Assembly (NCBI GenBank): GCA_963677495.2
Contig: CAXXOU010000004.1
Span: 1,441,726-1,505,725 of the forward strand
Direction of reading: 5' to 3'
Source: Candidatus Cloacimonadales bacterium
Lineage (GTDB): Bacteria; Cloacimonadota; Cloacimonadia; Cloacimonadales; JAFGVF01
Length of the DNA: 64,000 bases
This document shows positions 1 to 64,000 of the stretch, one piece after another. The position numbers and the translations under genes were made by a program. The notes below the pieces were generated by a model. The model ran no database searches and was not told the origin of the DNA. It was given only the letters and a program-made list of their open reading frames with translations. The stretch's first letter is position 1. Every line of letters starts with the position of its first letter.

Positions 1-953
1 GAGTTTGTACTTGGGTTTGTAAAAGCACAGATAGAACGTCCATGTTTCAGGATACCAGCCATAAACCAGATAGCTTCATCAGAAAGATCAGCATATCCAC
101 CTTTGTTCCAGAATATATTCTTACCATCTTTCTTAAGCATCATATGGAAATGCATTCCGTTTCCTGCTTCATTATAGATAGGCTTAGGCATGAATGTAGC
201 TGTTGCACCATATTCTAATGCAACACGTCTGATAAGGTCTTTGATGACTTTTGTATCATCACAGATTTTTGGGAAAGGTAAAAGCTCTGTTTCAATCTCT
301 TGTTGTGAGCCAAGACCAACTTCATGATGATGATAACGGATAGCAATACCCATATCTTCGCAATAATTAACAACTTCCTCTCTTAAGTCAAAGAAACTAT
401 CAAATGGATCATCCATGTGATAACCTTTCACATCCTGTTGTGAAAGACCTTGTGTATCTTCAATATCCATGCTCATAGCTTTCTTCTCTTCTGATGAAGA
501 GATAGAGAAACCAGCTTGATACTGGTCATTTGTATATTCTACTGAATCAAACAGATGGAACTCAAACTCAGGAGTCCAAAGAGATGTATCAGCGATACCT
601 GTAGATAAAAGATAATCATGAGCTCTTTTAGCTACACTGCGTGGGTCTTTCTTAACACCAATGCGTGTATCTGCATCACAAATAGAACAGATAAGTCTAA
701 GAGTTGGGTTATCTCTAAGTGGGTCAAGATGAGCTGAAGTGATATCCGGCATAAGAACCATATCTCCAGCTTCTACTGATTTCATTCCCGGTATACTTGA
801 TCCGTCAAAAGGTACACCATACTTTAAAACATTCTCCAAGCGTCTAGCCGGGAAAGTGATATGATACCAAGAACCTTCCAGACCTACGTACTTAAGGTCT
901 ATTGTCTTAAGGGAACCGTTCTCAATCATCTCTTTAATTTGATCTAAGGTCAT
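1..953 (-). CDS. glnA: Type I glutamine synthetase, partial (runs off the window start)
   Basis: Not in ORF track. Minus-strand translation from CAT at 951-953 gives MTLDQIKEMIENG...FDGSSIPG...PEFEFHLF...HHHEVG...TFMPKP...GNGMHFH, typical GS motifs; GGAGG RBS upstream. Confidence 0.93.
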   Translation of the reverse strand, partial: MTLDQIKEMIENGSLKTIDLKYVGLEGSWYHITFPARRLENVLKYGVPFDGSSIPGMKSVEAGDMVLMPDITSAHLDPLRDNPTLRLICSICDADTRIGVKKDPRSVAKRAHDYLLSTGIADTSLWTPEFEFHLFDSVEYTNDQYQAGFSISSSEEKKAMSMDIEDTQGLSQQDVKGYHMDDPFDSFFDLREEVVNYCEDMGIAIRYHHHEVGLGSQQEIETELLPFPKICDDTKVIKDLIRRVALEYGATATFMPKPIYNEAGNGMHFHMMLKKDGKNIFWNKGGYADLSDEAIWFMAGILKHGRSICAFTNPSTN

Positions 954-977
954 AATTCCTCCCTAAATATATTTTAT

Positions 978-1631
978 TTATAATCCTAACAATATCTGCA
1001 TCAATCCCATAATCGCGTTATAAACGAACATTACCGGTGGTAACACAATGTAACTAAATATTGAAAAATTGAATATACGGGATGCTATAATCAAGCCAAT
1101 AAAGATTATCATCCCCTTTTTTTCCTGCATAGTATATTTAACATAAGCTTCATCTGACAGAAACATTCCCACTACCTTTGAACCATCTAATGGAGGAAAA
1201 GGTATAAGATTAAAGAATGCCAAAAACAGATTAATAAGAATCAAGTTCTGCCAGAATTTTACTGCAGCCTGTGAGCCTATTAAACCAAACTTAATCAAAA
1301 GTGCAAAAACAAAAGCCATTATAAACGATATTGTTATGTTACAAACTGGTCCGGCTAAAGCTGTAAGTCCCATATCTCGTTTATATGATTTGAAATTGTA
1401 TGGGTTAACCGGTACAGGTTTAGCATAACCAAAAGCCATACCGGAAAAGGCATACATCAACAATGGTAGTATAATTGTTCCGAAAGTATCAATATGCTTT
1501 AATGGATTTAAACTCAATCTTCCCTGTCTCTGTGCTGTGTCATCACCTAAGAGATGAGCCACAAAACCGTGACTTATCTCATGTAAAATAATTGAGTATA
1601 TGATAACAGCTACAAGCAGTATATTACTCAT
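978..1631 (-). CDS. Site-2 protease family (M50) membrane metallopeptidase
   Basis: HEISH zinc motif, NLIPFPPLDG motif, hydrophobic segments. Confidence 0.9.
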   Translation of the reverse strand: MSNILLVAVIIYSIILHEISHGFVAHLLGDDTAQRQGRLSLNPLKHIDTFGTIILPLLMYAFSGMAFGYAKPVPVNPYNFKSYKRDMGLTALAGPVCNITISFIMAFVFALLIKFGLIGSQAAVKFWQNLILINLFLAFFNLIPFPPLDGSKVVGMFLSDEAYVKYTMQEKKGMIIFIGLIIASRIFNFSIFSYIVLPPVMFVYNAIMGLMQILLGL

Positions 1632-1633
1632 TC

Positions 1634-2836
1634 TTATCCTTTAATTAGTTTTGCAAAACGGCGTTTGCCAACTTTAAGAACCATTTCACCGTCCAATTTA
1701 ACTACCTCATCCTTTGAAGTAATCTTATTACCATCTATAGATACAGCTCCTTGCTTAAGCATTCTACGAGCCTCTCCACCGGATGCACAAAGTTTTGTAT
1801 CTGTTAATAAGGCTAAAATACTCATCTCATCTTCTTCAAAAGTGAATTCAGGCATATCAGTTGGGATTTTGCCCTGACTGAATACTGCATTAAACTCAGC
1901 TTCAGCTTGTTTGGCTACTTCTTCCCCATGGTACATTTTAACAATTTCGCGTGCAAGACGCTGCTTGATGAACTTGGGATTTGAACCTGATTTAAGCTCA
2001 GTTTCAATCTCCTTAATCTCATCAACGCTAAGCAGTGTTGCATAATTGAAGTAATTTACAATCATGTTATCCGGAATAGACATTGTCTTTCCATATTTAT
2101 CCTTCGGTGTGTCAAAAACTGCGATATAGTTGTTTAGAGATTTACTCATCTTATTCACACCATCAGTACCCATTAAGATTGGAGAAAGAACAGCTACCTG
2201 TTCCTCCATACCGAAGTACTTCTGCATATCACGGCCTGTAAGAATATTGAACTTTTGTTCAGTTGCTCCAAGCTCTACATCTGCTTCAATTGCTACTGAG
2301 TCGTAACCCTGAAGTACTGGATACATAATTTCATGCATTCCGAGTGGAGTACCGGTTTCATATCTTTTTCTGAAAGTGTCATGAGCCAGGAATTGAGCTA
2401 AAGTGAATTTACCAAGCATCTTCAAAACCTCTGCCATTCCCATTTCACCAAACCATTCACTCTGCCATCTTACTTCTGTTTTTTCAGGATCTAAAACTGT
2501 ATATAGCTGTTCCATATATTTTGCAGCATTTGCTTTCACTTGCTCTGCAGTAAGTGGAGGACGTGACTCATCTTTTCCGGTTGGATCACCAATTTGGGCA
2601 GTGAAATCACCAATAATGATTACACCCACGTGTCCTAAATCTTGGAACTCTCGCATCTTTCTGATTGGTACAAGGTGACCAATATGAACATCTGAGCCTG
2701 TAGGGTCAATACCATACTTAATTCTTAATGGTTTATTTTCTTTAGCTGATTTCTCTAACTTCTTAATAAGTTCCGCTTTAGGAACTATCTCTTCAACACC
2801 TTTCATTATAATCTGCATCTCTTTATCAAATGCCAT
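1634..2836 (-). CDS. tyrS: Tyrosine--tRNA ligase
   Basis: HIGH motif, KMSKS, C-terminal S4 domain ending VGKRRF. Confidence 0.97.
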   Translation of the reverse strand: MAFDKEMQIIMKGVEEIVPKAELIKKLEKSAKENKPLRIKYGIDPTGSDVHIGHLVPIRKMREFQDLGHVGVIIIGDFTAQIGDPTGKDESRPPLTAEQVKANAAKYMEQLYTVLDPEKTEVRWQSEWFGEMGMAEVLKMLGKFTLAQFLAHDTFRKRYETGTPLGMHEIMYPVLQGYDSVAIEADVELGATEQKFNILTGRDMQKYFGMEEQVAVLSPILMGTDGVNKMSKSLNNYIAVFDTPKDKYGKTMSIPDNMIVNYFNYATLLSVDEIKEIETELKSGSNPKFIKQRLAREIVKMYHGEEVAKQAEAEFNAVFSQGKIPTDMPEFTFEEDEMSILALLTDTKLCASGGEARRMLKQGAVSIDGNKITSKDEVVKLDGEMVLKVGKRRFAKLIKG

Positions 2837-2943
2837 TTTAAACCTTCTCTTATATATTTTCTCTAGCTTGTCACAAAAATCTACTAAATTCTAATTTGTC
2901 AAATAGTTTGCAGAGATAATGAATTTGGATTATTTTGGACAAT

Positions 2944-2972
2944 AAAAAAAAGGGGCTTTTGCCCCTTAAAAA
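2944..2972 (-). terminator. Intrinsic terminator of the lipoprotein gene
   Basis: AAGGGGC-TTTT-GCCCCTT hairpin next to an A-run (U-run on minus strand). Confidence 0.7.
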
Positions 2973-2990
2973 ACAATAATACGTAATATA

Positions 2991-3302
2991 CTAATCTATA
3001 TAGTCAATTGCAATTCCTGACATCTTATATCTGTATGATTTTCCGAAAAAACCTGGTTTCTCATAAGAATCAATAACAATGTTTACTACATCGTCTGCTT
3101 CTGGATACTCTTTTTTTGCTTCCTTAAGTAACAATGTATAACCGGATTTATCAACCTTTTTCTTTGTTTCTACTCGTCCTAGAATCTTATACTTGCTTCC
3201 ATCAGCAGGAAATTGAGTAGAAGCAGTTAACGGTCTATATGTAGAGCACCCTACAATTAGCAAAACAACAACTGAGATTAACATTAACATACCTTTTTTC
3301 AT
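2991..3302 (-). CDS. Small lipoprotein, hypothetical
   Basis: Likely start MKKGML (GGAGG upstream); signal peptide with lipobox IVGC. Confidence 0.75.
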   Translation of the reverse strand: MKKGMLMLISVVVLLIVGCSTYRPLTASTQFPADGSKYKILGRVETKKKVDKSGYTLLLKEAKKEYPEADDVVNIVIDSYEKPGFFGKSYRYKMSGIAIDYID

Positions 3303-3453
3303 ACATACCTCCATATATTAGATGAGTTATTTTGCTGTTAGCTAATTAACAAGTCAACATTTATCTCTACATTTTACATTTTACAAAATTCTTGACTAAA
3401 AAGCAATCAATCAAAATGTTGGGCAAATAGTTAGAAACTTAAGGAGTATATTA

Positions 3454-3633
3454 ATGGCTAAGAACCACCGTGGTAAATTATTAAGAACTACAGTTCAGGG
3501 CTCAGGAAGAGGCAAATGCCCATCTTGTGGAAGAACTGGAATCAAACTTCTTCATGAAGTTAAAGCAGGCGAAAAAACTGTAATGGTTTGCAAAAACTGT
3601 CGTAACATTGATGGAGCTAAATTAGCTGAGTAA
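3454..3633 (+). CDS. 59-aa basic zinc-ribbon protein (below the ORF-track cutoff)
   Basis: AAGGAG RBS; MAKNHRGKLLRTTVQGSGRGKCPSCGRTGIKLLHEVKAGEKTVMVCKNCRNIDGAKLAE with CxxC...CxxC; own terminator. Confidence 0.8.
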   Translation: MAKNHRGKLLRTTVQGSGRGKCPSCGRTGIKLLHEVKAGEKTVMVCKNCRNIDGAKLAE

Positions 3634-3659
3634 GCTGATTCCATAATATAGTTTTTTTG

Positions 3660-3686
3660 AACCGTTCAGCTGAACGGTTTTTTTTA
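3660..3686 (+). terminator. Intrinsic terminator
   Basis: AACCGTTCA-GC-TGAACGGTT followed by a T-run. Confidence 0.75.
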
Positions 3687-3869
3687 TTCCCCTAACTCCT
3701 CTTTTTCAATTCCTATTTAATCAAATCTAATTTTTACTATCATAAGCTATTGAACATCAACTTATTTTGCTCAGTACAATCACATTTTTAGATTCAAAAC
3801 ATCATTATTGTTTGACAATTAAATACAGATTAGCAGATTTAGCGAAACTGTTTATAATGAGGGGAAATC

Positions 3870-4217
3870 ATGAACCGTAAACTTGCATACTGTGGATTAG
3901 ATTGTCATGAATGTGACGCATATAAAGCAACTATGAATAATGATGATGAGCTGAGAGAAAAGCTTGCAGAGATTTGGTCTAAAAACAGTGGTATGGAAAT
4001 CGATCCTGCCGACATAAGCTGTTCCGGTTGCAAAAGTAACGGAGTTCAAATAGGCTTTTGTGGAGAATGCACTATTAGGCATTGTGCAATAAAAAAGGGA
4101 TTAGATAACTGCGCTTTCTGTGAGTCATTTAAGTGTGAAGAGTTGGAACAATTTCATCAAAATCTTCCTGCAAAAGCACGCGAGAATCTTGAGCTTTTAA
4201 TAACAGAACTTAAGTAA
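3870..4217 (+). CDS. Cys-rich DUF3795-like protein
   Basis: AYCGLDCHEC...CSGC...CGECTIRHCA...NCAFCESFKC pattern. Confidence 0.8.
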   Translation: MNRKLAYCGLDCHECDAYKATMNNDDELREKLAEIWSKNSGMEIDPADISCSGCKSNGVQIGFCGECTIRHCAIKKGLDNCAFCESFKCEELEQFHQNLPAKARENLELLITELK

Positions 4218-4472
4218 TTTTCTTTTAATTAGTTAGCAAACTAACGCAATCCCAAAAAAATAAATCATATATTTATGATAATCATGTTGACAAAAGATAC
4301 TCACTCAAAACAATGCGTTCAAATCGTTTTTTCGATTTTATATAGTAGTGCCTCATCTTTGATTCTTCATTGCTGAGTGGGAGCCTTCACCATTAACTGA
4401 TGGCATCATATGCAACTTTCTCCCGGGACTTGCGTTTGATTATAATTACCGGGATGATTCAAGGATTTCCAG

Positions 4473-4760
4473 ATGAATATTTATGTAGGAAATATTTCTT
4501 ACAGACTTTCAGAAGCTGACTTACAAGAAGCTTTTGAAGCGTATGGTGCAGTAGACTCAGCTCGCATCATTACTGACCACGACGGCAGATCAAAAGGTTT
4601 CGGCTTTATTGAAATGGCTGACGACGATGCTGCTAAAAAAGCAATTGAAGAAATGAATGGTAAAGAACTTAGTGGCCGCAGACTTACTGTTAATGAAGCT
4701 AGACCTCGTCCAGAGCGTAATAGCTACAGAGGCGGTAACGGTGGCGGTAGAAGATATTAG
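4473..4760 (+). CDS. RRM RNA-binding protein
   Basis: RNP2 IYVGNI, RNP1 KGFGFIEM, Gly/Arg-rich tail. Confidence 0.95.
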   Translation: MNIYVGNISYRLSEADLQEAFEAYGAVDSARIITDHDGRSKGFGFIEMADDDAAKKAIEEMNGKELSGRRLTVNEARPRPERNSYRGGNGGGRRY

Positions 4761-4783
4761 ATTCTTTTAGAGCTATCACAATA

Positions 4784-4813
4784 TACCCAATCACTCGATT
4801 GGGTATTTTTTTT
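4784..4813 (+). terminator. Intrinsic terminator
   Basis: TACCCAATC-ACTC-GATTGGGTA plus T-run. Confidence 0.8.
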
Positions 4814-5094
4814 GCTCGAAAACACTTCCGATAATCAGCTAACATCAAATTTAATCCAATTATAATGTTTTCTTACTATCAAAATTATTATCGCTTATGT
4901 GATATACGATTCTAGGATATTACCCAGTATGTTTTACTACAAATTACGCTCATTTCCGGTCACCTGTGCAAGTTAAAGAACATGGGGATTTGGAACAATA
5001 ATTCGAGCTTCACACTTCACCGAGCTTCTTTTCGTCGTAATAGTGACTGTGAATATTCACTTACTCAGCGCCTTTTTCAATAACTTAGCTATAT

Positions 5095-5260
5095 TTACTG
5101 CCCTTTTTACTCTCTTTTACTGCACTTTTCACCAACGCACTGTGTCTGCACTGTGCACGCACTGTGAAGGCACTGCCAACCCACTGTTTCACCGGGTGCA
5201 CAGTGCGTGCACAGTGGGAAAACAGTGGGATGATTGCGTATTTATGGATAGTTTAGTAAT
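5095..5260. repeat. Phased (~11-bp period) CACTG/CAGTG palindromic element, copy 1
   Basis: GCACTGTG..GCACTGTG..GCACTGTG..CCACTGTTT / CACAGTG..CACAGTGG..AACAGTGG; near-identical copy at ~40062-40225. Confidence 0.8.
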
Positions 5261-6029
5261 AGCGAGAAGCAATACTACCTTGAAAATGGTCCTAAGACCT
5301 TTTCAATGGTGCTCTGTATTGTAAATCAATTCACCCTTGGTCGATTTCCCTGTACCGAGAATCTACGACCCCATTAGGGTCGGCATTTTGTTGTATATCT
5401 AACCATAGGTTTGCACCTATGGCTAATTGAACTTATACCTCTTCGAGGTAGGCATTATCCCAGCGATGCAAGTCCGAGTTTATGTGACCAGACAAACCGA
5501 CACAGTCGGTTAAATCCATATATGGACTGCATCAACTGAGTAGATGCAACTGCAAGATGACTTAGGAAGAAGTGATTCGCAACGAAGTACGAATCGCTAA
5601 TTCCGGAACTCGAAGCAAGATTCGTTCTCGCGTCACACTATCGTTGCGACGCAAGTCCGAGGTTACAGGATCTGACTTGCTAATTCCTAAAAATACCCCA
5701 AAAGCTCTCATTTATTAACCAAAATCCAAAAACCGTAAGCTACGTATAGTAGAGGGGTCTCAATATGTACCTCTTTATGAATGTAGATATCGCCCATAGA
5801 AACTCTCTTCTAATCTGACACTTTACTCATTGAAACTTGGTAAATACTCAAAGAAATGCAAGAGCAAAACTGAAATGCCTTATTCGTAAGGAATAGTAAA
5901 TGAGGGGTTAAGACAGAAAAAGATAAAAAAAAGGGAAAAAGATGCGATTTGCGAGAGTAAAAAACGGCTTTGCGAGAGGTATATATAGTAGAGGGATAAA
6001 ATTTTCACTAAAAGAAAAGGAGAAGAACC

Positions 6030-6482
6030 ATGAAAGCAAAAATGTATAAGTGGCTTAGGAATCTGGTTGGTAAATTAGACGGACTTGTTTATTACAACGA
6101 CCAGGTTATGGGTGAAGTTTTGGTTCGAGATTATGTAGAACCAACAAGAAGTGCAAGTAACGATAGACTTGGAAGAAACTCACTAAATATCAAACAATTC
6201 TACAGTAGTTGTAGCGAAGCATATCTGCGAGATCTTGGGATCTATGCCGTGATGATGAATCTTAGTCATATCCAAACAGGACATAAGCTGAATCGCTATA
6301 CCATGCTTACCAAGCTTCTGTATAAGCTCAAGAAGCTATATCCTGAAATTGATTTGGGTACGCTGACTCCTGAAGATGTTGTGAATCAAAGCTATCCCAT
6401 CGATTCTGTCCTGCATGCCATTATGAGTGGTATACTTGAACCTGTTACCGGTTTCCAGAATCTGGATAATGAGATTTTGTAG
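6030..6482 (+). CDS. Uncharacterised ~150-aa multicopy family, paralog A
   Basis: AAGGAGA RBS; shares GKxxxLVY, RxYVxP, YxxDLxxY, IDLxTxT and AIxxxxL motifs with four other ORFs in the window. Confidence 0.85.
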   Translation: MKAKMYKWLRNLVGKLDGLVYYNDQVMGEVLVRDYVEPTRSASNDRLGRNSLNIKQFYSSCSEAYLRDLGIYAVMMNLSHIQTGHKLNRYTMLTKLLYKLKKLYPEIDLGTLTPEDVVNQSYPIDSVLHAIMSGILEPVTGFQNLDNEIL

Positions 6483-7338
6483 TGCAACCGTAGTGCGAGT
6501 GTATCCGCTTACACAATGGTTTTCGTAGTGCAAGTGTCCTCACTTGCTCATAGCTCAATAGAGCTATAACCGGGAAGCTTATCGTGCTCAGTAACTAGTA
6601 TGACTTGTTTATTCATAAACTAATCACTACGTTTGAACGGATGATTTCTAAATCTGGGTCAGTGGAAGATGCCAACGATGTTGGCACAGCAACTCAGGAG
6701 AGTCGCAGTACAATCGTAGTGCGAGTGTCCCCACTTGCACATAGCTCGATAGAGCTATAACCGGGAAGCTGATCGTGTTCAGTAACTAGTATTGACTTGT
6801 ATATTCATAAACTTATCTCTACGTTTGAACTTACGTTTTTCAAGTTCCGGTCAGTGGAAATTGCCGACTGTGTCGGCACAGCAACTCAGGAGAGTCGCAG
6901 TACAATCGTTTTGGTCAGTGGAAGATGCCAACGATGTTGGCACAGCAACTCGGGAGAGTTGCAGTACAATTGTAGTGCAAGTGTCCTCACTTGCTCATAG
7001 CTCGATTGAGCTATAACCGGGAAGCTTATCGTGTTCAGTAACTAGTATGACTTGTATATTCATAAACTAATCTCTACGTTTGAACGGATGATTTCTAAAT
7101 CTGGGTCAGTGGAAGATGCCGACTGTGTCGGCACAGCAACTCGGGAGAGTCGCAGTACAATTGTAGTGCGAGTGTCCCCACTTGCACATAGCTCGATAGA
7201 GCTATAACCGGGAAGCTGATCGTGTTCAGTAACTAGTATGACTTGTATACTTAACTCTACGTTAGAATTTATTGTTTTTAAGTTTTGTCAATGGCATTTT
7301 AAATTGGTACAGTTTGGCATTTAAAAATGGTACAGTCT

Positions 7339-8070
7339 TCATTTTTGAAAATTCCTTAGTCTAAAGCTATCTCCGAGCATTGTAATTGGTTGTGAGTGAT
7401 GGAGTAATCTATCAAGAATAGCAGTTGCTATCACATTGTCGTTAAAAATAGCTCCCCATTCATTAAACAACCTATTCGATGTTATGATTACTGATCTAAA
7501 TTCGTATAAGAGATGGATGAGTCTAAAGAACAGATTAGCTGCCTTTGTCTGGAGAGGAAGATACCCCATCTCATCTATAACTATCAGATCATTCTTGGCT
7601 ATATTGCTTAGATATTTATCTATGTTGTTATCTGCTTCAGCTAGTACAAGTTCTTCGATAAGGTTGTTCAGATTATAAAACACCACCTTATAGCCTGCCT
7701 TTATTGCTTCATAACTGAGTGCTGTTGCAACATGAGTCTTACCTACTCCCGGAGGTCCCATTAAAATTATATTCCTCCTCTGCTCCAGCCAGACAAAGTT
7801 CTTCCACTCCTTTACTTGTCTTTTGGTTATTACTTGTTGATAAGCATAGTCGAACTCATCAAAGGTCTTTATTACCGGGATGTGAGCCTGTTTAAGTCTT
7901 CTGTTGATATTGGTTTGATTCCTTCCTGAGTTCTCTTTTTCAAATAGATAATGTACGAACTCCAGATAAGTCATATTCTGTTTCTCTGCTTCTAAAACTG
8001 CACTTTCAAGAGTATTCAAAATATGAGTACAACGAGCCCTTTTGATGTATGTTTTAGTTATCTCTATCAT
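7339..8070 (-). CDS. istB: IS21 helper AAA+ ATPase
   Basis: Walker A GPPGVGKT, LIVIDEMGY, AILDRLLHH, GDSFR. Confidence 0.96.
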   Translation of the reverse strand: MIEITKTYIKRARCTHILNTLESAVLEAEKQNMTYLEFVHYLFEKENSGRNQTNINRRLKQAHIPVIKTFDEFDYAYQQVITKRQVKEWKNFVWLEQRRNIILMGPPGVGKTHVATALSYEAIKAGYKVVFYNLNNLIEELVLAEADNNIDKYLSNIAKNDLIVIDEMGYLPLQTKAANLFFRLIHLLYEFRSVIITSNRLFNEWGAIFNDNVIATAILDRLLHHSQPITMLGDSFRLRNFQK

Positions 8071-8071
8071 C

Positions 8072-9547
8072 TTATAACACCTTCATGTAGTCATCTAATG
8101 AGCGCTCTATTAATGAACTCTCTGAGTCTTGTTGTGGTTCTGATTCTGATAATTCATTTAGCTTCATTTGTCTTACTTTTGCATTCAGAAGCTTCTCTAT
8201 GGCTGTTGCCTTTACATGCGAAAGAGTCATTACCTCAGGAAGCACTGACTCCCATACATCTGTTTCATAGTTACGCTTAAACTTGCTTAAGGCTCTCAAC
8301 TGATCCCTTGCTATTTTAGGGTTATCATTAACAAGCCTCTGGATTAGTTCTTCTCCTTGGATATATTCACTCATCTCATCCTTTACTCGCTCAATAAGCT
8401 CTTGTAGCACTACCGTAAAATCCCGATAATGATTAGTGTTTTTGATGATTTTGCCTTTTTCTGTGCATAGCTCATGTTGGCAGATTTCCTTTCTTGTATA
8501 AATATCCATCACCACTAAAGTGCTCTTTTCTTTTTGCACATATACCTGTTTTCGCTGATACTCTAATGGAACAGAGTACTTATTACCCTCATACGAGATT
8601 AAGCCTGTTTTATCTGCATTACGAACTTCTAAAGTGAAGATAAACTCTGGAATATCTTTTAGCTTTAACCTCTCTTCTTGCCATACTTCTGATGGTACTT
8701 TACGGGTTGTGCCATGGGTTCTGCCGTTAAAGTGTAAAAGCCACTCAAGTCCGCGTGAACGCAGGTCTGCCAGGTCTTTGAACTCTTTGCCATACATAAA
8801 GCCATGCTTTACTTCTGAGACATTACGCTCTACTTTACCCTTGCTTTGTGGATCATAGCCTTCGCATACATGAGGATGAAAGCCCGTTTTTGCTGCAAAC
8901 TGATGGAACTGATTATTTAAGATTACTTCCCGATAGCGTTCCTGTATTACTACAAGCTTTGTCTGGTCGTAAACACACTCTGAAGGGATACCTTCAAAAT
9001 AGATAAAAGCTTCACGATGAGCTTCAATAAACCTTGATGTGTTATATGGTGTTGTGCTCCAATGGACATAGCTTTGACGCGAGTGGGAAAGCACAAAAAC
9101 TATAAAATAAACTCTTTGACGTTTATTACCCAAAACTACTTTCATCTCACCTGGATCAACTTGAACCTGAACACCGGGAGCCGTCTCGATAACTGCATAA
9201 TTACGGTATTTATCGACAGGATAAGTCTGCTTTAGCTTACGAACAAAATCTCGGAAAGCTCTGTCTTTTGCTTTTATCTCAGGGAACTTTTTCTTAACTT
9301 CTAAATATAGTACACTAGCTCTTAATCGTGGATATTTGCTAAGCCTTTCGCGGACATATTGCTCACATATGGCAAAACTGCTTTCACGAATGCTATTGTT
9401 TATTAGTTCCATGAACTCATCAAGTGTCATATTTATGTATTTACCTACTGTTGTCTTTGATAGAGACAACTCCTCTGCGATCTTACGCTGACTATGCCCT
9501 TGCTTATGCATAGTTTTTATTGAATGATACACTTCTACTCCAATCAT
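8072..9547 (-). CDS. istA: IS21 DDE transposase
   Basis: N-terminal HTH (SQRKIAEELSLSKTTV), ETAPGVQVQVD, YDQTK, PQSKGKVER; start refined to MIGVEV after a GGAG RBS. Confidence 0.95.
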   Translation of the reverse strand: MIGVEVYHSIKTMHKQGHSQRKIAEELSLSKTTVGKYINMTLDEFMELINNSIRESSFAICEQYVRERLSKYPRLRASVLYLEVKKKFPEIKAKDRAFRDFVRKLKQTYPVDKYRNYAVIETAPGVQVQVDPGEMKVVLGNKRQRVYFIVFVLSHSRQSYVHWSTTPYNTSRFIEAHREAFIYFEGIPSECVYDQTKLVVIQERYREVILNNQFHQFAAKTGFHPHVCEGYDPQSKGKVERNVSEVKHGFMYGKEFKDLADLRSRGLEWLLHFNGRTHGTTRKVPSEVWQEERLKLKDIPEFIFTLEVRNADKTGLISYEGNKYSVPLEYQRKQVYVQKEKSTLVVMDIYTRKEICQHELCTEKGKIIKNTNHYRDFTVVLQELIERVKDEMSEYIQGEELIQRLVNDNPKIARDQLRALSKFKRNYETDVWESVLPEVMTLSHVKATAIEKLLNAKVRQMKLNELSESEPQQDSESSLIERSLDDYMKVL

Positions 9548-10320
9548 ACCTACTCCAAACTGTCTTGAAGTAGTCATTTTTAAAGGTTGGCAGTTTTGTA
9601 CCACTTTTCACTGCCATCGTGTACCATTTCTCACTGCCATTGACAAAGTTTTGGTCAGTGGAAGATGCCAACGATGTTGGCACAGCAACTCAGGAGAGTC
9701 GCAGTACAATCGTTTTGGTCAGTGGAAATTGCCGACGATGTTGGCACAGCAACTCAGGAGAGTCGCAGTACATCGTAGTGCGAGTGTGTCCCCACTTGCA
9801 CATAGCTCGATTGAGCTATAACCGGGAAGCTTATCGTGTTCAGTAACTAGTATGACTTGTATATTCATAAACTAATCACTACGTTTGAACGGATGATTTC
9901 TAAATCTGGGTCAGTGGAAGATGCCGACTGTGTCGGCACAGCAACTCGGGAGAGTCGCAGTACAATTGTAGTGCGAGTGTCCCCACTTGCACATAGCTCG
10001 ATAGAGCTATAACCGGGAAGCTTATCGTGTTCAGTAACTAGTATGACTTGTATACTTAACTCTACGTTAGAATTTATTGTTTTTAAGTTTTGGTCAGTGG
10101 AAGATGCCAACGATGTTGGCACAGCAACTCAGGAGAGTCGCAGTACAATCGTTTTGGTCAGTGGAAATTGCCGACTGTGTCGGCACAGCAACTCAGGAGA
10201 GTCGCAGTACAGTACAATCGTAGTGCGAGTGTCCCCACTTGCACATAGCTCGATAGAGCTATAACCGGGAAGCTGGTCGTGCTATGGAATTAGTATGGAC
10301 ATGAAAAAACCACAAATACA

Positions 10321-10356
10321 TTGACTTATATCATTATAAATTGGTATTTTAAAATC
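10321..10356 (+). promoter_or_regulatory. Putative sigma70 promoter giving a leaderless RAYT mRNA
   Basis: TTGACT-18 nt-TATTTT-AAAATC-ATG, with no RBS. Confidence 0.5.
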
Positions 10357-10941
10357 ATGAAAAGGTTTAATGAGTATCACAAAAGGCTCCTCCCTCATAT
10401 TCAAGAATATGGTGGAGTTTATTCAATAGTATTTAGACTTGCTTGGTCTATCCCTGTTGCTAAGTTGAAAGAAATAAGTATTGAGAAAAGACCCAATAAT
10501 GATACTTGTTACTTCACTAAGTTTGATAATTATCTAGATACATGTTCAACTCCCAATTGGTTACTAAACCCCAAAATTGCTAAATTGGTGGAGAACACTA
10601 TTCATTTCCATGATAATGGAAAGTATTTAGCAATAGCTTTTTGCATAATGCCAAACCATGTGCATTTAATTCTTGAACCTTTGTTTAAGAACAAAGAAAC
10701 TCCTTTTGCACTAACAGAAGTTTTGCACTCAATCAAGACTTATACTGCAAAGGAAGGAAATAGGATTCTAGGTAGAAAGGGACAATTCTGGTCTCATGAA
10801 AGCTATGACCATTTGATAAGAAATGAAAAAGAACTCTACAATCAAATCGAGTATTTGAAGAACAATCCTGTCAAAGCAAAACTGGTTGCTGATCAGGATG
10901 ATTGGGAGTATACTTGGGTTGCTGAAGATATTGAATTGTAA
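10357..10941 (+). CDS. REP-associated tyrosine transposase (RAYT, Y1 HUH family)
   Basis: LPH N-terminal motif, HUH in CIMPNHVHLI, FWSHESYDHLIR, catalytic-type Y in EYLKNNPVKAKLV; flanked by REP arrays. Confidence 0.92.
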   Translation: MKRFNEYHKRLLPHIQEYGGVYSIVFRLAWSIPVAKLKEISIEKRPNNDTCYFTKFDNYLDTCSTPNWLLNPKIAKLVENTIHFHDNGKYLAIAFCIMPNHVHLILEPLFKNKETPFALTEVLHSIKTYTAKEGNRILGRKGQFWSHESYDHLIRNEKELYNQIEYLKNNPVKAKLVADQDDWEYTWVAEDIEL

Positions 10942-11597
10942 CTAGACGCATTTAAGATATATTCTAAGTTCCGGTCAGTGGAAATTGCCAACGATGTTGG
11001 CACAGCAACTCGGGAGAGTCGCAGTACAATTGTAGTGCGAGTGTCCCCACTTGCACATAGCTCGATAGAGCTATAACCGGGAAGCTTATCGTGTTCAGTA
11101 ACTAGTATTGACTTGTATATTCATAAACTTATCTCTACGTTCGTACTTATGGTTATTAAGTTTCGGTCAGTGGATATTGCCGACTGTGTCGGCACAGCAA
11201 CTCAGGAGAGTCGCAGTACAGTACAATCGTAGTGCGAGTGTCCCCACTTGCACATAGCTCGCAGAGCTATAACCGGGAAGCTAATCGTGCTCAGGAACTA
11301 GTAATGACTTGTATACTTAACTCTACGTTAGAATTTATTGTTTTTAAGTTTTGGTCAGTGGAAGATGCCAACGATGTTGGCACAGCAACTCAGGAGAGTC
11401 GCAGTACAATCGTTTTGGTCAGTGGAAGATGCCAACGATGTTGGCACAGCAACTCGGGAGAGTTGCAGTACAATTGTTGCGGTCAGAGAGTTACACGACA
11501 ACATCCATGAAAAAAAGCTTTTCAAAATAGAAAGTTTTAAAAGTTTGTACGATAAGCAGATTATAGAATTGAAATCCTGCTAATCGTTGGAGGAAAA

Positions 11598-11903
11598 ATG
11601 TTTAAATTAAGTGATGAACAGCTTGCTAAAGCAAAGGAGATTGCTCTGTCTAATCGTCGTAAGAAAAGTTGCGGTGAGTGTTATGACAGAGGCTATATTG
11701 GCACAACAGAGGAGAACCTTCTCATACTTTGTCAGAAGTGTGTAGATATGGAAAAAGCGATGGATGACTGGAAAGAGTTCGTTGCAACTGTGCCTGAGTT
11801 GAAAGAGCAGTTCAGTGATCTGTTTGAAGAAGATACAGAAGAAGATGAAGATATTGATGTATCGCAGTTGAACAGAGCGATGCGTAGAAAAGCCAATAAA
11901 TAA
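11598..11903 (+). CDS. Hypothetical CxxC-containing protein upstream of ileS
   Basis: GGAGG RBS; CGECYDRG...CQKC; acidic tail. Confidence 0.75.
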   Translation: MFKLSDEQLAKAKEIALSNRRKKSCGECYDRGYIGTTEENLLILCQKCVDMEKAMDDWKEFVATVPELKEQFSDLFEEDTEEDEDIDVSQLNRAMRRKANK

Positions 11904-11926
11904 ATTTTAACATAAATGGAGCATAA

Positions 11927-14900
11927 ATGTACAAGCCAATAGATATTAAAGAACCGGCAACTCTACTCGAAGAGAGAGTAAGAGTTTACTGGAAAGAGAA
12001 AGATCTCGCAAAAAAGAGTGAAGAAGCTAGAGAAGATGCAAAACGATTTGTTTTCTTTGAAGGACCTCCAACTGCAAATGGCAAACCGGGTATTCACCAC
12101 GTTATGGGTAGAACACTTAAAGATTCAGTATGCCGTTACAAGACTATGAAAGGTTTTCAAGTTAAGAGAAAAGCCGGTTGGGATACACACGGTTTACCTG
12201 TTGAGATTGAAGTTGAGAAACAGATAGGTTTATCTGATAAGAAAGATATCGAAGAATATGGAATCGCTAAATTCAATCAGAAGTGTCGTGAATCTGTTTT
12301 CACATACGAAACTCTTTGGAGAAAGATGACTGAAAAGATGGGTTATTGGATTGATCTTGATAATCCATATATAACTCTTGATAATAACTATATCGAGTCT
12401 GTTTGGTGGATTCTGAACGACTTCTTTAAAAAAGACCTTATCTATAAAGGTCATAAGATTGTGCCATATTGCCCAAGTTGCGGTACTCCACTCTCTTCAC
12501 ACGAAGTAGCTCAGGGATACAAAGATGTGAATGATCCTTCTGTCTTTGCTAAATTCAGAAGCAAAGATGAAGAAAATCTTTATTATCTTGCTTGGACAAC
12601 AACACCTTGGACACTTATTTCTAACGTTGCACTTGTAGTGAACCCTGAATCTGATTATGTGAAAGTTATGCATAATGATGAGAAGCTTATACTTGCAAAA
12701 GCAAGACTTAGCGTTCTTGATGGTGACTATGAAATAATCGAAGAGTTCAAAGGTGCTACTTTAGAACATAAAGAGTATGAACCATTATTCCAATATGTTG
12801 AAGTTGATAAGAAAGCCTGGTACATCGGTTGTGCTGATTATGTAACAATGGATGACGGTACAGGTGTTGTACACACTGCTCCTGCATTCGGTCAGGATGA
12901 CTACAATCTTGGTATGAAATATGGACTTCCATTCGTGCAACCTGTTGATGCAGCCGGTAAGTTTACTGAAGAAGTTACCGATTGGGCAGGATTATTTGTG
13001 AAAGAAGCGGACAAAGGAATCATCAGAAACCTTAAAGAGCGAGGAATTCTTTACAAACGTGAACAGATAAAACATAGTTACCCTCATTGCTGGAGATGTT
13101 CAAGTCCACTCGTTTATTATGCAAGAGAGAGTTGGTATATCAGAACTCAGAAATATAGAGATCAGTTGATGGAAAACAACAATAGCGTTAACTGGGTGCC
13201 TGGATTCGTTGGAGAAAAGCGTTTCGGTGCTTGGTTAGAGAACAATATTGATTGGGCTTTATCACGTGATAGATTCTGGGGTACACCACTTAACGTATGG
13301 GTTTGTGATGATTGTGGAAAACTTGATTCTGCAGGTTCAATTGCTGAACTACGTGAAAAGGGAACTCTTCTTGATGGAAGTGAAGTACCTGAAGATATAG
13401 AACTGCATCGTCCTTATGTCGATGATGTAGAGTTCACATGTTCATGTGGTGGTAAGATGCACAGAACCAAAGAGGTTATAGACTGCTGGTTTGATAGTGG
13501 TGCTATGCCTTTCGCTCAATGGCACTATCCATTTGAGAATAAAGAGATCTTTGATGATGAGCTGTTCCCGGCTGACTTCATATCCGAAGGTATCGACCAG
13601 ACTCGTGGTTGGTTCTATACACTTCTTACGATCTCTACTATCCTTAAAGGTAAGGCACCTTACAAGAACGTTCTAGTGAATGACCTTATCCTTGATAAGA
13701 AAGGTATCAAAATGAGTAAGTCAAAGGGCAACAGTGTTGATCCTATGGAGCTCATGGAGAAGTATGGTGCTGATGCTATTCGCTGGTATTTGATCAGTAA
13801 TTCTGTACCTTGGATTCCAACTAAATTCGATACTAAAGGTGTTGAAGAGGTTGTTGGTAAGTTCCTTGGAACACTTAAGAACGTATATTCATTCTTTATA
13901 ACATATACAAACATTGATAAATTTGATGCTAATGCTCATGAGTTTAATGAGAAGCAGTCAGTTGAGATTGATAGATGGATAATCTCACGACTAAACTCAG
14001 TAATCAAAGATGTTACTGCATCTAATGATGGTTTTGATTTCACCAAGAGCTTAAGAATCATGCAGGACTTCGTACTTGATGAAGTATCAAACTGGTACGT
14101 AAGAAGAAGCAGAAGAAGATTCTGGGCTATGGACCTGACTGAAGATAAGAAAACAGCTTATCTTACATTGAATCATATCCTCGTGAATGTAAGTAAACTT
14201 ATTGCACCGTTCGTACCATATTTTGCTGAAGATATGTATACAAACCTTACAGGTAAAGAAAGTGTTCATTTAGAAGACTACCCTGTTGCAAAGAATGAAC
14301 TGATTGATGCAAATCTTGAAGCTGAGATGAAAACAATTATCGATTTAGTTTCTCTTGGTAGAGCTGCAAGAAATACAAGTCAGATCAAAGTAAGACAGAC
14401 CCTTCAGAAGTTGTTTGTTCCTGAAAGAACAAAGCATGTTGTTGAGAGAATGCTTGAGCTCATCAAAGAAGAGATTAATATCAAAGAGATAGAGTACATC
14501 TCTGAGAATGATGATTTCGTTCACTTTGAAATGAAACCAAACTTCAAGGTCATGGGTCCTAAATTCGGTAAAGATATGAAGAAGCTTGCCGGACATCTTA
14601 GAACTCTCAATGGTGGTGAGATTCTTGCTTGTTTCAAAAAAGGTAACGCCTTTACATTCGAGATTGATGGTCAGGAATTCTCAATTGTTGAAGAAGATGT
14701 AGCAGTATCTATTCAACAGAGAGAAGGCTTTGTTTTCGAAAGCTCAAAAGAGAACTACGTAGCTCTTGATACAACCCTCACAGATGAGTTGATTCTTGAA
14801 GGTTATGCAAGAGAGCTTGTTAATAAGATTCAGTTCACCAGAAAAGAGAACAACTACGATGTTATGGACAGAATAGCTGTATGTCTTGTTGGGGATGAAG

Positions 14901-15043
14901 AGATAAAGAAAGCTGTTGATTTACACGCTGATTATATCAAATCAGAGACTCTTGCTGATAGCATTGAGTTTACTCAGAAAGATGATATGACAGAATGGGA
15001 TATTAATGGTAAACAGGTACAATTAGTACTTGCAAAGATATAA
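11927..15043 (+). CDS. ileS: Isoleucine--tRNA ligase (type 2-like)
   Basis: EGPPTANGKPGIHH, GWDTHGLPVE, GTGVVHTAPAFG, DWALSRDRFWG, KMSKS. Confidence 0.97.
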   Translation: MYKPIDIKEPATLLEERVRVYWKEKDLAKKSEEAREDAKRFVFFEGPPTANGKPGIHHVMGRTLKDSVCRYKTMKGFQVKRKAGWDTHGLPVEIEVEKQIGLSDKKDIEEYGIAKFNQKCRESVFTYETLWRKMTEKMGYWIDLDNPYITLDNNYIESVWWILNDFFKKDLIYKGHKIVPYCPSCGTPLSSHEVAQGYKDVNDPSVFAKFRSKDEENLYYLAWTTTPWTLISNVALVVNPESDYVKVMHNDEKLILAKARLSVLDGDYEIIEEFKGATLEHKEYEPLFQYVEVDKKAWYIGCADYVTMDDGTGVVHTAPAFGQDDYNLGMKYGLPFVQPVDAAGKFTEEVTDWAGLFVKEADKGIIRNLKERGILYKREQIKHSYPHCWRCSSPLVYYARESWYIRTQKYRDQLMENNNSVNWVPGFVGEKRFGAWLENNIDWALSRDRFWGTPLNVWVCDDCGKLDSAGSIAELREKGTLLDGSEVPEDIELHRPYVDDVEFTCSCGGKMHRTKEVIDCWFDSGAMPFAQWHYPFENKEIFDDELFPADFISEGIDQTRGWFYTLLTISTILKGKAPYKNVLVNDLILDKKGIKMSKSKGNSVDPMELMEKYGADAIRWYLISNSVPWIPTKFDTKGVEEVVGKFLGTLKNVYSFFITYTNIDKFDANAHEFNEKQSVEIDRWIISRLNSVIKDVTASNDGFDFTKSLRIMQDFVLDEVSNWYVRRSRRRFWAMDLTEDKKTAYLTLNHILVNVSKLIAPFVPYFAEDMYTNLTGKESVHLEDYPVAKNELIDANLEAEMKTIIDLVSLGRAARNTSQIKVRQTLQKLFVPERTKHVVERMLELIKEEINIKEIEYISENDDFVHFEMKPNFKVMGPKFGKDMKKLAGHLRTLNGGEILACFKKGNAFTFEIDGQEFSIVEEDVAVSIQQREGFVFESSKENYVALDTTLTDELILEGYARELVNKIQFTRKENNYDVMDRIAVCLVGDEEIKKAVDLHADYIKSETLADSIEFTQKDDMTEWDINGKQVQLVLAKI

Positions 15044-15048
15044 ACTTA

Positions 15049-15082
15049 AGACTGAGAGCCGGATTCGTCCGGCTCTCAGTCT
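15049..15082. terminator. Strong hairpin after ileS (terminator or processing site)
   Basis: AGACTGAGAGCCGGA-TTCG-TCCGGCTCTCAGTCT, 15-bp stem, no clear U-tract. Confidence 0.55.
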
Positions 15083-15097
15083 ATCTATGAAATTGAT

Positions 15098-15667
15098 ATG
15101 AAAGTAAAATACACAGAAAAAGACACAAAAAGGTCAAGCTTCGATCCTATTGTGAAATCATTGCTTGAGATTGGAAAGCTCAAGTCCTGTTTCAGACAAG
15201 GATGGTTAAAGCGTGGTATTACAGAAGATATCGGTGAGTCTATAGCTGACCACTGCTTCTTTGTTGTGCTCAGTGCTATGTTCATAGCTGAGCGAGACTT
15301 CCCTGAACTTGATCGAATGAAGGTTCTGAGAATGGCAATTGTCCATGAATTAGCCGAAGCAACGGTTGGTGATATAACCCCGGTTGATGGCATTTCTGAA
15401 GATGAAAAATATGCCATGGAGCGCAAAGCATTCATTGAGATTCTTGATGGTGTTGACGTGAATAATGAGTATCTACAGCTATGGGAAGAGTTTGAAGCAA
15501 ATGAAACGAAAGAAGCTAAGTTCGTAAAACAGATTGACAAGTTTGAAATGGGTTTACAAGCTTACAAATATAAGATGCATGATTTTCCTGGTATGGAAGA
15601 GTTCTTAGATTCAACCAGAAGAGTAGTGCAGGATGATAGATTAAAAAGGATGATTAAGGAGTTTTAA
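15098..15667 (+). CDS. HD-domain hydrolase (YfbR/HDDC2-like)
   Basis: RQGW...ESIADH...HELAEATVGD...EAKFVKQIDKFEM. Confidence 0.88.
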   Translation: MKVKYTEKDTKRSSFDPIVKSLLEIGKLKSCFRQGWLKRGITEDIGESIADHCFFVVLSAMFIAERDFPELDRMKVLRMAIVHELAEATVGDITPVDGISEDEKYAMERKAFIEILDGVDVNNEYLQLWEEFEANETKEAKFVKQIDKFEMGLQAYKYKMHDFPGMEEFLDSTRRVVQDDRLKRMIKEF

Positions 15668-15684
15668 ACTCCTATGAGGGAACG

Positions 15685-15954
15685 ATGAGAATAGATCAAT
15701 TGTTAAACAAACTATGTCTAGTAAAGACTAGGACAATAGCAAAGAATGCTTGTGATAAGAACCTAATTCAAGTTAATGGGAAGAAATCTAAAGCAAGTCA
15801 AAACATTAACGAGGGTGATGAGATATCTATAGCTTTAGGGCAGTATAAAACTGTTGTTAAAATTACACAGTTGCCTAAAGGTAATGTTGCAAAGAAAGAT
15901 GCCGGAGAATACTATGAAGTATTGAAGAGGACAAAAATACAAATAGATGAGTAA
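15685..15954 (+). CDS. S4-domain RNA-binding protein (Hsp15/RqcP-like)
   Basis: MRIDQLL..LCLVKTRTIAKNAC...VNG..KAS S4 signature. Confidence 0.88.
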   Translation: MRIDQLLNKLCLVKTRTIAKNACDKNLIQVNGKKSKASQNINEGDEISIALGQYKTVVKITQLPKGNVAKKDAGEYYEVLKRTKIQIDE

Positions 15955-18067
15955 AGGATTCCTTTTCAAAACTCAAAACCTGATATACTATATCAGAGCT
16001 AATCATACTGTTGAAAACGTAATTGCAGCAGTATTGATTACTATTGTCTTCTTTCTTAGCTCATTTATTGAGCTCAGGGTACCGGATAACAATATTGTTG
16101 AAGGGCAAGTAAGTGAGAAAGATATTATTGCTCCTTTCTCGTTTGAAGTAAAGAAAGATGAAGCTCAATTGAAAGCTGAAAGGGAAAATAATCTTCAAGA
16201 TATAAACCCTGTCTATATACTTTCTGAAAATATTAATTACCAAATCATCCAGAACTTAAATCATTTGTTTACTAATCTGTACTCATTCAAGAAAACAGGA
16301 AAGAAAGAACAGATGAGAAACTACATCTTAAATTTGGATTACGAGATAAACTATACTGAATTAAATTACTTGTTCGCAAGAGAAAACCTTCAGAAAGTTT
16401 GGGACTATGTGATGATATATAGTGACTCACTACTCTCAAAAGGTATAGTAGAAGTTCCAATAGATAAGATTATACTTTTTGAGAATGGTAGTAGAACCCA
16501 GTCAATTGACACAGACTCATTCAACAACGTCTCAAAGGCATCTCATAGTGTTTCACTTGCTTATGAAGATGAAGATATACATGGTTTTATTGAGTATATA
16601 CTTTTCCTTTACTTAAAACCAAACATTGTCATCGACCGTAATAAAACCGATGAGATTGTTAACACTCGTAAAGAGAAACTTAAACCAGTCTTGGATGTAA
16701 TTCAGAAGAATGAGATTATAATTCGAAAGAATACTAAAATATCGCACATGGAATTCTTGAAATACCAATCAATGCTGAACTCCAAGGAGTATCTTAGCTG
16801 GAAAAACCGAAAGCGAATGCTGATTATACGCATTGTTGGTTTTGGATTACTGGTATTCTTACTTCTATCAGCCATGAGATATACTCTATCTAAGTTACAC
16901 TCTGAAGTTAGCAATAAGAGCTACTTGTTGATGCTGATATTATTAGTTAGTGAGTTGATACTCTATCTACTCATTGTCAATATTGCCGGAATATCACCAT
17001 ATATATTCCCGCTAATGTTTTTTATTTTACTACCTGCTGTTGTGGTATCAACCACTTCAGGATTGGTGTTCGGGCTCTTTCTACTTATCATCAATCTACT
17101 GACATTCAATATTGATAAGACACTGCAATTGTATCATGCTTTGATTGCAACTGCCGGTCTTATCTATCTAGATAGATTAACAGTGAAACAAACATATTCA
17201 ACAATTGCATGGATGTTAATGCTTACAGGGGCAATCCTAATCCTAGCGATAGGATTAGTCGTCAGCACTCCCCTATTTAGAACTGTCAACTATCTGATTT
17301 ATAGTGAGATTGCTCTTATCATATCTATAACCGGACTAATCTCAACTGCAAATTGGGCTGAATCTAAGCTAGACACTGTTTCCAGTAATCAGTTGATCAG
17401 TATGATTGACTTCAATCATCCACTTCTGAAGAAGCTAGCTACCGAAGCACCGGGCACATATCATCATTCGTTAGTTGTTAGTAATCTTGCTGAACGTGCA
17501 GCTGAGGAAATAGGAGCTGATTATCTTTTAGCTCGTGTAGGTAGTTACTATCACGATATAGGCAAACTTAAGAATCCTAGTATGTTCACTGAAAACAACG
17601 AACACTCAGATAGATTGCACTCACAGATGGGATATGATGAAAGTGCTGAGTTTATTAAAGAACATGTAAGTTACGGAATTCAACTAGGTAAACAATATAA
17701 GTTTCCAAGTGCAATATTAGATATTATTCAAACTCATCATGGCACACAAGCAATCAAATACTTCCTTAAGATGGCTAAAGAAAGCAATCTCGAAACTCCA
17801 CAGTCAGTGTTCTACTACAATGGACCTAAACCGCAGACAAAGATTGCTGCCATTATTATGATTGCTGATATTGTTGAATCGAAGTCTAAAGTCTTTAACG
17901 AGTTTAAGGCACAGATTGTCGAAGAGACTATAGATGAGCTAATCCGTAATAAACAACTCCTGGACTGTGATCTAACATTTAAAGAATTAGGTCAGATTCG
18001 CACAGTAATGAATGTTGTCCTCAGTAGTATCTACCGTAAACGCAAAGATTATAAGTTGGACGAATAG
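15947..18067 (+). CDS. 7TM-HD membrane phosphohydrolase (PgpH-like)
   Basis: Extracellular domain, several TM helices, APGTYHHS, YYHDIGK, HHGT, IADIVE; next to ybeY as is usual. Confidence 0.9.
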   Translation: MSKGFLFKTQNLIYYIRANHTVENVIAAVLITIVFFLSSFIELRVPDNNIVEGQVSEKDIIAPFSFEVKKDEAQLKAERENNLQDINPVYILSENINYQIIQNLNHLFTNLYSFKKTGKKEQMRNYILNLDYEINYTELNYLFARENLQKVWDYVMIYSDSLLSKGIVEVPIDKIILFENGSRTQSIDTDSFNNVSKASHSVSLAYEDEDIHGFIEYILFLYLKPNIVIDRNKTDEIVNTRKEKLKPVLDVIQKNEIIIRKNTKISHMEFLKYQSMLNSKEYLSWKNRKRMLIIRIVGFGLLVFLLLSAMRYTLSKLHSEVSNKSYLLMLILLVSELILYLLIVNIAGISPYIFPLMFFILLPAVVVSTTSGLVFGLFLLIINLLTFNIDKTLQLYHALIATAGLIYLDRLTVKQTYSTIAWMLMLTGAILILAIGLVVSTPLFRTVNYLIYSEIALIISITGLISTANWAESKLDTVSSNQLISMIDFNHPLLKKLATEAPGTYHHSLVVSNLAERAAEEIGADYLLARVGSYYHDIGKLKNPSMFTENNEHSDRLHSQMGYDESAEFIKEHVSYGIQLGKQYKFPSAILDIIQTHHGTQAIKYFLKMAKESNLETPQSVFYYNGPKPQTKIAAIIMIADIVESKSKVFNEFKAQIVEETIDELIRNKQLLDCDLTFKELGQIRTVMNVVLSSIYRKRKDYKLDE

Positions 18068-18069
18068 CT

Positions 18070-18492
18070 ATGCCTGAATTACAATTTGAGAACAAAACGG
18101 ATCAAGATATATCTATAAACATCTTTCAGGATGTTCTAAACGTTGTTACTAATAATAATGAAATCTCTGTTAACAGTGAAGTTTCTTTAGTTATCGTAGA
18201 TTCTAAAGAGATGAAGGATCTGAATGGCAAATATAGAGGTTTATACAAGCCTACTGATGTTTTAAGCTTTCCTTGTGAAATGGACTTCATACCTTTTCTG
18301 GGTGATATAATTATTGACATTTATACTGCTGACAGGCAAAAGGGATTAAATTCCCTGTCTGAAGAGTTGCAAATACTTTTTTTACATGGGCTCTTACATC
18401 TTCTCGGACATGACCATTTATCGGTTAAACAGAAGCAGGAGATGCAAGATAAAGAAAAATACTATACTAAATTATTAAGGAGTAAACCGTAA
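18070..18492 (+). CDS. ybeY: rRNA maturation RNase YbeY
   Basis: PTDVLSF, LGDIII, HGLLHLLGHDH. Confidence 0.95.
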   Translation: MPELQFENKTDQDISINIFQDVLNVVTNNNEISVNSEVSLVIVDSKEMKDLNGKYRGLYKPTDVLSFPCEMDFIPFLGDIIIDIYTADRQKGLNSLSEELQILFLHGLLHLLGHDHLSVKQKQEMQDKEKYYTKLLRSKP

Positions 18493-18494
18493 CA

Positions 18495-19772
18495 GTGGAC
18501 ACCTTTTCGTGGATTTCACTACTTATTCTTCTCTGTTTATCTGCATTTTTTTCCGGTTCAGAAACCTCATTCTTTTCTTTAAACAAAATCCAGTTAAAGA
18601 AAATGGAAGGTTCTAAGAAACAGGGAGAACGTCGAATACTGAAGCTTTTAAAGAACTCAAATTTCCTGTTAATTACCATACTTCTAGGCAACACACTAGT
18701 TAACATTGCCTTTTCTTCACAAACTACTGTTTTAGCAATTAGCCTACAAGAAAAGTTCGGATGGAACATATCCGAATCTGTTTTACTCTTCTTACAAGTA
18801 GTAGTAACAACTTTTGTAATCTTACTATTTGGTGAGATTATACCTAAGCTGGTAGCATATTCAATTGCGGAAAGATTTGCAAGAAGAGTTGCAACGCCAA
18901 TCTCTTTCCTGCAAGTTATTCTATGGCCAATAATAAAGCTTTTCGACCTACTCAACAACCTTATATCCAAATCCAATGGTGTAAGTGAGCAACAAAGACA
19001 AGTTCTTACTTCAGAGGATTTCAGAAATATTATTAACTCTGAGACTTCAGATCATCCACTAGAGGATAGTGAAAAGAAGATTATTGCCAGTATCTTAGAG
19101 TTTTCTACTACAGAAGTTAGAGAGATAATTGTCCCACGTGTAGATATTATTGCAGTTGAAGAGAACGATTCAATTGATACTTTGAAACAGAAGATTATTG
19201 AATCAGGCTTTTCCAGAATACCCGTGTACAAAGATAACATTGATGATATAACCGGAGTAATCTATGCGAAGGATATACTACTTTATCCTGAGAAGACTGA
19301 GTTATCTCAGCTGACAAGACAACCGTATTTTGTTACTGAAAACATGAAAATTCAAGCTCTATTGAATCAGTTTAAGAGCCAAAAACTACAAATTGCTTTA
19401 GTTGTTGATGAGTATGGTGGAACATCAGGACTTATCACCTTGGAGGATATTCTGGAAGAACTCGTTGGAGAGATCCAGGATGAATATGATGATGATATCA
19501 TTCCTGAACTAAGAAAAGTAAATGATAACGAGTATATTGTCAGCGGTATGTTTTCGATATATGATTTCAATAATGAGTTTAACCAGGACATCAATCCGGA
19601 AGAGTTCGATAATCTGGCTGACTACCTTTTAGTACAATTTAATCATCTTCCTGAGTTAAATGAAAAGATATCCATTGAAAATATGACATTCAAAATCTCA
19701 GAGATCAAGAACCAGCGAATAAACTTTGTCCATATAACAGTGAAGGAGATCAGGGAAGAAGGTGAAGAATAA
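18495..19772 (+). CDS. CNNM/CBS/CorC-HlyC (hemolysin family) protein
   Basis: SAFFSGSET, FGEIIPK, SRIPVY, VVDEYGGTSGLITLEDILEELVGEI. Confidence 0.93.
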   Translation: MDTFSWISLLILLCLSAFFSGSETSFFSLNKIQLKKMEGSKKQGERRILKLLKNSNFLLITILLGNTLVNIAFSSQTTVLAISLQEKFGWNISESVLLFLQVVVTTFVILLFGEIIPKLVAYSIAERFARRVATPISFLQVILWPIIKLFDLLNNLISKSNGVSEQQRQVLTSEDFRNIINSETSDHPLEDSEKKIIASILEFSTTEVREIIVPRVDIIAVEENDSIDTLKQKIIESGFSRIPVYKDNIDDITGVIYAKDILLYPEKTELSQLTRQPYFVTENMKIQALLNQFKSQKLQIALVVDEYGGTSGLITLEDILEELVGEIQDEYDDDIIPELRKVNDNEYIVSGMFSIYDFNNEFNQDINPEEFDNLADYLLVQFNHLPELNEKISIENMTFKISEIKNQRINFVHITVKEIREEGEE

Positions 19773-20487
19773 GTTCATTATAACCGTACTTCTCCTGATA
19801 ACATCAGCTTTACTACAAGCTGACTATCTTGAGTATAAAGTAAAAGTCTTTGGCATTACCAATTCAATCATTAAAGTTGCTCATAAACACAATGACACTT
19901 TAGGAATCTTTGATGTTCATGTGGAGACCTTAAGTGCTGTTAGCATCTTTTCAAATGTGGATAACTATTATTATTCTACATACGTAAATGGATTTAAAAC
20001 TAACTATTTAAAGAAAAGTATCACACAATCTAAATATAATGAAAACCGTGAGATATTCATAGAAAACAATATCGCTTTACTGAAGGACTACACGAAAGGC
20101 ACTGAGGAAGAGTTCAACGTGTTCGATGATACAAGCGACCTGTTTGGCGGTTTATTTAAGATGAGCAGAGATGAAGACTTCACTGGGTCCTTTCATATCT
20201 TCTCTAATAGACACGTTTGGAAAGCTATCTATGAAGATAAAGGAACTGAAACCATTAAAACAAAGCTAGGTGAGAAAAAAGCACATCGACTGGAAGTTTA
20301 CTTTGATCAGATTTCTGAGGGTGACTTCAAATGCACTGATATCTTCACAAATAATGTTTTAAGGGAAAACCAACTACTTGAGCTTTGGATTTCAGCAGTA
20401 GATAGAATACCCCTTAAAGCGGTTTTGCATCATAAGAAGCATAAGGTTTATTGGAATATTTCAAATTTCGTCAATGAAACTGAATAG
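19762..20487 (+). CDS. Secreted hypothetical protein (possibly DUF3108-like)
   Basis: Signal peptide; ETIKTKLGEKKAH and LWIS..RIPLK resemble that family; overlaps neighbours in the operon. Confidence 0.6.
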   Translation: MKNKFIITVLLLITSALLQADYLEYKVKVFGITNSIIKVAHKHNDTLGIFDVHVETLSAVSIFSNVDNYYYSTYVNGFKTNYLKKSITQSKYNENREIFIENNIALLKDYTKGTEEEFNVFDDTSDLFGGLFKMSRDEDFTGSFHIFSNRHVWKAIYEDKGTETIKTKLGEKKAHRLEVYFDQISEGDFKCTDIFTNNVLRENQLLELWISAVDRIPLKAVLHHKKHKVYWNISNFVNETE

Positions 20488-20872
20488 AAAAGTTAAACTT
20501 ATCCCTTTCCTTTTATGGATACTTATAATCCTCGTAGTGTCATCATGGCCTTCACTCAAAAGTCCTGAGACAGGAATCTTTGAATTTGATAAACTTGCAC
20601 ATATGGGTCAATATTTCATCGCCGGTTTGCTTTTGTTTTACTACTTGTATTCAACTAATTTAATTATCAGAATTCTTTATATCAGATTCAGCTTCTTAGC
20701 TCTATTCTCAGTCGCTGATGAGTTTCACCAACTTTTTATTCCCGGGCGTGGATTCTCTCTTTTTGATGCATTAGCTAACTTAGTTGGTGTGTTTTTTTCT
20801 TTACTTATTTCTCTTTTCGTGCTAAAACGATTATGTTATATTAAGAGTAATAAAAAAAGGAGTTTATCATGA
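20474..20872 (+). CDS. VanZ-like membrane protein
   Basis: DKLAH, DEFHQLFIPGR..SLFDALAN. Confidence 0.88.
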   Translation: MKLNRKVKLIPFLLWILIILVVSSWPSLKSPETGIFEFDKLAHMGQYFIAGLLLFYYLYSTNLIIRILYIRFSFLALFSVADEFHQLFIPGRGFSLFDALANLVGVFFSLLISLFVLKRLCYIKSNKKRSLS

Positions 20873-21240
20873 AAGCAATTCACACTTACAATGCGCCCCA
20901 AGCAGTAGGTCCTTACTCTCAAGCAACGTTGAAGAATAACACTCTTTTCATTTCAGGGCAATTAGGTATCGACCCGCATACCGGTGAACTACAGATGGGA
21001 TTTCATGCTCAGACTGAGCAAATCTTTACTAATCTAAGGGCTGTTCTTACGGAAGCTGGTTTCTCTTTCTCTGATGTTGTTAAAGTATCAGTATTCTTAA
21101 CTGATATGCATAACTTCCTTGATTTGAACAATATTTATGCAAAGCATTTCTCTGATCCATATCCTGCCAGAGAAGCTATAGAAGTTTCTCAGTTACCTAA
21201 AAATGGTATGGTTGAGATTTCGCTCATTGCGATGAAATAG
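20869..21240 (+). CDS. ridA: RidA/YjgF family enamine deaminase
   Basis: APQAVGPYSQA, SGQLG, YPAR, LPK..VEI. Confidence 0.9.
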   Translation: MKAIHTYNAPQAVGPYSQATLKNNTLFISGQLGIDPHTGELQMGFHAQTEQIFTNLRAVLTEAGFSFSDVVKVSVFLTDMHNFLDLNNIYAKHFSDPYPAREAIEVSQLPKNGMVEISLIAMK

Positions 21241-21242
21241 TT

Positions 21243-21773
21243 ATGTCTATTAGCACTAAAACCGGAGATAAAGGAACAACTGCTCTTTGGAGTGGTCAAA
21301 GAGTTAAGAAAAACTCAGTAAGAGTTGAAGCATATGGTACAATCGATGAGTTGGACACACATCTTTCCGAAGCTTTGCTTTTTGTTAAAGATGAATTCTC
21401 ACATAAACTGATAGAAGATATACAACAGCTTCTATATAGAGCCATGGGAGAACTTGCGACTAAAGACAAAACATTTAAAGCCCCGATTGTACAGACTGAA
21501 GTGGAAATGGTTACAGATGCTGTTCATAAACTTGAAGCTGAGGTTAATCTGACAGGGTTTGTTAAAACGGGTCGTACTATTCAATCGGCTAAGCTTGACA
21601 TCTGTCGAACAGTTGTTAGAAGAGCTGAAAGAAGAGTGCTACAACTAAATGATATAGAAGAAGTTGCAGAACCGTTAAAGAAGCTTATCAACAGATTGTC
21701 GGATCTGTTCTATATCCTTGCCAGATATGAAGAGAAGAAGTTAAATAAATTGGAGTATAAAAGACTCGATTAG
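21243..21773 (+). CDS. PduO-type cob(I)alamin adenosyltransferase
   Basis: [32 protein letters not shown]. Confidence 0.93.
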
Positions 21774-21781
21774 GAGATATA

Positions 21782-22525
21782 ATGTATAAACTAGTATTGT
21801 TAAGACACGGACAATCAAAATGGAACTTAGAAAACAAATTCACAGGATGGACTGACGTAGACCTTTCAGAACAGGGTGTATCAGAAGCAAAACAAGCCGG
21901 TATTCTTATGAAAGAAGCAGGCTTTGACTTTGATATAGCTTTCACTTCTGTTCTCAAAAGAGCAATCAAAACTCTTTGGTTTGCACTTGATGGAATGGAC
22001 CTTCAGTGGATACCTGTTAATAAAGCTTGGGAACTTAATGAGCGTCATTATGGTGCGCTTCAAGGTTTAAATAAGTCAGAGACAGCAGAAGAGTTTGGTG
22101 AAGATCAAGTTCTTATCTGGAGACGTAGTTATGATACTCCTCCTCCTGTTTTGACTAAAGATGATGAACGCTATGCAGGCAATGAGAAGAAGTACGCCAA
22201 ACTTGCAGAAGATGATGTACCTCTAACTGAGTGTTTAAAAGACACTGTTGCAAGAGTTATCCCCTATTTTGATAATAAGATTGCACCTTACATAAAAGAT
22301 GGTAGAAACGTTATTATCACAGCTCATGGCAATAGCTTACGTGCCTTAGTTAAGTATCTTGATGGCATCAGCGATGAAGATATTATCAAACTGAATATTC
22401 CAACCGGTATGCCACTTGTTTATGAGCTTGATGAAGAGCTTAAACCTATTAAAAGCTACTATCTTGGTGACCAGGAAGCTATAAAGAAAGCTCAGGAACA
22501 GGTTGCTAATCAAGGCAAAGCATAG
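21782..22525 (+). CDS. gpmA: 2,3-BPG-dependent phosphoglycerate mutase
   Basis: [29 protein letters not shown]. Confidence 0.97.
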
Positions 22526-22546
22526 ATTAGTTATTAAGTATTTTCC

Positions 22547-22965
22547 GGCTGTTGGATACCCAACAGCCTTTTTTTATGGAGTGCACCAACTACGTAGGTG
22601 CGTCTTGTCACGAAACCCGTACCTTCGGAATGGTCGCAGACCTTGCGAATGGTGCTTCCTCATTCCATACCTTCGGAATGGTCGCAGACCTTGCGAATGG
22701 TACACTCCGAAGAGAAACACCCCACCGTTTTAAAACGGCACCCCTTCAATCTTCGCTTAAAGCTACGCCCTGACAGGCTGAGAGGGGAATTATTACAGAA
22801 GGTCCAAATCGAAGATAGTTAACCACGAAATACACGAAAGGACACTAAATAATGCAAATCCCTTTTCGTGCAGTTCGAGCCTTTCGTGGTTAGTATTTTA
22901 GAGTACCTTCCGAAGAGAAAAACACCCCGCTGTTACGGCACCCCTCTCCTAGAGGGGAATTAGAA
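22547..22965. repeat. Composite repeat block, copy 1 (terminator plus several REP-like hairpins)
   Basis: Near-identical to 33018-33460: GGCTGTTG..CAACAGCCTTTTTTTATGGAGTGCACC..., CTTCGGAATGGTCGCAGACCTTGCGAATGG x2, AACCACG..CGTGGTT. Confidence 0.85.
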
Positions 22966-23267
22966 TTCCCATTCAATTTCCATCATAACTGTTTTATGCA
23001 ATTACTATATAATATTTTCTTTTTGTCTCATTTAACTTTTAGCTTAATATATCTTTAACCCCAAAGGAGTAACTATATAAATACTTGTGCTATACTTATT
23101 AGAGTTTGATTCTTGCGACCAGCTAAACAGGCAAGTTACGGGTTACAAGATCATTGAAACTGAGACAACAGTGAGAAGAGGATAAGTATAGCCATTTTAT
23201 TTATAATGTAGATATTGGTAGTTTCCTCTCTCATAGTCCTATACTAGAGTTTCCTTTGGAGGTTAAC

Positions 23268-23846
23268 ATGAGGATCTATGTCTACGTCTATGAGCACAGC
23301 ATTAGGGTAGTCACAACGAAGGCAGTTGATATAAATATAACGATGGGTATCCGGTACATTCTACAACTTCTAGCCCACCCCTATCAACCGATCAGTGCAA
23401 CTTGTCTATATTTCACAATGAACTTGGAAAAGTTATGTCCTTTTTGTGACGATTCTTTAAGTGATTTGTTTATAAACAATCCTATTCACAATTTAAACAC
23501 AGATATATCCAGGATATACAGTCCGATAGAACTAACTTTGAAGCATCAACAGCTCAAAGACCAATTATACGATGCTGTTAAAGAGAATGATCCTGTTCAG
23601 GAATCTTATTACCGTGCTAAAATCAAACGTCTAGAAGAATCTGTTTTAAACCTAGATATTGAAGATCCGGATAGCTTAGTCAAAGATAGCTATAAGAGTG
23701 TCTGGAATGATATTGACTATGCATATAAAAATATCTGCAATCAATCCCCTGAGCTATATCACTATCTTAAGAAAACTATAGTTATTGGTTCTATTCTAAG
23801 CCATCGTCCTGACTTTGATGATAGTATTGAGCTTATACTTGTGTGA
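23268..23846 (+). CDS. Uncharacterised ~200-aa family, paralog 1
   Basis: GGAGG RBS before MRIY; homologous to 50040-50642 (LLAHPYQPIS vs LIHPNQPIS; SPELYHYLKKTIVIG..SHRPD vs SPQLYSYLKNTLDIG..CFRPD). Confidence 0.8.
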   Translation: MRIYVYVYEHSIRVVTTKAVDINITMGIRYILQLLAHPYQPISATCLYFTMNLEKLCPFCDDSLSDLFINNPIHNLNTDISRIYSPIELTLKHQQLKDQLYDAVKENDPVQESYYRAKIKRLEESVLNLDIEDPDSLVKDSYKSVWNDIDYAYKNICNQSPELYHYLKKTIVIGSILSHRPDFDDSIELILV

Positions 23847-23862
23847 AAACACTGGGTACACT

Positions 23863-23956
23863 GGGTACGCGAACATCACTGTTCGCTCCCTCCCTTTATC
23901 CCGACAAGATGTCGGGGTACCCGGTAGATGCGAGCTGGAAGCTCGCGGACCCAGTA
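23863..23956. repeat. ~93-bp GGGTAC-class REP block, direct-repeat copy 1
   Basis: Second copy at 24878-24970, with compensatory stem changes (CCCGAC-aagat-GTCGGG vs CCCGGC-aggat-GCCGGG). Confidence 0.85.
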
Positions 23957-23972
23957 ACGCGTTACCGGTTAT

Positions 23973-24425
23973 TCACACTATCTCATGACTCAATTCATCA
24001 ATATACTTAACTTCGGGTAAAAGCTCATTCTCAATAGCCATTTTAACTGTCTGTACGGGTAGATTCTCCAGCACTATTACTTCCGGGGTTATGGTTATCA
24101 AATCGATGTTAGTAAAAACTCTTTTCATCGCATACATCATCTTTAGAAAGACATTGTAGGGATGATAATAGCAATTGTTTCCCATTGTTTCCAGATTAAG
24201 TTGAGTTGCATACTTCAGCAGATCATTCCTATAGTCTTCCGATGTTCCTTTGTAACATAGAGCAAGATTAGCAGATCTTGATCCCATCGTCGTATTGTTA
24301 GCTGTCAGACGAGGTTTAACCCAAGCTCTAGCAAGCAATACATCGCTTTTCCTATAGCGATAGAAAACAAGTTTGCCTATCTTCCCAACTAATGTCCGGG
24401 CTATCGTATCCAAATTCACTCTCAT
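23973..24425 (-). CDS. Uncharacterised ~150-aa multicopy family, paralog B
   Basis: AAAGGAGA RBS; LVGKIGKLVFY, RAWVKP, YRNDLLKY, IDLITIT, TVKMAIENELLP. Confidence 0.87.
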   Translation of the reverse strand: MRVNLDTIARTLVGKIGKLVFYRYRKSDVLLARAWVKPRLTANNTTMGSRSANLALCYKGTSEDYRNDLLKYATQLNLETMGNNCYYHPYNVFLKMMYAMKRVFTNIDLITITPEVIVLENLPVQTVKMAIENELLPEVKYIDELSHEIV

Positions 24426-24731
24426 AATAATCTCCTTTTAATGTTCAACGACGTTGCATGTCGTTCTGTAAAACAGCTCTCCGGGCTGTTATTCTCCTAT
24501 AAATGTTCAACGACGTTGCACGTCGTTCTGTAATTCATCACTCCGGGCTGTTATTCACCTCAGCCTGTCGGGGCGGAGCTTTAGCGAAGACCGAAGGGAT
24601 GTCGTGTAACGACGAAGTGTTTTCTCTCGGTCGATACAACCAAACTACTTAGTTGAAGGCTTTTAACTATAGCTTGTTGAATATAGACTATTAATTAAGC
24701 TATAGGCTCTAAGCTATAAGCTAAAAAAACT

Positions 24732-24797
24732 CCCTCTACTACTATATGTTCCGAATTTGGGGGTTTACATCAGAATTATACCCCACTTTTTTTATTT
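24732..24797 (-). promoter_or_regulatory. Conserved upstream module of paralog B
   Basis: Reverse complement AAATAAAAAAAGTGGGGTATAATTCTGATGTAAACCC..AATTCGGAACATATAG..GTAGAG is nearly identical to 32153-32219 upstream of paralog C. Confidence 0.7.
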
Positions 24798-24877
24798 TTT
24801 TACTGAGTACTGGTACTGGGTACGCGGACATCTTGTCCGCACCTACCGGGTACGCCGGCATCCTGCCGGCATTTACC

Positions 24878-24970
24878 GGGTGCACGAACATCCCTGTTCG
24901 CTCCCTCTCTTTATCCCGGCAGGATGCCGGGGTACCCGGTGATGCGAGCTGGAAGCTCGCGTACCCAGTA
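24878..24970. repeat. ~93-bp GGGTAC-class REP block, direct-repeat copy 2
   Basis: Matches 23863-23956; further single hairpins of the class at 24818-24870. Confidence 0.85.
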
Positions 24971-25498
24971 GACCTAATGTTTTTTTATGGAGTTTGTCAG
25001 ATGCGTAGCCTGCGAAGCGAAAACGGACTTCATTAAAAAACAGGTAAATCATTGCCGAAAGATACACTCCCACAGGTAGATTTCACGTACCCGAAACGAA
25101 GCCCACCTGTAGCTACCTACGCGAGGGCTACGGGTGGGCTACGGGAGACCTACGAGAGGGTTTGCCGGATTAGGCAGAGATTTGGTACACAGTCGCTTGT
25201 CACATGGGTTGTGCATCCCTAAATTTGATTTAGCTCTAGAGAGGTAAAAGATGAGTGAGATTTTAAATTGTCCGATGAAGCAATGCAAAAAAATGAAAAA
25301 AAAAATACTTGCCATGTAATTTATCATTACTAAAATTGTTACACAATTCTAGGAAAGAAAGACAAAAGTTGATTCACTGTAGGTATGGGAAGGTAAAATA
25401 ATCATACTATATGTTGTTTAGGTTTATCAAAATTACATATATATAGTATGCATAATCATGAAAGTCTAATAAGCGAATCGTACAACAAAGGAGCATTT

Positions 25499-26242
25499 AT
25501 GAAGAAATTTGTCTTAATTGCATTAGTACTGTCAACAGTGTTGTTTCTTGTAGCAAATGAACTATCTGACAGGGAGCTTGAAGAACAAGCATTAAAGGAT
25601 ATGTTGAGCACACTTCAATACACCGCAGGAAGCCGTTTTGGAAATGATTTGAAGGTTGGAGATAAGGTTGTCTATCATGTCAATACCGACTTCTCAAGTG
25701 AAAATCAAAGCGAAGAGTTTGTCAGCTTAGAAGTAATTGAAGAGTCGAGTAAAGGTATTGTTATTAAGGAATCTTTTGATAGGAATATAACTTACACAAC
25801 TTGGGACCCTGTTTCTAATCAGATAGTCGATTTTTATGGTTATGATGAAAATAGGTGCAAGCAAACACCAAAGCTATTACACAAGAGCGAGGTTGAAGCT
25901 AATTTCAGTTTAGTTAAATCACAGGCATCTGCATTAATACCTTTCAGTTTTTCTCAAAATGACAGAGCAGAATATGCTGTCTCGGTTAACTCCAGAGATA
26001 TAACCTGCTCAAAAGTAAATATGGAAATACCTGAAATGTTTAAGCAAAAATTAGCTCAGGACCAACTTGATCAGATTGAAGAAGAATCAGCTATGTACTT
26101 TTCTGACGAGATCCCTAAGTTAATCCCATTTGTTGAGGTTACACTGAGTATGTTGAATTCTCTTGAAACCTTAAATCAACAAAACAAAGGTTTTGTGAAG
26201 AATAGCGTGCTTGAATTAATTGAATTTAGAAAAGGAAATTAA
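25499..26242 (+). CDS. Secreted hypothetical protein
   Basis: AAAGGAG RBS, then MKKFVLIALVLSTVLFLVA signal peptide. Confidence 0.75.
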   Translation: MKKFVLIALVLSTVLFLVANELSDRELEEQALKDMLSTLQYTAGSRFGNDLKVGDKVVYHVNTDFSSENQSEEFVSLEVIEESSKGIVIKESFDRNITYTTWDPVSNQIVDFYGYDENRCKQTPKLLHKSEVEANFSLVKSQASALIPFSFSQNDRAEYAVSVNSRDITCSKVNMEIPEMFKQKLAQDQLDQIEEESAMYFSDEIPKLIPFVEVTLSMLNSLETLNQQNKGFVKNSVLELIEFRKGN

Positions 26243-26244
26243 TT

Positions 26245-27252
26245 ATGCGGTTTATAAAATCATTAGCGATACTATTGCTATTACTTCTTATAACCTCCTG
26301 TTATGATTATTCAGATGAGGGTAAGTACTGGTACGAAGAATGGACTGCTACAATGAATATTGATGGAAGTGAGATTGATTACCTACTAAAAGGTGCTCAA
26401 ACTCCTTTCTATGTGGCAGACTTAAGTAATCCAGGGCAGGAAAAGATTATCATGAGCAGTTCCAATTCGGTTTATTCACTCAATCCTGAAGGAACTTTAT
26501 GGGAAGGTATCTTATTAGATGTAGGGAATATTGTCGAAATAAGTCAGGACAGAACTAAAATGGTAATGGAGTACAATTATGATATCTATGTTGCTAATGT
26601 TGACGGGTCGAATCTAATACAGATTACTAATACCCCTGATATCAGAGAGCATGATGCTTCAATTTCTGCTGATAACTCACAAATTGTCTATAGTCGATAT
26701 ATTAATAATCAAGATGTTCGCTCTGAGACTCTGTTTATATATGATTTGACCAATAATACCGAAACAGAGCTAATAAGGGAAGAGAATGACAATTACATTA
26801 ATATTAGTGATAAATGTATTGTTTCAGATAAAGTTTTTTATTTGATTTCAAGTTCTCCCGATGTCAAACCGGATGGGCTATATTGTTATGATATAATTAC
26901 AGGTATTGATAGCCTTGTTTATAACGATAACTCGCTTGTTGATATAATAACAGACTATGAAAATTCTGTATATCTTTTACAGGCTTCACGCACTCTTTTG
27001 CAGATAGACATCAATAGCTATGATTCTCAGGTTCTGTATATTGAACCCACTCAGAGATATTATAACGCCTTAGTGTTAGATCCATCCAAAGAAAACATTT
27101 GTCTATGCGATTCTGGAGGGTTTGCCCTTATGTATTTCTTACAGACTGGTGATTTTATAAATTTTGGGCATGAATTAGGAAAAGTCTCATTTAATAAGAA
27201 CAGCACAAGAATAATAAGTATGATTGAAAGAAGACATCCAGATGATTTTTAA
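26245..27252 (+). CDS. TolB-like beta-propeller lipoprotein
   Basis: Lipobox ITSC; DIYVANVDGSNLIQIT..ASISADNSQIVYS PD40-like repeat. Confidence 0.75.
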   Translation: MRFIKSLAILLLLLLITSCYDYSDEGKYWYEEWTATMNIDGSEIDYLLKGAQTPFYVADLSNPGQEKIIMSSSNSVYSLNPEGTLWEGILLDVGNIVEISQDRTKMVMEYNYDIYVANVDGSNLIQITNTPDIREHDASISADNSQIVYSRYINNQDVRSETLFIYDLTNNTETELIREENDNYINISDKCIVSDKVFYLISSSPDVKPDGLYCYDIITGIDSLVYNDNSLVDIITDYENSVYLLQASRTLLQIDINSYDSQVLYIEPTQRYYNALVLDPSKENICLCDSGGFALMYFLQTGDFINFGHELGKVSFNKNSTRIISMIERRHPDDF

Positions 27253-27262
27253 AGGAGAAACC

Positions 27263-30200
27263 ATGAAGAAATTTTTTTTAGTATCCATATTATTACTTAT
27301 AAATATATTTTTCCTGTTTTCGGTTTATGATACCGAATACAGTCATGTTAATGGTAAAAGTCATGAGTGGCAGCAAGCCGGACTAGAAAGTGGGTTTCCA
27401 ACCAATTTTGTCGATGAGTATTTTGATGATACTGATACTGAACTTGCTATTAGAACTGCAATTTTAAATGCAGGAGATTCAGATGAAACTCATAGAATTA
27501 TTTTTTCTCCAGGAGTTTATACTTTTACACAAACACTTGTAGTGGGTGATTATGTCATTCTTAGAGGTAATCACATGTTCAAGGATGGAGGGAATAATGC
27601 TAACAGAACGGTTTTTCAGTTTGATTTGGCAAATACTAATAATTGCATAGAAATCAAGGGAGTAGAAGAGAATCTAAACTCATCTCCACCTGTACAAGAG
27701 CATATATTGGTCTCTTCCGGTATTGAAGATATTGTAATTGAACGAATAGATACTACACATTCTCATGGATTGAGTAGTCAGCAAGGACATAACATTCTTA
27801 TCCAAAAAGCGTCAAACTGCTGGGTAGTCGGGGTTGAGAGTCGAAATCCCGTTAAGCATCATATTGATATTGCTCAAAGTAATCATATAGAAATAACCGG
27901 TTGCTTTTTTGATGGAGCTCAAGATGTAGGTTCGGGTGGATTTGGATATGGTGTAATCACCGAAAATGCATCTCAGTACTGCTTGATAGAGAATAACATC
28001 TTTCGAAGTATGAGACACGCGATGCTAGTGCAAAATGAAGCCAAATGGAATGTTTATGGATATAATTATTCAACAGGAAGGAGACATTCTGATTTTAATG
28101 ATATACCTGATTCTTATGTTGCGGATATTAGCTGCCATGGGGAAACAAGTTCTCAAAATAATGGTCCCTATAGCGGCCCTAAAGAAAACCTTTTTGAAGG
28201 AAATCAAGTAGGTTGGATGTGGGTAGATTCCTTTCATAGAGCTAATGGCAAAGACAATGCTTTCTTTAGGAATCGGTCTTCCGATAAAGGCTTATGGATA
28301 ATGGGAGTCGGTACATGGGGGCTTGGTCCATAGGGACCTTCTGCATTTATACCGAGTTTGTTAGAAATGCTAATGAGTTGCTCGGACGCTTGCGACTGGG
28401 TTATGCAACCCAGACAAATCACAAATTACAATTATCTTCGAAATTTAAACTGGTTTCAAAGCAATTACTTAAAGTTCCCGAGAAGGTTTAGAAGTTATTT
28501 TAAACCATTCGAACGACATAATCGAATAAAAAAAGTTTCTTTTTTTGGGTTTACATATACTCAAACATGGTCATATGGTATTCCATATTGTGCGTCCAAT
28601 AAAGTAAAATATGATCAATCATACTACCTTGAAAACAGGTCAAGTGCTCCTGGATTTTGGTATTCCAATCAAAGTTGGCCATATAATCCAGAAGATGATA
28701 ATAATGCAGCAAAGCAAAGATACCAAAATTACTTAAAGAAAACTATTTCTCGATATGATGATAATTCATTCGACCAAAATTTCTATATCACCCACGATAT
28801 GACTTTCCCCGACGATATTATTGATCATGGAACATTAGGAAATCTATATGTATCTTTAGGTGAAGATAATTTAGGAAGGCCACATTCGAAGATTAGCATA
28901 CCAGAGAATACACAGCTTGTTATTCAATCCCTTAATTCGAATGAAGATTTAAATATATCTATTGAGCAGTTCTGTGGTATTGCTGTGCTTGGTCGTATCA
29001 AAATTATTGGCACTGAAAATAATCCTGTATCTTTAACCGGGATTGAAGGTAATAGCTGGAAAGGTATTAACTTCTTTTCATCTGAAAGTTCAGCTGACTC
29101 TGAATTCAGAAATGTTAATTTTGCGGATGCGAGAACTGCTGTTTGTATTGGCACTACTTCTGGTTTTGATGTAGCAGGCAAGAATATTCTATTTGATAAT
29201 TGTAACTTTTTATCCTGTGAAGCTGAAGGAAACACTCAAAATGTACCTGATTCTCATACTGGGGGAGCAATAATTATTAGAGCAACAACAGAAACAGAAA
29301 TAAATGTTGATTTTAGTAAGTGCAAATTCGAAAATAATACTGCTTATTTGGGAGGAGCAGTATATATTGATAGTCATGAATATTCTAATAATGAACTTGA
29401 TGAAGCAAGAGTACAAGTAAATTTTGACAACTGTGAGTTTATTAATAATGATGCAGTCGAGGGAGGTGCTATATGGTGCCAACATGCTGATTTAAGTGTT
29501 GTAAATTGTTATTTTGAAGGGAATGGGAAGGTGACAGGATTCGAAAGTACATCCCCTGCGATAAATTCAAACTGTGCAGGAGGTGCCGTTTTTCTTTTTG
29601 AAAGTGATTTAACTTTCCGAAAAGAGTTTGTATCAAATGTGTTTGTTGATAATTTCTCATATAACGGTGGAGCATTCTATATTAATGGAAGAAATGGGGA
29701 ATTACAAACAAACAACAGAGGGCCTATATTGTTTGTTAATAATACTTTTACCCAAAATAATTCAATTAATTGGGGAGGGTGTTTTTATCAGGATTTACCT
29801 TTTTCAACTTACAACTTTGTAAATAACATCTTTAGTAATAATACTGCGAATATTACTAGTGGATCAACAGATTTTCTTGTTAGAGCAGCTCTCCCTATAA
29901 CTCCAGCATTATTTTTCACTCATAATGCTTTTGATACCGGGATTAATGGTGGAATTGTAACGGGTTATTACGATTTTTACGAAACTGAATTCACCCCTTG
30001 GCCAAGAACTTATACTACTGTAAACTCAGTCGTTGGTGGAATTAATATAGTAGATGATTTTCGAATTTCAACTAATTCATCATGTTATAACTCTGGTTCA
30101 TCAGTAGAAGATATTGAAACATTATATGAAATGGAGTTAGCTTTCCCAGATACGGATGTCTTGAATAACCTTCGAGTCCTTGCGGGGAATATTGACATAG

Positions 30201-31741
30201 GTGCTGTTGAATATTTTCAAGATGGAGCTGCTGTATCAACTTCAAATACAGAGATCTACTATGGAAATATTATACCTGATGGAGGATATGTTAAAGAAGT
30301 TTGGATTCGTAACAATTCAGACCAAAATAATCTTCATATTACTTCATTTACAGTCAGTGATGAAATAAGTAATGTTATAGAAATTATTTCACTTCCAAGT
30401 GTTATTCCTCCAAGTGATAGTCTTTGCTTCAAAGTAAAGATCACTCCAAAGAAAATGTACGAGGATTACTATGGAGAGTTGTCTATAAATACGAATGATA
30501 TATATAATCCTGAAATTGTGATTCCTATTTCAGCCTCAACGGCATTACAGAGTGGGTGGAACTGGATTTCATTCCCATATTTATTTGTAGGGGCTGATAA
30601 TGATGATATTTTCGAATTGATTGACCCGTTTGGTCTGTCCATAAAAAGCAATGATGGAGGATTGAACTACATAAATAACCAATGGGTTCTTAGTAATCCA
30701 AGTTTTAGCTTTTCGCCTCTATCTTGTTACAAATTGTCAATGAATAAAGATGATGTACAATATTGTATTCAGTTCAGTGATGGTTATGAAATTCAAAATC
30801 AAGGAATCACTTTGGACCCCGGAGTTGATAATTGGGTTGGTTATTGGAGAGATAGTCAGGACATGGATACAGCCTTTGGCGATGATTTTAACAAAGTAAC
30901 ATCTATAAAATCAGAACTTTGGTACTATCAACCGGATTCTCCCCCAAACTCGCAAACAAAAGATGACCCAACGATACCAATAAGTCATAATATCAGACCG
31001 TTAAATTTCGGTAGAGGTTATATAGTGAGAGTGAATGAACGAATTGAAGATTTTAGATGGAATCTAGGAACTCAAGTACCAACAAAAAGTGCTGTGATTG
31101 TAAAAGAATCTGATACATTTGTATATGAAAAGAGCGATGATTATGAAGCTATAGATATAATTGGTATTGATGAAAGCGTTGTAGAGATAGGTGCATTTAT
31201 CGATGATGTTTGTGTTGGTTCAAGCTTTGTTGAGGATGGTAAAACCCAAATACTAGCATACACAGAAATAGCGTCTGCAAAATCAAACCCTCAAATCCAT
31301 TTTGAATTGATCACACAACAGAAAGATCGAAAAATCATGAATAACTATTTCGTTTACAATGAAGATACAGAATGGTTTGTAGATGAGCCAATACAAGCAT
31401 TCACTACCGACTACCATTTAGTCAGTTTTGATAAGGATTTTAATGATGGTTTTACTATTCCAAAGTGGGTTGAGCTAAGTAACAATTATCCAAACCCATT
31501 CAATCCAACAACAACAATCTCATTCTCAATTCCAAAAGAGACTATGGTAAAACTTTCTGTCTATAATATTAAGGGACAGAAAGTCGCTACATTAGTTAAT
31601 GAAACTATGTCCATTGGAAGGCACGAAATAGTGTGGGATGGAAAAAATAGTTTAGGTAAAGAAACAGGGTCAGGAGTTTACTTCTATAGATTAGAGACTT
31701 CTAAGAAATCAATTACAAAGAAAATGCTGTTACTTAAATAA
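27263..31741 (+). pseudogene. Large secreted beta-helix (pectin-lyase-like) protein with FlgD/T9SS-like C-terminal domain, interrupted by one in-frame TAG at 28331-28333
   Basis: ORFs 27224-28333 and 28358-31741 are in the same frame (offset 1134 = 378 codons). The 5' part has the RBS and signal peptide (MKKFFLV); the 3' part lacks both and has GGAI/GGAV repeats, IDIGAVE and NYPNPFNPTTTISF. Confidence 0.72.
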
Positions 31742-31762
31742 TCAGAGTTAAATAGATAACTT

Positions 31763-31789
31763 AAGCCCCTGAGAAATCGGGGGCTTTTA
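31763..31789 (+). terminator. Intrinsic terminator
   Basis: AAGCCCC(T)GA-GAAA-TC(G)GGGGCTTTT. Confidence 0.75.
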
Positions 31790-32152
31790 TTAGAAAACGG
31801 ACATCCTTGTCCGTTCTTACTAAAGTATAAACACAATGGCTATGTGATTATTTTTAATTAAGATATAAATATTTAAAATCCAGTGTATATTTTCAGAATC
31901 TTTAAGTACAGTATCATTGCATTATCACAATTCGAAAGAGAAATAGACAACTTACTCATCCTCAAATTACTAAATTCTTACAAATTTGGGTATGGGTTTG
32001 GTAAGAGATTGGTAAGAATTAGTTATGAAGACAGTTGGAATTGTGATATAGATGAAGTTTATCAAGAGATATTTGAAAAGCTGAGAACTATAAAAAGCAT
32101 AAGTAGTAAAAATATGCCATTTAAGGTCGCTTCGCAGCGACCTTTTTCAGTT

Positions 32153-32219
32153 AAATAAAAAAAGTGGGGTATAATTCTGATGTAAACCCACGAATTCGGA
32201 ACATATAGGGGTAGAGAGG
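32153..32219 (+). promoter_or_regulatory. Conserved upstream module of paralog C
   Basis: Nearly identical to the module upstream of paralog B (24732-24797, minus); contains TATAAT. Confidence 0.7.
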
Positions 32220-32541
32220 TACAAAGCGATGGTTTGTAAATGCAAAATGAAAAATGCAAGATGAAAGATGCAAGATGCTTAATGATGAATGAACTAATCG
32301 GTGAGAACGACTTTCAAAGTCGTTGTACAACTCGGACAAGATGTCCGCGCACCCGGTAGAATAGAGTTCAATGCATTGAAGAATAGAAAATGTCGCAGAT
32401 AGGTGTCAGAGGTAGTAACTGACAGATCCTTCAACCATCAATAAGGAAGTCCGGAATAACGACTCGGAGAGAACGACTTTCAAAGTCGTTGTACAATGTG
32501 GTGAAACTCCCTTATTGAATTAATTGACCAGGAGGTCTAAG

Positions 32542-33003
32542 ATGAAAGTAACAATGTGCTTCCCGTTCCTTACATGGAGCGGATCCCGAGACAAAACAAC
32601 CTATGCAGCTTTGCATGATGATGCAGTTTGCATTGCAAAAGAGTATTCAGCTCCGCCTTATTCCAGTCAAAACCAAACAATGGGACTTATATCAAAGAAC
32701 CTTGGAACCGTTTACGATAGTTTCGATTCCGGTTGGATTGATGATCTCAAAACCTATACCCAACGCTTTGAGACTGATGTTGTAGGTAAGTTCGACATAC
32801 CCCCTACATATTACGCTCTCTATAGCAAGATGTGGTGGAATGTCCATAAGGATGATCCAACTATTGACCTGAAGACTGTTACATTTGCTGATATCCAACT
32901 CTTGGATATCGGGATTCAAACAGTGAAGGATGCGATTGATAATGGCTTCCTTCCTAAGGTCAGCAAGTATGATGATCTTACAAACAGCTACAATGGTGGC
33001 TAA
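32542..33003 (+). CDS. Uncharacterised ~150-aa multicopy family, paralog C
   Basis: AGGAGG RBS before MKVTM; WIDDLKTY, KMWW, PTIDLKTVT, TVKDAIDNGFLP. Confidence 0.87.
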   Translation: MKVTMCFPFLTWSGSRDKTTYAALHDDAVCIAKEYSAPPYSSQNQTMGLISKNLGTVYDSFDSGWIDDLKTYTQRFETDVVGKFDIPPTYYALYSKMWWNVHKDDPTIDLKTVTFADIQLLDIGIQTVKDAIDNGFLPKVSKYDDLTNSYNGG

Positions 33004-33017
33004 GTAAACTAAGTAAA

Positions 33018-33500
33018 GGCTGTTGTTCTGCAACAGCCTTTTTTTATGGAGTGCACCAACTACGTAGGTGCGTCTTGTCACGAAACCCGTACCTTCGGAA
33101 TGGTCGCAGACCTTGCGAATGGTGCTTCCTCATTCCATACCTTCGGAATGGTCGAAGACCTTGCGAATGGTATACTCCGAAGAGAAAACACCCCGCCGTA
33201 AACGGCACCTCTCTACAAGAGGGGAATTATTACCGAATGTGCAATTTGACAGTAGTTAACCACGGAATACACGAAAGGACACTAAATAATGCAAATCCCT
33301 TTTCGCGCAGTTCGTGCCTTTCGTGGTTAGTGTATTAGAGTACCTTTCGAAGAAGAAACACCCCACCGTTAAAACGGCACCCCTTCAGTCTTCGCCAAAG
33401 GCTACGCCCCGACAGGTCAGTCTACGCTTAAAGCTACGCCCTGACAGGCTGAGAGGGGAATTACATTTCGAAGGTCTGCGACCATTCGAAAGGTAGAATT
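33018..33500. repeat. Composite repeat block, copy 2
   Basis: Near-identical to 22547-22965 with reordered sub-modules; begins at the terminator of paralog C. Confidence 0.85.
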
Positions 33501-33715
33501 AACCGTCACACTCCGCTATTCCCCAACTTCCATCTAGGATAAGAGTAGTGTCTACCGGGTACTATGGCATCCTGTCGGCTCTCTTTCCCGGCAAGATGCC
33601 GGGGTACCCAGTGAAATCCCGGCAAGATGCCGGTCTACCCGGTGAGAGAGAGATTATCATTGACACAAACCCCTATTCTACAAACTGGTACAAATTATTG
33701 ATAGTTGGAGAGCTT

Positions 33716-36307
33716 ATGAAAAGAATAGTATTGTTGCTTACAGTTTTAATGATTGTAACAGTGGCATTCAGTCAAGAGATGCTTCGTGAAGTACTTCCAA
33801 ATGGAATGGAAGTAGTAGTTAAGAAAAATGACATGAACAACTCTGCAGGTGTTTATTGCTTCGTAAAGACAGGGTCTTCTTTCGAAGAGGAGTTCATGGG
33901 TTGTGGTCTTTCACATTATCTTGAACACCTTGTTTCTAGTGGTACAAACAAGTTTAGAACTGAAAAAGAGTATCAAGAAATCTATAAAAGAGATGGTCTT
34001 ATCTCTAATGCTTACACAAGTACTAATGTTACTGCATATCACTTAACAGGAGAAGCTACTCATGTTGATTCTATGATTACTTACATCTCTGAGATGGTTA
34101 CAGCTTGTGGACTAGATCAGTTTGAAGTTGATAGAGAGAAAGAAGTTATCCTTAAAGAGATTGTATATAGAAGTTCACCAATGCGTGCCCAAACTCGTCA
34201 GAGAGGAAGTGAGATCTTCTATCCTAACTCTCCGATTAAGAACCCAATCATTGGTTATGTTAACCTTTTTAAAGATGTTACCCGTGATGACCTTGTAGAG
34301 TATTACTCACGTCATTACGTACCAAACAACATGATTCTTGTAGTTGTTGGTAACATTGATGTTAACAGCACAATGGCACACATTGAAAAGACTTATAAGA
34401 AGTTTGAGCGTCAGAGATATAATCCTGTTGTGCTAACAAAACAACCGGGATACGAAGGGAATCATACTGTTATTCAAGAGTTTGATACTGAGAGTTCAAG
34501 CGTAACGATTAAGTATATTCTTCCGGGTGTTACAAATGCTGAAGTGAAAGCTCTTACAATGGCACTCCATAACATTGCCGGACCAAGGAAAGCTCCTCTC
34601 TCCTACCTTCTCAAAGAGGAGAAGAAGCTTGTTCAATACATTCAAGCTTTCGCATCTCCTGAATCAAGAGAGAAATATCCTGAAGTAAGCATCTATTTTG
34701 CTCCTTATAACCCTGCTGATATTAATGAGATTGTTGATTTAATCGATAGTGAAATAGAAAAACAGCTTGAGATAGGCTTAAGTGCAAAAAGAGCTCAAGA
34801 TTTTGTGGGCAGATATAAAGCATGGTCAGTAATGAAGAGCGAAGACGCTGATGCCGAATGTAATACTATCGGAAGAAACATGGTCAATTACGGTGTACCT
34901 TTCACTTTAAAAGATGATATCGAAGTATATGAAACAATATCTACTAATGATATGGAACAAGCACTTAGAGATTATGTTCTACCTAAGAATAGGATGGTAT
35001 ATTGTGCTGTACCAAACGGGGCTACTGAATTAGTTGAAGGAAAGAATGATGCTGTAGCTCATAAAGGTGAGTTTAACCGTGTTATTGATAGTAAGAACGT
35101 ATCTCTCATGATTAAAGAAAACCATTCTAAACCAATAATAGATGTGGTAATAAATCTTTCAGTCTCTTCTGACTTTGAAAATGCAAAGACCCAGAATAGA
35201 TTTGATGCTGTAGCTGAAATGCTTATGTCAGGTTCTAAGAATTATGATGCTCTCGACCTTACTGAATGGTTTGAGAATCATTTAACATATCCTGAAGTTG
35301 TAGTTTTCCCACGTGGCTTACAGATCAGTTTCAAATGTCTTAAGGATGATTACACAGCAATCCAAGATATTATTATTGATGCTTTAAACAATCCTTCTTT
35401 CGATGAGAATGAAATTGAAATGTACCGTCAGGGATTACGCTCAGAACTTCAAAGATTACCGTCTAATGCCGGAGCGAATCACCGAGATTTCAGAAACAGT
35501 GTTCTCTATCCGGGGACAAAGAACGGTATAGCCAGAGAAGATGTACTCAAAGACAGAATCGCAATGGAAAAGAAAGATTACGAACACATCTTTAAAAAGT
35601 ATTTCCATGGAGAGAAGATTATTGCAGTCTATGTTGGTGATATAACCGAAGATGAAGCAAAGCAATATGTAAATACACTAAGTTCAGGTTTGAATATGAA
35701 GAAAGTTAAAGGTAAGAAGACAAAACTTTCTATCCCTGATCTAGACGGTGTTTATGAAAATCCATATAACTTTGAACAAGTCAATGTAGATGTTAACTTC
35801 AAAGCTCCTCTTCGCACAGACAAAGATTACTTTGCATACTATGTAATGACTCAGCTACTCACAGGTAGCACAGGTAGATTACACGAAGCAACTCGTGGTG
35901 TTAAAGACCTTGCATACTTTGCTCATGCATCATACTCAGCAACTCCTGATTATGGCTTTATGCGCATCACATCTCAAACATCAGTAGATAAGAAAGATGA
36001 ACTTGTAAGGGTTGTTAACGAAGAGCTTGATAAACTGCAAAATGAACTCGTTACTAAAGAGGAAATAGAACTCACAATTGATGAGTATGAAATGCAGATT
36101 GCTTCAATGATTACAGACGAAAACATTGCAGGCTTCATCATGAGCAAAGAGATTTATGACCAACGTTTCGAAGATAGAGATAAAGAAGTTGCTAGATTCA
36201 AGAGCGTTACTCCGGAAGAAGTAAAAGCTGTTGCTAAGAAGTACCTGAACAATAGAGCTGTGTTTGTTTCATTCCCTAATGATGATGTAAAGAAGCTTGT
36301 TGATTAA
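33716..36307 (+). CDS. M16 (pitrilysin) family zinc peptidase, secreted
   Basis: Inverted zinc motif HYLEH, SNAYT, HYVPNNMILVVVG; start refined to MKRIVLL (signal peptide, GGAG RBS). Confidence 0.93.
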   Translation: MKRIVLLLTVLMIVTVAFSQEMLREVLPNGMEVVVKKNDMNNSAGVYCFVKTGSSFEEEFMGCGLSHYLEHLVSSGTNKFRTEKEYQEIYKRDGLISNAYTSTNVTAYHLTGEATHVDSMITYISEMVTACGLDQFEVDREKEVILKEIVYRSSPMRAQTRQRGSEIFYPNSPIKNPIIGYVNLFKDVTRDDLVEYYSRHYVPNNMILVVVGNIDVNSTMAHIEKTYKKFERQRYNPVVLTKQPGYEGNHTVIQEFDTESSSVTIKYILPGVTNAEVKALTMALHNIAGPRKAPLSYLLKEEKKLVQYIQAFASPESREKYPEVSIYFAPYNPADINEIVDLIDSEIEKQLEIGLSAKRAQDFVGRYKAWSVMKSEDADAECNTIGRNMVNYGVPFTLKDDIEVYETISTNDMEQALRDYVLPKNRMVYCAVPNGATELVEGKNDAVAHKGEFNRVIDSKNVSLMIKENHSKPIIDVVINLSVSSDFENAKTQNRFDAVAEMLMSGSKNYDALDLTEWFENHLTYPEVVVFPRGLQISFKCLKDDYTAIQDIIIDALNNPSFDENEIEMYRQGLRSELQRLPSNAGANHRDFRNSVLYPGTKNGIAREDVLKDRIAMEKKDYEHIFKKYFHGEKIIAVYVGDITEDEAKQYVNTLSSGLNMKKVKGKKTKLSIPDLDGVYENPYNFEQVNVDVNFKAPLRTDKDYFAYYVMTQLLTGSTGRLHEATRGVKDLAYFAHASYSATPDYGFMRITSQTSVDKKDELVRVVNEELDKLQNELVTKEEIELTIDEYEMQIASMITDENIAGFIMSKEIYDQRFEDRDKEVARFKSVTPEEVKAVAKKYLNNRAVFVSFPNDDVKKLVD

Positions 36308-36326
36308 TAGATAAATTATTTAATTG

Positions 36327-36357
36327 AAAGGGAGAAGCGAAAGCTTCTCCCTTTTTT
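36327..36357 (+). terminator. Intrinsic terminator
   Basis: AAAGGGAGAAGC-GAAA-GCTTCTCCCTTTTT. Confidence 0.85.
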
Positions 36358-36630
36358 ACATTATGAACTGCATCAACTGCTTGTCAGGGCGTAGCTTTTA
36401 GCGAAGACTGATGTAGATGCACCTGCCACTCAATCGCTTTTATGGGCTTTGTCAGATGCGAAGCTTGCGTAGCGGGAACGGGCTTCATTAAAATGCAAAC
36501 AACTAGGCTAACCTCCATACGGTTATTAAGCCAGTTTAATAAGTGCCACAGGACAAACCGACACAGTCGGTTAAATCCATAAAAAAGAGGAGAAGGCATT
36601 GCCTACTCCTCTTAGTTTGATTTCAAGGAA

Positions 36631-39465
36631 CTATTTCATGAGTATCATTTTGTTTGTTTTTGAACTATTGTCTGTTGTTACTCTATAGAAGTAAAGTCCT
36701 GATGCGACACTATGATTATTGCGATCCTTGCCATTCCAGTTAACGTTATGGGTCCCTGAATGATAAGTTTCGTTAGTAAGAGTTGTGACTTTCTGACCTC
36801 TGGCATTAAAAACTGAGATATTGACATTTGTACTCTTTGGAATGCTAAAGGAGATAGTTGTTGAAGGGTTAAAAGGATTAGGATACACTGAAGTTTCAAG
36901 ATTAGTTACTTGTGGAATTTCTTCATCTTCAACTTCAGTAATACTATTCTCTCGTCCCGGTGTTCCATTATCAGCTGAAGCAACCCAATTGGTAGCTTCA
37001 GCATTATTAGCTAAAGCATCAGTTAACTCTAGAGTTGCGCCAAAACCATCCGGTTCTGTTGGCCATAGACCTTCATCATCATAGATGACCTGATCCACGA
37101 CTGTACCATCAGCCATAAGGATTCTAACAGTGTCACCACCACTACCAAGCCCAAACTCAAAGTTTCCAATAAAGTTTGCTACACTTGGGAATAGTGAAGA
37201 GAACAAGGCAGTATCTGCACAAAGCACTAAGTAACCATCTGCATCTATTACTGTACCATCAGGGATAAGATAGATATGCGTATCATCTTCATCTCTGAAT
37301 TCCCAACCTGAAATATCTATAGAGCTATCTGTTGGATTATATAACTCTATCCAGTCTTCAGTATCGAATGTATCAGAAGAGTTATAATTAATCTCATTTA
37401 TAACTATCATTGGAGCATCGAAGTTACGAGCACCGGGAGTTCCGCTTCCTGTGGAAGCACTCCAGTTTTCTGGGAGTTCATTATCATAAGCAGGATCTAT
37501 AAGGGCAAGAGTTGCACCTGTTCCATCTGCTGCTTCTGGCCAAGGAGCTGAGTCATCATAAGTTAAAGAATCGATAATAGTGTTACTGCTATCGAATAAT
37601 CTTACTGCATCTCCCCCGCTTCCAAAACCGAATCCAATATCTCCAATATAGTTTGTCACATCCGGGAAAAGAGTTGTGAATGCAGCACTATCAGCACAAA
37701 GTACTAAATAGTCATGTGATTCAATAGTATTACCGGCAGGTATCTCAAAGACATGCTCATCATTGTCATCTTTAAGCATCCAACCTGAAAGGTCTAAGGA
37801 AGTATCACCGGGATTATACAGTTCTACCCAATCACTTACTGCAAAGTCATCAGATGAGTTATAGTTAATCTCATTGATCACTACATCACCGGTTTCAGTT
37901 GTAGCATGAAGAGTTAAGAATTCATGAGCAGCAGTTGCTGGATAGAAAGCTCCTTGTGTAGATGATTCTGCCCAAGCATAATATTGGATTTCACCTGAAC
38001 CAATGATAACACTATTACCAAAGACTCCATCGTTTGCTGCACCATCATCATGATTTCCATCATCATAAAGAGCGAGCTTTGTAAATGGACTTGAATCATC
38101 CTGTCTATAGGCAAGCTCCACCGCAATGGCATCTTGAACATTCACTCTGAATGTTAGTGAGTTTCCGGCAACAGGTACAACAGGTGATGTTGTAATCTCG
38201 TTGATTGTGGGTACTGTTCCAGAGAAGTAAGATGAACTTAGAAGATAAGAAACACGTGAATCCATCAAACTGCTAAGCCCAATTTTACTCTGACCTCCAC
38301 CGGGACCACCACCACTTGAAATATCGGTAGTGATATTATTTACGAAGTTGGTATAAGTATAGAACAAGTTAGGATCGTTTTGTACATAAGGACCAACAGT
38401 GCTTTGTAATTCCTGTGCTTCAGTAATATACCAATCATTCTCGAAATTTTCTTCAATCATTGTACGCATATGGGCTATGTACATCTTCTGATGAGTATCA
38501 TCTTCAAGTACTCTACTTATAATTGGGAAGTAGTTACTTGTACTATGCCAATATGGGCTCAGGTTTCTTAAAGAAGCTGAACTTAACTGTCCACCAGCTA
38601 AATCCCTTGCAAAAATACCGAAGGATTCATTTAAATCCCAAATGATAGTGTTGAATCTATCAGATTCATCTTGTAGGAGATAATAGTTGTGGTTAAAATT
38701 AATCGGTGAATCAAGGTTAACTATCAAGTTGTTAAAGGCTAAGAACCATAGGTGTTGATCTAAGTCCATATATGAATCAAAGTTATCATCATTATGATAG
38801 CTATAGAGAAAATCAGTGAGGTCTGTCCAATCAGTGTCATCACTATCTAACTCAAAATATGTTGAATAGTAGGATGAATTTGTACCATTGTAACCCCAAA
38901 CTGTAGACACCTGGTTGTTATCGTAAGCTCCTTTTATTCTAGCTTTATTGGAAGTGTTTAGATTAGAGGAAACGAATTCTCCATCCACATCCTGAACACT
39001 TGTGTAAACACCAAGCTGTACATCATTAACATAGACGACTGCATAGTTTGCTTTGCTTGCAGGCATATACTTTCTGGCAATCTTATAACCGAGAACTTCT
39101 CTTACTAATGAAGGGTCATTGTATCCGTTTGAAAGCTTCAATTTGTCATATTTACCATCAATCGCTTGGTCTTCAATGACATAATCAAGCTTAATATTCA
39201 AAGGGTTCTTATCCCTGTTTGAAGAGTATGTACTATTGCCTTTATAGCGAACTCCAACGCTATCATAAACAACATCATTAACAATTAGGGTTCCGAGTAA
39301 CCGGTCCTCATTTCCTTGTGAATAAAGCTGATCTAACTGATAATCCCAGTTGGAGTCCTCAAAATAGATTTGAATTGTGTTAACAACGTCAGTGTCGTAA
39401 AATCCGGCATTCAGAGCTGTGAACAGTGTAGTAAGTAGTAGTAGTGGTAGAAGTATCTTTTTCAT
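36631..39465 (-). CDS. CotH kinase-family protein with two lamin-tail domains and a FlgD/T9SS-like tail
   Basis: VGVRYKGNST, HNYYL, IIWDLNESFG; two VINEINYN..DW(V/I)ELYN LTD repeats; YPNPFNPSTTISF. Confidence 0.9.
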   Translation of the reverse strand: MKKILLPLLLLTTLFTALNAGFYDTDVVNTIQIYFEDSNWDYQLDQLYSQGNEDRLLGTLIVNDVVYDSVGVRYKGNSTYSSNRDKNPLNIKLDYVIEDQAIDGKYDKLKLSNGYNDPSLVREVLGYKIARKYMPASKANYAVVYVNDVQLGVYTSVQDVDGEFVSSNLNTSNKARIKGAYDNNQVSTVWGYNGTNSSYYSTYFELDSDDTDWTDLTDFLYSYHNDDNFDSYMDLDQHLWFLAFNNLIVNLDSPINFNHNYYLLQDESDRFNTIIWDLNESFGIFARDLAGGQLSSASLRNLSPYWHSTSNYFPIISRVLEDDTHQKMYIAHMRTMIEENFENDWYITEAQELQSTVGPYVQNDPNLFYTYTNFVNNITTDISSGGGPGGGQSKIGLSSLMDSRVSYLLSSSYFSGTVPTINEITTSPVVPVAGNSLTFRVNVQDAIAVELAYRQDDSSPFTKLALYDDGNHDDGAANDGVFGNSVIIGSGEIQYYAWAESSTQGAFYPATAAHEFLTLHATTETGDVVINEINYNSSDDFAVSDWVELYNPGDTSLDLSGWMLKDDNDEHVFEIPAGNTIESHDYLVLCADSAAFTTLFPDVTNYIGDIGFGFGSGGDAVRLFDSSNTIIDSLTYDDSAPWPEAADGTGATLALIDPAYDNELPENWSASTGSGTPGARNFDAPMIVINEINYNSSDTFDTEDWIELYNPTDSSIDISGWEFRDEDDTHIYLIPDGTVIDADGYLVLCADTALFSSLFPSVANFIGNFEFGLGSGGDTVRILMADGTVVDQVIYDDEGLWPTEPDGFGATLELTDALANNAEATNWVASADNGTPGRENSITEVEDEEIPQVTNLETSVYPNPFNPSTTISFSIPKSTNVNISVFNARGQKVTTLTNETYHSGTHNVNWNGKDRNNHSVASGLYFYRVTTDNSSKTNKMILMK

Positions 39466-40061
39466 CCTGTTCCTCCCATGTTTTTAGTTCCTACCTAAGT
39501 TGACATAGAATCGTAAGATACCCTTCACATTTTGTTAACAATTGCATTAGATAGCTATCTGTCTTTCAATTATTTTAAGCTAGTTTCCCTACCACTCCGT
39601 TCATTTCGTTTCACTGCATTCAGCTTCGCTCTGGGTGACAATGTTATGGGATTTGCATCAGCAAATCCTAGTGCCATGCTTGTCATCCCGATCGAGTGAG
39701 GATACGAACGAGTAGAGGGAACTTTCCGATAACTGTAGTTACCCATTTAAAGAAGAACTATTTTCCGATAGGAAAACATTGAAAGATAAGTCAACACTTC
39801 AAACGTTATTCCACTAACAGTCGGTTCGACTTCGTTCATTTCGTTACACTGCATTCAACTTCGTTCAGGGTGACATACACAGTGCGATTTGCAATAACTT
39901 ACAGCATTTCAGGGAGTTTGTCAGCCTGATAAGGCTACGGACTTCCTAAAATGCACTTTGAAGTCGCAATTCCCTGATTCGTTCTCGCGTCACGCTATCG
40001 CTGCAACGCAAGTCCGAAATAGATATACACAGTGCAATTTGCAATAACTTAGCAACATTTA

Positions 40062-40225
40062 TTGCCCTTTATACTCCCTTTTACTGCTCTATCCATCAAC
40101 GCACTGCGTCTGCACTGTGTCCCCACTGTGAAGGCACTGCCAACCCACTGTTTCAGTGGGTGCACAGTGCGTGCACAGTGGGAAAACAGTGGGATGACTG
40201 TGTTTTGATTGATAGTTTAATAGTA
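40062..40225. repeat. Phased CACTG palindromic element, copy 2
   Basis: Matches 5095-5260. Confidence 0.8.
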
Positions 40226-40354
40226 GTGAATTACATCTGAGAAGATACAACTACTACTTACATAATAATGAGCTAGACTTTTACATATTGATGCCGGAAA
40301 CTGAAAAACCCTTCCTCTATTGAGAAAGGGTTTAATGTATAAAAAAATATTATC

Positions 40355-41056
40355 TTATTTTGAATTTGGATTCCAGTGAAAATCTAATCCATTATGATCT
40401 TTTTGAGCAACAAAGTATTCAATCTGGGTTTCACCGGTTTGATAATCCTTCATATAGACCATTGTTGTATCCAAATCAGTTATCTCAGTAGCATTTCCAA
40501 ACTCATCATAGACAAAATACTCTACTTCAGGATAAAGATTGATAAATGGCTTTTTATTAGCACTTCTCAAAGAGCCATTTAACATAACTTCATTTGGAAC
40601 ATGTGTAGTTAATAAGTAGAACATACGTTCAATGCTATTAATAATAACCCCATCTTCAGAAGTTGTTAACCTGTAGATATACATCTCGCTAGGAACATCA
40701 TTCCCAAGATAATCTTTACCATCCCAGCTTATAGAATGATTACCTTGAACTATTTCTTCGTTAACAAGAGTATCAATTACAGCATACTCAATATCAAATA
40801 TAGTTAGATTTACATGTGATGTTTCTGAAATACTATACATGATATTTGTGGTTGGTCTATCTTTATCTAAATCAAGATACTCAACTTGATCAGCCATGCT
40901 TTTATTGAAGAAGAATATATCAATTTGCTCCGGGACATCATCACCGGAAAGCTCTACTCTTAAAAAATTGTTATTATCATTCTCACTACTACCACAACCA
41001 AGCAATATTATCACTAAAATAAGTAAAATACTACATCGATACAATAAAGTCTTCAA
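40355..41056 (-). CDS. Lipoprotein with FlgD-Ig-like domain
   Basis: Lipobox LLGC; HSISWDGKDYLGNDVPSEMYIYRL. Confidence 0.75.
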   Translation of the reverse strand: MKTLLYRCSILLILVIILLGCGSSENDNNNFLRVELSGDDVPEQIDIFFFNKSMADQVEYLDLDKDRPTTNIMYSISETSHVNLTIFDIEYAVIDTLVNEEIVQGNHSISWDGKDYLGNDVPSEMYIYRLTTSEDGVIINSIERMFYLLTTHVPNEVMLNGSLRSANKKPFINLYPEVEYFVYDEFGNATEITDLDTTMVYMKDYQTGETQIEYFVAQKDHNGLDFHWNPNSK

Positions 41057-41300
41057 CTAACTTACCTCCAACATACAATTTATCAGGCTTTGAAGGAGCT
41101 CCATCTTTAATAATCTTCTCATTGTCTCCCTCAAGTTTCAATCTCCAGATCTCCCACAATCCATCTTTCTGAATCAAGCAGAAAGTAAGACTCTTTCTTA
41201 TGAAATCACTAATAATGAAGTCAATTTCTTCTAATGGTTCAGCCTTTGTGACAGGAATGCAAAACTCTTCACTCTTAAATACAAATTCACCCTTTTCCAT
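41031..41300 (-). CDS. Hypothetical protein
   Basis: GAGG RBS; lies in the mre operon tail and overlaps the next gene. Confidence 0.6.
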   Translation of the reverse strand: MEKGEFVFKSEEFCIPVTKAEPLEEIDFIISDFIRKSLTFCLIQKDGLWEIWRLKLEGDNEKIIKDGAPSKPDKLYVGGKLVEDFIVSM

Positions 41301-41311
41301 AGTTACCTCGC

Positions 41312-41896
41312 TTAATTAAGGAATTCATGTACTTTAAAGCACCCTACATCATCAATCCAAATAGATTCATTCTGATAAGATGGGATAATAAAGATAATCC
41401 TTCCATATCTTGCAGTTGACTTGAATAATCCGGCACTTATCTCTACCGGCATCCATGATCCCTGTGGTTTCACAGGAACACTGATTTTGTCCTTTAATTT
41501 GCCCTTTTTATCGTAAGATCTAAATTCCATTCTTATTGTAGATTTATTTGCATCAGTGGATTTGATATTTCCCTTAACATAATATCCACCCAGATTCTCA
41601 ATATCAAATGACTCAGAAACGATAAGCTTTCTTTGTCCTGATGGTTCGATCAATAAAGAGTTCTTACCATCAGCAGATGTATCTTCAGCAATCTTCAATA
41701 CTTCAATACTTTTATCCTTAGCCATAATAAACCATGGACTAACAAAGTCATCATTATCATTTATCGAATTTTCAAAACTCCCGTTAATTATTAGGTCGGG
41801 CTTACCTATAGAGCTTTCCTCTTTAAATAGAATAGAGTTTTTTACTACACATCCGGAAAGCATCAAAACTGACAATATCAAACCAACAATTCTCAT
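41312..41896 (-). CDS. Lipoprotein with CBM4/9-like carbohydrate-binding fold
   Basis: Lipobox LSGC; LIINGSFE start and IWIDDV end motifs. Confidence 0.7.
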   Translation of the reverse strand: MRIVGLILSVLMLSGCVVKNSILFKEESSIGKPDLIINGSFENSINDNDDFVSPWFIMAKDKSIEVLKIAEDTSADGKNSLLIEPSGQRKLIVSESFDIENLGGYYVKGNIKSTDANKSTIRMEFRSYDKKGKLKDKISVPVKPQGSWMPVEISAGLFKSTARYGRIIFIIPSYQNESIWIDDVGCFKVHEFLN

Positions 41897-41910
41897 CTAA
41901 ACCTCACGCA

Positions 41911-43131
41911 TCACTTTAGCAGGCCTTTTTCCAGTCTAAATTTTAACATCAAACCAACTGCAACAGTATTTATCAGTAAATTACTCCCACCATAACTGAT
42001 AAAAGGCAGTGGAACACCCGTAGTAGGCATAATCCCAATGTTCATTCCAATATTTACAAAAAACTGAAATGCAAGGTAACATATTATACCAACACTTGCT
42101 ATTTTTCTATCCCTAACAATTATTTTGTCAATGTTTTTAATTAACTTTATCAAAAAAACTGTATATATGATTATCAGCAGTCCTGCACCCCATAATCCAA
42201 ATTCCTCCCCTACTACTGAGAATATGAAGTCAGTGTGCTTCTCTGGCAAGAAGTCCATATTCTTTTGTGTACCAAGCAAGAAACCCTTACCGTACAAGCC
42301 TCCTGAACCTATTGCAATCTTTGCTTGAATTACCTGATAACCGGCACCTAAAGGGTCATGATTAGGATTTAAAAATGTCAGAATCCTACCCTGTTGATAT
42401 GGTTTAAAACTACTCCAAATAATCGGTATAATAAAGAATATTACAATATTTACAAGATTTACAAGAGCGTTTATTGGCCACATAATTCCCTTTCTATGGA
42501 TAAATACAATTAGTGAGATTATGAATAGAATAAACAATATATTGTTGAACGATAGGAATACTGAAAGAATCGGACTGATAATCATTAACAGATAAACAAC
42601 CGGAACACCGGCTGCTGCATACATAGCAAAAAGTATTACCCAAAAAACTATTGTAGTACCAAAATCAGGCTCAATTAGGATTAACAATATTGGAAGGACT
42701 GCAGGTATTAACCCCTTCCAAAGAATCTCAACTTCTGTTATATGTCGCTTAGAGATAACTTTCGAGACTATCAATATCATTGTAAGTTTTGCTAATTCTG
42801 AGGGTTGAAACGATAGTGGACCTAAGATAAACCAGCGATGTGAACCATTAATCTTTGGCATAAACAGGACTACAACAAGCATCAATAATGATAAAATGTA
42901 ACCCGGTATGTAGAATGCTTCTAGTAGAGGAAGTGGCGTATATATTATAACTAGCAACGCCACAAAGCTAACCACAAAGAAAATTGATTGTTTAAGATAG
43001 AACATGTTTGTTGTTAACTCATCACCAACTTTGGTTGATGAAGCTGTATATATACAGAATATTCCAACAAAAACTAGTAAGATATATAAAGCTAAACCAT
43101 AATAATCAAAGTTCTTCTTAAAGTTTGCCAT
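41911..43131 (-). CDS. rodA: Rod shape-determining SEDS protein RodA
   Basis: GSHRW, FQPSELAK, EPDFGT, GYQVIQAKIAIGSGG, LPEKHTDFIF, LPFISYGGS; follows mrdA. Confidence 0.95.
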   Translation of the reverse strand: MANFKKNFDYYGLALYILLVFVGIFCIYTASSTKVGDELTTNMFYLKQSIFFVVSFVALLVIIYTPLPLLEAFYIPGYILSLLMLVVVLFMPKINGSHRWFILGPLSFQPSELAKLTMILIVSKVISKRHITEVEILWKGLIPAVLPILLILIEPDFGTTIVFWVILFAMYAAAGVPVVYLLMIISPILSVFLSFNNILFILFIISLIVFIHRKGIMWPINALVNLVNIVIFFIIPIIWSSFKPYQQGRILTFLNPNHDPLGAGYQVIQAKIAIGSGGLYGKGFLLGTQKNMDFLPEKHTDFIFSVVGEEFGLWGAGLLIIIYTVFLIKLIKNIDKIIVRDRKIASVGIICYLAFQFFVNIGMNIGIMPTTGVPLPFISYGGSNLLINTVAVGLMLKFRLEKGLLK

Positions 43132-44902
43132 CTGCTAAATCCTTTCTGTAATCATGGTAATACTTAAATATTTTACCTGCTATCGGTGCAGCAGCACTAC
43201 CACCATGACCTGCATTCTCAAGAAAGACAGTAACTGTTATTCCCGGATTGTCAGTTACATCATATCCTGCAAACCAGGCATGAGTAAGTTTTCCCTGGTG
43301 GTTCTCAGCCGAACCTGTTTTACCATAAAGCTTGGCTCCTCTATAACGTATATGATTAGCAGTACCCTTGGACTCATTCATCACCTTCCATAAACCTTCC
43401 TGAACAATACCCAAATGTTCATCTGAAACCGGTAAATACCCAATATAGTTATCTACTGTGTCTTTATATTGAATCTCCTTCTCGCCTACTGTCTGTTTGA
43501 AAAGATGAGGCCTAAGCCACTTACCATCATTTGCCAGTGCATTGTAATATGCACAAACCTGCATTGGAGATACTAGCAGTTCACCCTGACCGATTGAAAG
43601 ATTCACTTTGGGGCCAATAATACCGGCATATTTGCCATAATTCTCTTTATACCATGCCGTAGTAGGGAAAAAACCTTTACGCTCATTAAGTAAGTCAATA
43701 CCGGTCTTCACAGCTAAGAAGTTTCTCTTAGTATATTCCCCCATCTCATCAAGATCCATCTTTAGTGATACATCATAAAAGAAAACATCACAGGAAACTT
43801 TTATAGCTTCTTTTACATCCACCTTACCATGTCCCAGCTCTTCCCAGCATTTAAAATATCTGTTACCTATCTGCATGCCACCATCGCAAAAGTGCATCTT
43901 GGTCGACTCATTAATTATCCCGTTTTCTAAAGCCATGGATGATACTACTGTTTTATATACTGAGCCTGGAGGATAGCCAGCATGAATCAATCTATCCATC
44001 ATAGGCTTACGCTTATCATTCATTATGGAGTTCCATACATCTGAATCAATTCTACGCATGAAGATGTTTTGGTCAAACTCCGGGAAACTAACATATGCTA
44101 GTATTCCACCGGTCTTCTGATCCATAACCACTGCAGCACCACTATACTGATTTGGCATGATTGATGTAATATAGGCTTGTAGACTATTATCAATTGTTAG
44201 TATTACATCTAACCCTTTTTGGGCAGGAATGTCAGAAACATCATGAAACAACTCCAAATTCCTTCCTCGCGAATCAACTTGAGTCAGCTCCCACCCATCA
44301 TCCCCTTTTAGGAATACTTCGTAATACTTCTCCAATCCTGCTCTACCAATTCTTGAGTTAATACTATATCCATCTTCTCTTAGCGCTTTATACTCTTTTG
44401 CATTTATACCTCCAATATAACCTGTGAAGTGATTTGGATAGACATATTTTCTTGATTGAGCAGAGCCAATGCTTAGAGCCGGATAAATGTCTATCTCTTC
44501 TGCAAGCTCAGCGTGTTGCAGTTCAGTAAGGTTTTCTGCTATGAGAACTTTCATATATGACTTGTAACGGTACTTATAAAGCAGCTCTTTAAACTCCTCT
44601 GACGATATGTTAAACTTGCTTTCCAGGTATTCGCTAAGCCCTTCTTTATCTTCAATCATTACAGGAGTTAAATAAAGATTTATTGATGGAATATTAGTTG
44701 TGATAGGTCTGAAGTGTCTATCAAAAATCTCACCACGTGTAGCGGCAACTCGCCTTTTTCTTACGTAGTTTCGATCTGCAATATTAGTGTAATACTTATT
44801 GTTTATTATTTGTAAACGGAACAGTGATATCATTAGGAATAGCACCATTCCAAGTATAATGAATGTGAGATAATCTGTAAATTTAAATGACGTTTTCATC
44901 AA
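43118..44902 (-). CDS. mrdA: Penicillin-binding protein 2
   Basis: RGEIFDR, YPPGSVYK (SxxK), SCD, KTGSAE, HAWF. Confidence 0.95.
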   Translation of the reverse strand: MMKTSFKFTDYLTFIILGMVLFLMISLFRLQIINNKYYTNIADRNYVRKRRVAATRGEIFDRHFRPITTNIPSINLYLTPVMIEDKEGLSEYLESKFNISSEEFKELLYKYRYKSYMKVLIAENLTELQHAELAEEIDIYPALSIGSAQSRKYVYPNHFTGYIGGINAKEYKALREDGYSINSRIGRAGLEKYYEVFLKGDDGWELTQVDSRGRNLELFHDVSDIPAQKGLDVILTIDNSLQAYITSIMPNQYSGAAVVMDQKTGGILAYVSFPEFDQNIFMRRIDSDVWNSIMNDKRKPMMDRLIHAGYPPGSVYKTVVSSMALENGIINESTKMHFCDGGMQIGNRYFKCWEELGHGKVDVKEAIKVSCDVFFYDVSLKMDLDEMGEYTKRNFLAVKTGIDLLNERKGFFPTTAWYKENYGKYAGIIGPKVNLSIGQGELLVSPMQVCAYYNALANDGKWLRPHLFKQTVGEKEIQYKDTVDNYIGYLPVSDEHLGIVQEGLWKVMNESKGTANHIRYRGAKLYGKTGSAENHQGKLTHAWFAGYDVTDNPGITVTVFLENAGHGGSAAAPIAGKIFKYYHDYRKDLADGKL

Positions 44903-45377
44903 CAGAGATTCTTAACTGATGCAGAATAACCAACACAAAGGTAACAAATACTGATATTAATGAGTTCAGAGCAACATTAAGGAAGAATTGCCATAACATG
45001 TTCGCAGAGAAGGAATCAGCAATTGATTGAATCACATAGGCCATGAAGAAGTAAAACACATTGAGTATTAGAATTGCAAAGATGTTGTTCATAAACTTCT
45101 CTTTATCAATCATATTATGTGTATGTTTCACAATAAATGTGAGTAAAGTAAAGAGACCAGCATTCATTCCTAATGTAAATGGAGTTGTTAAGTCTATCGC
45201 TAAACCCAGAATAAAGGATATAAGCAAACTAGGCACTTGATTATTGTATAGATTCAAGTATACAAGGTATCCAATAATGATGTTTGGAAGCAAACCTATA
45301 GCATCTATAGTTGAGAATAAGAACACCTGTAAATAGAGTATTAATACTCCAAATATCAGACTTTTAGTTAAGCTCAT
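44883..45377 (-). CDS. mreD: Rod shape-determining protein MreD
   Basis: Hydrophobic, GLAIDL..LGMN motif, position in the mre operon. Confidence 0.85.
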   Translation of the reverse strand: MSLTKSLIFGVLILYLQVFLFSTIDAIGLLPNIIIGYLVYLNLYNNQVPSLLISFILGLAIDLTTPFTLGMNAGLFTLLTFIVKHTHNMIDKEKFMNNIFAILILNVFYFFMAYVIQSIADSFSANMLWQFFLNVALNSLISVFVTFVLVILHQLRISVDENVI

Positions 45378-46060
45378 TTAACCTTACGCACAATGCAAAG
45401 AGGGGTCATTTCATCTCCCTGTCCTTGTGGATTATCTTTCATTACAGCTTCAATCATCTCTTTACGGATACCACTTGTATAACCAATCGCCCAACTGCCA
45501 CCAATATCATTAATATCCATCACAGCCATGTCATAACCAAATTTATCCTTAACCTTCTGAGCTTCTTTCTCAGGATGAAGAGGTCCTTTGATTACGCATT
45601 CAGTATAAGGCTCAACAGGTGAAGTTGATGCTGCATCGATTAATCCGGCTTGCATACCGGCGATGCGATAGAAATCACCCTTACGTCCGATTAACTTGCT
45701 TAGTGCACCAACAATAGCCGCAAAGAGAATTCTAGCAGTACCACATTCATCAATCGCACATTGCATGCTGTATGGAGATCTTAGTCCAATACCATATGGA
45801 ACCTTTGCCACAAACTTCCAAAGGTGGTTTGCAACAAACCCTATTTTAATGTTTTCTACAGGGATTGCTCTACCTTGCATAATAGCTAAAGGACTTTCAC
45901 TTATTGTAAGCAAATCACCTTCCTGTAGTGATGGTAAAGCATATTTTTCTACAATTGACACAATATCATCTGTAGGTTCAAGCACCTTTGTTTTCAGAGG
46001 AATTCTCAGATATGTACTACCGTAATATTCAATTTCCGGATTCTTCTTGCTCATCATCAT
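45374..46060 (-). CDS. F420-0:gamma-glutamyl ligase (CofE)-like protein
   Basis: IPLKT...GDLLTISES..AIMQGR...IDA...DINDIGG...DNPQGQGDEMTPLCIVR. Confidence 0.72.
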   Translation of the reverse strand: MMMSKKNPEIEYYGSTYLRIPLKTKVLEPTDDIVSIVEKYALPSLQEGDLLTISESPLAIMQGRAIPVENIKIGFVANHLWKFVAKVPYGIGLRSPYSMQCAIDECGTARILFAAIVGALSKLIGRKGDFYRIAGMQAGLIDAASTSPVEPYTECVIKGPLHPEKEAQKVKDKFGYDMAVMDINDIGGSWAIGYTSGIRKEMIEAVMKDNPQGQGDEMTPLCIVRKVK

Positions 46061-46820
46061 TTCCTTTAAATTCTTTTAGTATATACACTGTTTTAAGGTT
46101 ATCAATTATGTTAAAAGGCTCAACTTCTGCTGACAAGTAAAGGTTGTCCTTTGAGTCTGTTATGCTCTTGATTGTCCCGACCGGATAGTATTTAGGAAAC
46201 TGCTTGGAAAGGTTAGATACAACAACTGTATCTGCTACACCTATCGGTGAACCTGTTTTAATATAGTTCATGTAATGTACACCTAATAAATCTGTTTCAA
46301 TCACTCCCTGAACACTATTATGACTTAATTTAACAGGCATCTGAAACCTGTAGTTTGTTAAAGGTAGTATAGTGGACTGAAAAGCTGATACTGTTGATAT
46401 TTTACCAACAATTCCCTCTGATGTTGCAACAGGATTACCAACCTCAATGCCTTGTGAAAAACCACTATTGATAATAAGTGAGCGTTCCCAATAGTTACCG
46501 GTATACCCTATTACATCTGCTATGATTGTTTTAACATCATCCGACTCTTTGCTATCAGTGAACGGTTTACCACTAACTTTCTGATACATATCTCGAAGCT
46601 TAAGCATCTCAAGCATTAGCTTAGAATTTTTAACCATCAGTGCTCTGTTTTCGCTATGTAGAGCATTAATCTTCTTAAAACTATGTATACTGTTTACATA
46701 TGGTAAAAAGACAGTCTTTGATAGAAAATCAGCTTTCTTAATCCTTTGCTCGGGCTTACCTATAAACAGGATAAACGAGATAATGAGTAGAATGATGAAG
46801 AGAAATTTATCACGGGACAC
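46029..46820 (-). CDS. mreC: Rod shape-determining protein MreC
   Basis: TM anchor, coiled coil, IINSGFSQGI, GIVGKI, FPKYYPVG. Confidence 0.92.
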   Translation of the reverse strand: MSRDKFLFIILLIISFILFIGKPEQRIKKADFLSKTVFLPYVNSIHSFKKINALHSENRALMVKNSKLMLEMLKLRDMYQKVSGKPFTDSKESDDVKTIIADVIGYTGNYWERSLIINSGFSQGIEVGNPVATSEGIVGKISTVSAFQSTILPLTNYRFQMPVKLSHNSVQGVIETDLLGVHYMNYIKTGSPIGVADTVVVSNLSKQFPKYYPVGTIKSITDSKDNLYLSAEVEPFNIIDNLKTVYILKEFKGNDDEQEESGN

Positions 46821-46823
46821 AGC

Positions 46824-47861
46824 TTAATCTTCAATCTTCTTAATCAGCACTTCGTTATACCTTTCAACATCATCAAGTATCTGACCTGAACCCTTTGCAA
46901 CACAGGTTAATGGATCAGGTACAACATGAACAGGTAAATCAACTGCTTTCATGATTCTCTTATCGAGACCTTTAAGTAGAGCTCCACCACCTGTGAGGAA
47001 AATACCTCGTTCAGCGATATCAGCTGCAAGTTCAGGTTCAGTGTGCTCAAATAGCTTTTTAATTGCATCAATCATCAGGCTAACTGTCTCAGTCATAGCT
47101 TCACGAATCTCTTCAGAGGAAACTTCAATTGTTACAGGATATCCTGAAACTACATTACGACCACGAACTTCCATCGTAAGTTCTTCATCAAGTGGATATG
47201 CAGAGCCTATTCTTTTCTTTATCTTTTCAGCTGTAAGAATACCAACAAAGATTCCGCTCTTCTTTCTCAAATAATTGACTATATCGTTATCTAATTTATC
47301 TCCGCCAATACGGATTGAATTGTGAACTACAATATGAGACAGTGACATAACAGCGATTTCACTTGTTCCGCCACCAATATCCATAATCATGTTACCGCAT
47401 GGTTTATCGATGGGAAGGTTAGCACCAATCGCAGCAGCAATCGGTTCAGATACAAGGTGCACTTCTCTTGCACCTGCGTGCAGAGCACTATCTCTAACAG
47501 CTCTTTTCTCCACTTCTGTGATTCCTGATGGTACGCAGACTATGACACGAGGTCTAAGTAGAAGTCTTTTCTTCTGTGCTCTGAGAATCAGATTTCTCAG
47601 CATCATCTCTGTTACTTGGAAATCTGCAATCACACCATCTTTAAGTGGTTTAATCACTCGAACCTCAGCCGGATTCTTACCAAGCATCTGCTTAGCTTCT
47701 GCACCGATTGCGATTATCTTTCTGTTATCCGCAGTAAGTGCCACCACTGATGGTTCATTTATAACAACACCCATACTTTTCTTGTATACTAAGGTGTTAG
47801 CTGTTCCTAAATCTATTGCTATATCGTTTGCAAAAAGCCCGAAGTATTTTAATAAGTTCAT
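46824..47861 (-). CDS. mreB: Actin-like MreB
   Basis: IDLGTANT, EPSVVA, DIGGGTSE, LTGGGALL. Confidence 0.97.
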   Translation of the reverse strand: MNLLKYFGLFANDIAIDLGTANTLVYKKSMGVVINEPSVVALTADNRKIIAIGAEAKQMLGKNPAEVRVIKPLKDGVIADFQVTEMMLRNLILRAQKKRLLLRPRVIVCVPSGITEVEKRAVRDSALHAGAREVHLVSEPIAAAIGANLPIDKPCGNMIMDIGGGTSEIAVMSLSHIVVHNSIRIGGDKLDNDIVNYLRKKSGIFVGILTAEKIKKRIGSAYPLDEELTMEVRGRNVVSGYPVTIEVSSEEIREAMTETVSLMIDAIKKLFEHTEPELAADIAERGIFLTGGGALLKGLDKRIMKAVDLPVHVVPDPLTCVAKGSGQILDDVERYNEVLIKKIED

Positions 47862-47977
47862 TTTAGCTCCATAAGACTAAACTTTAAATGAACTTTCCTT
47901 GCAATCTCACATGATGTCAAGTATAAAGATGTGCTATTTCTATTTTAACGATAGAGATAAAGCAAGATGCTGATTGA

Positions 47978-48018
47978 ATAATGTAAAATGAAAGATGCAG
48001 AATGCAAGATGCAGGATG
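47978..48018 (+). repeat. Heptamer tandem repeat (TGCAAGA/TGCAGAA type), left arm
   Basis: AATGTAAAATGAAAGATGCAGAATGCAAGATGCAGGATG; inverted copies at 48468-48560. Confidence 0.75.
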
Positions 48019-48045
48019 TAATAGACATTTATTTGAAAAAGGATA

Positions 48046-48080
48046 TTGACAATTAGCTGTTCAATCCATATTCTAAAATC
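48046..48080 (+). promoter_or_regulatory. Putative sigma70 promoter, leaderless
   Basis: TTGACA-17 nt-TATTCT-AAAATC-ATG, with no RBS. Confidence 0.6.
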
Positions 48081-48449
48081 ATGTCACAGAATAACCTAGT
48101 TTTAGATAAATCGTTTGCATTCGCAGTAAGGATTGTTAAGCTTAGTAAGTATCTGAAAGAGGAGAAACATGAGATAGTTTTATCTAATCAGATACTAAGA
48201 TCAGGTACATCCATAGGTGCAAACTCCGAGGAAGCAGTAGGTACACAAACTCATAAGGATTTTATTGCTAAGATGAGTATTGCACATAAAGAGACCCGTG
48301 AAACTAACTATTGGTTAAGACTTTTACATGAAGCAGAATATCTATACAATATTCAATTTGAATCATTGCATGCTGATTGTACACAACTTCTGAAGATAAT
48401 CTCTGCGATCCTCATTACTGCAAAGAATAACGAAAAACATAAGAAATAA
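48081..48449 (+). CDS. Four-helix-bundle protein (23S rRNA IVP-like, TIGR02436 type)
   Basis: KSFAFAVRIV, QILRSGTSIGANSEEA, DFIAKMSIAHKETRETNYWLRLL. Confidence 0.93.
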   Translation: MSQNNLVLDKSFAFAVRIVKLSKYLKEEKHEIVLSNQILRSGTSIGANSEEAVGTQTHKDFIAKMSIAHKETRETNYWLRLLHEAEYLYNIQFESLHADCTQLLKIISAILITAKNNEKHKK

Positions 48450-48591
48450 TCCTAATTAGTATCTCCTCATCTTGCATTTTGCATTAATCATTTTGCATTC
48501 TCCCTCCCCCATCATACATCTTGTATCTTGCATTTTGCATTAATCATTTTTACATCGCACTTGTGCTTCCTTCCTGCATCTATTTCTTTTA

Positions 48592-48686
48592 TATATCAGC
48601 TACGTAGTTAGCTGAACCTGAATAGCCCCATGCGAAAGCGTGGGGTCCACCCCCCCAACAAACCACGACCCCAACGGGGTCGAACT
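48592..48686. repeat. ~95-bp multi-hairpin element; inverted copy at 62649-62747
   Basis: ATCAGCTACG.AGTTAGCTGAACCTGAATAGCCCCATGCG...CCACGACCCCAACGGGGTCGAACT vs the reverse complement of 62649-62747. Confidence 0.85.
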
Positions 48687-48737
48687 ATTCGTCTTTGTTT
48701 TACCCTTTGCATTTTGCATTTGTAATCTTTCATCCTT

Positions 48738-49361
48738 CTAAATATCTTCAGCTTTCTTTCTAGGCTCTAGATACTTAAATTCCGAAAACTTTTTTTTCTT
48801 CCAGTGATCTAAAACATAGCGAGTATACTTTCTTTGTTCATATAGTTTTCTAAGTCTTGTCATATAAGTGTTATCATCAAAGTCTTCCAATAGATAGAAG
48901 AATCTGTGTAGCATTGAATCGATCTCCATCAGCTGTAACTCCCATGCTGCTTTCAGCATATCATCCCATTTCACATCAACATTAATACGATTTCCCAGGT
49001 AGTACTTATCCGGTATAGGAGCTCCCCAATGTGGATATACTATATCGGTTATTGAGAATGTTATTGAGCAGTAGTCTTCATTAGGGTATCCACTTATAAT
49101 TGAATGGTCTCCATCAAGCATTATCATTTCATAAGTACTAACTCTTTCTCTTTTATCCCATAGAGTATAAAATAGATTGGATAGGAGACCGTAATCTAAT
49201 TTCAGGATTTCGAAATAGGAATAATCATTTTCATCGTCCATCTTCTTCCTTACTCGGATTTTAATCTCACCGGTTGGGTAATCTTTGTTCAAATTTGCTA
49301 CCGGAGCAGTTCGAACTCCCTCAATTGTAATTATTACATGTTCATCTTCCAATATAACCAT
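48738..49361 (-). CDS. Hypothetical protein
   Basis: 207-aa ORF with GGGG RBS; no family recognised. Confidence 0.65.
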   Translation of the reverse strand: MVILEDEHVIITIEGVRTAPVANLNKDYPTGEIKIRVRKKMDDENDYSYFEILKLDYGLLSNLFYTLWDKRERVSTYEMIMLDGDHSIISGYPNEDYCSITFSITDIVYPHWGAPIPDKYYLGNRINVDVKWDDMLKAAWELQLMEIDSMLHRFFYLLEDFDDNTYMTRLRKLYEQRKYTRYVLDHWKKKKFSEFKYLEPRKKAEDI

Positions 49362-49485
49362 TATTACCCCTAAAAACGGTATTCTTCATTAATCATATAA
49401 ATCTGTGAACACTTTCAACACTAGACTGTTCCCCAGAACCACCAGATTCATCTGGTGGCATTATACTCTGACACAAGAGGAAACG

Positions 49486-49534
49486 CTCCTATCTCTCCTC
49501 ACATTTCGCATCGAAATGTGAGGAGAGATAGGAG
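49486..49534. other. Perfect 23-bp-stem inverted repeat
   Basis: CTCCTATCTCTCCTCACATTTCG-CAT-CGAAATGTGAGGAGAGATAGGAG. Confidence 0.9.
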
Positions 49535-49835
49535 AAAAGTGTAAATAGTTTTCAACTTCTACCACCTACTTAAAAGTAGGGGTTCTAGGGAATTATAACT
49601 TTTACTTCGACCGAATTCAAATAATACATTTTCTTTCGCCATGATTAGTAAACTGAGCTCATAACTTAACATGTCAAGAACATAATTCCGCATTTCGCAC
49701 TTTGCATCTTTCATCTTTCATCGCACATTTGTGCTCTCATCATGCATTTTGCATTATTCATTTTGCATCTGCAATATCTATTTGACAAAACATCTATAAA
49801 GTACAAAAATTGCATCATAATACAAAGGAGGAGAT

Positions 49836-49943
49836 ATGAGCAATTGTTCTGCCGTAATTTTATGGCCCGTTGTGGCAACATCAACCAACGGTAAATCCAA
49901 CCTGGGATTTAAAACATTTGTATTCGCATTCATAGGGAGATAA
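49836..49943 (+). CDS. Putative 35-aa leader or small peptide
   Basis: AAAGGAGGAG RBS; MSNCSAVILWPVVATSTNGKSNLGFKTFVFAFIGR*; TTGACA at 49782. Confidence 0.4.
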   Translation: MSNCSAVILWPVVATSTNGKSNLGFKTFVFAFIGR

Positions 49944-50039
49944 GGGTAGTTATAAGGATTCTCTACCCATAATCGTTAATCGTTAAAACGTATCCTCATC
50001 TCAGGACAAGAACTATTTCACCCTCATTGGGAGGATACT

Positions 50040-50642
50040 ATGCTTTATCAAATAACCATAGGAGACGGCTATATCCTAACACAGGAACACCCATTTCCTA
50101 TTGAAATCAAGAAGGAGTACATTCAATACTTTATTGAAGTGCTCATTCATCCCAACCAACCGATTTCCATGTCCAAGTTAAATCTACTCTTCAAAGCGTT
50201 CGATGTTAATCCTATCCCATATCTGGATTATCTAAATGTCATGCGTGGTGATTATATAAGAAGATGCTACAAAATGGCAGAGGAGGAGCAGGTCTGCGGA
50301 CGTATGTACTACAAAATCTATAAAGAACTCGAAGAGGAGCGTTGGGAAAAGTGCACGGAGAACTCAACAGTCGAAGCTGACTATTATCAGGATAAAATGG
50401 ATGAGATTAATAAGCTTATCGGTAGTTTTACCTGTAAAGAGAAGTACATGGATAAATTCATTAAGAAGATAAATCACAGAATGTATAATCTATTCCGTCG
50501 CCTGGTCGCATCATTTAAAGACCACAGTCCTCAGTTATATAGCTATCTAAAGAATACATTGGACATTGGCTTTATAATCTGCTTCCGACCTGATCTGGAT
50601 AACTCTCTTGATATAATAATCAGAGATGAGTTTAAATGCTAA
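50040..50642 (+). CDS. Uncharacterised ~200-aa family, paralog 2
   Basis: GGGAGG RBS; homologous to 23268-23846. Confidence 0.8.
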   Translation: MLYQITIGDGYILTQEHPFPIEIKKEYIQYFIEVLIHPNQPISMSKLNLLFKAFDVNPIPYLDYLNVMRGDYIRRCYKMAEEEQVCGRMYYKIYKELEEERWEKCTENSTVEADYYQDKMDEINKLIGSFTCKEKYMDKFIKKINHRMYNLFRRLVASFKDHSPQLYSYLKNTLDIGFIICFRPDLDNSLDIIIRDEFKC

Positions 50643-51154
50643 CCCTACTTGCTACTTGCACCGCAACGAAGTGTGGGGCGAGGAACTCTGGCAAGTAATA
50701 GATAAAAAAGCCGACCACCTACGGTCGGCTTTACCGGGTCCGCGGACATCCCTGCTTGCCGTGCCGTAGCTCTGCAAAGGATGGTCCCTAGACCTTCGAA
50801 ATGGTGCTCTTGTTATACCTTACTCGAGAAAGGGAGCCTTCAAACGATGGGTGTTATTCCCCTCTCATAGAGGGGTGGCGACTTGTCGTCGGGGTGTTTC
50901 TTCCTTCGGGATTCACCATTTGCAAGGTTTACAACCATTCCAAAGGTGAGATTGTGTGTTCTACCTTTCGAATGTACTGTAGCACCGTCAACCCATATTT
51001 AAACTTTTTCTATAAATTCCCATGTTCATAACATCATGGATAACTTTCTTAACTTACCCACATTCCACACCACGACTATTAGAGCTTTGGTGAGGAGCTC
51101 TATTAGCCGTGGATTGTGGATAAGTTATCTATCGAACGCAAGTTATCCACAATA

Positions 51155-52150
51155 CTATGAACAATTTATGTTACTGGTTCTGTTTCTTTGCAACGCATAA
51201 TATGGTGTCCATTCTCTATCATACTTAACAATAGCAAATAGCTGACGCAAAAGCTTGTTAGCTGTAGCTACTATTGCCTGTTTGTGAGTCTTCTTCTCAC
51301 TCTTTAGATGGTTGTAATATTGCACAAACTCTTCATTATGCTTTCTCGCACTATTAGCAGCCATGTAAAGCATCCGTCTAATTGCAGGACTCCCTTTCTT
51401 ACTTATTGATCCTCGACCATTCAAGCTAGTCCCGGATTGCCGTGGATTCGGGTTCAGACCTGCAAATGATACTACTTTCTTTGCATTATCAAACTTACTG
51501 AAATCATCATAATAAGCGATAGCTGTAGCAATTGTTAGAGTACCTACACCAGGAATAACTATGAGCTTTTTATAGATCTTAGTATATCTACTCTTCAAAA
51601 ACTTCTCTATAGCTTTTTCTAGTGTTTTTGTAGTTTTCTTAATAGATTCAAGCATGTAAGCGTTAGATTCTTGAACAACTTCGGATACTTGCATTCCTAA
51701 CTTATATGCATGAATTTGGTTAGTTAGTTCTGTTTTCACTTTAATAAATCTACTATAACTTCTGAGAAGTTCTATTAGCTCTAACCTGTCGTCTGATGGT
51801 GGCTCATAGATGCCACATTCATAGTTGTATCCAAATCTCGCGATAATCTTAGCATCAGCTTTATCTGTCTTAACTCTGCTCATTGTTAAATTAGCAAAGG
51901 TCTTAATAATAAAAGGATTAACTACATGAATTATATGTTTTTGATTATGTGCTTCCATAGCAATCTTGGTATGATATGCACCTGTAGCTTCCATGTAAAT
52001 ATGAACAGAACCGGGAGTAAATGGTTTCAAGAACTCATTAAACTTCTTAGGATCGTTATCAATTATAGAATGTTCATGTCTATGTCCATCATATACGCTC
52101 ACATCCAACTTATCCTTTGATACATCCAATCCAATTACTCTCTTTTTCAT
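51155..52150 (-). CDS. IS110 DEDD recombinase/transposase
   Basis: GLDVSK, MEATG, KTDKADA, IPGVG, AGLNP..QSGT, ISKKG..IRRMLY. Confidence 0.96.
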   Translation of the reverse strand: MKKRVIGLDVSKDKLDVSVYDGHRHEHSIIDNDPKKFNEFLKPFTPGSVHIYMEATGAYHTKIAMEAHNQKHIIHVVNPFIIKTFANLTMSRVKTDKADAKIIARFGYNYECGIYEPPSDDRLELIELLRSYSRFIKVKTELTNQIHAYKLGMQVSEVVQESNAYMLESIKKTTKTLEKAIEKFLKSRYTKIYKKLIVIPGVGTLTIATAIAYYDDFSKFDNAKKVVSFAGLNPNPRQSGTSLNGRGSISKKGSPAIRRMLYMAANSARKHNEEFVQYYNHLKSEKKTHKQAIVATANKLLRQLFAIVKYDREWTPYYALQRNRTSNINCS

Positions 52151-52164
52151 AATTTACTCCTTTA

Positions 52165-52320
52165 CAAATATTATAAGAATAAGTAATCTACCATTGCAAA
52201 ATACGGGCTTCAATGCCCAATGTACTGTACAGACTAAGCGGAAGGTGGGCTTAACATTCGAAACGAGTTTAATGACTCAATGGTCTTATAGCTTATTCAC
52301 CTTCCCTTATTCTTAATGTC
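52165..52320 (-). ncRNA. Putative bridge RNA of IS110 copy 1
   Basis: On the minus strand: GACCATT and TTTCGAATG (target guides) inside a GGAAGGTG/CACCTTCC stem, then TACAGTACATT and TGCAATG (donor guides) around a GGGC/GCCC hairpin; ends are approximate. Confidence 0.8.
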
Positions 52321-52595
52321 TGTTTATTTCTCTTATTTTATTTGGTGTCAACTATACAATGGTCCCTAGACCTTCGAAATGGTGCTCTTGTTATTCCTTA
52401 CTCGTGAAAGGGAGCCTTTAAACGATGGGTGTTATTCCCCTCTCATAGAGGGGTGGCGACTTGTCGTCGGGGTGTTTTCTTCCTTCGGGATTCACCATGT
52501 CAATGGCAGTGAGAAATGGTACACGATGGCAGTGAAAAGTGGTACAAAACTGCCAACCTTTAAAAATGACTACTTCAAGACAGTTTGGAGTAGGT

Positions 52596-54071
52596 ATGAT
52601 TGGAGTAGAAGTGTATCATTCAATAAAAACTATGCATAAGCAAGGGCATAGTCAGCGTAAGATCGCAGAGGAGTTGTCTCTATCAAAGACAACAGTAGGT
52701 AAATACATAAATATGACACTTGATGAGTTCATGGAACTAATAAACAATAGCATTCGTGAAAGCAGTTTTGCCATATGTGAGCAATATGTCCGCGAAAGGC
52801 TTAGCAAATATCCACGATTAAGAGCTAGTGTACTATATTTAGAAGTTAAGAAAAAGTTCCCTGAGATAAAAGCAAAAGACAGAGCTTTCCGAGATTTTGT
52901 TCGTAAGCTAAAGCAGACTTATCCTGTCGATAAATACCGTAATTATGCAGTTATCGAGACGGCTCCCGGTGTTCAGGTTCAAGTTGATCCAGGTGAGATG
53001 AAAGTAGTTTTGGGTAATAAACGTCAAAGAGTTTATTTTATAGTTTTTGTGCTTTCCCACTCGCGTCAAAGCTATGTCCATTGGAGCACAACACCATATA
53101 ACACATCAAGGTTTATTGAAGCTCATCGTGAAGCTTTTATCTATTTTGAAGGTATCCCTTCAGAGTGTGTTTACGACCAGACAAAGCTTGTAGTAATACA
53201 GGAACGCTATCGGGAAGTAATCTTAAATAATCAGTTCCATCAGTTTGCAGCAAAAACGGGCTTTCATCCTCATGTATGCGAAGGCTATGATCCACAAAGC
53301 AAGGGTAAAGTAGAGCGTAATGTCTCAGAAGTAAAGCATGGCTTTATGTATGGCAAAGAGTTCAAAGACCTGGCAGACCTGCGTTCACGCGGACTTGAGT
53401 GGCTTTTACACTTTAACGGCAGAACCCATGGCACAACCCGTAAAGTACCATCAGAAGTATGGCAAGAAGAGAGGTTAAAGCTAAAAGATATTCCAGAGTT
53501 TATCTTCACTTTAGAAGTTCGTAGTGCAGATAAAACAGGCTTAATCTCGTATGAGGGTAATAAGTACTCTGTTCCATTAGAGTATCAGCGAAAACAGGTA
53601 TATGTGCAAAAAGAAAAGAGCACTTTAGTGGTGATGGATATTTATACAAGAAAGGAAATCTGCCAACATGAGCTATGCACAGAAAAAGGCAAAATCATCA
53701 AAAACACTAATCATTATCGGGATTTTACGGTAGTGCTACAAGAGCTTATTGAGCGAGTAAAGGATGAGATGAGTGAATATATCCAAGGAGAAGAACTAAT
53801 CCAGAGGCTTGTTAATGATAACCCTAAAATAGCAAGGGATCAGTTGAGAGCCTTAAGCAAGTTTAAGCGTAACTATGAAACAGATGTATGGGAGTCAGTG
53901 CTTCCTGAGGTAATGACTCTTTCGCATGTAAAGGCAACAGCCATAGAGAAGCTTCTGAATGCAAAAGTAAGACAAATGAAGCTAAATGAATTATCAGAAT
54001 CAGAACCACAACAAGACTCAGAGAGTTCATTAATAGAGCGCTCATTAGATGACTACATGAAGGTGTTATAA
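52596..54071 (+). CDS. istA: IS21 transposase
   Basis: Matches copy 1 except EVRS vs EVRN. Confidence 0.95.
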   Translation: MIGVEVYHSIKTMHKQGHSQRKIAEELSLSKTTVGKYINMTLDEFMELINNSIRESSFAICEQYVRERLSKYPRLRASVLYLEVKKKFPEIKAKDRAFRDFVRKLKQTYPVDKYRNYAVIETAPGVQVQVDPGEMKVVLGNKRQRVYFIVFVLSHSRQSYVHWSTTPYNTSRFIEAHREAFIYFEGIPSECVYDQTKLVVIQERYREVILNNQFHQFAAKTGFHPHVCEGYDPQSKGKVERNVSEVKHGFMYGKEFKDLADLRSRGLEWLLHFNGRTHGTTRKVPSEVWQEERLKLKDIPEFIFTLEVRSADKTGLISYEGNKYSVPLEYQRKQVYVQKEKSTLVVMDIYTRKEICQHELCTEKGKIIKNTNHYRDFTVVLQELIERVKDEMSEYIQGEELIQRLVNDNPKIARDQLRALSKFKRNYETDVWESVLPEVMTLSHVKATAIEKLLNAKVRQMKLNELSESEPQQDSESSLIERSLDDYMKVL

Positions 54072-54072
54072 G

Positions 54073-54804
54073 ATGATAGAGATAACTAAAACATACATCA
54101 AAAGGGCTCGTTGTACTCATATTTTGAATACTCTTGAAAGTGCAGTTTTAGAAGCAGAGAAACAGAATATGACTTATCTGGAGTTCGTACATTATCTATT
54201 TGAAAAAGAGAACTCAGGAAGGAATCAAACCAATATCAACAGAAGACTTAAACAGGCTCACATCCCGGTAATAAAGACCTTTGATGAGTTCGACTATGCT
54301 TATCAACAAGTAATAACCAAAAGACAAGTAAAGGAGTGGAAGAACTTTGTCTGGCTGGAGCAGAGGAGGAATATAATTTTAATGGGACCTCCGGGAGTAG
54401 GTAAGTCTCATGTTGCAACAGCACTCAGTTATGAAGCAATAAAGGCAGGCTATAAGGTGGTGTTTTATAATCTGAACAACCTTATCGAAGAACTTGTACT
54501 AGCTGAAGCAGATAACAACATAGATAAATATCTAAGCAATATAGCCAAGAATGATCTGATAGTTATAGATGAGATGGGGTATCTTCCTCTCCAGACAAAG
54601 GCAGCTAATCTGTTCTTTAGACTCATCCATCTCTTATACGAATTTAGATCAGTAATCATAACATCGAATAGGTTGTTTAATGAATGGGGAGCTATTTTTA
54701 ACGACAATGTGATAGCAACTGCTATTCTTGATAGATTACTCCATCACTCACAACCAATTACAATGCTCGGAGATAGCTTTAGACTAAGGAATTTTCAAAA
54801 ATGA
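54073..54804 (+). CDS. istB: IS21 helper ATPase
   Basis: Matches copy 1 except GKS vs GKT in Walker A. Confidence 0.96.
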   Translation: MIEITKTYIKRARCTHILNTLESAVLEAEKQNMTYLEFVHYLFEKENSGRNQTNINRRLKQAHIPVIKTFDEFDYAYQQVITKRQVKEWKNFVWLEQRRNIILMGPPGVGKSHVATALSYEAIKAGYKVVFYNLNNLIEELVLAEADNNIDKYLSNIAKNDLIVIDEMGYLPLQTKAANLFFRLIHLLYEFRSVIITSNRLFNEWGAIFNDNVIATAILDRLLHHSQPITMLGDSFRLRNFQK

Positions 54805-55291
54805 AGACTGTACCATTTTTAAATGCCAAACTGTACCAATTTAAAATGCCATTGACATTCACCATTTGCAAGGTTTACAACCATTCCAAAGGTGAGATTG
54901 TGTGTTCTACCTTTCGAATGGTCCCTAGACCTTCGAAATGGTGCTCTTGTTATACCTTACTCGAGAAAGGGAGCCTTCAAACGATGGGTGTTATTCCCCT
55001 CTCATAGAGGGGTGGCGACTTGTCGTCGGGGTGTTTCTTCCTTCGGGATTCACCATTTGCAAGGTTTACAACCATTCCAAAGGTGAGATTGTGTGTTCTA
55101 CCTTTCGAATGTACTGTAGCACCGTCAACCCATATTTAAACTTTTTCTATAAATTCCCATGTTCATAACATCATGGATAACTTTCTTAACTTACCCACAT
55201 TCCACACCACGACTATTAGAGCTTTGGTGAGGAGCTCTATTAGCCGTGGATTGTGGATAAGTTATCTATCGAACGCAAGTTATCCACAATA

Positions 55292-56287
55292 CTATGAACA
55301 ATTTATGTTACTGGTTCTGTTTCTTTGCAACGCATAATATGGTGTCCATTCTCTATCATACTTAACAATAGCAAATAGCTGACGCAAAAGCTTGTTAGCT
55401 GTAGCTACTATTGCCTGTTTGTGAGTCTTCTTCTCACTCTTTAGATGGTTGTAATATTGCACAAACTCTTCATTATGCTTTCTCGCACTATTAGCAGCCA
55501 TGTAAAGCATCCGTCTAATTGCAGGACTCCCTTTCTTACTTATTGATCCTCGACCATTCAAGCTAGTCCCGGATTGCCGTGGATTCGGGTTCAGACCTGC
55601 AAATGATACTACTTTCTTTGCATTATCAAACTTACTGAAATCATCATAATAAGCGATAGCTGTAGCAATTGTTAGAGTACCTACACCAGGAATAACTATG
55701 AGCTTTTTATAGATCTTAGTATATCTACTCTTCAAAAACTTCTCTATAGCTTTTTCTAGTGTTTTTGTAGTTTTCTTAATAGATTCAAGCATGTAAGCGT
55801 TAGATTCTTGAACAACTTCGGATACTTGCATTCCTAACTTATATGCATGAATTTGGTTAGTTAGTTCTGTTTTCACTTTAATAAATCTACTATAACTTCT
55901 GAGAAGTTCTATTAGCTCTAACCTGTCGTCTGATGGTGGCTCATAGATGCCACATTCATAGTTGTATCCAAATCTCGCGATAATCTTAGCATCAGCTTTA
56001 TCTGTCTTAACTCTGCTCATTGTTAAATTAGCAAAGGTCTTAATAATAAAAGGATTAACTACATGAATTATATGTTTTTGATTATGTGCTTCCATAGCAA
56101 TCTTGGTATGATATGCACCTGTAGCTTCCATGTAAATATGAACAGAACCGGGAGTAAATGGTTTCAAGAACTCATTAAACTTCTTAGGATCGTTATCAAT
56201 TATAGAATGTTCATGTCTATGTCCATCATATACGCTCACATCCAACTTATCCTTTGATACATCCAATCCAATTACTCTCTTTTTCAT
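55292..56287 (-). CDS. IS110 DEDD recombinase/transposase
   Basis: Same protein as 51155-52150. Confidence 0.96.
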   Translation of the reverse strand: MKKRVIGLDVSKDKLDVSVYDGHRHEHSIIDNDPKKFNEFLKPFTPGSVHIYMEATGAYHTKIAMEAHNQKHIIHVVNPFIIKTFANLTMSRVKTDKADAKIIARFGYNYECGIYEPPSDDRLELIELLRSYSRFIKVKTELTNQIHAYKLGMQVSEVVQESNAYMLESIKKTTKTLEKAIEKFLKSRYTKIYKKLIVIPGVGTLTIATAIAYYDDFSKFDNAKKVVSFAGLNPNPRQSGTSLNGRGSISKKGSPAIRRMLYMAANSARKHNEEFVQYYNHLKSEKKTHKQAIVATANKLLRQLFAIVKYDREWTPYYALQRNRTSNINCS

Positions 56288-56301
56288 AATTTACTCCTTT
56301 A

Positions 56302-56457
56302 CAAATATTATAAGAATAAGTAATCTACCATTGCAAAATACGGGCTTCAATGCCCAATGTACTGTACAGACTAAGCGGAAGGTGGGCTTAACATTCGAAA
56401 CGAGTTTAATGACTCAATGGTCTTATAGCTTATTCACCTTCCCTTATTCTTAATGTC
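56302..56457 (-). ncRNA. Putative bridge RNA of IS110 copy 2
   Basis: Same sequence as 52165-52320. Confidence 0.8.
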
Positions 56458-56629
56458 TGTTTATTTCTCTTATTTTATTTGGTGTCAACTATACAATGGT
56501 CCCTAGACCTTCGAAATGGTGCTCTTGTTATTCCTTACTCGTGTAAGGGAGCCTTCAAACGATGGGTGTTTTCTCCGAATTGCACCATTTGCAAGGTCTC
56601 GCAAACTCAACCATTCCAAAGGTACGATC

Positions 56630-57085
56630 TCATTCCACAATCCAATGCGTCAGGTCATCATACCGTGGAATCATTGGTAGCAACTCATGTTCGATTGCTT
56701 CTTTAACTGTCCTTACCGGTAATCCGGTATCTACAACTACTTGTGGGGTCACTGTTAACAAATCAACGGGATAGCCATCTTTCTTAAGTTTAAACATCAT
56801 CTTTCGTAACAATGCCGAATAACTCGGTGGTCTGCATTTGTGTCGGTAACTTAGTTTGTACCTGTCTGTGTAATCTTTCAAATCATTAATATACTCCGGA
56901 TTGAGAAGTTCTTTGTAAACTGCGAGTTGTTTGGAAACGCTACCCATGTAGTGGTTATGTTCTGTTAACTCTGGCATCACGAACTCTCGTACCCACATGA
57001 TATTTCCATCTTCGTCACAGCAATACACAAGCTTCCCATGTTTACCGGACATCGATTTGAAAGGGAATCCTAAATAACTTTTCAT
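56630..57085 (-). CDS. Uncharacterised ~150-aa multicopy family, paralog D
   Basis: AAGGAGA RBS before MKSYL; SGKHGKLVY, REFVMP, YINDLKDY, VDLLTVT, TVKEAIEHELLP. Confidence 0.87.
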   Translation of the reverse strand: MKSYLGFPFKSMSGKHGKLVYCCDEDGNIMWVREFVMPELTEHNHYMGSVSKQLAVYKELLNPEYINDLKDYTDRYKLSYRHKCRPPSYSALLRKMMFKLKKDGYPVDLLTVTPQVVVDTGLPVRTVKEAIEHELLPMIPRYDDLTHWIVE

Positions 57086-57199
57086 AATGATCTCCTTACT
57101 TGATTGGTTTATAATTGTTTCGGACTGCATCGACTGTGTCGATGCGCATTGACACAGTCAATGTACTCCTAAAGTAAGCTGTATCTGCTCGCATCTATT

Positions 57200-57522
57200 G
57201 TAGTGCAAGTGTCCTCACTTGCTCATAGCTCGCAGAGCTATATCCCTTAAGTACCTTGAGAATGGTCCTTAGACCTTCTCAATGGTGCTTTCCGGAAGAA
57301 GTGAATCGCAACGAAGTGCCTAAGAAGACGGCGTACCTATGTAAATCAACCTTTGTAGTGCTAACACTATCACTATCTAGTTGAGTTCCGGCCAGTGGCA
57401 AATGCCGACTTCGTCGTCACAGCAACTCAGGCCTGTCGGGGCGAAGCCTTTGGCGAAGACCGAAGAGTCGCAGTACATGTAGTGCAAGTGTCCCCACTTG
57501 CTCATAGCTCGCAGAGCTATAT
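57200..57522. repeat. Dispersed copies of the RAYT-array REP modules
   Basis: GTAGTGCAAGTGTCC(T/C)CACTTGCTCATAGCTCGCAGAGCTATA at 57200 and 57479; degenerate B module at 57388-57476. Confidence 0.8.
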
Positions 57523-57644
57523 CCCATATTATATTTTTGGCTTAATGCTTTTACATCAATGGAGTTTGTCAGAACGAATTGAAAACGGACTTCATCTGAT
57601 GTATCTATTCAGCATTTAGCATTGTATGTGCATCTTGCATCTTG

Positions 57645-57743
57645 CATTTTACATTTAGCTATAGGCTTTAGGCTATAAGCTACTAGCTGTGAGACCTCGT
57701 CTCACTCCCCCTTGCTCACAAAACCCTCATTTTACTCACAAAA
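57645..57743 (-). repeat. ~95-bp inverted repeat, left of the defence cassette (upstream module of paralog D)
   Basis: Reverse complement of 61586-61684 with few mismatches. Confidence 0.88.
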
Positions 57744-58170
57744 CCCCAAACTTTTTTCAAAAACCCCAATTATATTTACATCTTGCCCTTTGAAATCTGC
57801 ATTCAGCATTCAGCATTCAGCATTCAGCATTTAGCATTTCGCATTTTGCATTTTGCATCTTGCATCCTCTTTCCCTCTCTACTCTCAGCAGTAATTATTG
57901 CTTGCAAATAAATTCTAACTTATTAACAAATTGGTCACTTCTTGGTATTTAACCCAAGGATTACCCAAGTGTTTCACAAGGGTTTCCCAAGTGTCTCACA
58001 GGAATTACTGCCGGGAGATGAGGGAGAAATGAAGGGAACTTGCGTGGTTTAATAAACTTTAGGGAAAAAGTTAAAAAGTTTCTTGACTTAGTAATCAGTA
58101 AATTATAAAATATATATACTGTCATAAAATAGGGTAAAATTAGAGAAAGTAGAATGATTATTAATCATTA

Positions 58171-59232
58171 ATGGAGAGAAATATGTTCTCATCTATAAGT
58201 TTAACAGATGATACAGTTAAGAATGGACCACCAGTCAAACCTCTTGATAGGATTAAATTGTTTAGTCCCGATGAATGGGAGAAGTTTGTTGAAGAGTGGC
58301 TTTCAACATTGAAGAGTAAGTATCTTAAAGTTGATAGATTAGGTGGATCTGGTGATAAGGGGAGGGATGTAGTTGCAACAATTAACCAATCAGGAGATTG
58401 GGTTAATTATCAATGTAAGCACTATGATCATGCTCTTTATCCATCGGATATTTGGCTAGAAATAGGAAAGCTAGTTTATTATACCAAAATTGGAGACTAT
58501 ACATACCCAAGCAAATATTACTTTGTTGCTCCACAGGGTATTGGAACATCTGTTTATGATTTATTGAATAATCCTAATACAATGAAACGTAAGATATTAG
58601 AAAAATGGGACAAGAATTGTAAAAATAGAATCACTAGAAATGGTTCTGTCCACCTTGATAAATCACTAAAAGAATACATAGACAAACTTGATTTTACCAT
58701 ATTTAGCTATGTTAAACCACTTGAGTTAATAGAGCAGTTTAAAAAAACAAATAATTATACTGCTTGGTTTGGAAATGGCTTACCTGAACGCCCAAAAAAT
58801 AATGAGCCACCCAAAGAGCCATCCGAGAGGGAAACAACATATATTAGAAAACTGCTTGATGCCTACAGTGACTTTAAATGTTTCAAGGTCTCTTCATTAT
58901 TAGATTTGAAAGATCAGGAATTAATTGAACACTTCATGGACTCTCGTATAGAATTTTACTGTGCAGAATCATTAAAAAGATTCTCAAGGGACACTCTACC
59001 GTCAGGAGTTTTCGAAAGATTACAAAATGAAATCTATAATGGAATCAAAGATGAACTAAGAAGAAAACATACCGATGGGTATGAGAAAGTGTTAAGTGTA
59101 ACAAAAACATCTAAACTTATTCAAATCGATAGTCATCCTCTTAAATCATGTTTATCTATAAATGATCGTAGTGGAATCTGCCATCAATTAGCAAATGATA
59201 GAGAAAATGTTAAGTGGGTAAAAGATGAGTAA
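58171..59232 (+). CDS. Lamassu/ABC-3C effector: Mrr-like PD-(D/E)xK nuclease plus C-terminal domain (LmuA-like)
   Basis: DEWEKFVEEW, GGSGDKGRDV...YQCKHY nuclease motif; C-terminal DRSGICHQLAND. Confidence 0.8.
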   Translation: MERNMFSSISLTDDTVKNGPPVKPLDRIKLFSPDEWEKFVEEWLSTLKSKYLKVDRLGGSGDKGRDVVATINQSGDWVNYQCKHYDHALYPSDIWLEIGKLVYYTKIGDYTYPSKYYFVAPQGIGTSVYDLLNNPNTMKRKILEKWDKNCKNRITRNGSVHLDKSLKEYIDKLDFTIFSYVKPLELIEQFKKTNNYTAWFGNGLPERPKNNEPPKEPSERETTYIRKLLDAYSDFKCFKVSSLLDLKDQELIEHFMDSRIEFYCAESLKRFSRDTLPSGVFERLQNEIYNGIKDELRRKHTDGYEKVLSVTKTSKLIQIDSHPLKSCLSINDRSGICHQLANDRENVKWVKDE

Positions 59233-59722
59233 TTCAAAAACAATAACGCAACCGTTAAATAGTCCAATTGAACTAGGAGTTAGGGCATTGATTCTCTTAA
59301 TTGAATGCTTTCCTCAAAAATTAAGCTTGCAACAATTAGTAGCATTAGATTACATTCTTGTTCATTCTGATGACTTTTCTGGGGGTCCTAAAAGCATTCA
59401 TCCTAAACTACCAAGAAGGAGTGGAGAGTTTCTCATTAAAAGGAAAATTATACGTAATGGTTGCATATTATTCATTAAGAAAGGGTTAATTAATCAGGTA
59501 TTTACATCTGATGGGATAAAATATGAAGCATCAGAAAGTTCTGTTAATTTTCTTGATTCTTTAACAACGGAATACATTTCAGAGTTAAGGGATAGGAGTC
59601 ATTGGGTTATTAGTTACTTAGGCGACCAAAGTGAAAATAGTCTGAATAAAGAAATACTGAGCAAAATGGATGAATGGGGATCAGAATTTACAATGGAATC
59701 AGTTTTATGGGAAGGGTTTTAA
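59225..59722 (+). CDS. ABC-3C middle component (LmuC-like)
   Basis: NSPIELGVRAL...LDYILVHS.D..GGPKSIHP..RSGEF; lies between effector and ATPase. Confidence 0.78.
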   Translation: MSNSKTITQPLNSPIELGVRALILLIECFPQKLSLQQLVALDYILVHSDDFSGGPKSIHPKLPRRSGEFLIKRKIIRNGCILFIKKGLINQVFTSDGIKYEASESSVNFLDSLTTEYISELRDRSHWVISYLGDQSENSLNKEILSKMDEWGSEFTMESVLWEGF

Positions 59723-59723
59723 A

Positions 59724-61574
59724 ATGGAATATAAAGGTTTTAGGTTAAGGAAATTAACACTATCAGGAGAAAAAGTAAAAAATGCGGAAGTTTGTTTTAA
59801 AAATGGCTTAAATCTAATCATCGGTCCATCTGATACTGGTAAATCATTCATCTTCCAATGTGTAGACTATTTGCTTGGAAGCTCAACTCCACCTAAAAAT
59901 ATTGATGAGTTAGATGGATATGAGATGATATCATTAGAAATTGAGATTTCATCTAAAATGAAAAATGTAATTCTCCAACGAAGTATAAGACATGGTAAAA
60001 CAATAACGATTTTAAATTTTAAAGAAGAACCTTATCCTGTAAAGTCTACCCATCAAGCTAAAAATTTTGATAATATTTCACACTTTCTACTTAGCTTTAT
60101 TGGTCTTACGCAGAAGAAGATAAAATTTAAAGCAAACAAAACACAAAATTTTACTTTTCGTAGAATAGCTCCCTTAACTATGGTTTCTGAAGAAGACATT
60201 ATTAAGGACACTTCTCCATTTTTATCTGGACAGTTTACTTCTGTAACACCTGAGAAACATGCACTTAAACTACTACTGACAAATGATGATGACTCTTCAA
60301 TTAGAGACTTCGATGATATTAAAATTATTAATGCAAATACTAATGGCAAGAAGGAGTTATTGAATCTGCTAATTGAGACTCAGCTGCAAAGTTTTAAGCA
60401 GTTGAAAATCAATTTAAATCTAGAAGAAATGGAAGATGAACTTAAAGCATTAGAAGCTAAATCCCAAGAAGCATCTAGCTTGAGCAATTCTTTAACACAA
60501 ATGGCTAATGAAAAAGAGTGTAAAAGGAATGCCGTTCTTAATGAACTTAGAATACAGAATACACGTGTTAGTATATTAGAAGAGTTGAAGACAAAATTTT
60601 CATTACTAGAAGAACAATACAAATCTGATATCAATCGACTCAAAGCAATTAATGAAACCACTAATCTACTAAGCAGTATTGAAGTAAATCACTGCCCAAC
60701 TTGTGGAGCTGAAAGGGATCATTTTGAGAAGGAAAATGCAAAATACGATTTCAATCCAGATGAAATGTCAATTTCTTGCAAAGCCGAGAAAAATAAGATT
60801 ACGTTGCTACTAAATGACCTTAAATTAGCTATAAAAGATATTGATTCAGAGTATAAGAACTTAATAGAAAACAGAATGAGAACAAAAGAAGAACTTAGTT
60901 TAATTGAGGAAGAACTTACGGTGTTCTACAAAACTAAAATTGAAGATATCTTGAACGACTTAGAAGTTATTAAAGATAGAATCATTGTGCTAAACAAAGG
61001 AGTTTCCTTTTTACAAAGAATAAATGAACTAGATGAGCAACTTAGGGTAATACCAGACGGTATTAAAATATCAAAACAAAGTAATTCAGATCAAATTATA
61101 GCACCAAATAAGATGAAAGAGCTGTGTGAAATGATAGAAGAGTTAATAAAACTATGGCAGTGCCCAGACATGAATAGTGTCATATTTAACTATAAATCAT
61201 TTGATATAGTCATATCTGGAGCAGAAAGAGCTAGTCATGGGAAAGGAGTTAGGGCTATTATGCATTCTGCAGTCACACTAGGATTGTTAAAGTATTGTAT
61301 TGCTAATAATTTATCACATCCTGGATTTGTAATCCTTGATTCTCCACTTCTAGTATATCAGGAGTCTAAAAGAGACAATAATGAAAAAAATTATAGTGAT
61401 AATGTGAAATGTTGCTTTTATAATGACTTAGCTAAAAACTATAAGGATCAGCAAATAGTAATTATTGAAAATGAAGTGCCACCAGAGTTTATTATCAATG
61501 ATTCTTCAGTTAATATAATCAAGTTTACAGAACCTATATATGATGGATTTATCCCATTTAATGAAAAAAAATAA
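59724..61574 (+). CDS. SMC/Rad50-like ABC ATPase (LmuB-like)
   Basis: Walker A GPSDTGKS, coiled coils with central CPTC zinc hook, SHGKG signature region, VILDSP Walker B, IIENE. Confidence 0.85.
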   Translation: MEYKGFRLRKLTLSGEKVKNAEVCFKNGLNLIIGPSDTGKSFIFQCVDYLLGSSTPPKNIDELDGYEMISLEIEISSKMKNVILQRSIRHGKTITILNFKEEPYPVKSTHQAKNFDNISHFLLSFIGLTQKKIKFKANKTQNFTFRRIAPLTMVSEEDIIKDTSPFLSGQFTSVTPEKHALKLLLTNDDDSSIRDFDDIKIINANTNGKKELLNLLIETQLQSFKQLKINLNLEEMEDELKALEAKSQEASSLSNSLTQMANEKECKRNAVLNELRIQNTRVSILEELKTKFSLLEEQYKSDINRLKAINETTNLLSSIEVNHCPTCGAERDHFEKENAKYDFNPDEMSISCKAEKNKITLLLNDLKLAIKDIDSEYKNLIENRMRTKEELSLIEEELTVFYKTKIEDILNDLEVIKDRIIVLNKGVSFLQRINELDEQLRVIPDGIKISKQSNSDQIIAPNKMKELCEMIEELIKLWQCPDMNSVIFNYKSFDIVISGAERASHGKGVRAIMHSAVTLGLLKYCIANNLSHPGFVILDSPLLVYQESKRDNNEKNYSDNVKCCFYNDLAKNYKDQQIVIIENEVPPEFIINDSSVNIIKFTEPIYDGFIPFNEKK

Positions 61575-61585
61575 AAAACTTTACC

Positions 61586-61684
61586 ATTTTGTGAGTAAAA
61601 CGGGCATTTTGTGAGCAAGGGGAAGTGAAACGAGGTTTCACAGCTAATAGCTTATAGCCTAAAGCCTATAGTTAAATGCAAATC
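61586..61684 (+). repeat. ~95-bp inverted repeat, right of the defence cassette (upstream module of paralog E)
   Basis: TTTTGTGAGTAAAA..TTTTGTGAGCAAGGGG..GTGAAACGAGGTTTCAC..AGCTTATAGCCTAAAGCCTATAG. Confidence 0.88.
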
Positions 61685-61892
61685 ATAATTACTAACATCA
61701 GATGAAATCCGTATCAGTGATACATTACTGAACCCTCACCAGTCTTCGCGTAAAGCTACGCCCTGACTGGCCTTAATCCTCTCCCCGAAGGGGCGAGGAG
61801 ATTGATGTTGAATACCTAACTGCAGAAGGGTAAATACACAAAAGGGTCGCGTAGGAGAGTTGATCACTCCTAGACGATAATGGTAATCCAAA

Positions 61893-62354
61893 ATGGAAGT
61901 GTTCATGATGGAACCCTTCGAAGCCTTCTCAGGAGTGATGGGTAAACTCGTTTACTCAGCATTCAATGAAGGACACATCTGCTTCAGCAGAGAGTATGTA
62001 ATCCCAACTCCTACTGATAACACAGCAAAAATGGGAGATGTTGGAGAAAACTTAGCCATAGTATATGATAGTTTTGATAGTGGCTGGGTTTCAGATCTCC
62101 AAAAGTACACAAAACGTTATGCAAAAGACTGTCAAACTCGTTACCAAAGACACCCGGGCTTCTATGCCATGTATGGTAAGATGTGGTGGAAGGTAGTTAA
62201 AGATGATCCCACAATTGACTTGAGAACAGTAACATTCGCAGATATTCAACTCCTTGATATTGGAATCCAAACAGTTAAAGATGCCATTAATAATGGCTTC
62301 CTTCCTAAGATCAAGAAATTCGATGACTTAACCAATACCTATAATGGAGCGTAG
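61893..62354 (+). CDS. Uncharacterised ~150-aa multicopy family, paralog E
   Basis: SGVMGKLVY, REYVIP, WVSDLQKY; C-terminal third almost identical to paralog C. Confidence 0.87.
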   Translation: MEVFMMEPFEAFSGVMGKLVYSAFNEGHICFSREYVIPTPTDNTAKMGDVGENLAIVYDSFDSGWVSDLQKYTKRYAKDCQTRYQRHPGFYAMYGKMWWKVVKDDPTIDLRTVTFADIQLLDIGIQTVKDAINNGFLPKIKKFDDLTNTYNGA

Positions 62355-62360
62355 GTAAAA

Positions 62361-62386
62361 AAGGCCCTCGGGAGAGGGCTTTTTTT
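62361..62386 (+). terminator. Intrinsic terminator of paralog E
   Basis: GGCCCTC-GGGA-GAGGGCT plus T-run. Confidence 0.75.
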
Positions 62387-62648
62387 AGCTAATAGCTTAT
62401 AGCCTAAAGCCTATAGCTGAATGCGTTTCAGATGCAAAATGCAAAATGCAAAATGCTGAATGCTAAATGCAAGATGAAAAATGCAGGATGCTAACCACGA
62501 AAGGCACTAAAAGCACGAAAGGGGATCTTATTATTTTCGTGTCTTTCGTGTGGTTCGTGGTTAAAAAAACTGTTACTGTAGCGTGAAGTTATCCACTATG
62601 AGTCCAACTCGTAAACTCGCTATGACTCCAATGGAGAGATAGGGGGAA

Positions 62649-62747
62649 AGTTCGACCCCGTTGGGGTCGTGGTTTTTTGGGTGGTTGTTGATCCCACGCT
62701 TGCGCATGGGGCTATTCAGGTTCAGCTAACTCCGTAGCTGATATCTA
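62649..62747. repeat. ~95-bp multi-hairpin element, inverted copy of 48592-48686
   Basis: AGTTCGACCCCGTTGGGGTCGTGG...GCATGGGGCTATTCAGGTTCAGCTAACTCCGTAGCTGAT. Confidence 0.85.
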
Positions 62748-62755
62748 TAAGAGAT

Positions 62756-62890
62756 AGATGAAAGATGCTGAATGCTAAATGCTAAATGCTAAATGCTTAA
62801 TTATAAATGCAAGATGCAAGATGCAGAATGAATAATGCAAAATGCAAAATGCAAGATGCAGAATGACAAATACAATGCAAATGCAGGATG
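62756..62890 (+). repeat. Heptamer tandem repeat (TGCTAAA/TGCAAGA/TGCAAAA)
   Basis: Long run of 7-mers; similar runs at 32240-32290, 49690-49772, 57610-57655, 57797-57865 and 62432-62490. Confidence 0.8.
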
Positions 62891-62962
62891 TAGGATTGGA
62901 GCTTCTTTGAAAACAAACAAATATATGATTGACAATGTTGTTAGGTAATTGATGCTTTCGTT

Positions 62963-63880
62963 ATGCAAGAGATTATAAAAGACTTTTTAAAGTACTTACG
63001 GCTTGAAGGTAAGTCGCAACATACAATTACTTCATACGAAATGGATATGAAGCAGTTTAAAGAACATATAGAGAATTACTTCCCAAATAGAGAAGTTAAG
63101 CTCAAAGAGATAAAAAAGCTATATGTGCGTGACCACCTGCGTCAGTTGAGCCAAAAGGGTGTCGATAATCGCTCTCTTGCCAGGAAACTATCTGCTCTTA
63201 AGAAGTTCTTTAAGTACTGCAAAGTTAAAGGGATAGTTGACTCCAATCCCATCGAAGGAATGAATAGTCCTAAGTTCGAGAAGAAACTACCTACTTTCTT
63301 CAGTGAAGAGGAGATGGAGAAACTGCTAAGAGTGCCTGATTTGACCTCAAAGTTCGGTGTCAGAGACAGAGCAATTCTGGAGCTTATATACTCCTCCGGA
63401 TTACGATTAGGTGAGGTTGCAAGCTTAACAATTCAGCGTATGAATTTCAGGCACAAACGCGTGAAAGTGCTTGGTAAAGGTAACAAAGAGCGAATAGTGC
63501 CGGTTGGAGAGAAAGCATTGTCAGCCTTAAGAGATTACTATCAAATCAGAGATAAGTTTGCCAGTGAGTTCAGTGGTGATACTTTCTTTCTAACCAAAAG
63601 CGGTAAGGCGTTTGATAGTGAGCAGTTGGGAATCATACTTGATCGTTATATTAGCTTGATCGCACAGAAGAAAGGTTATTCTGCCCATACAATCAGACAT
63701 ACATTTGCAACACATCTTTTAAAGAATGGTGCAGACTTAAGAGTTATTCAGGAGATGTTGGGACATTCCTTCTTGACATCTACTGAAATCTATACACATG
63801 TAACTTTGAATGAAATAAAATCTGTTTATAAACAGACTCACCCGAGAAATAGAGAAAAAGAAGATAAATTGGAGGATTAA
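62963..63880 (+). CDS. xerC: XerC/XerD tyrosine recombinase
   Basis: RDRAILELIYSSGLRLGE, GKGNKER, HTIRHTFATHLL..GADLRVIQEMLGH, TEIYTHV; xerC vs xerD not certain. Confidence 0.85.
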   Translation: MQEIIKDFLKYLRLEGKSQHTITSYEMDMKQFKEHIENYFPNREVKLKEIKKLYVRDHLRQLSQKGVDNRSLARKLSALKKFFKYCKVKGIVDSNPIEGMNSPKFEKKLPTFFSEEEMEKLLRVPDLTSKFGVRDRAILELIYSSGLRLGEVASLTIQRMNFRHKRVKVLGKGNKERIVPVGEKALSALRDYYQIRDKFASEFSGDTFFLTKSGKAFDSEQLGIILDRYISLIAQKKGYSAHTIRHTFATHLLKNGADLRVIQEMLGHSFLTSTEIYTHVTLNEIKSVYKQTHPRNREKEDKLED

Positions 63881-63882
63881 TT

Positions 63883-64000
63883 ATGAAACTTGAAGGTAAA
63901 GTACTCGTTGCCCAAGGTGGTGGTCCTACTGCTGTAATCAATCAATCTATGGTAGGTGTTGTACTTGAAGCTAGAAAATTCCCTCAAGTAACAAGAGTTT
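63883..64000 (+). CDS. Phosphofructokinase family (probably PPi-dependent), 5' part only
   Basis: GGAGG RBS; MKLEGKVLVAQGGGPTAVINQS. Confidence 0.85.
   Translation, partial: MKLEGKVLVAQGGGPTAVINQSMVGVVLEARKFPQVTRV

Follow-up and report, generated by a model that had tools for sequence, protein, structure and literature searches.

Within the window, the whole 64,000-nucleotide stretch of DNA that was analysed, five intact open reading frames (copies A to E) encode proteins of 150-153 aa with stop-free translations. Copy A (6030..6482, + strand; 150 aa, pI 7.8), a profile match of the basic type, stands unpaired, and the other four copies bookend two slots of cargo genes. Slot B/C is bounded on the left by the basic copy B (23973..24425, - strand; 150 aa, pI 9.0) and on the right by the acidic copy C (32542..33003, + strand; 153 aa, pI 4.7); slot D/E is bounded on the left by the near-neutral to basic copy D (56630..57085, - strand; 151 aa, pI 7.7) and on the right by the acidic copy E (61893..62354, + strand; 153 aa, pI 5.3). 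Aligned over their full length, the five proteins share 17 invariant columns and are 25-33% identical to A; none of the invariant residues looks catalytic. The original prediction, made from the sequence alone, had described five divergent paralogs of nearly equal length without a catalytic motif or operon membership, four of them with a ribosome binding site, and all of this was borne out: each copy is a single-gene unit, and in every copy but E a strong AGGAG/GGAGG box lies 5-8 nt 5′ of the ATG. Copies C and E are followed immediately 3′ of the stop codon by a hairpin and T-run terminator (33015-33041 and about 62360-62386, respectively). On these features each family gene is predicted to form its own transcription unit, often with an intrinsic terminator and with a strong ribosome binding site (4/5 in A-E).

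A search of the 3.41-Mb genome with a profile of the five proteins detected 22 full-length copies and three fragments, placing the five-paralog pattern well beyond chance; one of the full-length copies carries an in-frame TAA. Most paralogs are only 25-35% identical to one another, indicating that the copies are old. Copies C and E have in common a long C-terminal block that had been proposed to be under purifying selection, and the comparison agreed with this proposal (DNA 61% identical, pS 0.75, dN/dS 0.075). Across four ortholog comparisons with a sister species and two paralog comparisons dN/dS ranged from 0.04 to 0.11, and the family genes are under strong purifying selection. Their GC content (0.38-0.42) is above that of the cargo. 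Seven of the 22 proteins are acidic (pI 4.5-5.8), which is atypical for DNA binders.

A family match was found in 119 of the 201 Cloacimonadota genomes sampled, with 88 of 88 within the family f4, and in none of 301 genomes from another phylum. Many Cloacimonadales carry from one to more than 20 matches per genome, as expected of the greatly expanded family first proposed. Copies A-E had no acceptable match in Pfam-A, NCBIfam, PHROGs or PADLOC (best E 0.019, all far under cut-off), and when 133 relatives were searched singly against Pfam they hit six unrelated families, one member each, at E >0.002. Neither a match among PDB sequences nor a fold relative of the confident structural model (pLDDT 94) was detected, and look-alikes in the ESM Atlas are unnamed Cloacimonadota clusters. 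The AF2 model of copy D (pLDDT 94.3) predicts a compact fold of three N-terminal strands and five helices, for which ribbon-helix-helix-like structural matches were at noise level. A MerR/excisionase-type helix-turn-helix, considered for the C-terminal helix pair, was rejected: PF12728 (HTH_17) matched at three places in the genome, none of them a family copy, and when a profile of 133 family sequences was compared by hhalign with 28 HTH_17 segments, the probability was 2.9% over 20 columns. Likewise, no family copy was among the 14 matches to the Y1 (HUH) transposase model PF01797. The family thus consists of uncharacterised proteins of about 150 aa from Cloacimonadales, as had been supposed, and nucleic-acid binding is a reasonable guess for what they may do.

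Ten of the 22 copies in this genome form five divergent (-,+) pairs, each composed of one acidic 153-aa and one basic or neutral 150-151-aa member. Neighbour pairs within 10 kb were in excess of expectation (5 observed vs 1.3 expected, P 0.007), and the shared orientation (five of five divergent, P 0.0009) and composition (five of five acidic plus basic, P 0.012) were each significant. The adjacent paired proteins are only about 30% identical. The remaining 12 copies are unpaired and lie among housekeeping genes, and in G013 and G014 all 19 copies are basic and either unpaired or in tandem. The back-to-back arrangement around exchangeable slots of defence genes described below applies in this genus.

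Paired copies enclose 4-7 kb of cargo, delimited by inverted arms where these are present. In slot D/E, three + strand genes encode LmuA (58171..59232; an Mrr_cat nuclease with ABC-3C CTD6; PADLOC PDLC03852, E 1e-115; Pfam CTD6 3e-38, Mrr_cat 6e-5), LmuC (59225..59722; ABC-3C middle component 2; PDLC03871, 3e-50; Pfam MC2 3e-47) and LmuB (59670..61574; an SMC-like ATPase; PDLC03863, 6e-147). The PADLOC matches are near full-length and all three genes lie in one operon. Having all three components of Lamassu (LmuA/LmuB/LmuC; ABC-3C) together with the CTD6, MC2 and Mrr_cat domains, the D/E cargo is by annotation a complete Lamassu system. Lamassu is here the cargo only: no PADLOC model, whether for Lamassu or for another system, matched the family proteins. 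The original prediction had overlooked that B with C, and D with E, are divergent and frame cargo, and that the cargo between D and E is Lamassu. The cargo of slot B/C (25448..31741, + strand) comprises four genes, with products of 264, 335, 369 and 1127 aa, and contained no defence match; the 1127-aa product carries a T9SS C-terminal sorting domain. Other slots include methylase-plus-ATPase sets. Over this genome (G000) and its sister (G001), six of eight pairs showed a PADLOC match at E 1e-20 or better; slot C4:777582 had none. The genome has a GC content of 0.37; four of the five slots hold cargo at 0.29-0.32, and that of slot B/C (0.352) is near the genome value. In having inverted repeats at both ends, four of the five slots resemble a transposon or insertion sequence; unlike such an element, they have no transposase or recombinase gene between the repeats, and the cargo genes of all slots lacked any transposase or integrase domain.

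Upstream of at least seven of the 22 copies, and of five of nine in another genus (G014), lies a cis module in which two direct-repeat words about 20 nt apart are followed by a TATA box and an AGAGG-like box. The module occurs almost only upstream of family genes; its layout is constant and the sequence of its words varies by lineage and locus. Paired TTTYCAC words with a TATA box occur five times in the genome, all five upstream of and co-oriented with family copies, and 11 of the 22 copies have TATA..TAGAGG in the 800 nt upstream (about 0.2 expected). In G014, five of the six genome-wide matches to TTGTCAC-N8-16-TTKTCA stand just upstream of five of the nine family copies. The module of copy A (5745..5995, + strand) contains TATAGTAGAGG twice, at 5745 and near 5980, the motif at 5745 being preceded by a AACCGTAAGCTACG word.

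Four of the five slots have matched arms, formed in each case by the upstream modules of the two bookend copies. The left arm of slot B/C (24734..24797) is a 64-nt inverted repeat, 94% complementary to the right arm (32153..32216) and absent from the rest of the genome; its outer end carries TATAGTAGTAGAGG oriented toward B, and a terminator-like hairpin (32123-32144) lies just before the right arm. The left arm of slot D/E (57648..57757) is a 110-nt inverted repeat, 86% complementary to the right arm (61573..61682), which starts exactly at the LmuB stop codon. Each D/E arm contains two TTTTGTGAG words, oriented toward D on the left and toward E on the right, and these are the only two genome-wide occurrences of the doubled word. 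Matched inverted arms of 36-110 nt, 84-94% complementary, were found at four of five slots in G000 and two of three in G001. At the fifth pair (L057, slot C4:777582) the sole inverted repeat is weak, of heptad type and 31 nt long, and G001 locus L070 has no inverted repeat of 30 nt or longer, though the word is present on both sides. Arm sequences vary from slot to slot. Very different paralogs of one genome share one word, and paired arms match although the proteins differ; these two observations suit a common trans factor at least as well as self-recognition.

Exchange of cargo was assessed by comparison with one complete sister genome, G001; two draft genomes of the genus yielded no usable locus. 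Copy A is syntenic there (copy, RAYT-like ORF, ileS; ortholog dN/dS 0.038), the ortholog of D occupies the same locus (87% identity over the CDS, dN/dS 0.043), and the C1 and C3 pairs are at the same loci; the E-like copy is a remnant only. At the C1, C3 and D/E loci the family copies have 75-89% DNA identity between the two species. No DNA similarity was detected between the cargo of the G000 and G001 slots, and at C1 and C3 conservation by blastn was limited to the family genes plus some 110 bp of upstream sequence. In place of the Lamassu genes, the D/E locus of G001 holds a PDC-M28-like cargo; at C1, MTase + LmuB-like genes in G000 correspond to PDC-S06 + HD-CE/GHKL in G001, and at C3, Dcm + a GHKL ATPase correspond to PDC-M04A/B plus others. 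Arms were kept at two of the three orthologous loci: the D/E arm is 85-88% conserved around the different cargo, and at C3 the words differ between species and match within each pair. At these three loci, the bookend genes have been kept (one as a remnant) and the defence cargo has been swapped.

In E. coli, defence hot spots have reportedly been found. In Pseudomonas aeruginosa, cDHS1 and cDHS2 are core defence hot spots with conserved genes on either side (PMC10250203). They have in common with the present slots conserved flanks, an anti-phage-rich content that differs between relatives, and a cargo for which no single type of mobile element accounts. At C1, C3 and D/E, the flanking genes are conserved and the content, defence genes included, differs between G000 and G001. 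The slots described here differ in that paralogs of a single uncharacterised family form both flanks, always pointing outward and always combining an acidic with a basic member, in that the cargo is delimited by matched inverted arms, and in that a genome has several slots, each small (4-7 kb) and with one system. The explanation that we favour, with a probability of about 0.4, is that the family proteins are small, co-regulated and DNA-binding, and that they frame hot-spot slots in which acquired, mostly anti-phage genes are exchanged as cargo. Each protein would recognise the words repeated upstream of its own gene, and the bookends with their matched arms would mark the slot and perhaps insulate or silence it. 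Horizontally acquired cargo, mostly anti-phage, could then be exchanged, with the conserved genes and arms providing homology on either side, and recombination between arms might keep them alike.

Small paralogous regulators tied to variable loci have precedents. UpxY and UpxZ head each variable locus among the Bacteroides capsule loci, and proteins of the H-NS type are xenogeneic silencers. The present family resembles them in its many small paralogs, each associated with a single variable or acquired locus, and in the low GC of the cargo; it differs in that the bookends are monocistronic, paired and face away from the cargo, and in that their DNA binding is putative. No similarity of sequence or fold was found.

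The family could instead have a cellular function that has nothing to do with the cargo, perhaps as a stress or structural protein within a shared regulon; the pairs would then be conserved core genes that by chance lie beside integration hot spots, and the arms paralogous promoters kept alike by gene conversion. We regard this as a serious possibility, albeit somewhat unlikely. It accommodates the unpaired copies among housekeeping genes and the unpaired or tandem, basic copies of G013 and G014, and there are known examples of hot spots between unrelated core genes (PMC10250203). Outside the genus, moreover, bona fide defence matches lay within four genes of 7 of the 18 family loci and of 4 of the 18 loci taken at random (P 0.47 by locus); counted by gene the difference was 19/133 against 4/119 (P 0.004), though genes of one system are not independent, and the link between family and defence outside the genus is only suggestive. 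Such passive landmarks would not be expected to be consistently divergent and to combine an acidic with a basic member, nor to have arms 84-94% alike beside genes only about 30% identical. The joint change of words in the C3 arms between species and the exact start of the right D/E arm at the LmuB stop codon also argue against passive landmarks.

Two further readings are both doubtful. In one, the acidic and basic paralogs with their matched arms would act as a docking platform or two-protein clamp that defines and insulates single-system slots and promotes their exchange; if true, this would be an integron-like outcome without integrase or attC sites, achieved by a previously unseen protein fold. 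In the other, the arms are sites of a trans-acting recombinase (tyrosine, IS110-type or Y1/RAYT) that inserts, swaps or inverts the cargo, with the family proteins as accessory or directionality factors or as bystanders. Precise delimitation of the cargo by inverted arms is consistent with a recombinase, and on this reading the identity of arms within a pair would reflect ongoing exchange between them. A gene for a Xer-type recombinase (62963-63880) lies 600 bp downstream of E, IS110 copies adjoin D, and 3 of 14 Y1_Tnp genes are within 4 kb of a copy, compared with about 0.7 expected by simple arithmetic. However, no recombinase was found inside or adjoining the other four slots, the Xer-like gene of G001 is at another place, and the differences in arm sequence between slots would not be tolerable for a single site-specific enzyme.

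It is quite improbable that the family proteins themselves act in immunity, as small sensors, decoys or abortive-infection proteins that cluster with other defence systems in the manner of defence genes. Such a role would suit the many diversified paralogs per genome and their neighbours in three genera, which include Lamassu, R-M, type III-A CRISPR-Cas, Hma, PsyrTA, PD-Lambda-2 and PDC candidates. The low dN/dS and the synteny between species, however, are those of conserved core genes and not of fast-turnover immunity genes, and the family genes persist while the adjoining defence cargo is replaced, have a higher GC than that cargo and lack a PADLOC match.

The original proposal of solo mobile cassettes, or of a factor that anchors or mobilises the surrounding REP-like islands, is largely refuted in spite of the high copy number, the abundance of REP-type repeats and RAYT-like genes and the three copies near a Y1 transposase gene, since A, D and the C1 and C3 pairs occupy orthologous positions in G001, the copies are old and present throughout f4, no terminal repeats surround a copy itself, and repeat density in the flanks is not above that of other long intergenic regions. 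A REPtron (a REP/BIME cluster with its RAYT) was rejected on similar grounds: REP-type repeats do occur in the flanks and the genome has 14 Y1_Tnp-like genes, but the family is unrelated to Y1 transposases and the B/C arms are unique sequences, not dispersed repeats. The REP-like palindromes noted around each copy are real as description in a genome rich in REP-type hairpin repeats, but not specific to the family: repeat coverage averaged about 0.16-0.18 in the 600-bp flanks of copies against 0.20-0.26 in all intergenic regions of at least 400 bp, 63-76% of which carry repeats. The islands around A and D consist largely of IS21 and IS110 insertions.

Each of the five paralogous ORFs, A (6030-6482, +), B (23973-24425, -), C (32542-33003, +), D (56630-57085, -) and E (61893-62354, +), proved, as the original prediction had it, to be open throughout and to encode a product of 150-153 aa, and the five proteins align full length with 17 invariant columns. 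An AGGAG/GGAGG box lies 5-8 nt 5′ of the ATG in A, B, C and D, in keeping with the original count of four ribosome-binding sites, and is lacking in E; C and E are each followed by a hairpin and T-run terminator. Purifying selection had been proposed for C and E, and their Nei-Gojobori dN/dS was 0.075. By the same method the ratio was 0.074 for C and the left copy of a paired locus on contig C3, and, relative to the respective orthologs in the complete genome of a sister species (G001), 0.038 for A, 0.043 for D, and 0.107 and 0.106 for the left and right copies of a paired locus on contig C1. These low values (0.038-0.107) indicate that the family ORFs are real genes on which purifying selection is acting. 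The supposed expansion was also borne out, since a profile of the five proteins detected 22 full-length copies and 3 fragments in the 3.41-Mb, four-contig source genome (G000), where the window spans C4:1441726-1505725; one of the 22 (C4:1070910-1071359) contains an in-frame TAA.

The proteins remain uncharacterised: the best E-value for the five in Pfam, NCBIfam and PHROGs was only 0.019, and PADLOC gave no match. A Pfam scan of 133 relatives one at a time yielded just six scattered single matches, PDB sequences searched with the family profiles yielded none, and Foldseek against the PDB and the viral BFVD, together with VIA wide, returned nothing beyond noise using a first, weaker model (pLDDT 82). 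The family is confidently predicted to adopt a fold that, as modelled, lacks a relative in the PDB, which makes it a good structural target. When 1.84 billion cluster representatives were searched exhaustively with the profile, 360 matched at E ≤1e-3. Nearly all of the 150 listed among these are stand-alone proteins of 140-165 aa; one (P0149, 297 aa) is a tandem duplication, and a few carry an N- or C-terminal extension whose start is uncertain. Fusions sought among longer relatives (290-2000 aa) were not found, a search that is weak as evidence. The family is mostly basic (median pI 9.1 over 133 relatives), and an acidic 153-aa subfamily that includes C and E accounts for seven G000 copies (pI 4.5-5.8). 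Prediction of a D + E heterodimer scored 0.00 with 'no answer' and bears neither way. The idea that the C-terminal 'TV.EAVE.GLLP' helices form an HTH of the HTH_17/excisionase type was unsupported by profile searches and comparison. No Rfam family reached its gathering score anywhere in the window, and we found no account of the family or its architecture in the literature on Cloacimonadota defence systems or on Cloacimonas acidaminovorans gene families and paralogs.

In the taxon survey the profile matched 28 of 41 close relatives and, in a phylum-wide sample, 119 of 201 genomes, with 1 to about 24 matches per genome. Within Cloacimonadota it matched every genome of family f4 (88/88), 9/10 of f1 and 6/52 of f12, and none of f2 (0/8), f14 (0/6) or f15 (0/15). 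There were no matches in 301 genomes of another phylum (that of an unrelated MAG), and the look-alikes in the ESM Atlas are Cloacimonadota clusters. Just one further species-level genome record, that of a Cloacimonadales MAG (L111), yielded the acidic subfamily; a candidate locus in an Alphaproteobacteria stretch (L112) was spurious, being unconfirmed by profile. All 19 copies examined in two genomes of other genera (G013 and G014) are basic. In G027, from the same order (family f7), the open frames behind 18-23 matches measure 185-200 aa and align from profile position 13-14 onward, pointing to a subfamily whose N-terminus differs or is extended.

Ten of the 22 copies form five neighbour pairs with members 4.8-8.1 kb apart: B/C and D/E in the window, and C3:291427/297242, C4:777582/782563 and C1:774903/781894 elsewhere in G000. 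Random placement would be expected to give 1.3 pairs (P(≥5) = 0.007). Every pair is divergent (-,+; 5/5, P 0.0009 with strands shuffled) and combines an acidic with a basic or neutral member (5/5, P 0.012 with types shuffled), and like pairs are present in G001. We refer to the members as bookends and to the cargo between them as a slot. The 12 unpaired copies neighbour unrelated housekeeping genes and have no conserved partner gene. Upstream of a sixth acidic copy (C4:1041429), at a distance of 390 bp, only the C-terminal part of a minus-strand copy remains (L058:4442-4540, G000:C4:1040941-1041039), and this locus looks like a collapsed slot.

A clear inverted repeat, sited between bookend gene and cargo, brackets four of the five G000 cargos. 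Its arms lie at 57648-57757 and 61573-61682 for D/E (110 nt, 86% complementary), 24734-24797 and 32153-32216 for B/C (64 nt, 94%), L056:5750-5793 and 10616-10659 for the C3 slot (44 nt, 84%), and L059:5669-5704 and 11191-11226 for the C1 slot (36 nt, 89%). Two G001 loci have comparable arms, at L071:6031-6074 and 10515-10558 (44 nt, 86%) and at L072:4399-4456 and 8301-8358 (58 nt, 79%). At the C4:777582 slot (L057) the sole inverted repeat is weak, 31 nt long and of heptad type, and the G001 locus L070 has no inverted repeat of at least 30 nt, yet carries a shared word on both sides. The B/C arm sequence occurs in two copies in G000 and no others.

The arms are the upstream modules of the family genes, in which two direct-repeat words ~20 nt apart are followed by TATA(A/T)(A/T) and an AGAGG-like box, all oriented toward the family gene. 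The words include TTTTGTGAG, TTTTCAC and AACCGTAAGCTACG. In G000 the pattern 'TTTYCAC x2 + TATA' occurs five times, always upstream of a family copy (5/5), and 'TTTTGTGAG x2' occurs twice, both within the D/E arms; a TATA..TAGAGG motif, which has 74 merged matches genome-wide, precedes 11/22 copies by no more than 800 nt. The same layout recurs in genus g6 (G014) with the word TTTGTCAC, where five of the six genome-wide matches to the two-word pattern lie just upstream of 5/9 copies and the reversed control pattern gives 5 matches; the G013 word is AATGCTCCCTC. The cis module is specific to the family, and in a sigma-70 consensus scan the arms did not stand out. The proteins constitute a new family, conserved, lineage-restricted and equipped with a cis module of its own. 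Module words vary from slot to slot in G000 and agree within each pair regardless of protein type; at the C3 locus both arms carry TTTTTCAC in G000 and TTTATTCCT in G001. Because arms 84-94% alike stand beside proteins ~30% identical, the two arms appear to evolve in concert. Word arrays with 7-bp periodicity (AATGCTA/AATGCAA/GATGCAA) were seen by the D/E arms (57797-57866) and downstream of E (62430-62506 and 62760-62890), with similar arrays 3′ of other acidic copies and of a 'AGCTAATAGCTTATAGCC' element (~19 copies in the genome).

Judged by its gene content, the D/E cargo is a complete Lamassu system comprising LmuA (58171-59232; PADLOC 1e-115, Pfam Mrr_cat + CTD6), LmuC (59225-59722; PADLOC 3e-50, Pfam MC2) and LmuB (59670-61574; PADLOC 6e-147), the stop codon of LmuB forming the start of the right arm. 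The C3 slot of G000 holds a Dcm-type methylase, a 776-aa GHKL ATPase and a 317-aa protein, and the C1 slot an N6/N4 methylase, an LmuB-like 690-aa ATPase and two unknowns. Four genes occupy the C4:777582 slot (G000:C4:778.6-782.1 kb; 438, 470, 132 and 142 aa), one encoding a PIN-domain protein, and PADLOC matched none of them; four also occupy B/C, the last encoding a 1127-aa T9SS-sorted protein, and a defence screen of these gave no match. The three G001 pairs enclose PDC-S06 with an HD-CE/GHKL protein, PDC-M04A/B with three others, and a PDC-M28-like 951-aa protein with one other. Strong PADLOC matches were found in 6/8 pairs of the two genomes. In four slots the cargo has a GC of 0.29-0.32, and in B/C of 0.352; the genome stands at 0.37 and family genes at 0.38-0.42.

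The two species share about 75-80% DNA identity across conserved blocks. When the C1 and C3 loci of G000 and G001 are compared by blastn, only the family copies and ~110 bp upstream align and the cargo does not; here bookends are retained and cargo is replaced between species. Arms are kept around differing cargo at the D/E and C1 loci. In this genus bookend pairs enclose exchangeable, mostly defence cargo. Inward of the right C1 arm, ~260 bp are 80% conserved (L059:10957-11213 and L070:11284-11540) while other cargo differs, and by eye a small minus-strand ORF is possible there. A homolog of the B/C cargo in G001 (L073, G001:C1:1563000-1582999) is 87% identical, exceeding the genome background, and includes tandem amplifications of a gene pair (335 aa + 93 aa), with a family copy near, not directly adjoining.

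Our tentative reading, to which we give a probability of about 0.4, is that putative DNA-binding proteins and paired bookends with arms mark slots whose cargo is exchanged by homology. According to this model, family proteins would bind the repeated words, giving autoregulation or co-regulation; the bookends and matched arms would demarcate acquired low-GC cargo and might also insulate or silence it; and family genes plus arms would supply the flanking homology for its exchange. This reading has weak points: acidity is unexpected in a DNA binder; words recurring among diverse paralogs are compatible with one trans factor acting on them all; over half of the copies are unpaired; and the defence link outside the genus is suggestive only. 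Bona fide defence matches there were found at 7/18 family versus 4/18 random loci (P 0.47), one random control locus coinciding with a family copy, and in 19/133 versus 4/119 genes (P 0.004). Excluded from these counts were PADLOC matches that we take to be housekeeping families: 'mad3' (ABC ATPases), 'pVip' (radical-SAM), 'BrxL' (Lon), 'RTasPolA' (PolA), 'QatD' (TatD), 'E1-E2' (ThiF), 'LeoA' (GTPase), 'RtcR' (sigma-54 activator), dGTPase and 'ZorB' (MotB).

The bookends could instead be passive core-gene landmarks, which we consider unlikely.

Among described systems, core defence hot spots come nearest; PMC10250203 describes them as flanked by conserved genes. Compared with that description, the flanks here are paralogs of one family, divergent acidic/basic pairing is obligate, the arms are inverted, and the slots are small, single-system and several per genome. 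New immune systems have mostly been sought in defence islands, and what defines chromosomal hot spots is poorly understood; the bookend architecture is compact, repeated and sharply bounded, with cargo that differs between species. If bookends or arms do act to insulate, silence or exchange foreign genes, they would represent a new cassette-handling mechanism, in a phylum that is uncultured and plays an important part in anaerobic digesters. Should they prove passive, the family profile and arm layout would still offer a simple search key for unannotated Cloacimonadota defence systems, candidates being the four-gene cargo of C4:777582/782563 and the non-PADLOC genes of other slots.

That the arms are recombination sites of a trans-acting recombinase seems improbable. 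A gene for an Xer-type tyrosine recombinase (Phage_integrase + SAM_1) lies at 62963-63880, 600 bp 3′ of E, and its ortholog in G001 is sited elsewhere in the genome.

There is a slimmer chance that the family is itself an immune component. Two tandem family copies stand directly 5′ of a type III-A CRISPR-Cas operon (Cas6, Cas10, Csm3) in G014 (L079, C1:964000-981000).

The original prediction of solo mobile cassettes anchoring repeat islands is very unlikely, as copy A is syntenic in G001 (copy, RAYT-like ORF, ileS order) and ~400 bp separate the D ortholog from that of window gene 50040-50642. Between that gene and D, G000 has an inserted IS110-IS21-IS110 block (50781-56573), in which direct IS110-family copies (50781-52437 and 54918-56573; 1657 bp, 99.8% identical) enclose an IS21 copy (52498-54857). 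A second, inverted IS21 copy (7286-9645, 99.9% identical), a G000-specific insertion relative to G001, interrupts a REP-type array that lies between copy A and the RAYT-like ORF. In the draft genomes G002 and G003 dispersed repeats were the sole matches, and an orthologous D/E locus was not found. Repeat cover, measured as 14-mers occurring at least 6 times, averages ~0.16-0.18 in the 600-bp flanks of the copies versus 0.20-0.26 in all 406 intergenic regions of at least 400 bp, 63-76% of which carry such repeats. REP-type repeats are therefore a general filling of long intergenic DNA in G000, and the family is not their anchor.

The 206-aa ORF beside copy A (10321-10941), kept beside the A ortholog in G001, has a Y1_Tnp match below cut-off (20.6 bits, C4:1452337-1452588); because this match is weak, we read the ORF as probably a diverged RAYT. 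G000 has 14 Y1_Tnp-like genes. A second multi-copy family of solo genes encodes '23S rRNA intervening sequence' four-helix-bundle proteins (PF05635), with members at 48081-48449 in the window and at L057:4616-4978, the latter directly adjoining family copy C4:777582. At 36631-39465 lies a gene for a 944-aa T9SS-sorted protein with a CotH kinase domain and lamin-tail domains.

Follow-up and report, generated by a model that had tools for sequence, protein, structure and literature searches.

Two identical IS110 elements in a Cloacimonadales genome, each with a probable bridge RNA for a host-repeat target

The stretch of DNA analyzed here (the window, 64,000 nt from a Candidatus Cloacimonadales bacterium) holds two identical copies of an IS110 element, each of which very probably carries a bridge RNA programmed for a host-repeat target and for the element's own joined ends. 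The bridge-RNA mechanism dates from 2024, when such RNAs were predicted for the majority of IS110 elements. The pair is a clear but expected example of that mechanism. An initial annotation of the sequence had treated the span from 50971 to 56498 as one IS110 element, which proved to be wrong in extent: the span includes two copies of 1,383 nt that are 100% identical (A1, 50975-52357; A2, 55112-56494), together with host repeat units and an IS21 element. The principal features of this region are as follows.

50971..50974, minus strand: right junction CATT of copy A1
50975..51154, minus strand: right end of A1, 180 nt, with a long hairpin starting at the stop codon
50986-50991, minus strand: TTGACG in the A1 right end, -35-like half of the predicted circle-junction promoter
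51155..52150, minus strand: transposase/recombinase gene of A1, 331 aa
52151..52357, minus strand: left end of A1, 207 nt, non-coding, encoding the predicted bridge RNA
52157-52163, minus strand: ribosome-binding site AAAGGAG, downstream of TTGCAA-18-TATAAT
52170..52199, minus strand: promoter-like TTGCAA-18-TATAAT that overlaps the bridge RNA gene in its 3' part (consensus match only)
52351-52356, minus strand: TATAGT in the A1 left end, -10-like half of the predicted circle-junction promoter
52358..52361, minus strand: CATT at the left junction of A1, comprising core CAT and the initial base of the left end, placed by comparison with the empty site
52498..54857, plus strand: IS21-family element, 2,360 bp, outside the IS110 element and inserted in a host repeat unit
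52539-54071 and 54073-54804, plus strand: IS21 genes istA and istB
54910..54925, minus strand: empty target site GGGAC-CATT-CGAAAGG, with a host repeat unit on either side
55112..56494, minus strand: copy A2, 100% identical to A1 over 1,383 nt, features at +4,137
55108-55111 and 56495-56498, minus strand: junction CATT sequences of A2
55292-56287, minus strand: gene of A2
56301-56458, minus strand: bridge RNA of A2

On the minus strand, the junctions read GGGAC-CATT-GTATAG on the left and CTACAGTA-CATT-CGAAAG on the right. An empty GGGAC-CATT-CGAAAGG site is present in the same window. Because the junctions were compared with this empty site, the ends of the element are fixed independently of the guides. 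The comparison reveals site-specific insertion with a short shared core and without any other target duplication. A 3-bp CTA...TAG pair can be seen by eye, unscored, at the two element termini. The IS21 element is flanked by a 7-bp TGGTGAA duplication, and a 2,360-letter high-depth contig in the sequencing runs begins at its first base, 52498.

The protein encoded by A1 carries both IS110 domains, PF01548 (9e-22, residues 6-148) and PF02371 (7.1e-23, residues 195-279), the N-terminal DEDD RuvC-like and C-terminal Tnp domains of the group in Pfam. Near full-length matches to solved structures were obtained for ISCro4 (9t56, 1.5e-29) and IS621 (8wt6, 9.1e-29). Residues D9, E54, D96, D99 and S239 do not vary among four relatives, and ISCro4 has the same residues at the aligned positions; the catalytic residues given for IS621 in the sections consulted are D11, E60, D102, D105 and S241 (PMC11208158). 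The earlier description of an intact IS110-group element is thus borne out by both domains, the catalytic positions and the matches to solved recombinases, and A1 and A2 are each predicted from sequence to encode a DEDD/serine recombinase of the IS621/ISCro4 type. When genome contigs were scanned with this one protein, the matches were limited to distant relatives in Streptomyces and Yaniella (26-39% identity, partial matches), which were left unused.

The non-coding left end contains the following elements of the predicted bridge RNA, given for copy A1.

52164..52321, minus strand: bridge RNA core matched by covariance model R1 (97.2 bits, E ~6e-19)
52306..52314, minus strand: P1 5' strand AAGAAUAAG, pairing with 52175-52183 (CUUAUUCUU), the outer helix closing both arms
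52298..52305, minus strand: P2 5' strand GGAAGGUG, pairing with 52240-52247 (CACCUUCC), the base of the target arm
52279..52285, minus strand: left target guide (LTG) GACCAUU, same sense as left target plus core
52265..52278, minus strand: P3 hairpin GAGUC-AUUAA-ACUC, capping the target-binding loop (fold and covariation)
52255..52263, minus strand: right target guide (RTG) UUUCGAAUG (DNA TTTCGAATG), exact complement of CATTCGAAA
52231..52236, minus strand: P4 5' strand UAGUCU, pairing with 52184-52189 (AGAUUA), the base of the donor arm
52219..52229, minus strand: left donor guide (LDG) UACAGUACAUU (DNA TACAGTACATT), in the sense of the right-end terminus plus core
52205..52218, minus strand: P5 hairpin GGGC-AUUGAA-GCCC, capping the donor-binding loop (fold and covariation)
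52192..52198, minus strand: right donor guide (RDG) UGCAAUG, 6/7 complement of core plus left-end start, with a G-T wobble at the mismatch

All four guide motifs were recovered exactly where the initial annotation had placed them on the minus strand, in the lower copy A1, and they recur 4,137 bases higher in A2. In both loops the 5' side carries the top-strand sense, whereas the 3' side is complementary to the top strand. To gauge chance, the 207-nt left end was shuffled 50,000 times at the mononucleotide level: matches to the LTG 7-mer arose in 515 shuffles, to the RTG 9-mer in 64, to the LDG 11-mer in five, and to LTG and RTG together in just one. In comparison, the RDG 7-mer with one mismatch allowed was matched in 20,625 of the 50,000. 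These counts place LTG, RTG and LDG far above chance and make RDG uninformative alone, so that three of the four matches originally proposed stand by themselves, whereas the 6/7 match of RDG is at chance level and is credible solely through its position and its conservation in relatives. The pairing of LTG past the core is short, amounting to GAC plus CAT(T).

The left-end RNA has two internal-loop arms, with the target loop preceding the donor loop. Its single-sequence fold (-45.7 kcal/mol, z -2.86, with none of 200 shuffles equally stable) contains the three stems named in the initial annotation, GGAAGGUG/CACCUUCC, GAGU/ACUC and GGGC/GCCC. Alternative pairings take the place of P1 and P4 in this minimum-energy fold, and the evidence for these two helices comes instead from comparison among relatives, in which 9/9 pairs of P1 and 6/7 pairs of P4 change on both sides. 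The check that had been suggested, folding together with a covariance model across homologous left ends, was run. Model R1, which was trained on four relatives with this element excluded, recovered the element at the 97.2 bits listed above, and its scan of the genome found exactly four copies, each upstream of an IS110 gene.

Covariation extends across six helices. Pairing is seen in 91.9% of pair cells when 22 distinct sequences are compared, against 74.0% in shuffles and 38-55% for slid partners, and both sides change in 30 of 36 pairs; a first set of 17 distinct sequences had given 90.1% against 66.5%, with both sides changing in 32 of 36 pairs, although all of these alignments were fitted to the model and are therefore biased toward the structure. 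P2 is paired in 100% of cells of the covariation alignment. No conserved 5' stem-loop was seen, the modelled helices starting at P1, and the first ~46 nt of the single-sequence fold contain no local hairpin. Searches of the window against Rfam gave no match at the gathering score, with only chance-level matches at E up to 10.

If the loops are guides, they should follow the flanks of each element, and indeed they do. The six letters beyond CAT were scored for each element against its own flank and against the flanks of other elements. The LTG score is 3.90 for own flanks and 1.89 for others (n=21), and the corresponding values are 4.24 and 2.22 for RTG (n=17), 5.76 and 4.73 for LDG (n=17), and 4.10 and 3.54 for RDG (n=20), the weakest of the four. 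The observed total was reached in none of 10,000 permutations for LTG, RTG or LDG and in one for RDG, figures that are not probabilities because the junctions were placed by short terminal motifs and the elements are related rather than independent. Stem covariation and guide-to-flank covariation independently support the identification of this RNA as an IS110 bridge RNA.

Individual relatives illustrate the same relationship. A same-genus relative (L014) is inserted in CATT-TGAAAGG, and its RTG is UUUCAAAUG. A diverged sister element in the same genome, IS-B, has the LTG GACCCGU and is inserted in ACCCGT..GGT(T/A)AA within a different host repeat; five unoccupied CAACCCGTGGTAAAG sites are present. 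Compared with the element described here, IS-B has nearly the same donor loop and ends and a different target loop. A variant of ~95-99% identity is present in two marine metagenome runs of other studies; it carries an RTG change (52261 A>C), and its flank is unreadable.

The initial annotation had proposed four shared nucleotides, CATT, between donor and target. These letters are indeed found at both junctions here, but the obligatory core appears to be CAT or shorter, given that, of 17 related loci, 13 have CAT at both junctions and only nine have all four letters there, on which ground the fourth T was rejected as a core base. At loci that differ in the fourth letter, this letter follows the right arms. 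The IS621 top strand is described as being cut directly after an almost invariant T (PMC11208158), and the fourth-letter pattern of the relatives, considered purely as a sequence pattern, is consistent with a cut after T. Because relatives share CAT only and IS621 is cut after T, the fourth T here most likely lies outside the core and begins the right donor and right target arms. The core is probably AT.

By analogy with IS621, we infer that the RNA is transcribed, that circles form and that the element is probably still active. The proposed bridge RNA, ~160 nt long and upstream of the gene, would form two arms closed by the outer helix P1. In the target arm (P2, P2b, P3), the 5' GACCAU(U) would pair with the bottom strand of left target plus core, and in the donor arm (P4, P5), UACAGUACAU(U) and (U)UGCAAUG would match the joined right end and left end of the excised circle. 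Excision would place TTGACG 16 nt upstream of TATAGT, creating a junction promoter that drives the bridge RNA. This RNA would then bridge the circle junction and a copy of the target, and the recombinase would exchange strands directly after the core T.

The predicted joined ends do read TTGACG, 16 nt and TATAGT, and a -35-like motif in the right end and a -10-like motif in the left end, 16-17 nt apart, occupy the same place in 12/12 loci with both junctions. The TTGCAA-18-TATAAT motif listed above is possibly the transposase promoter. All of these hexamers were judged by a sigma-70-type consensus, which may not describe the promoters of the host phylum.

Both copies are inserted at GGGAC-CAT-TCGAAAGG, the joint of neighboring units of a dispersed ~190-nt host repeat. 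This repeat is modular (152 BLAST segments), with a target word that is nearly palindromic about TTCGAA, and the element is absent from eight further exact GACCATTCGAAA sites. The statement that IS621 targets REP elements agrees with the titles and consulted text of the IS621 literature (PMC11208160). REP-type repeats are short, palindromic and dispersed and have a tie to a RAYT (Y1) transposase; the genome has 14 Y1_Tnp matches, as a bare count.

One alternative accepts the same anatomy but holds that the element no longer moves: an old insertion would have been duplicated, or unequally exchanged, within the tandem repeat, and the RNA would be a preserved relic. The right flanks of A1 and A2, identical over 194 nt, speak for such an event, as does the presence of only two copies although eight exact targets are free. 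Because the shared right flank allows duplication, the identity of A1 and A2 is weak evidence for recent transposition, and the pair could represent one insertion plus local duplication. In contrast, the left flanks show 95% identity over 80 nt together with an indel, and an unoccupied unit junction separates A1 from A2, an arrangement not expected if element and unit had simply been duplicated in tandem. The gene is also intact at all catalytic positions, the copies have remained 100% identical, and near-identical variants occur in marine metagenome runs from other studies. The contigs of the four sequencing runs contain no circle junction or excised allele of this locus, a result that says nothing either way since contigs cannot show a rare junction; such joints and loose ends as they do contain match other host-repeat copies. 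On balance, we regard a relic as unlikely.

It is far less plausible that the matches between left end and flanks are remnants of a captured repeat or target duplication, with the protein alone picking the site and the left end serving as leader and promoter. Host-like words might be expected near the ends of an element that sits in a repeat, and the RDG match is at chance level. However, the target halves are split around a hairpin with the right half inverted, unlike a captured copy, and relatives with unrelated targets show matching changes at the same loop positions. Six helices covary, and by structural family the protein closely matches RNA-guided recombinases. A programmed bridge RNA remains by far the better account of these observations.

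Three copies of the host repeat elsewhere in the genome lack the element, yet the letters to the left of their core are those of the element's right-end terminus. Two of these sites read TACAGTA-CATT-CGAAAGG, exactly the stretch matched by LDG plus RTG, and one site differs from three paralogous repeat copies solely in a 5-nt patch. Among 12 genomes of the family, the pattern AGTACATTYGAAAGG was found outside this genome only in G003, where it is a known right junction, and in G004 and G008, where the matches were ruled out as repeat sites because they are ribosome-binding regions of an orthologous gene. A tentative explanation, which we consider possible but not favored, is that the element-less sites are footprints left in nature by bridge recombination that was incomplete or non-canonical, such as one-sided strand transfer or aberrant excision.

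The likeness to IS621, as presented in the consulted sections of PMC11208160 and PMC11208158, is extensive. The two systems have the same two protein domains with conserved catalytic D, E, D, D and S, a left-end bridge RNA with the target loop first and with 5' sense and 3' antisense sides, insertion into an intergenic host repeat that is site-specific and leaves no scar, a right-end -35 and left-end -10 (here -35-like and -10-like) that circle formation would join, and, probably, T at the last core position. The IS621-type architecture initially proposed stands with respect to the LTG-RTG-LDG-RDG order and the senses of the loops, whereas the scaffold differs: covariation here supports the outer helix P1, which the initial annotation did not describe, as well as an extra helix, P2b, and no conserved 5' stem-loop was seen. 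The protein match to IS621 is distant (E 9.1e-29), CAT is shared here (core probably AT) where IS621 shares CT, RTG pairs contiguously over 9 nt rather than the 4-7 nt described for IS621, and the right end, short in IS621, measures 180 nt here and holds a long hairpin.

ISCro4 (PDB 9t56) is the best solved match (E 1.5e-29, residues 5-310) and was compared by protein alone. According to the portions consulted, all insertions of ISPpu10, an IS110 element of Pseudomonas putida, map to copies of one conserved intergenic repeat (bioRxiv 10.64898/2026.03.19.712850), and insertion in copies of a host repeat is likewise seen here. Similarly, multi-copy and expanded composite IS110 loci have been described (bioRxiv 10.64898/2026.08.14.744561, in part), which resemble the 5.5-kb block in which two direct copies bracket repeat units and the IS21 element. 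Among 10 of the 26 hits of a literature search pairing bridge RNA with Cloacimon*, a three-way junction or a closing stem, none was a bridge-RNA paper, which is weak as a negative.

With these elements, a little-studied and uncultured lineage contributes a clean natural example, in the form of a compact and fully specified system of recombinase, RNA, donor, target and empty site. The alignment of 22 sequences defines a scaffold variant with a closing helix, and the element and IS-B together form a natural reprogramming pair that is testable for cross-use. The element-less donor-arm sites may bear on how IS110 recombinases excise or fail. If they are indeed footprints of recombination, the genome would preserve evidence relevant to the current debate about single-strand and half-match reactions by IS110 recombinases.

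The initial annotation had treated positions 50971..56498 as a single IS110 element. The motif coordinates assigned to that element belong to one copy (A1), and the span itself comprises two IS110 copies plus other DNA, with host repeat units and an IS21-family element between the copies.

Features of the composite locus
50975-52357, minus strand: IS110 copy A1, 1,383 nt
51155-52150, minus strand: A1 recombinase gene, 331 aa
55112-56494, minus strand: IS110 copy A2, 1,383 nt
55292-56287, minus strand: A2 recombinase gene, 331 aa
50780-50974, 52358-52497, 54858-55111 and 56495-56640: tandem array of the host repeat, about four units
54910-54925: empty target GGGAC-CATT-CGAAAGG, at an uninterrupted host-repeat unit junction between A1 and A2
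52498-54857, plus strand: IS21-family element, 2,360 bp, with istA and istB (IstB_IS21, 2.1e-71)

A1 and A2 are 100% identical, and both are flanked by GGGAC-CATT at the left and CATT-CGAAAG at the right. Because the empty site is present at 54910-54925, the element ends could be set independently of the guides. The target is the junction of host repeat units, a near-palindrome around TTCGAA. Units of ~190 nt fill the space between A1 and A2, and the repeat is also dispersed as modules over all four contigs of the genome (152 BLAST segments). The 14 Y1-transposase matches (Y1_Tnp, PF01797) in the genome, among them a weak match under the curated cut-off at window positions 10612-10863 (contig C4:1452337-1452588, plus strand), may bear on which enzyme moves these repeats. 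The IS21 element splits a host repeat unit and lies between the two halves of a 7-bp duplication, TGGTGAA. In sequencing runs from the organism, a contig of exactly 2,360 bp is 10-13 times as deep as the contig for the IS110 body, so the IS21 element is multi-copy. Just past A2 lie two 51-nt direct repeats (57199-57249 and 57478-57528) that are 96% alike and 279 bp apart.

The recombinase carries both IS110 Pfam domains and matches solved bridge recombinases over nearly its full length (ISCro4, 1.5e-29; IS621, 9.1e-29). Residues D9, E54, D96, D99 and S239 are invariant in four relatives (39-57% identity) and align with identical residues of ISCro4; the equivalent residues of IS621 are described as making up a composite active site (PMC11208158). 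Relatives include a diverged sister element, IS-B, with two copies in the same genome (57% protein and about 73-79% DNA identity), and a 39% relative, L014, in a same-genus genome. A metagenome scan yielded 80 loci.

A covariance model of the bridge RNA (R1), built from four relatives only (L014, L031, L033 and L036) with its structure drawn by hand, scores this left end at 97.2 bits. Matches at E below 1e-4 occur in 15/91 sources. In this genome the model finds exactly four places, every one upstream of an IS110 gene, and it has matches in 11 of the 151 sampled genomes of the phylum, counting this one.

Helices of the bridge RNA
P1: AAGAAUAAG/CUUAUUCUU, outermost helix, enclosing all others
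P2: GGAAGGUG/CACCUUCC
P2b: GCU/AGC
P3: GAGU/ACUC hairpin
P4: UAGUCU/AGAUUA
P5: GGGC/GCCC hairpin

The single-sequence fold of the left end (-45.7 kcal/mol, z -2.86) contains all three stems named in the initial annotation. This minimum-energy fold gives P2, P2b, P3 and P5 and replaces P1 and P4 with other pairings, so the support for the latter two comes from covariation. Among 22 distinct sequences, whose alignments were fitted to the model and are thus biased towards the modeled structure, standard pairs fill 91.9% of pair cells, compared with 74.0% in column shuffles (0/500 as high as observed) and 38-55% after displacing the partners by 1-3 columns; in 30 of the 36 pairs, both sides vary. 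A first set of 17 distinct sequences, fitted in the same way, gave 90.1% versus 66.5%, with both-side changes in 32/36. No conserved 5' hairpin was seen in the bridge RNA of this element, and the closing helix P1 was found instead. This helix, a contiguous 9-nt right target guide (RTG) and a long, structured right end are minor differences from the IS621 scaffold.

All four guide motifs lie where the initial annotation had placed them. When the 207-nt left end was shuffled 50,000 times, the 7-mer of the left target guide (LTG) was present in 515 of the shuffles, the RTG 9-mer in 64, the 11-mer of the left donor guide (LDG) in 5, and LTG and RTG jointly in 1. These three matches are therefore far beyond chance. 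The 7-mer of the right donor guide (RDG), with one mismatch allowed, was present in 20,625 shuffles and is uninformative by itself.

The guides also track their flanks. Loop strands were taken from the alignment at every R1 match, and six letters past CAT were scored against the element's own flank and the flanks of other elements. Junctions were placed by short terminal motifs, and by the empty site for this element. Poor rows were retained, including L120, L115 and L124 (doubtful junction), and only the duplicate window copy was left out; rows without a six-letter flank or guide (e.g., L016) are absent from the test concerned. Because kin are not independent, the permutation figures are indications rather than probabilities.

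Guide scores (own flank; other flanks; n; permutations at or above the observed total)
LTG: 3.90; 1.89; 21; 0/10,000
RTG: 4.24; 2.22; 17; 0/10,000
LDG: 5.76; 4.73; 17; 0/10,000
RDG: 4.10; 3.54; 20; 1/10,000

Individual loci illustrate this correspondence. L014 has the site CATT-TGAAAGG and guide UUUCAAAUG, and this element has CATT-CGAAAGG and UUUCGAAUG; at locus L117, 6/6 letters match on both the left and right target sides. In IS-B (L026:1293-2700, about 338140-339545 of contig C2; L024:1293-2700, about 269220-270625 of C4), the scaffold and donor loop are nearly as in this element, and the target loop is different. Its guides (LTG GACCCGU, RTG UUAGCCAUG) correspond to the site ACCCGT..GGT(T/A)AA, the final word of arrays of ACCCGTGGT words with 11-bp spacing, and the two RTG positions that look mismatched form G-T or U-G wobbles. 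Five CAACCCGTGGTAAAG sites are unoccupied.

The four shared letters originally proposed, CATT, hold only in part: CAT is common to the left and right junctions in 13/17 loci, and all four letters in 9/17. A fourth letter that differs follows the left end in the left junction and the right target in the right junction. In IS621, the top strands are reported to be cut immediately 3' of a CT core, whose T is almost invariant and whose first letter is less so, with AT, GT and TT cores functional (PMC11208158; PMC11208160). The simplest reading would be an AT core after a shared C, cut after T, with both right arms beginning at the fourth T. This reading is also consistent with IS-B, which has CGT-G targets and a CAT-T donor and retains G at its left junction and A at its right junction.

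All 12 loci for which both junctions are available combine a right-end -35-like hexamer with a -10-like one at left-end bases 2-7, at a distance of 16-17 nt (here TTGACG and TATAGT, consensus matches only), the same arrangement described for IS621 (PMC11208160; PMC11208158). Another consensus match, TTGCAA-18-TATAAT (52199-52170, minus strand), could be the promoter of the transposase gene. Among the sequencing runs listed as containing the element, none is registered as RNA, and no circle junction was seen in the assembled contigs, where a rare one would not show up. A right-end hairpin of about 135 nt, beginning at the stop codon (50975-51160, minus strand; -64.7 kcal/mol, z -6.8), is possibly a terminator or insulator. 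It also occurs in IS-B, with several compensating changes between the elements seen by eye; the same-genus relative, with a right end of only about 30 nt, lacks it.

Three element-free repeat copies bear IS110 right-end letters where the left target is expected.

Donor-arm patches (contig C4, minus strand)
608541-608557 (L134:1499-1515): TACAGTA-CATT-CGAAAGG
1193740-1193756 (L135:1499-1515): TACAGTA-CATT-CGAAAGG
67236-67250 (L133:1501-1515): TAAGTA-CATT-TGAAAGG, a looser match

The genome has 27 CATT[CT]GAAAGG sites, 25 of them element-free, and a chance 7-mer match among those 25 is not credible. In 59-nt contexts, the copy at 608541-608557 is set apart from three paralogous copies by this 5-nt patch alone. 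Such patches may have arisen when a former copy was deleted between CTA triplets, through template switching from one repeat to another, or as an aberrant product or footprint of the recombinase. A search for mirror-image left-end patches found none beyond one 12-letter match, possible by chance.

Activity would be favored by the intact gene, the identity of A1 and A2, another eight exact matches to GACCATTCGAAA (each inside a repeat copy, none occupied) and the presence of nearly identical variants in marine metagenome runs from other studies. Counting against it, A1 and A2 may not be independent events, because their right flanks are identical over 194 nt. Judged by sequence, the element appears to have each of the testable features that define the IS110 group. 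For IS621, the mechanism, the targeting of REPs and the junction promoter have already been published (PMC11208160; PMC11208158), bridge RNAs are predicted for 85.7% of catalogued IS110s (PMC11208160), and a 2026 preprint describes composite multi-copy IS110 loci (bioRxiv 10.64898/2026.08.14.744561). A variant about 95-99% identical in marine metagenome contigs (runs X5 and X6) carries 52261 A>C (plus strand) inside the RTG, a change that would retarget the element to CATTCGCAA, with a guide also found in L031.
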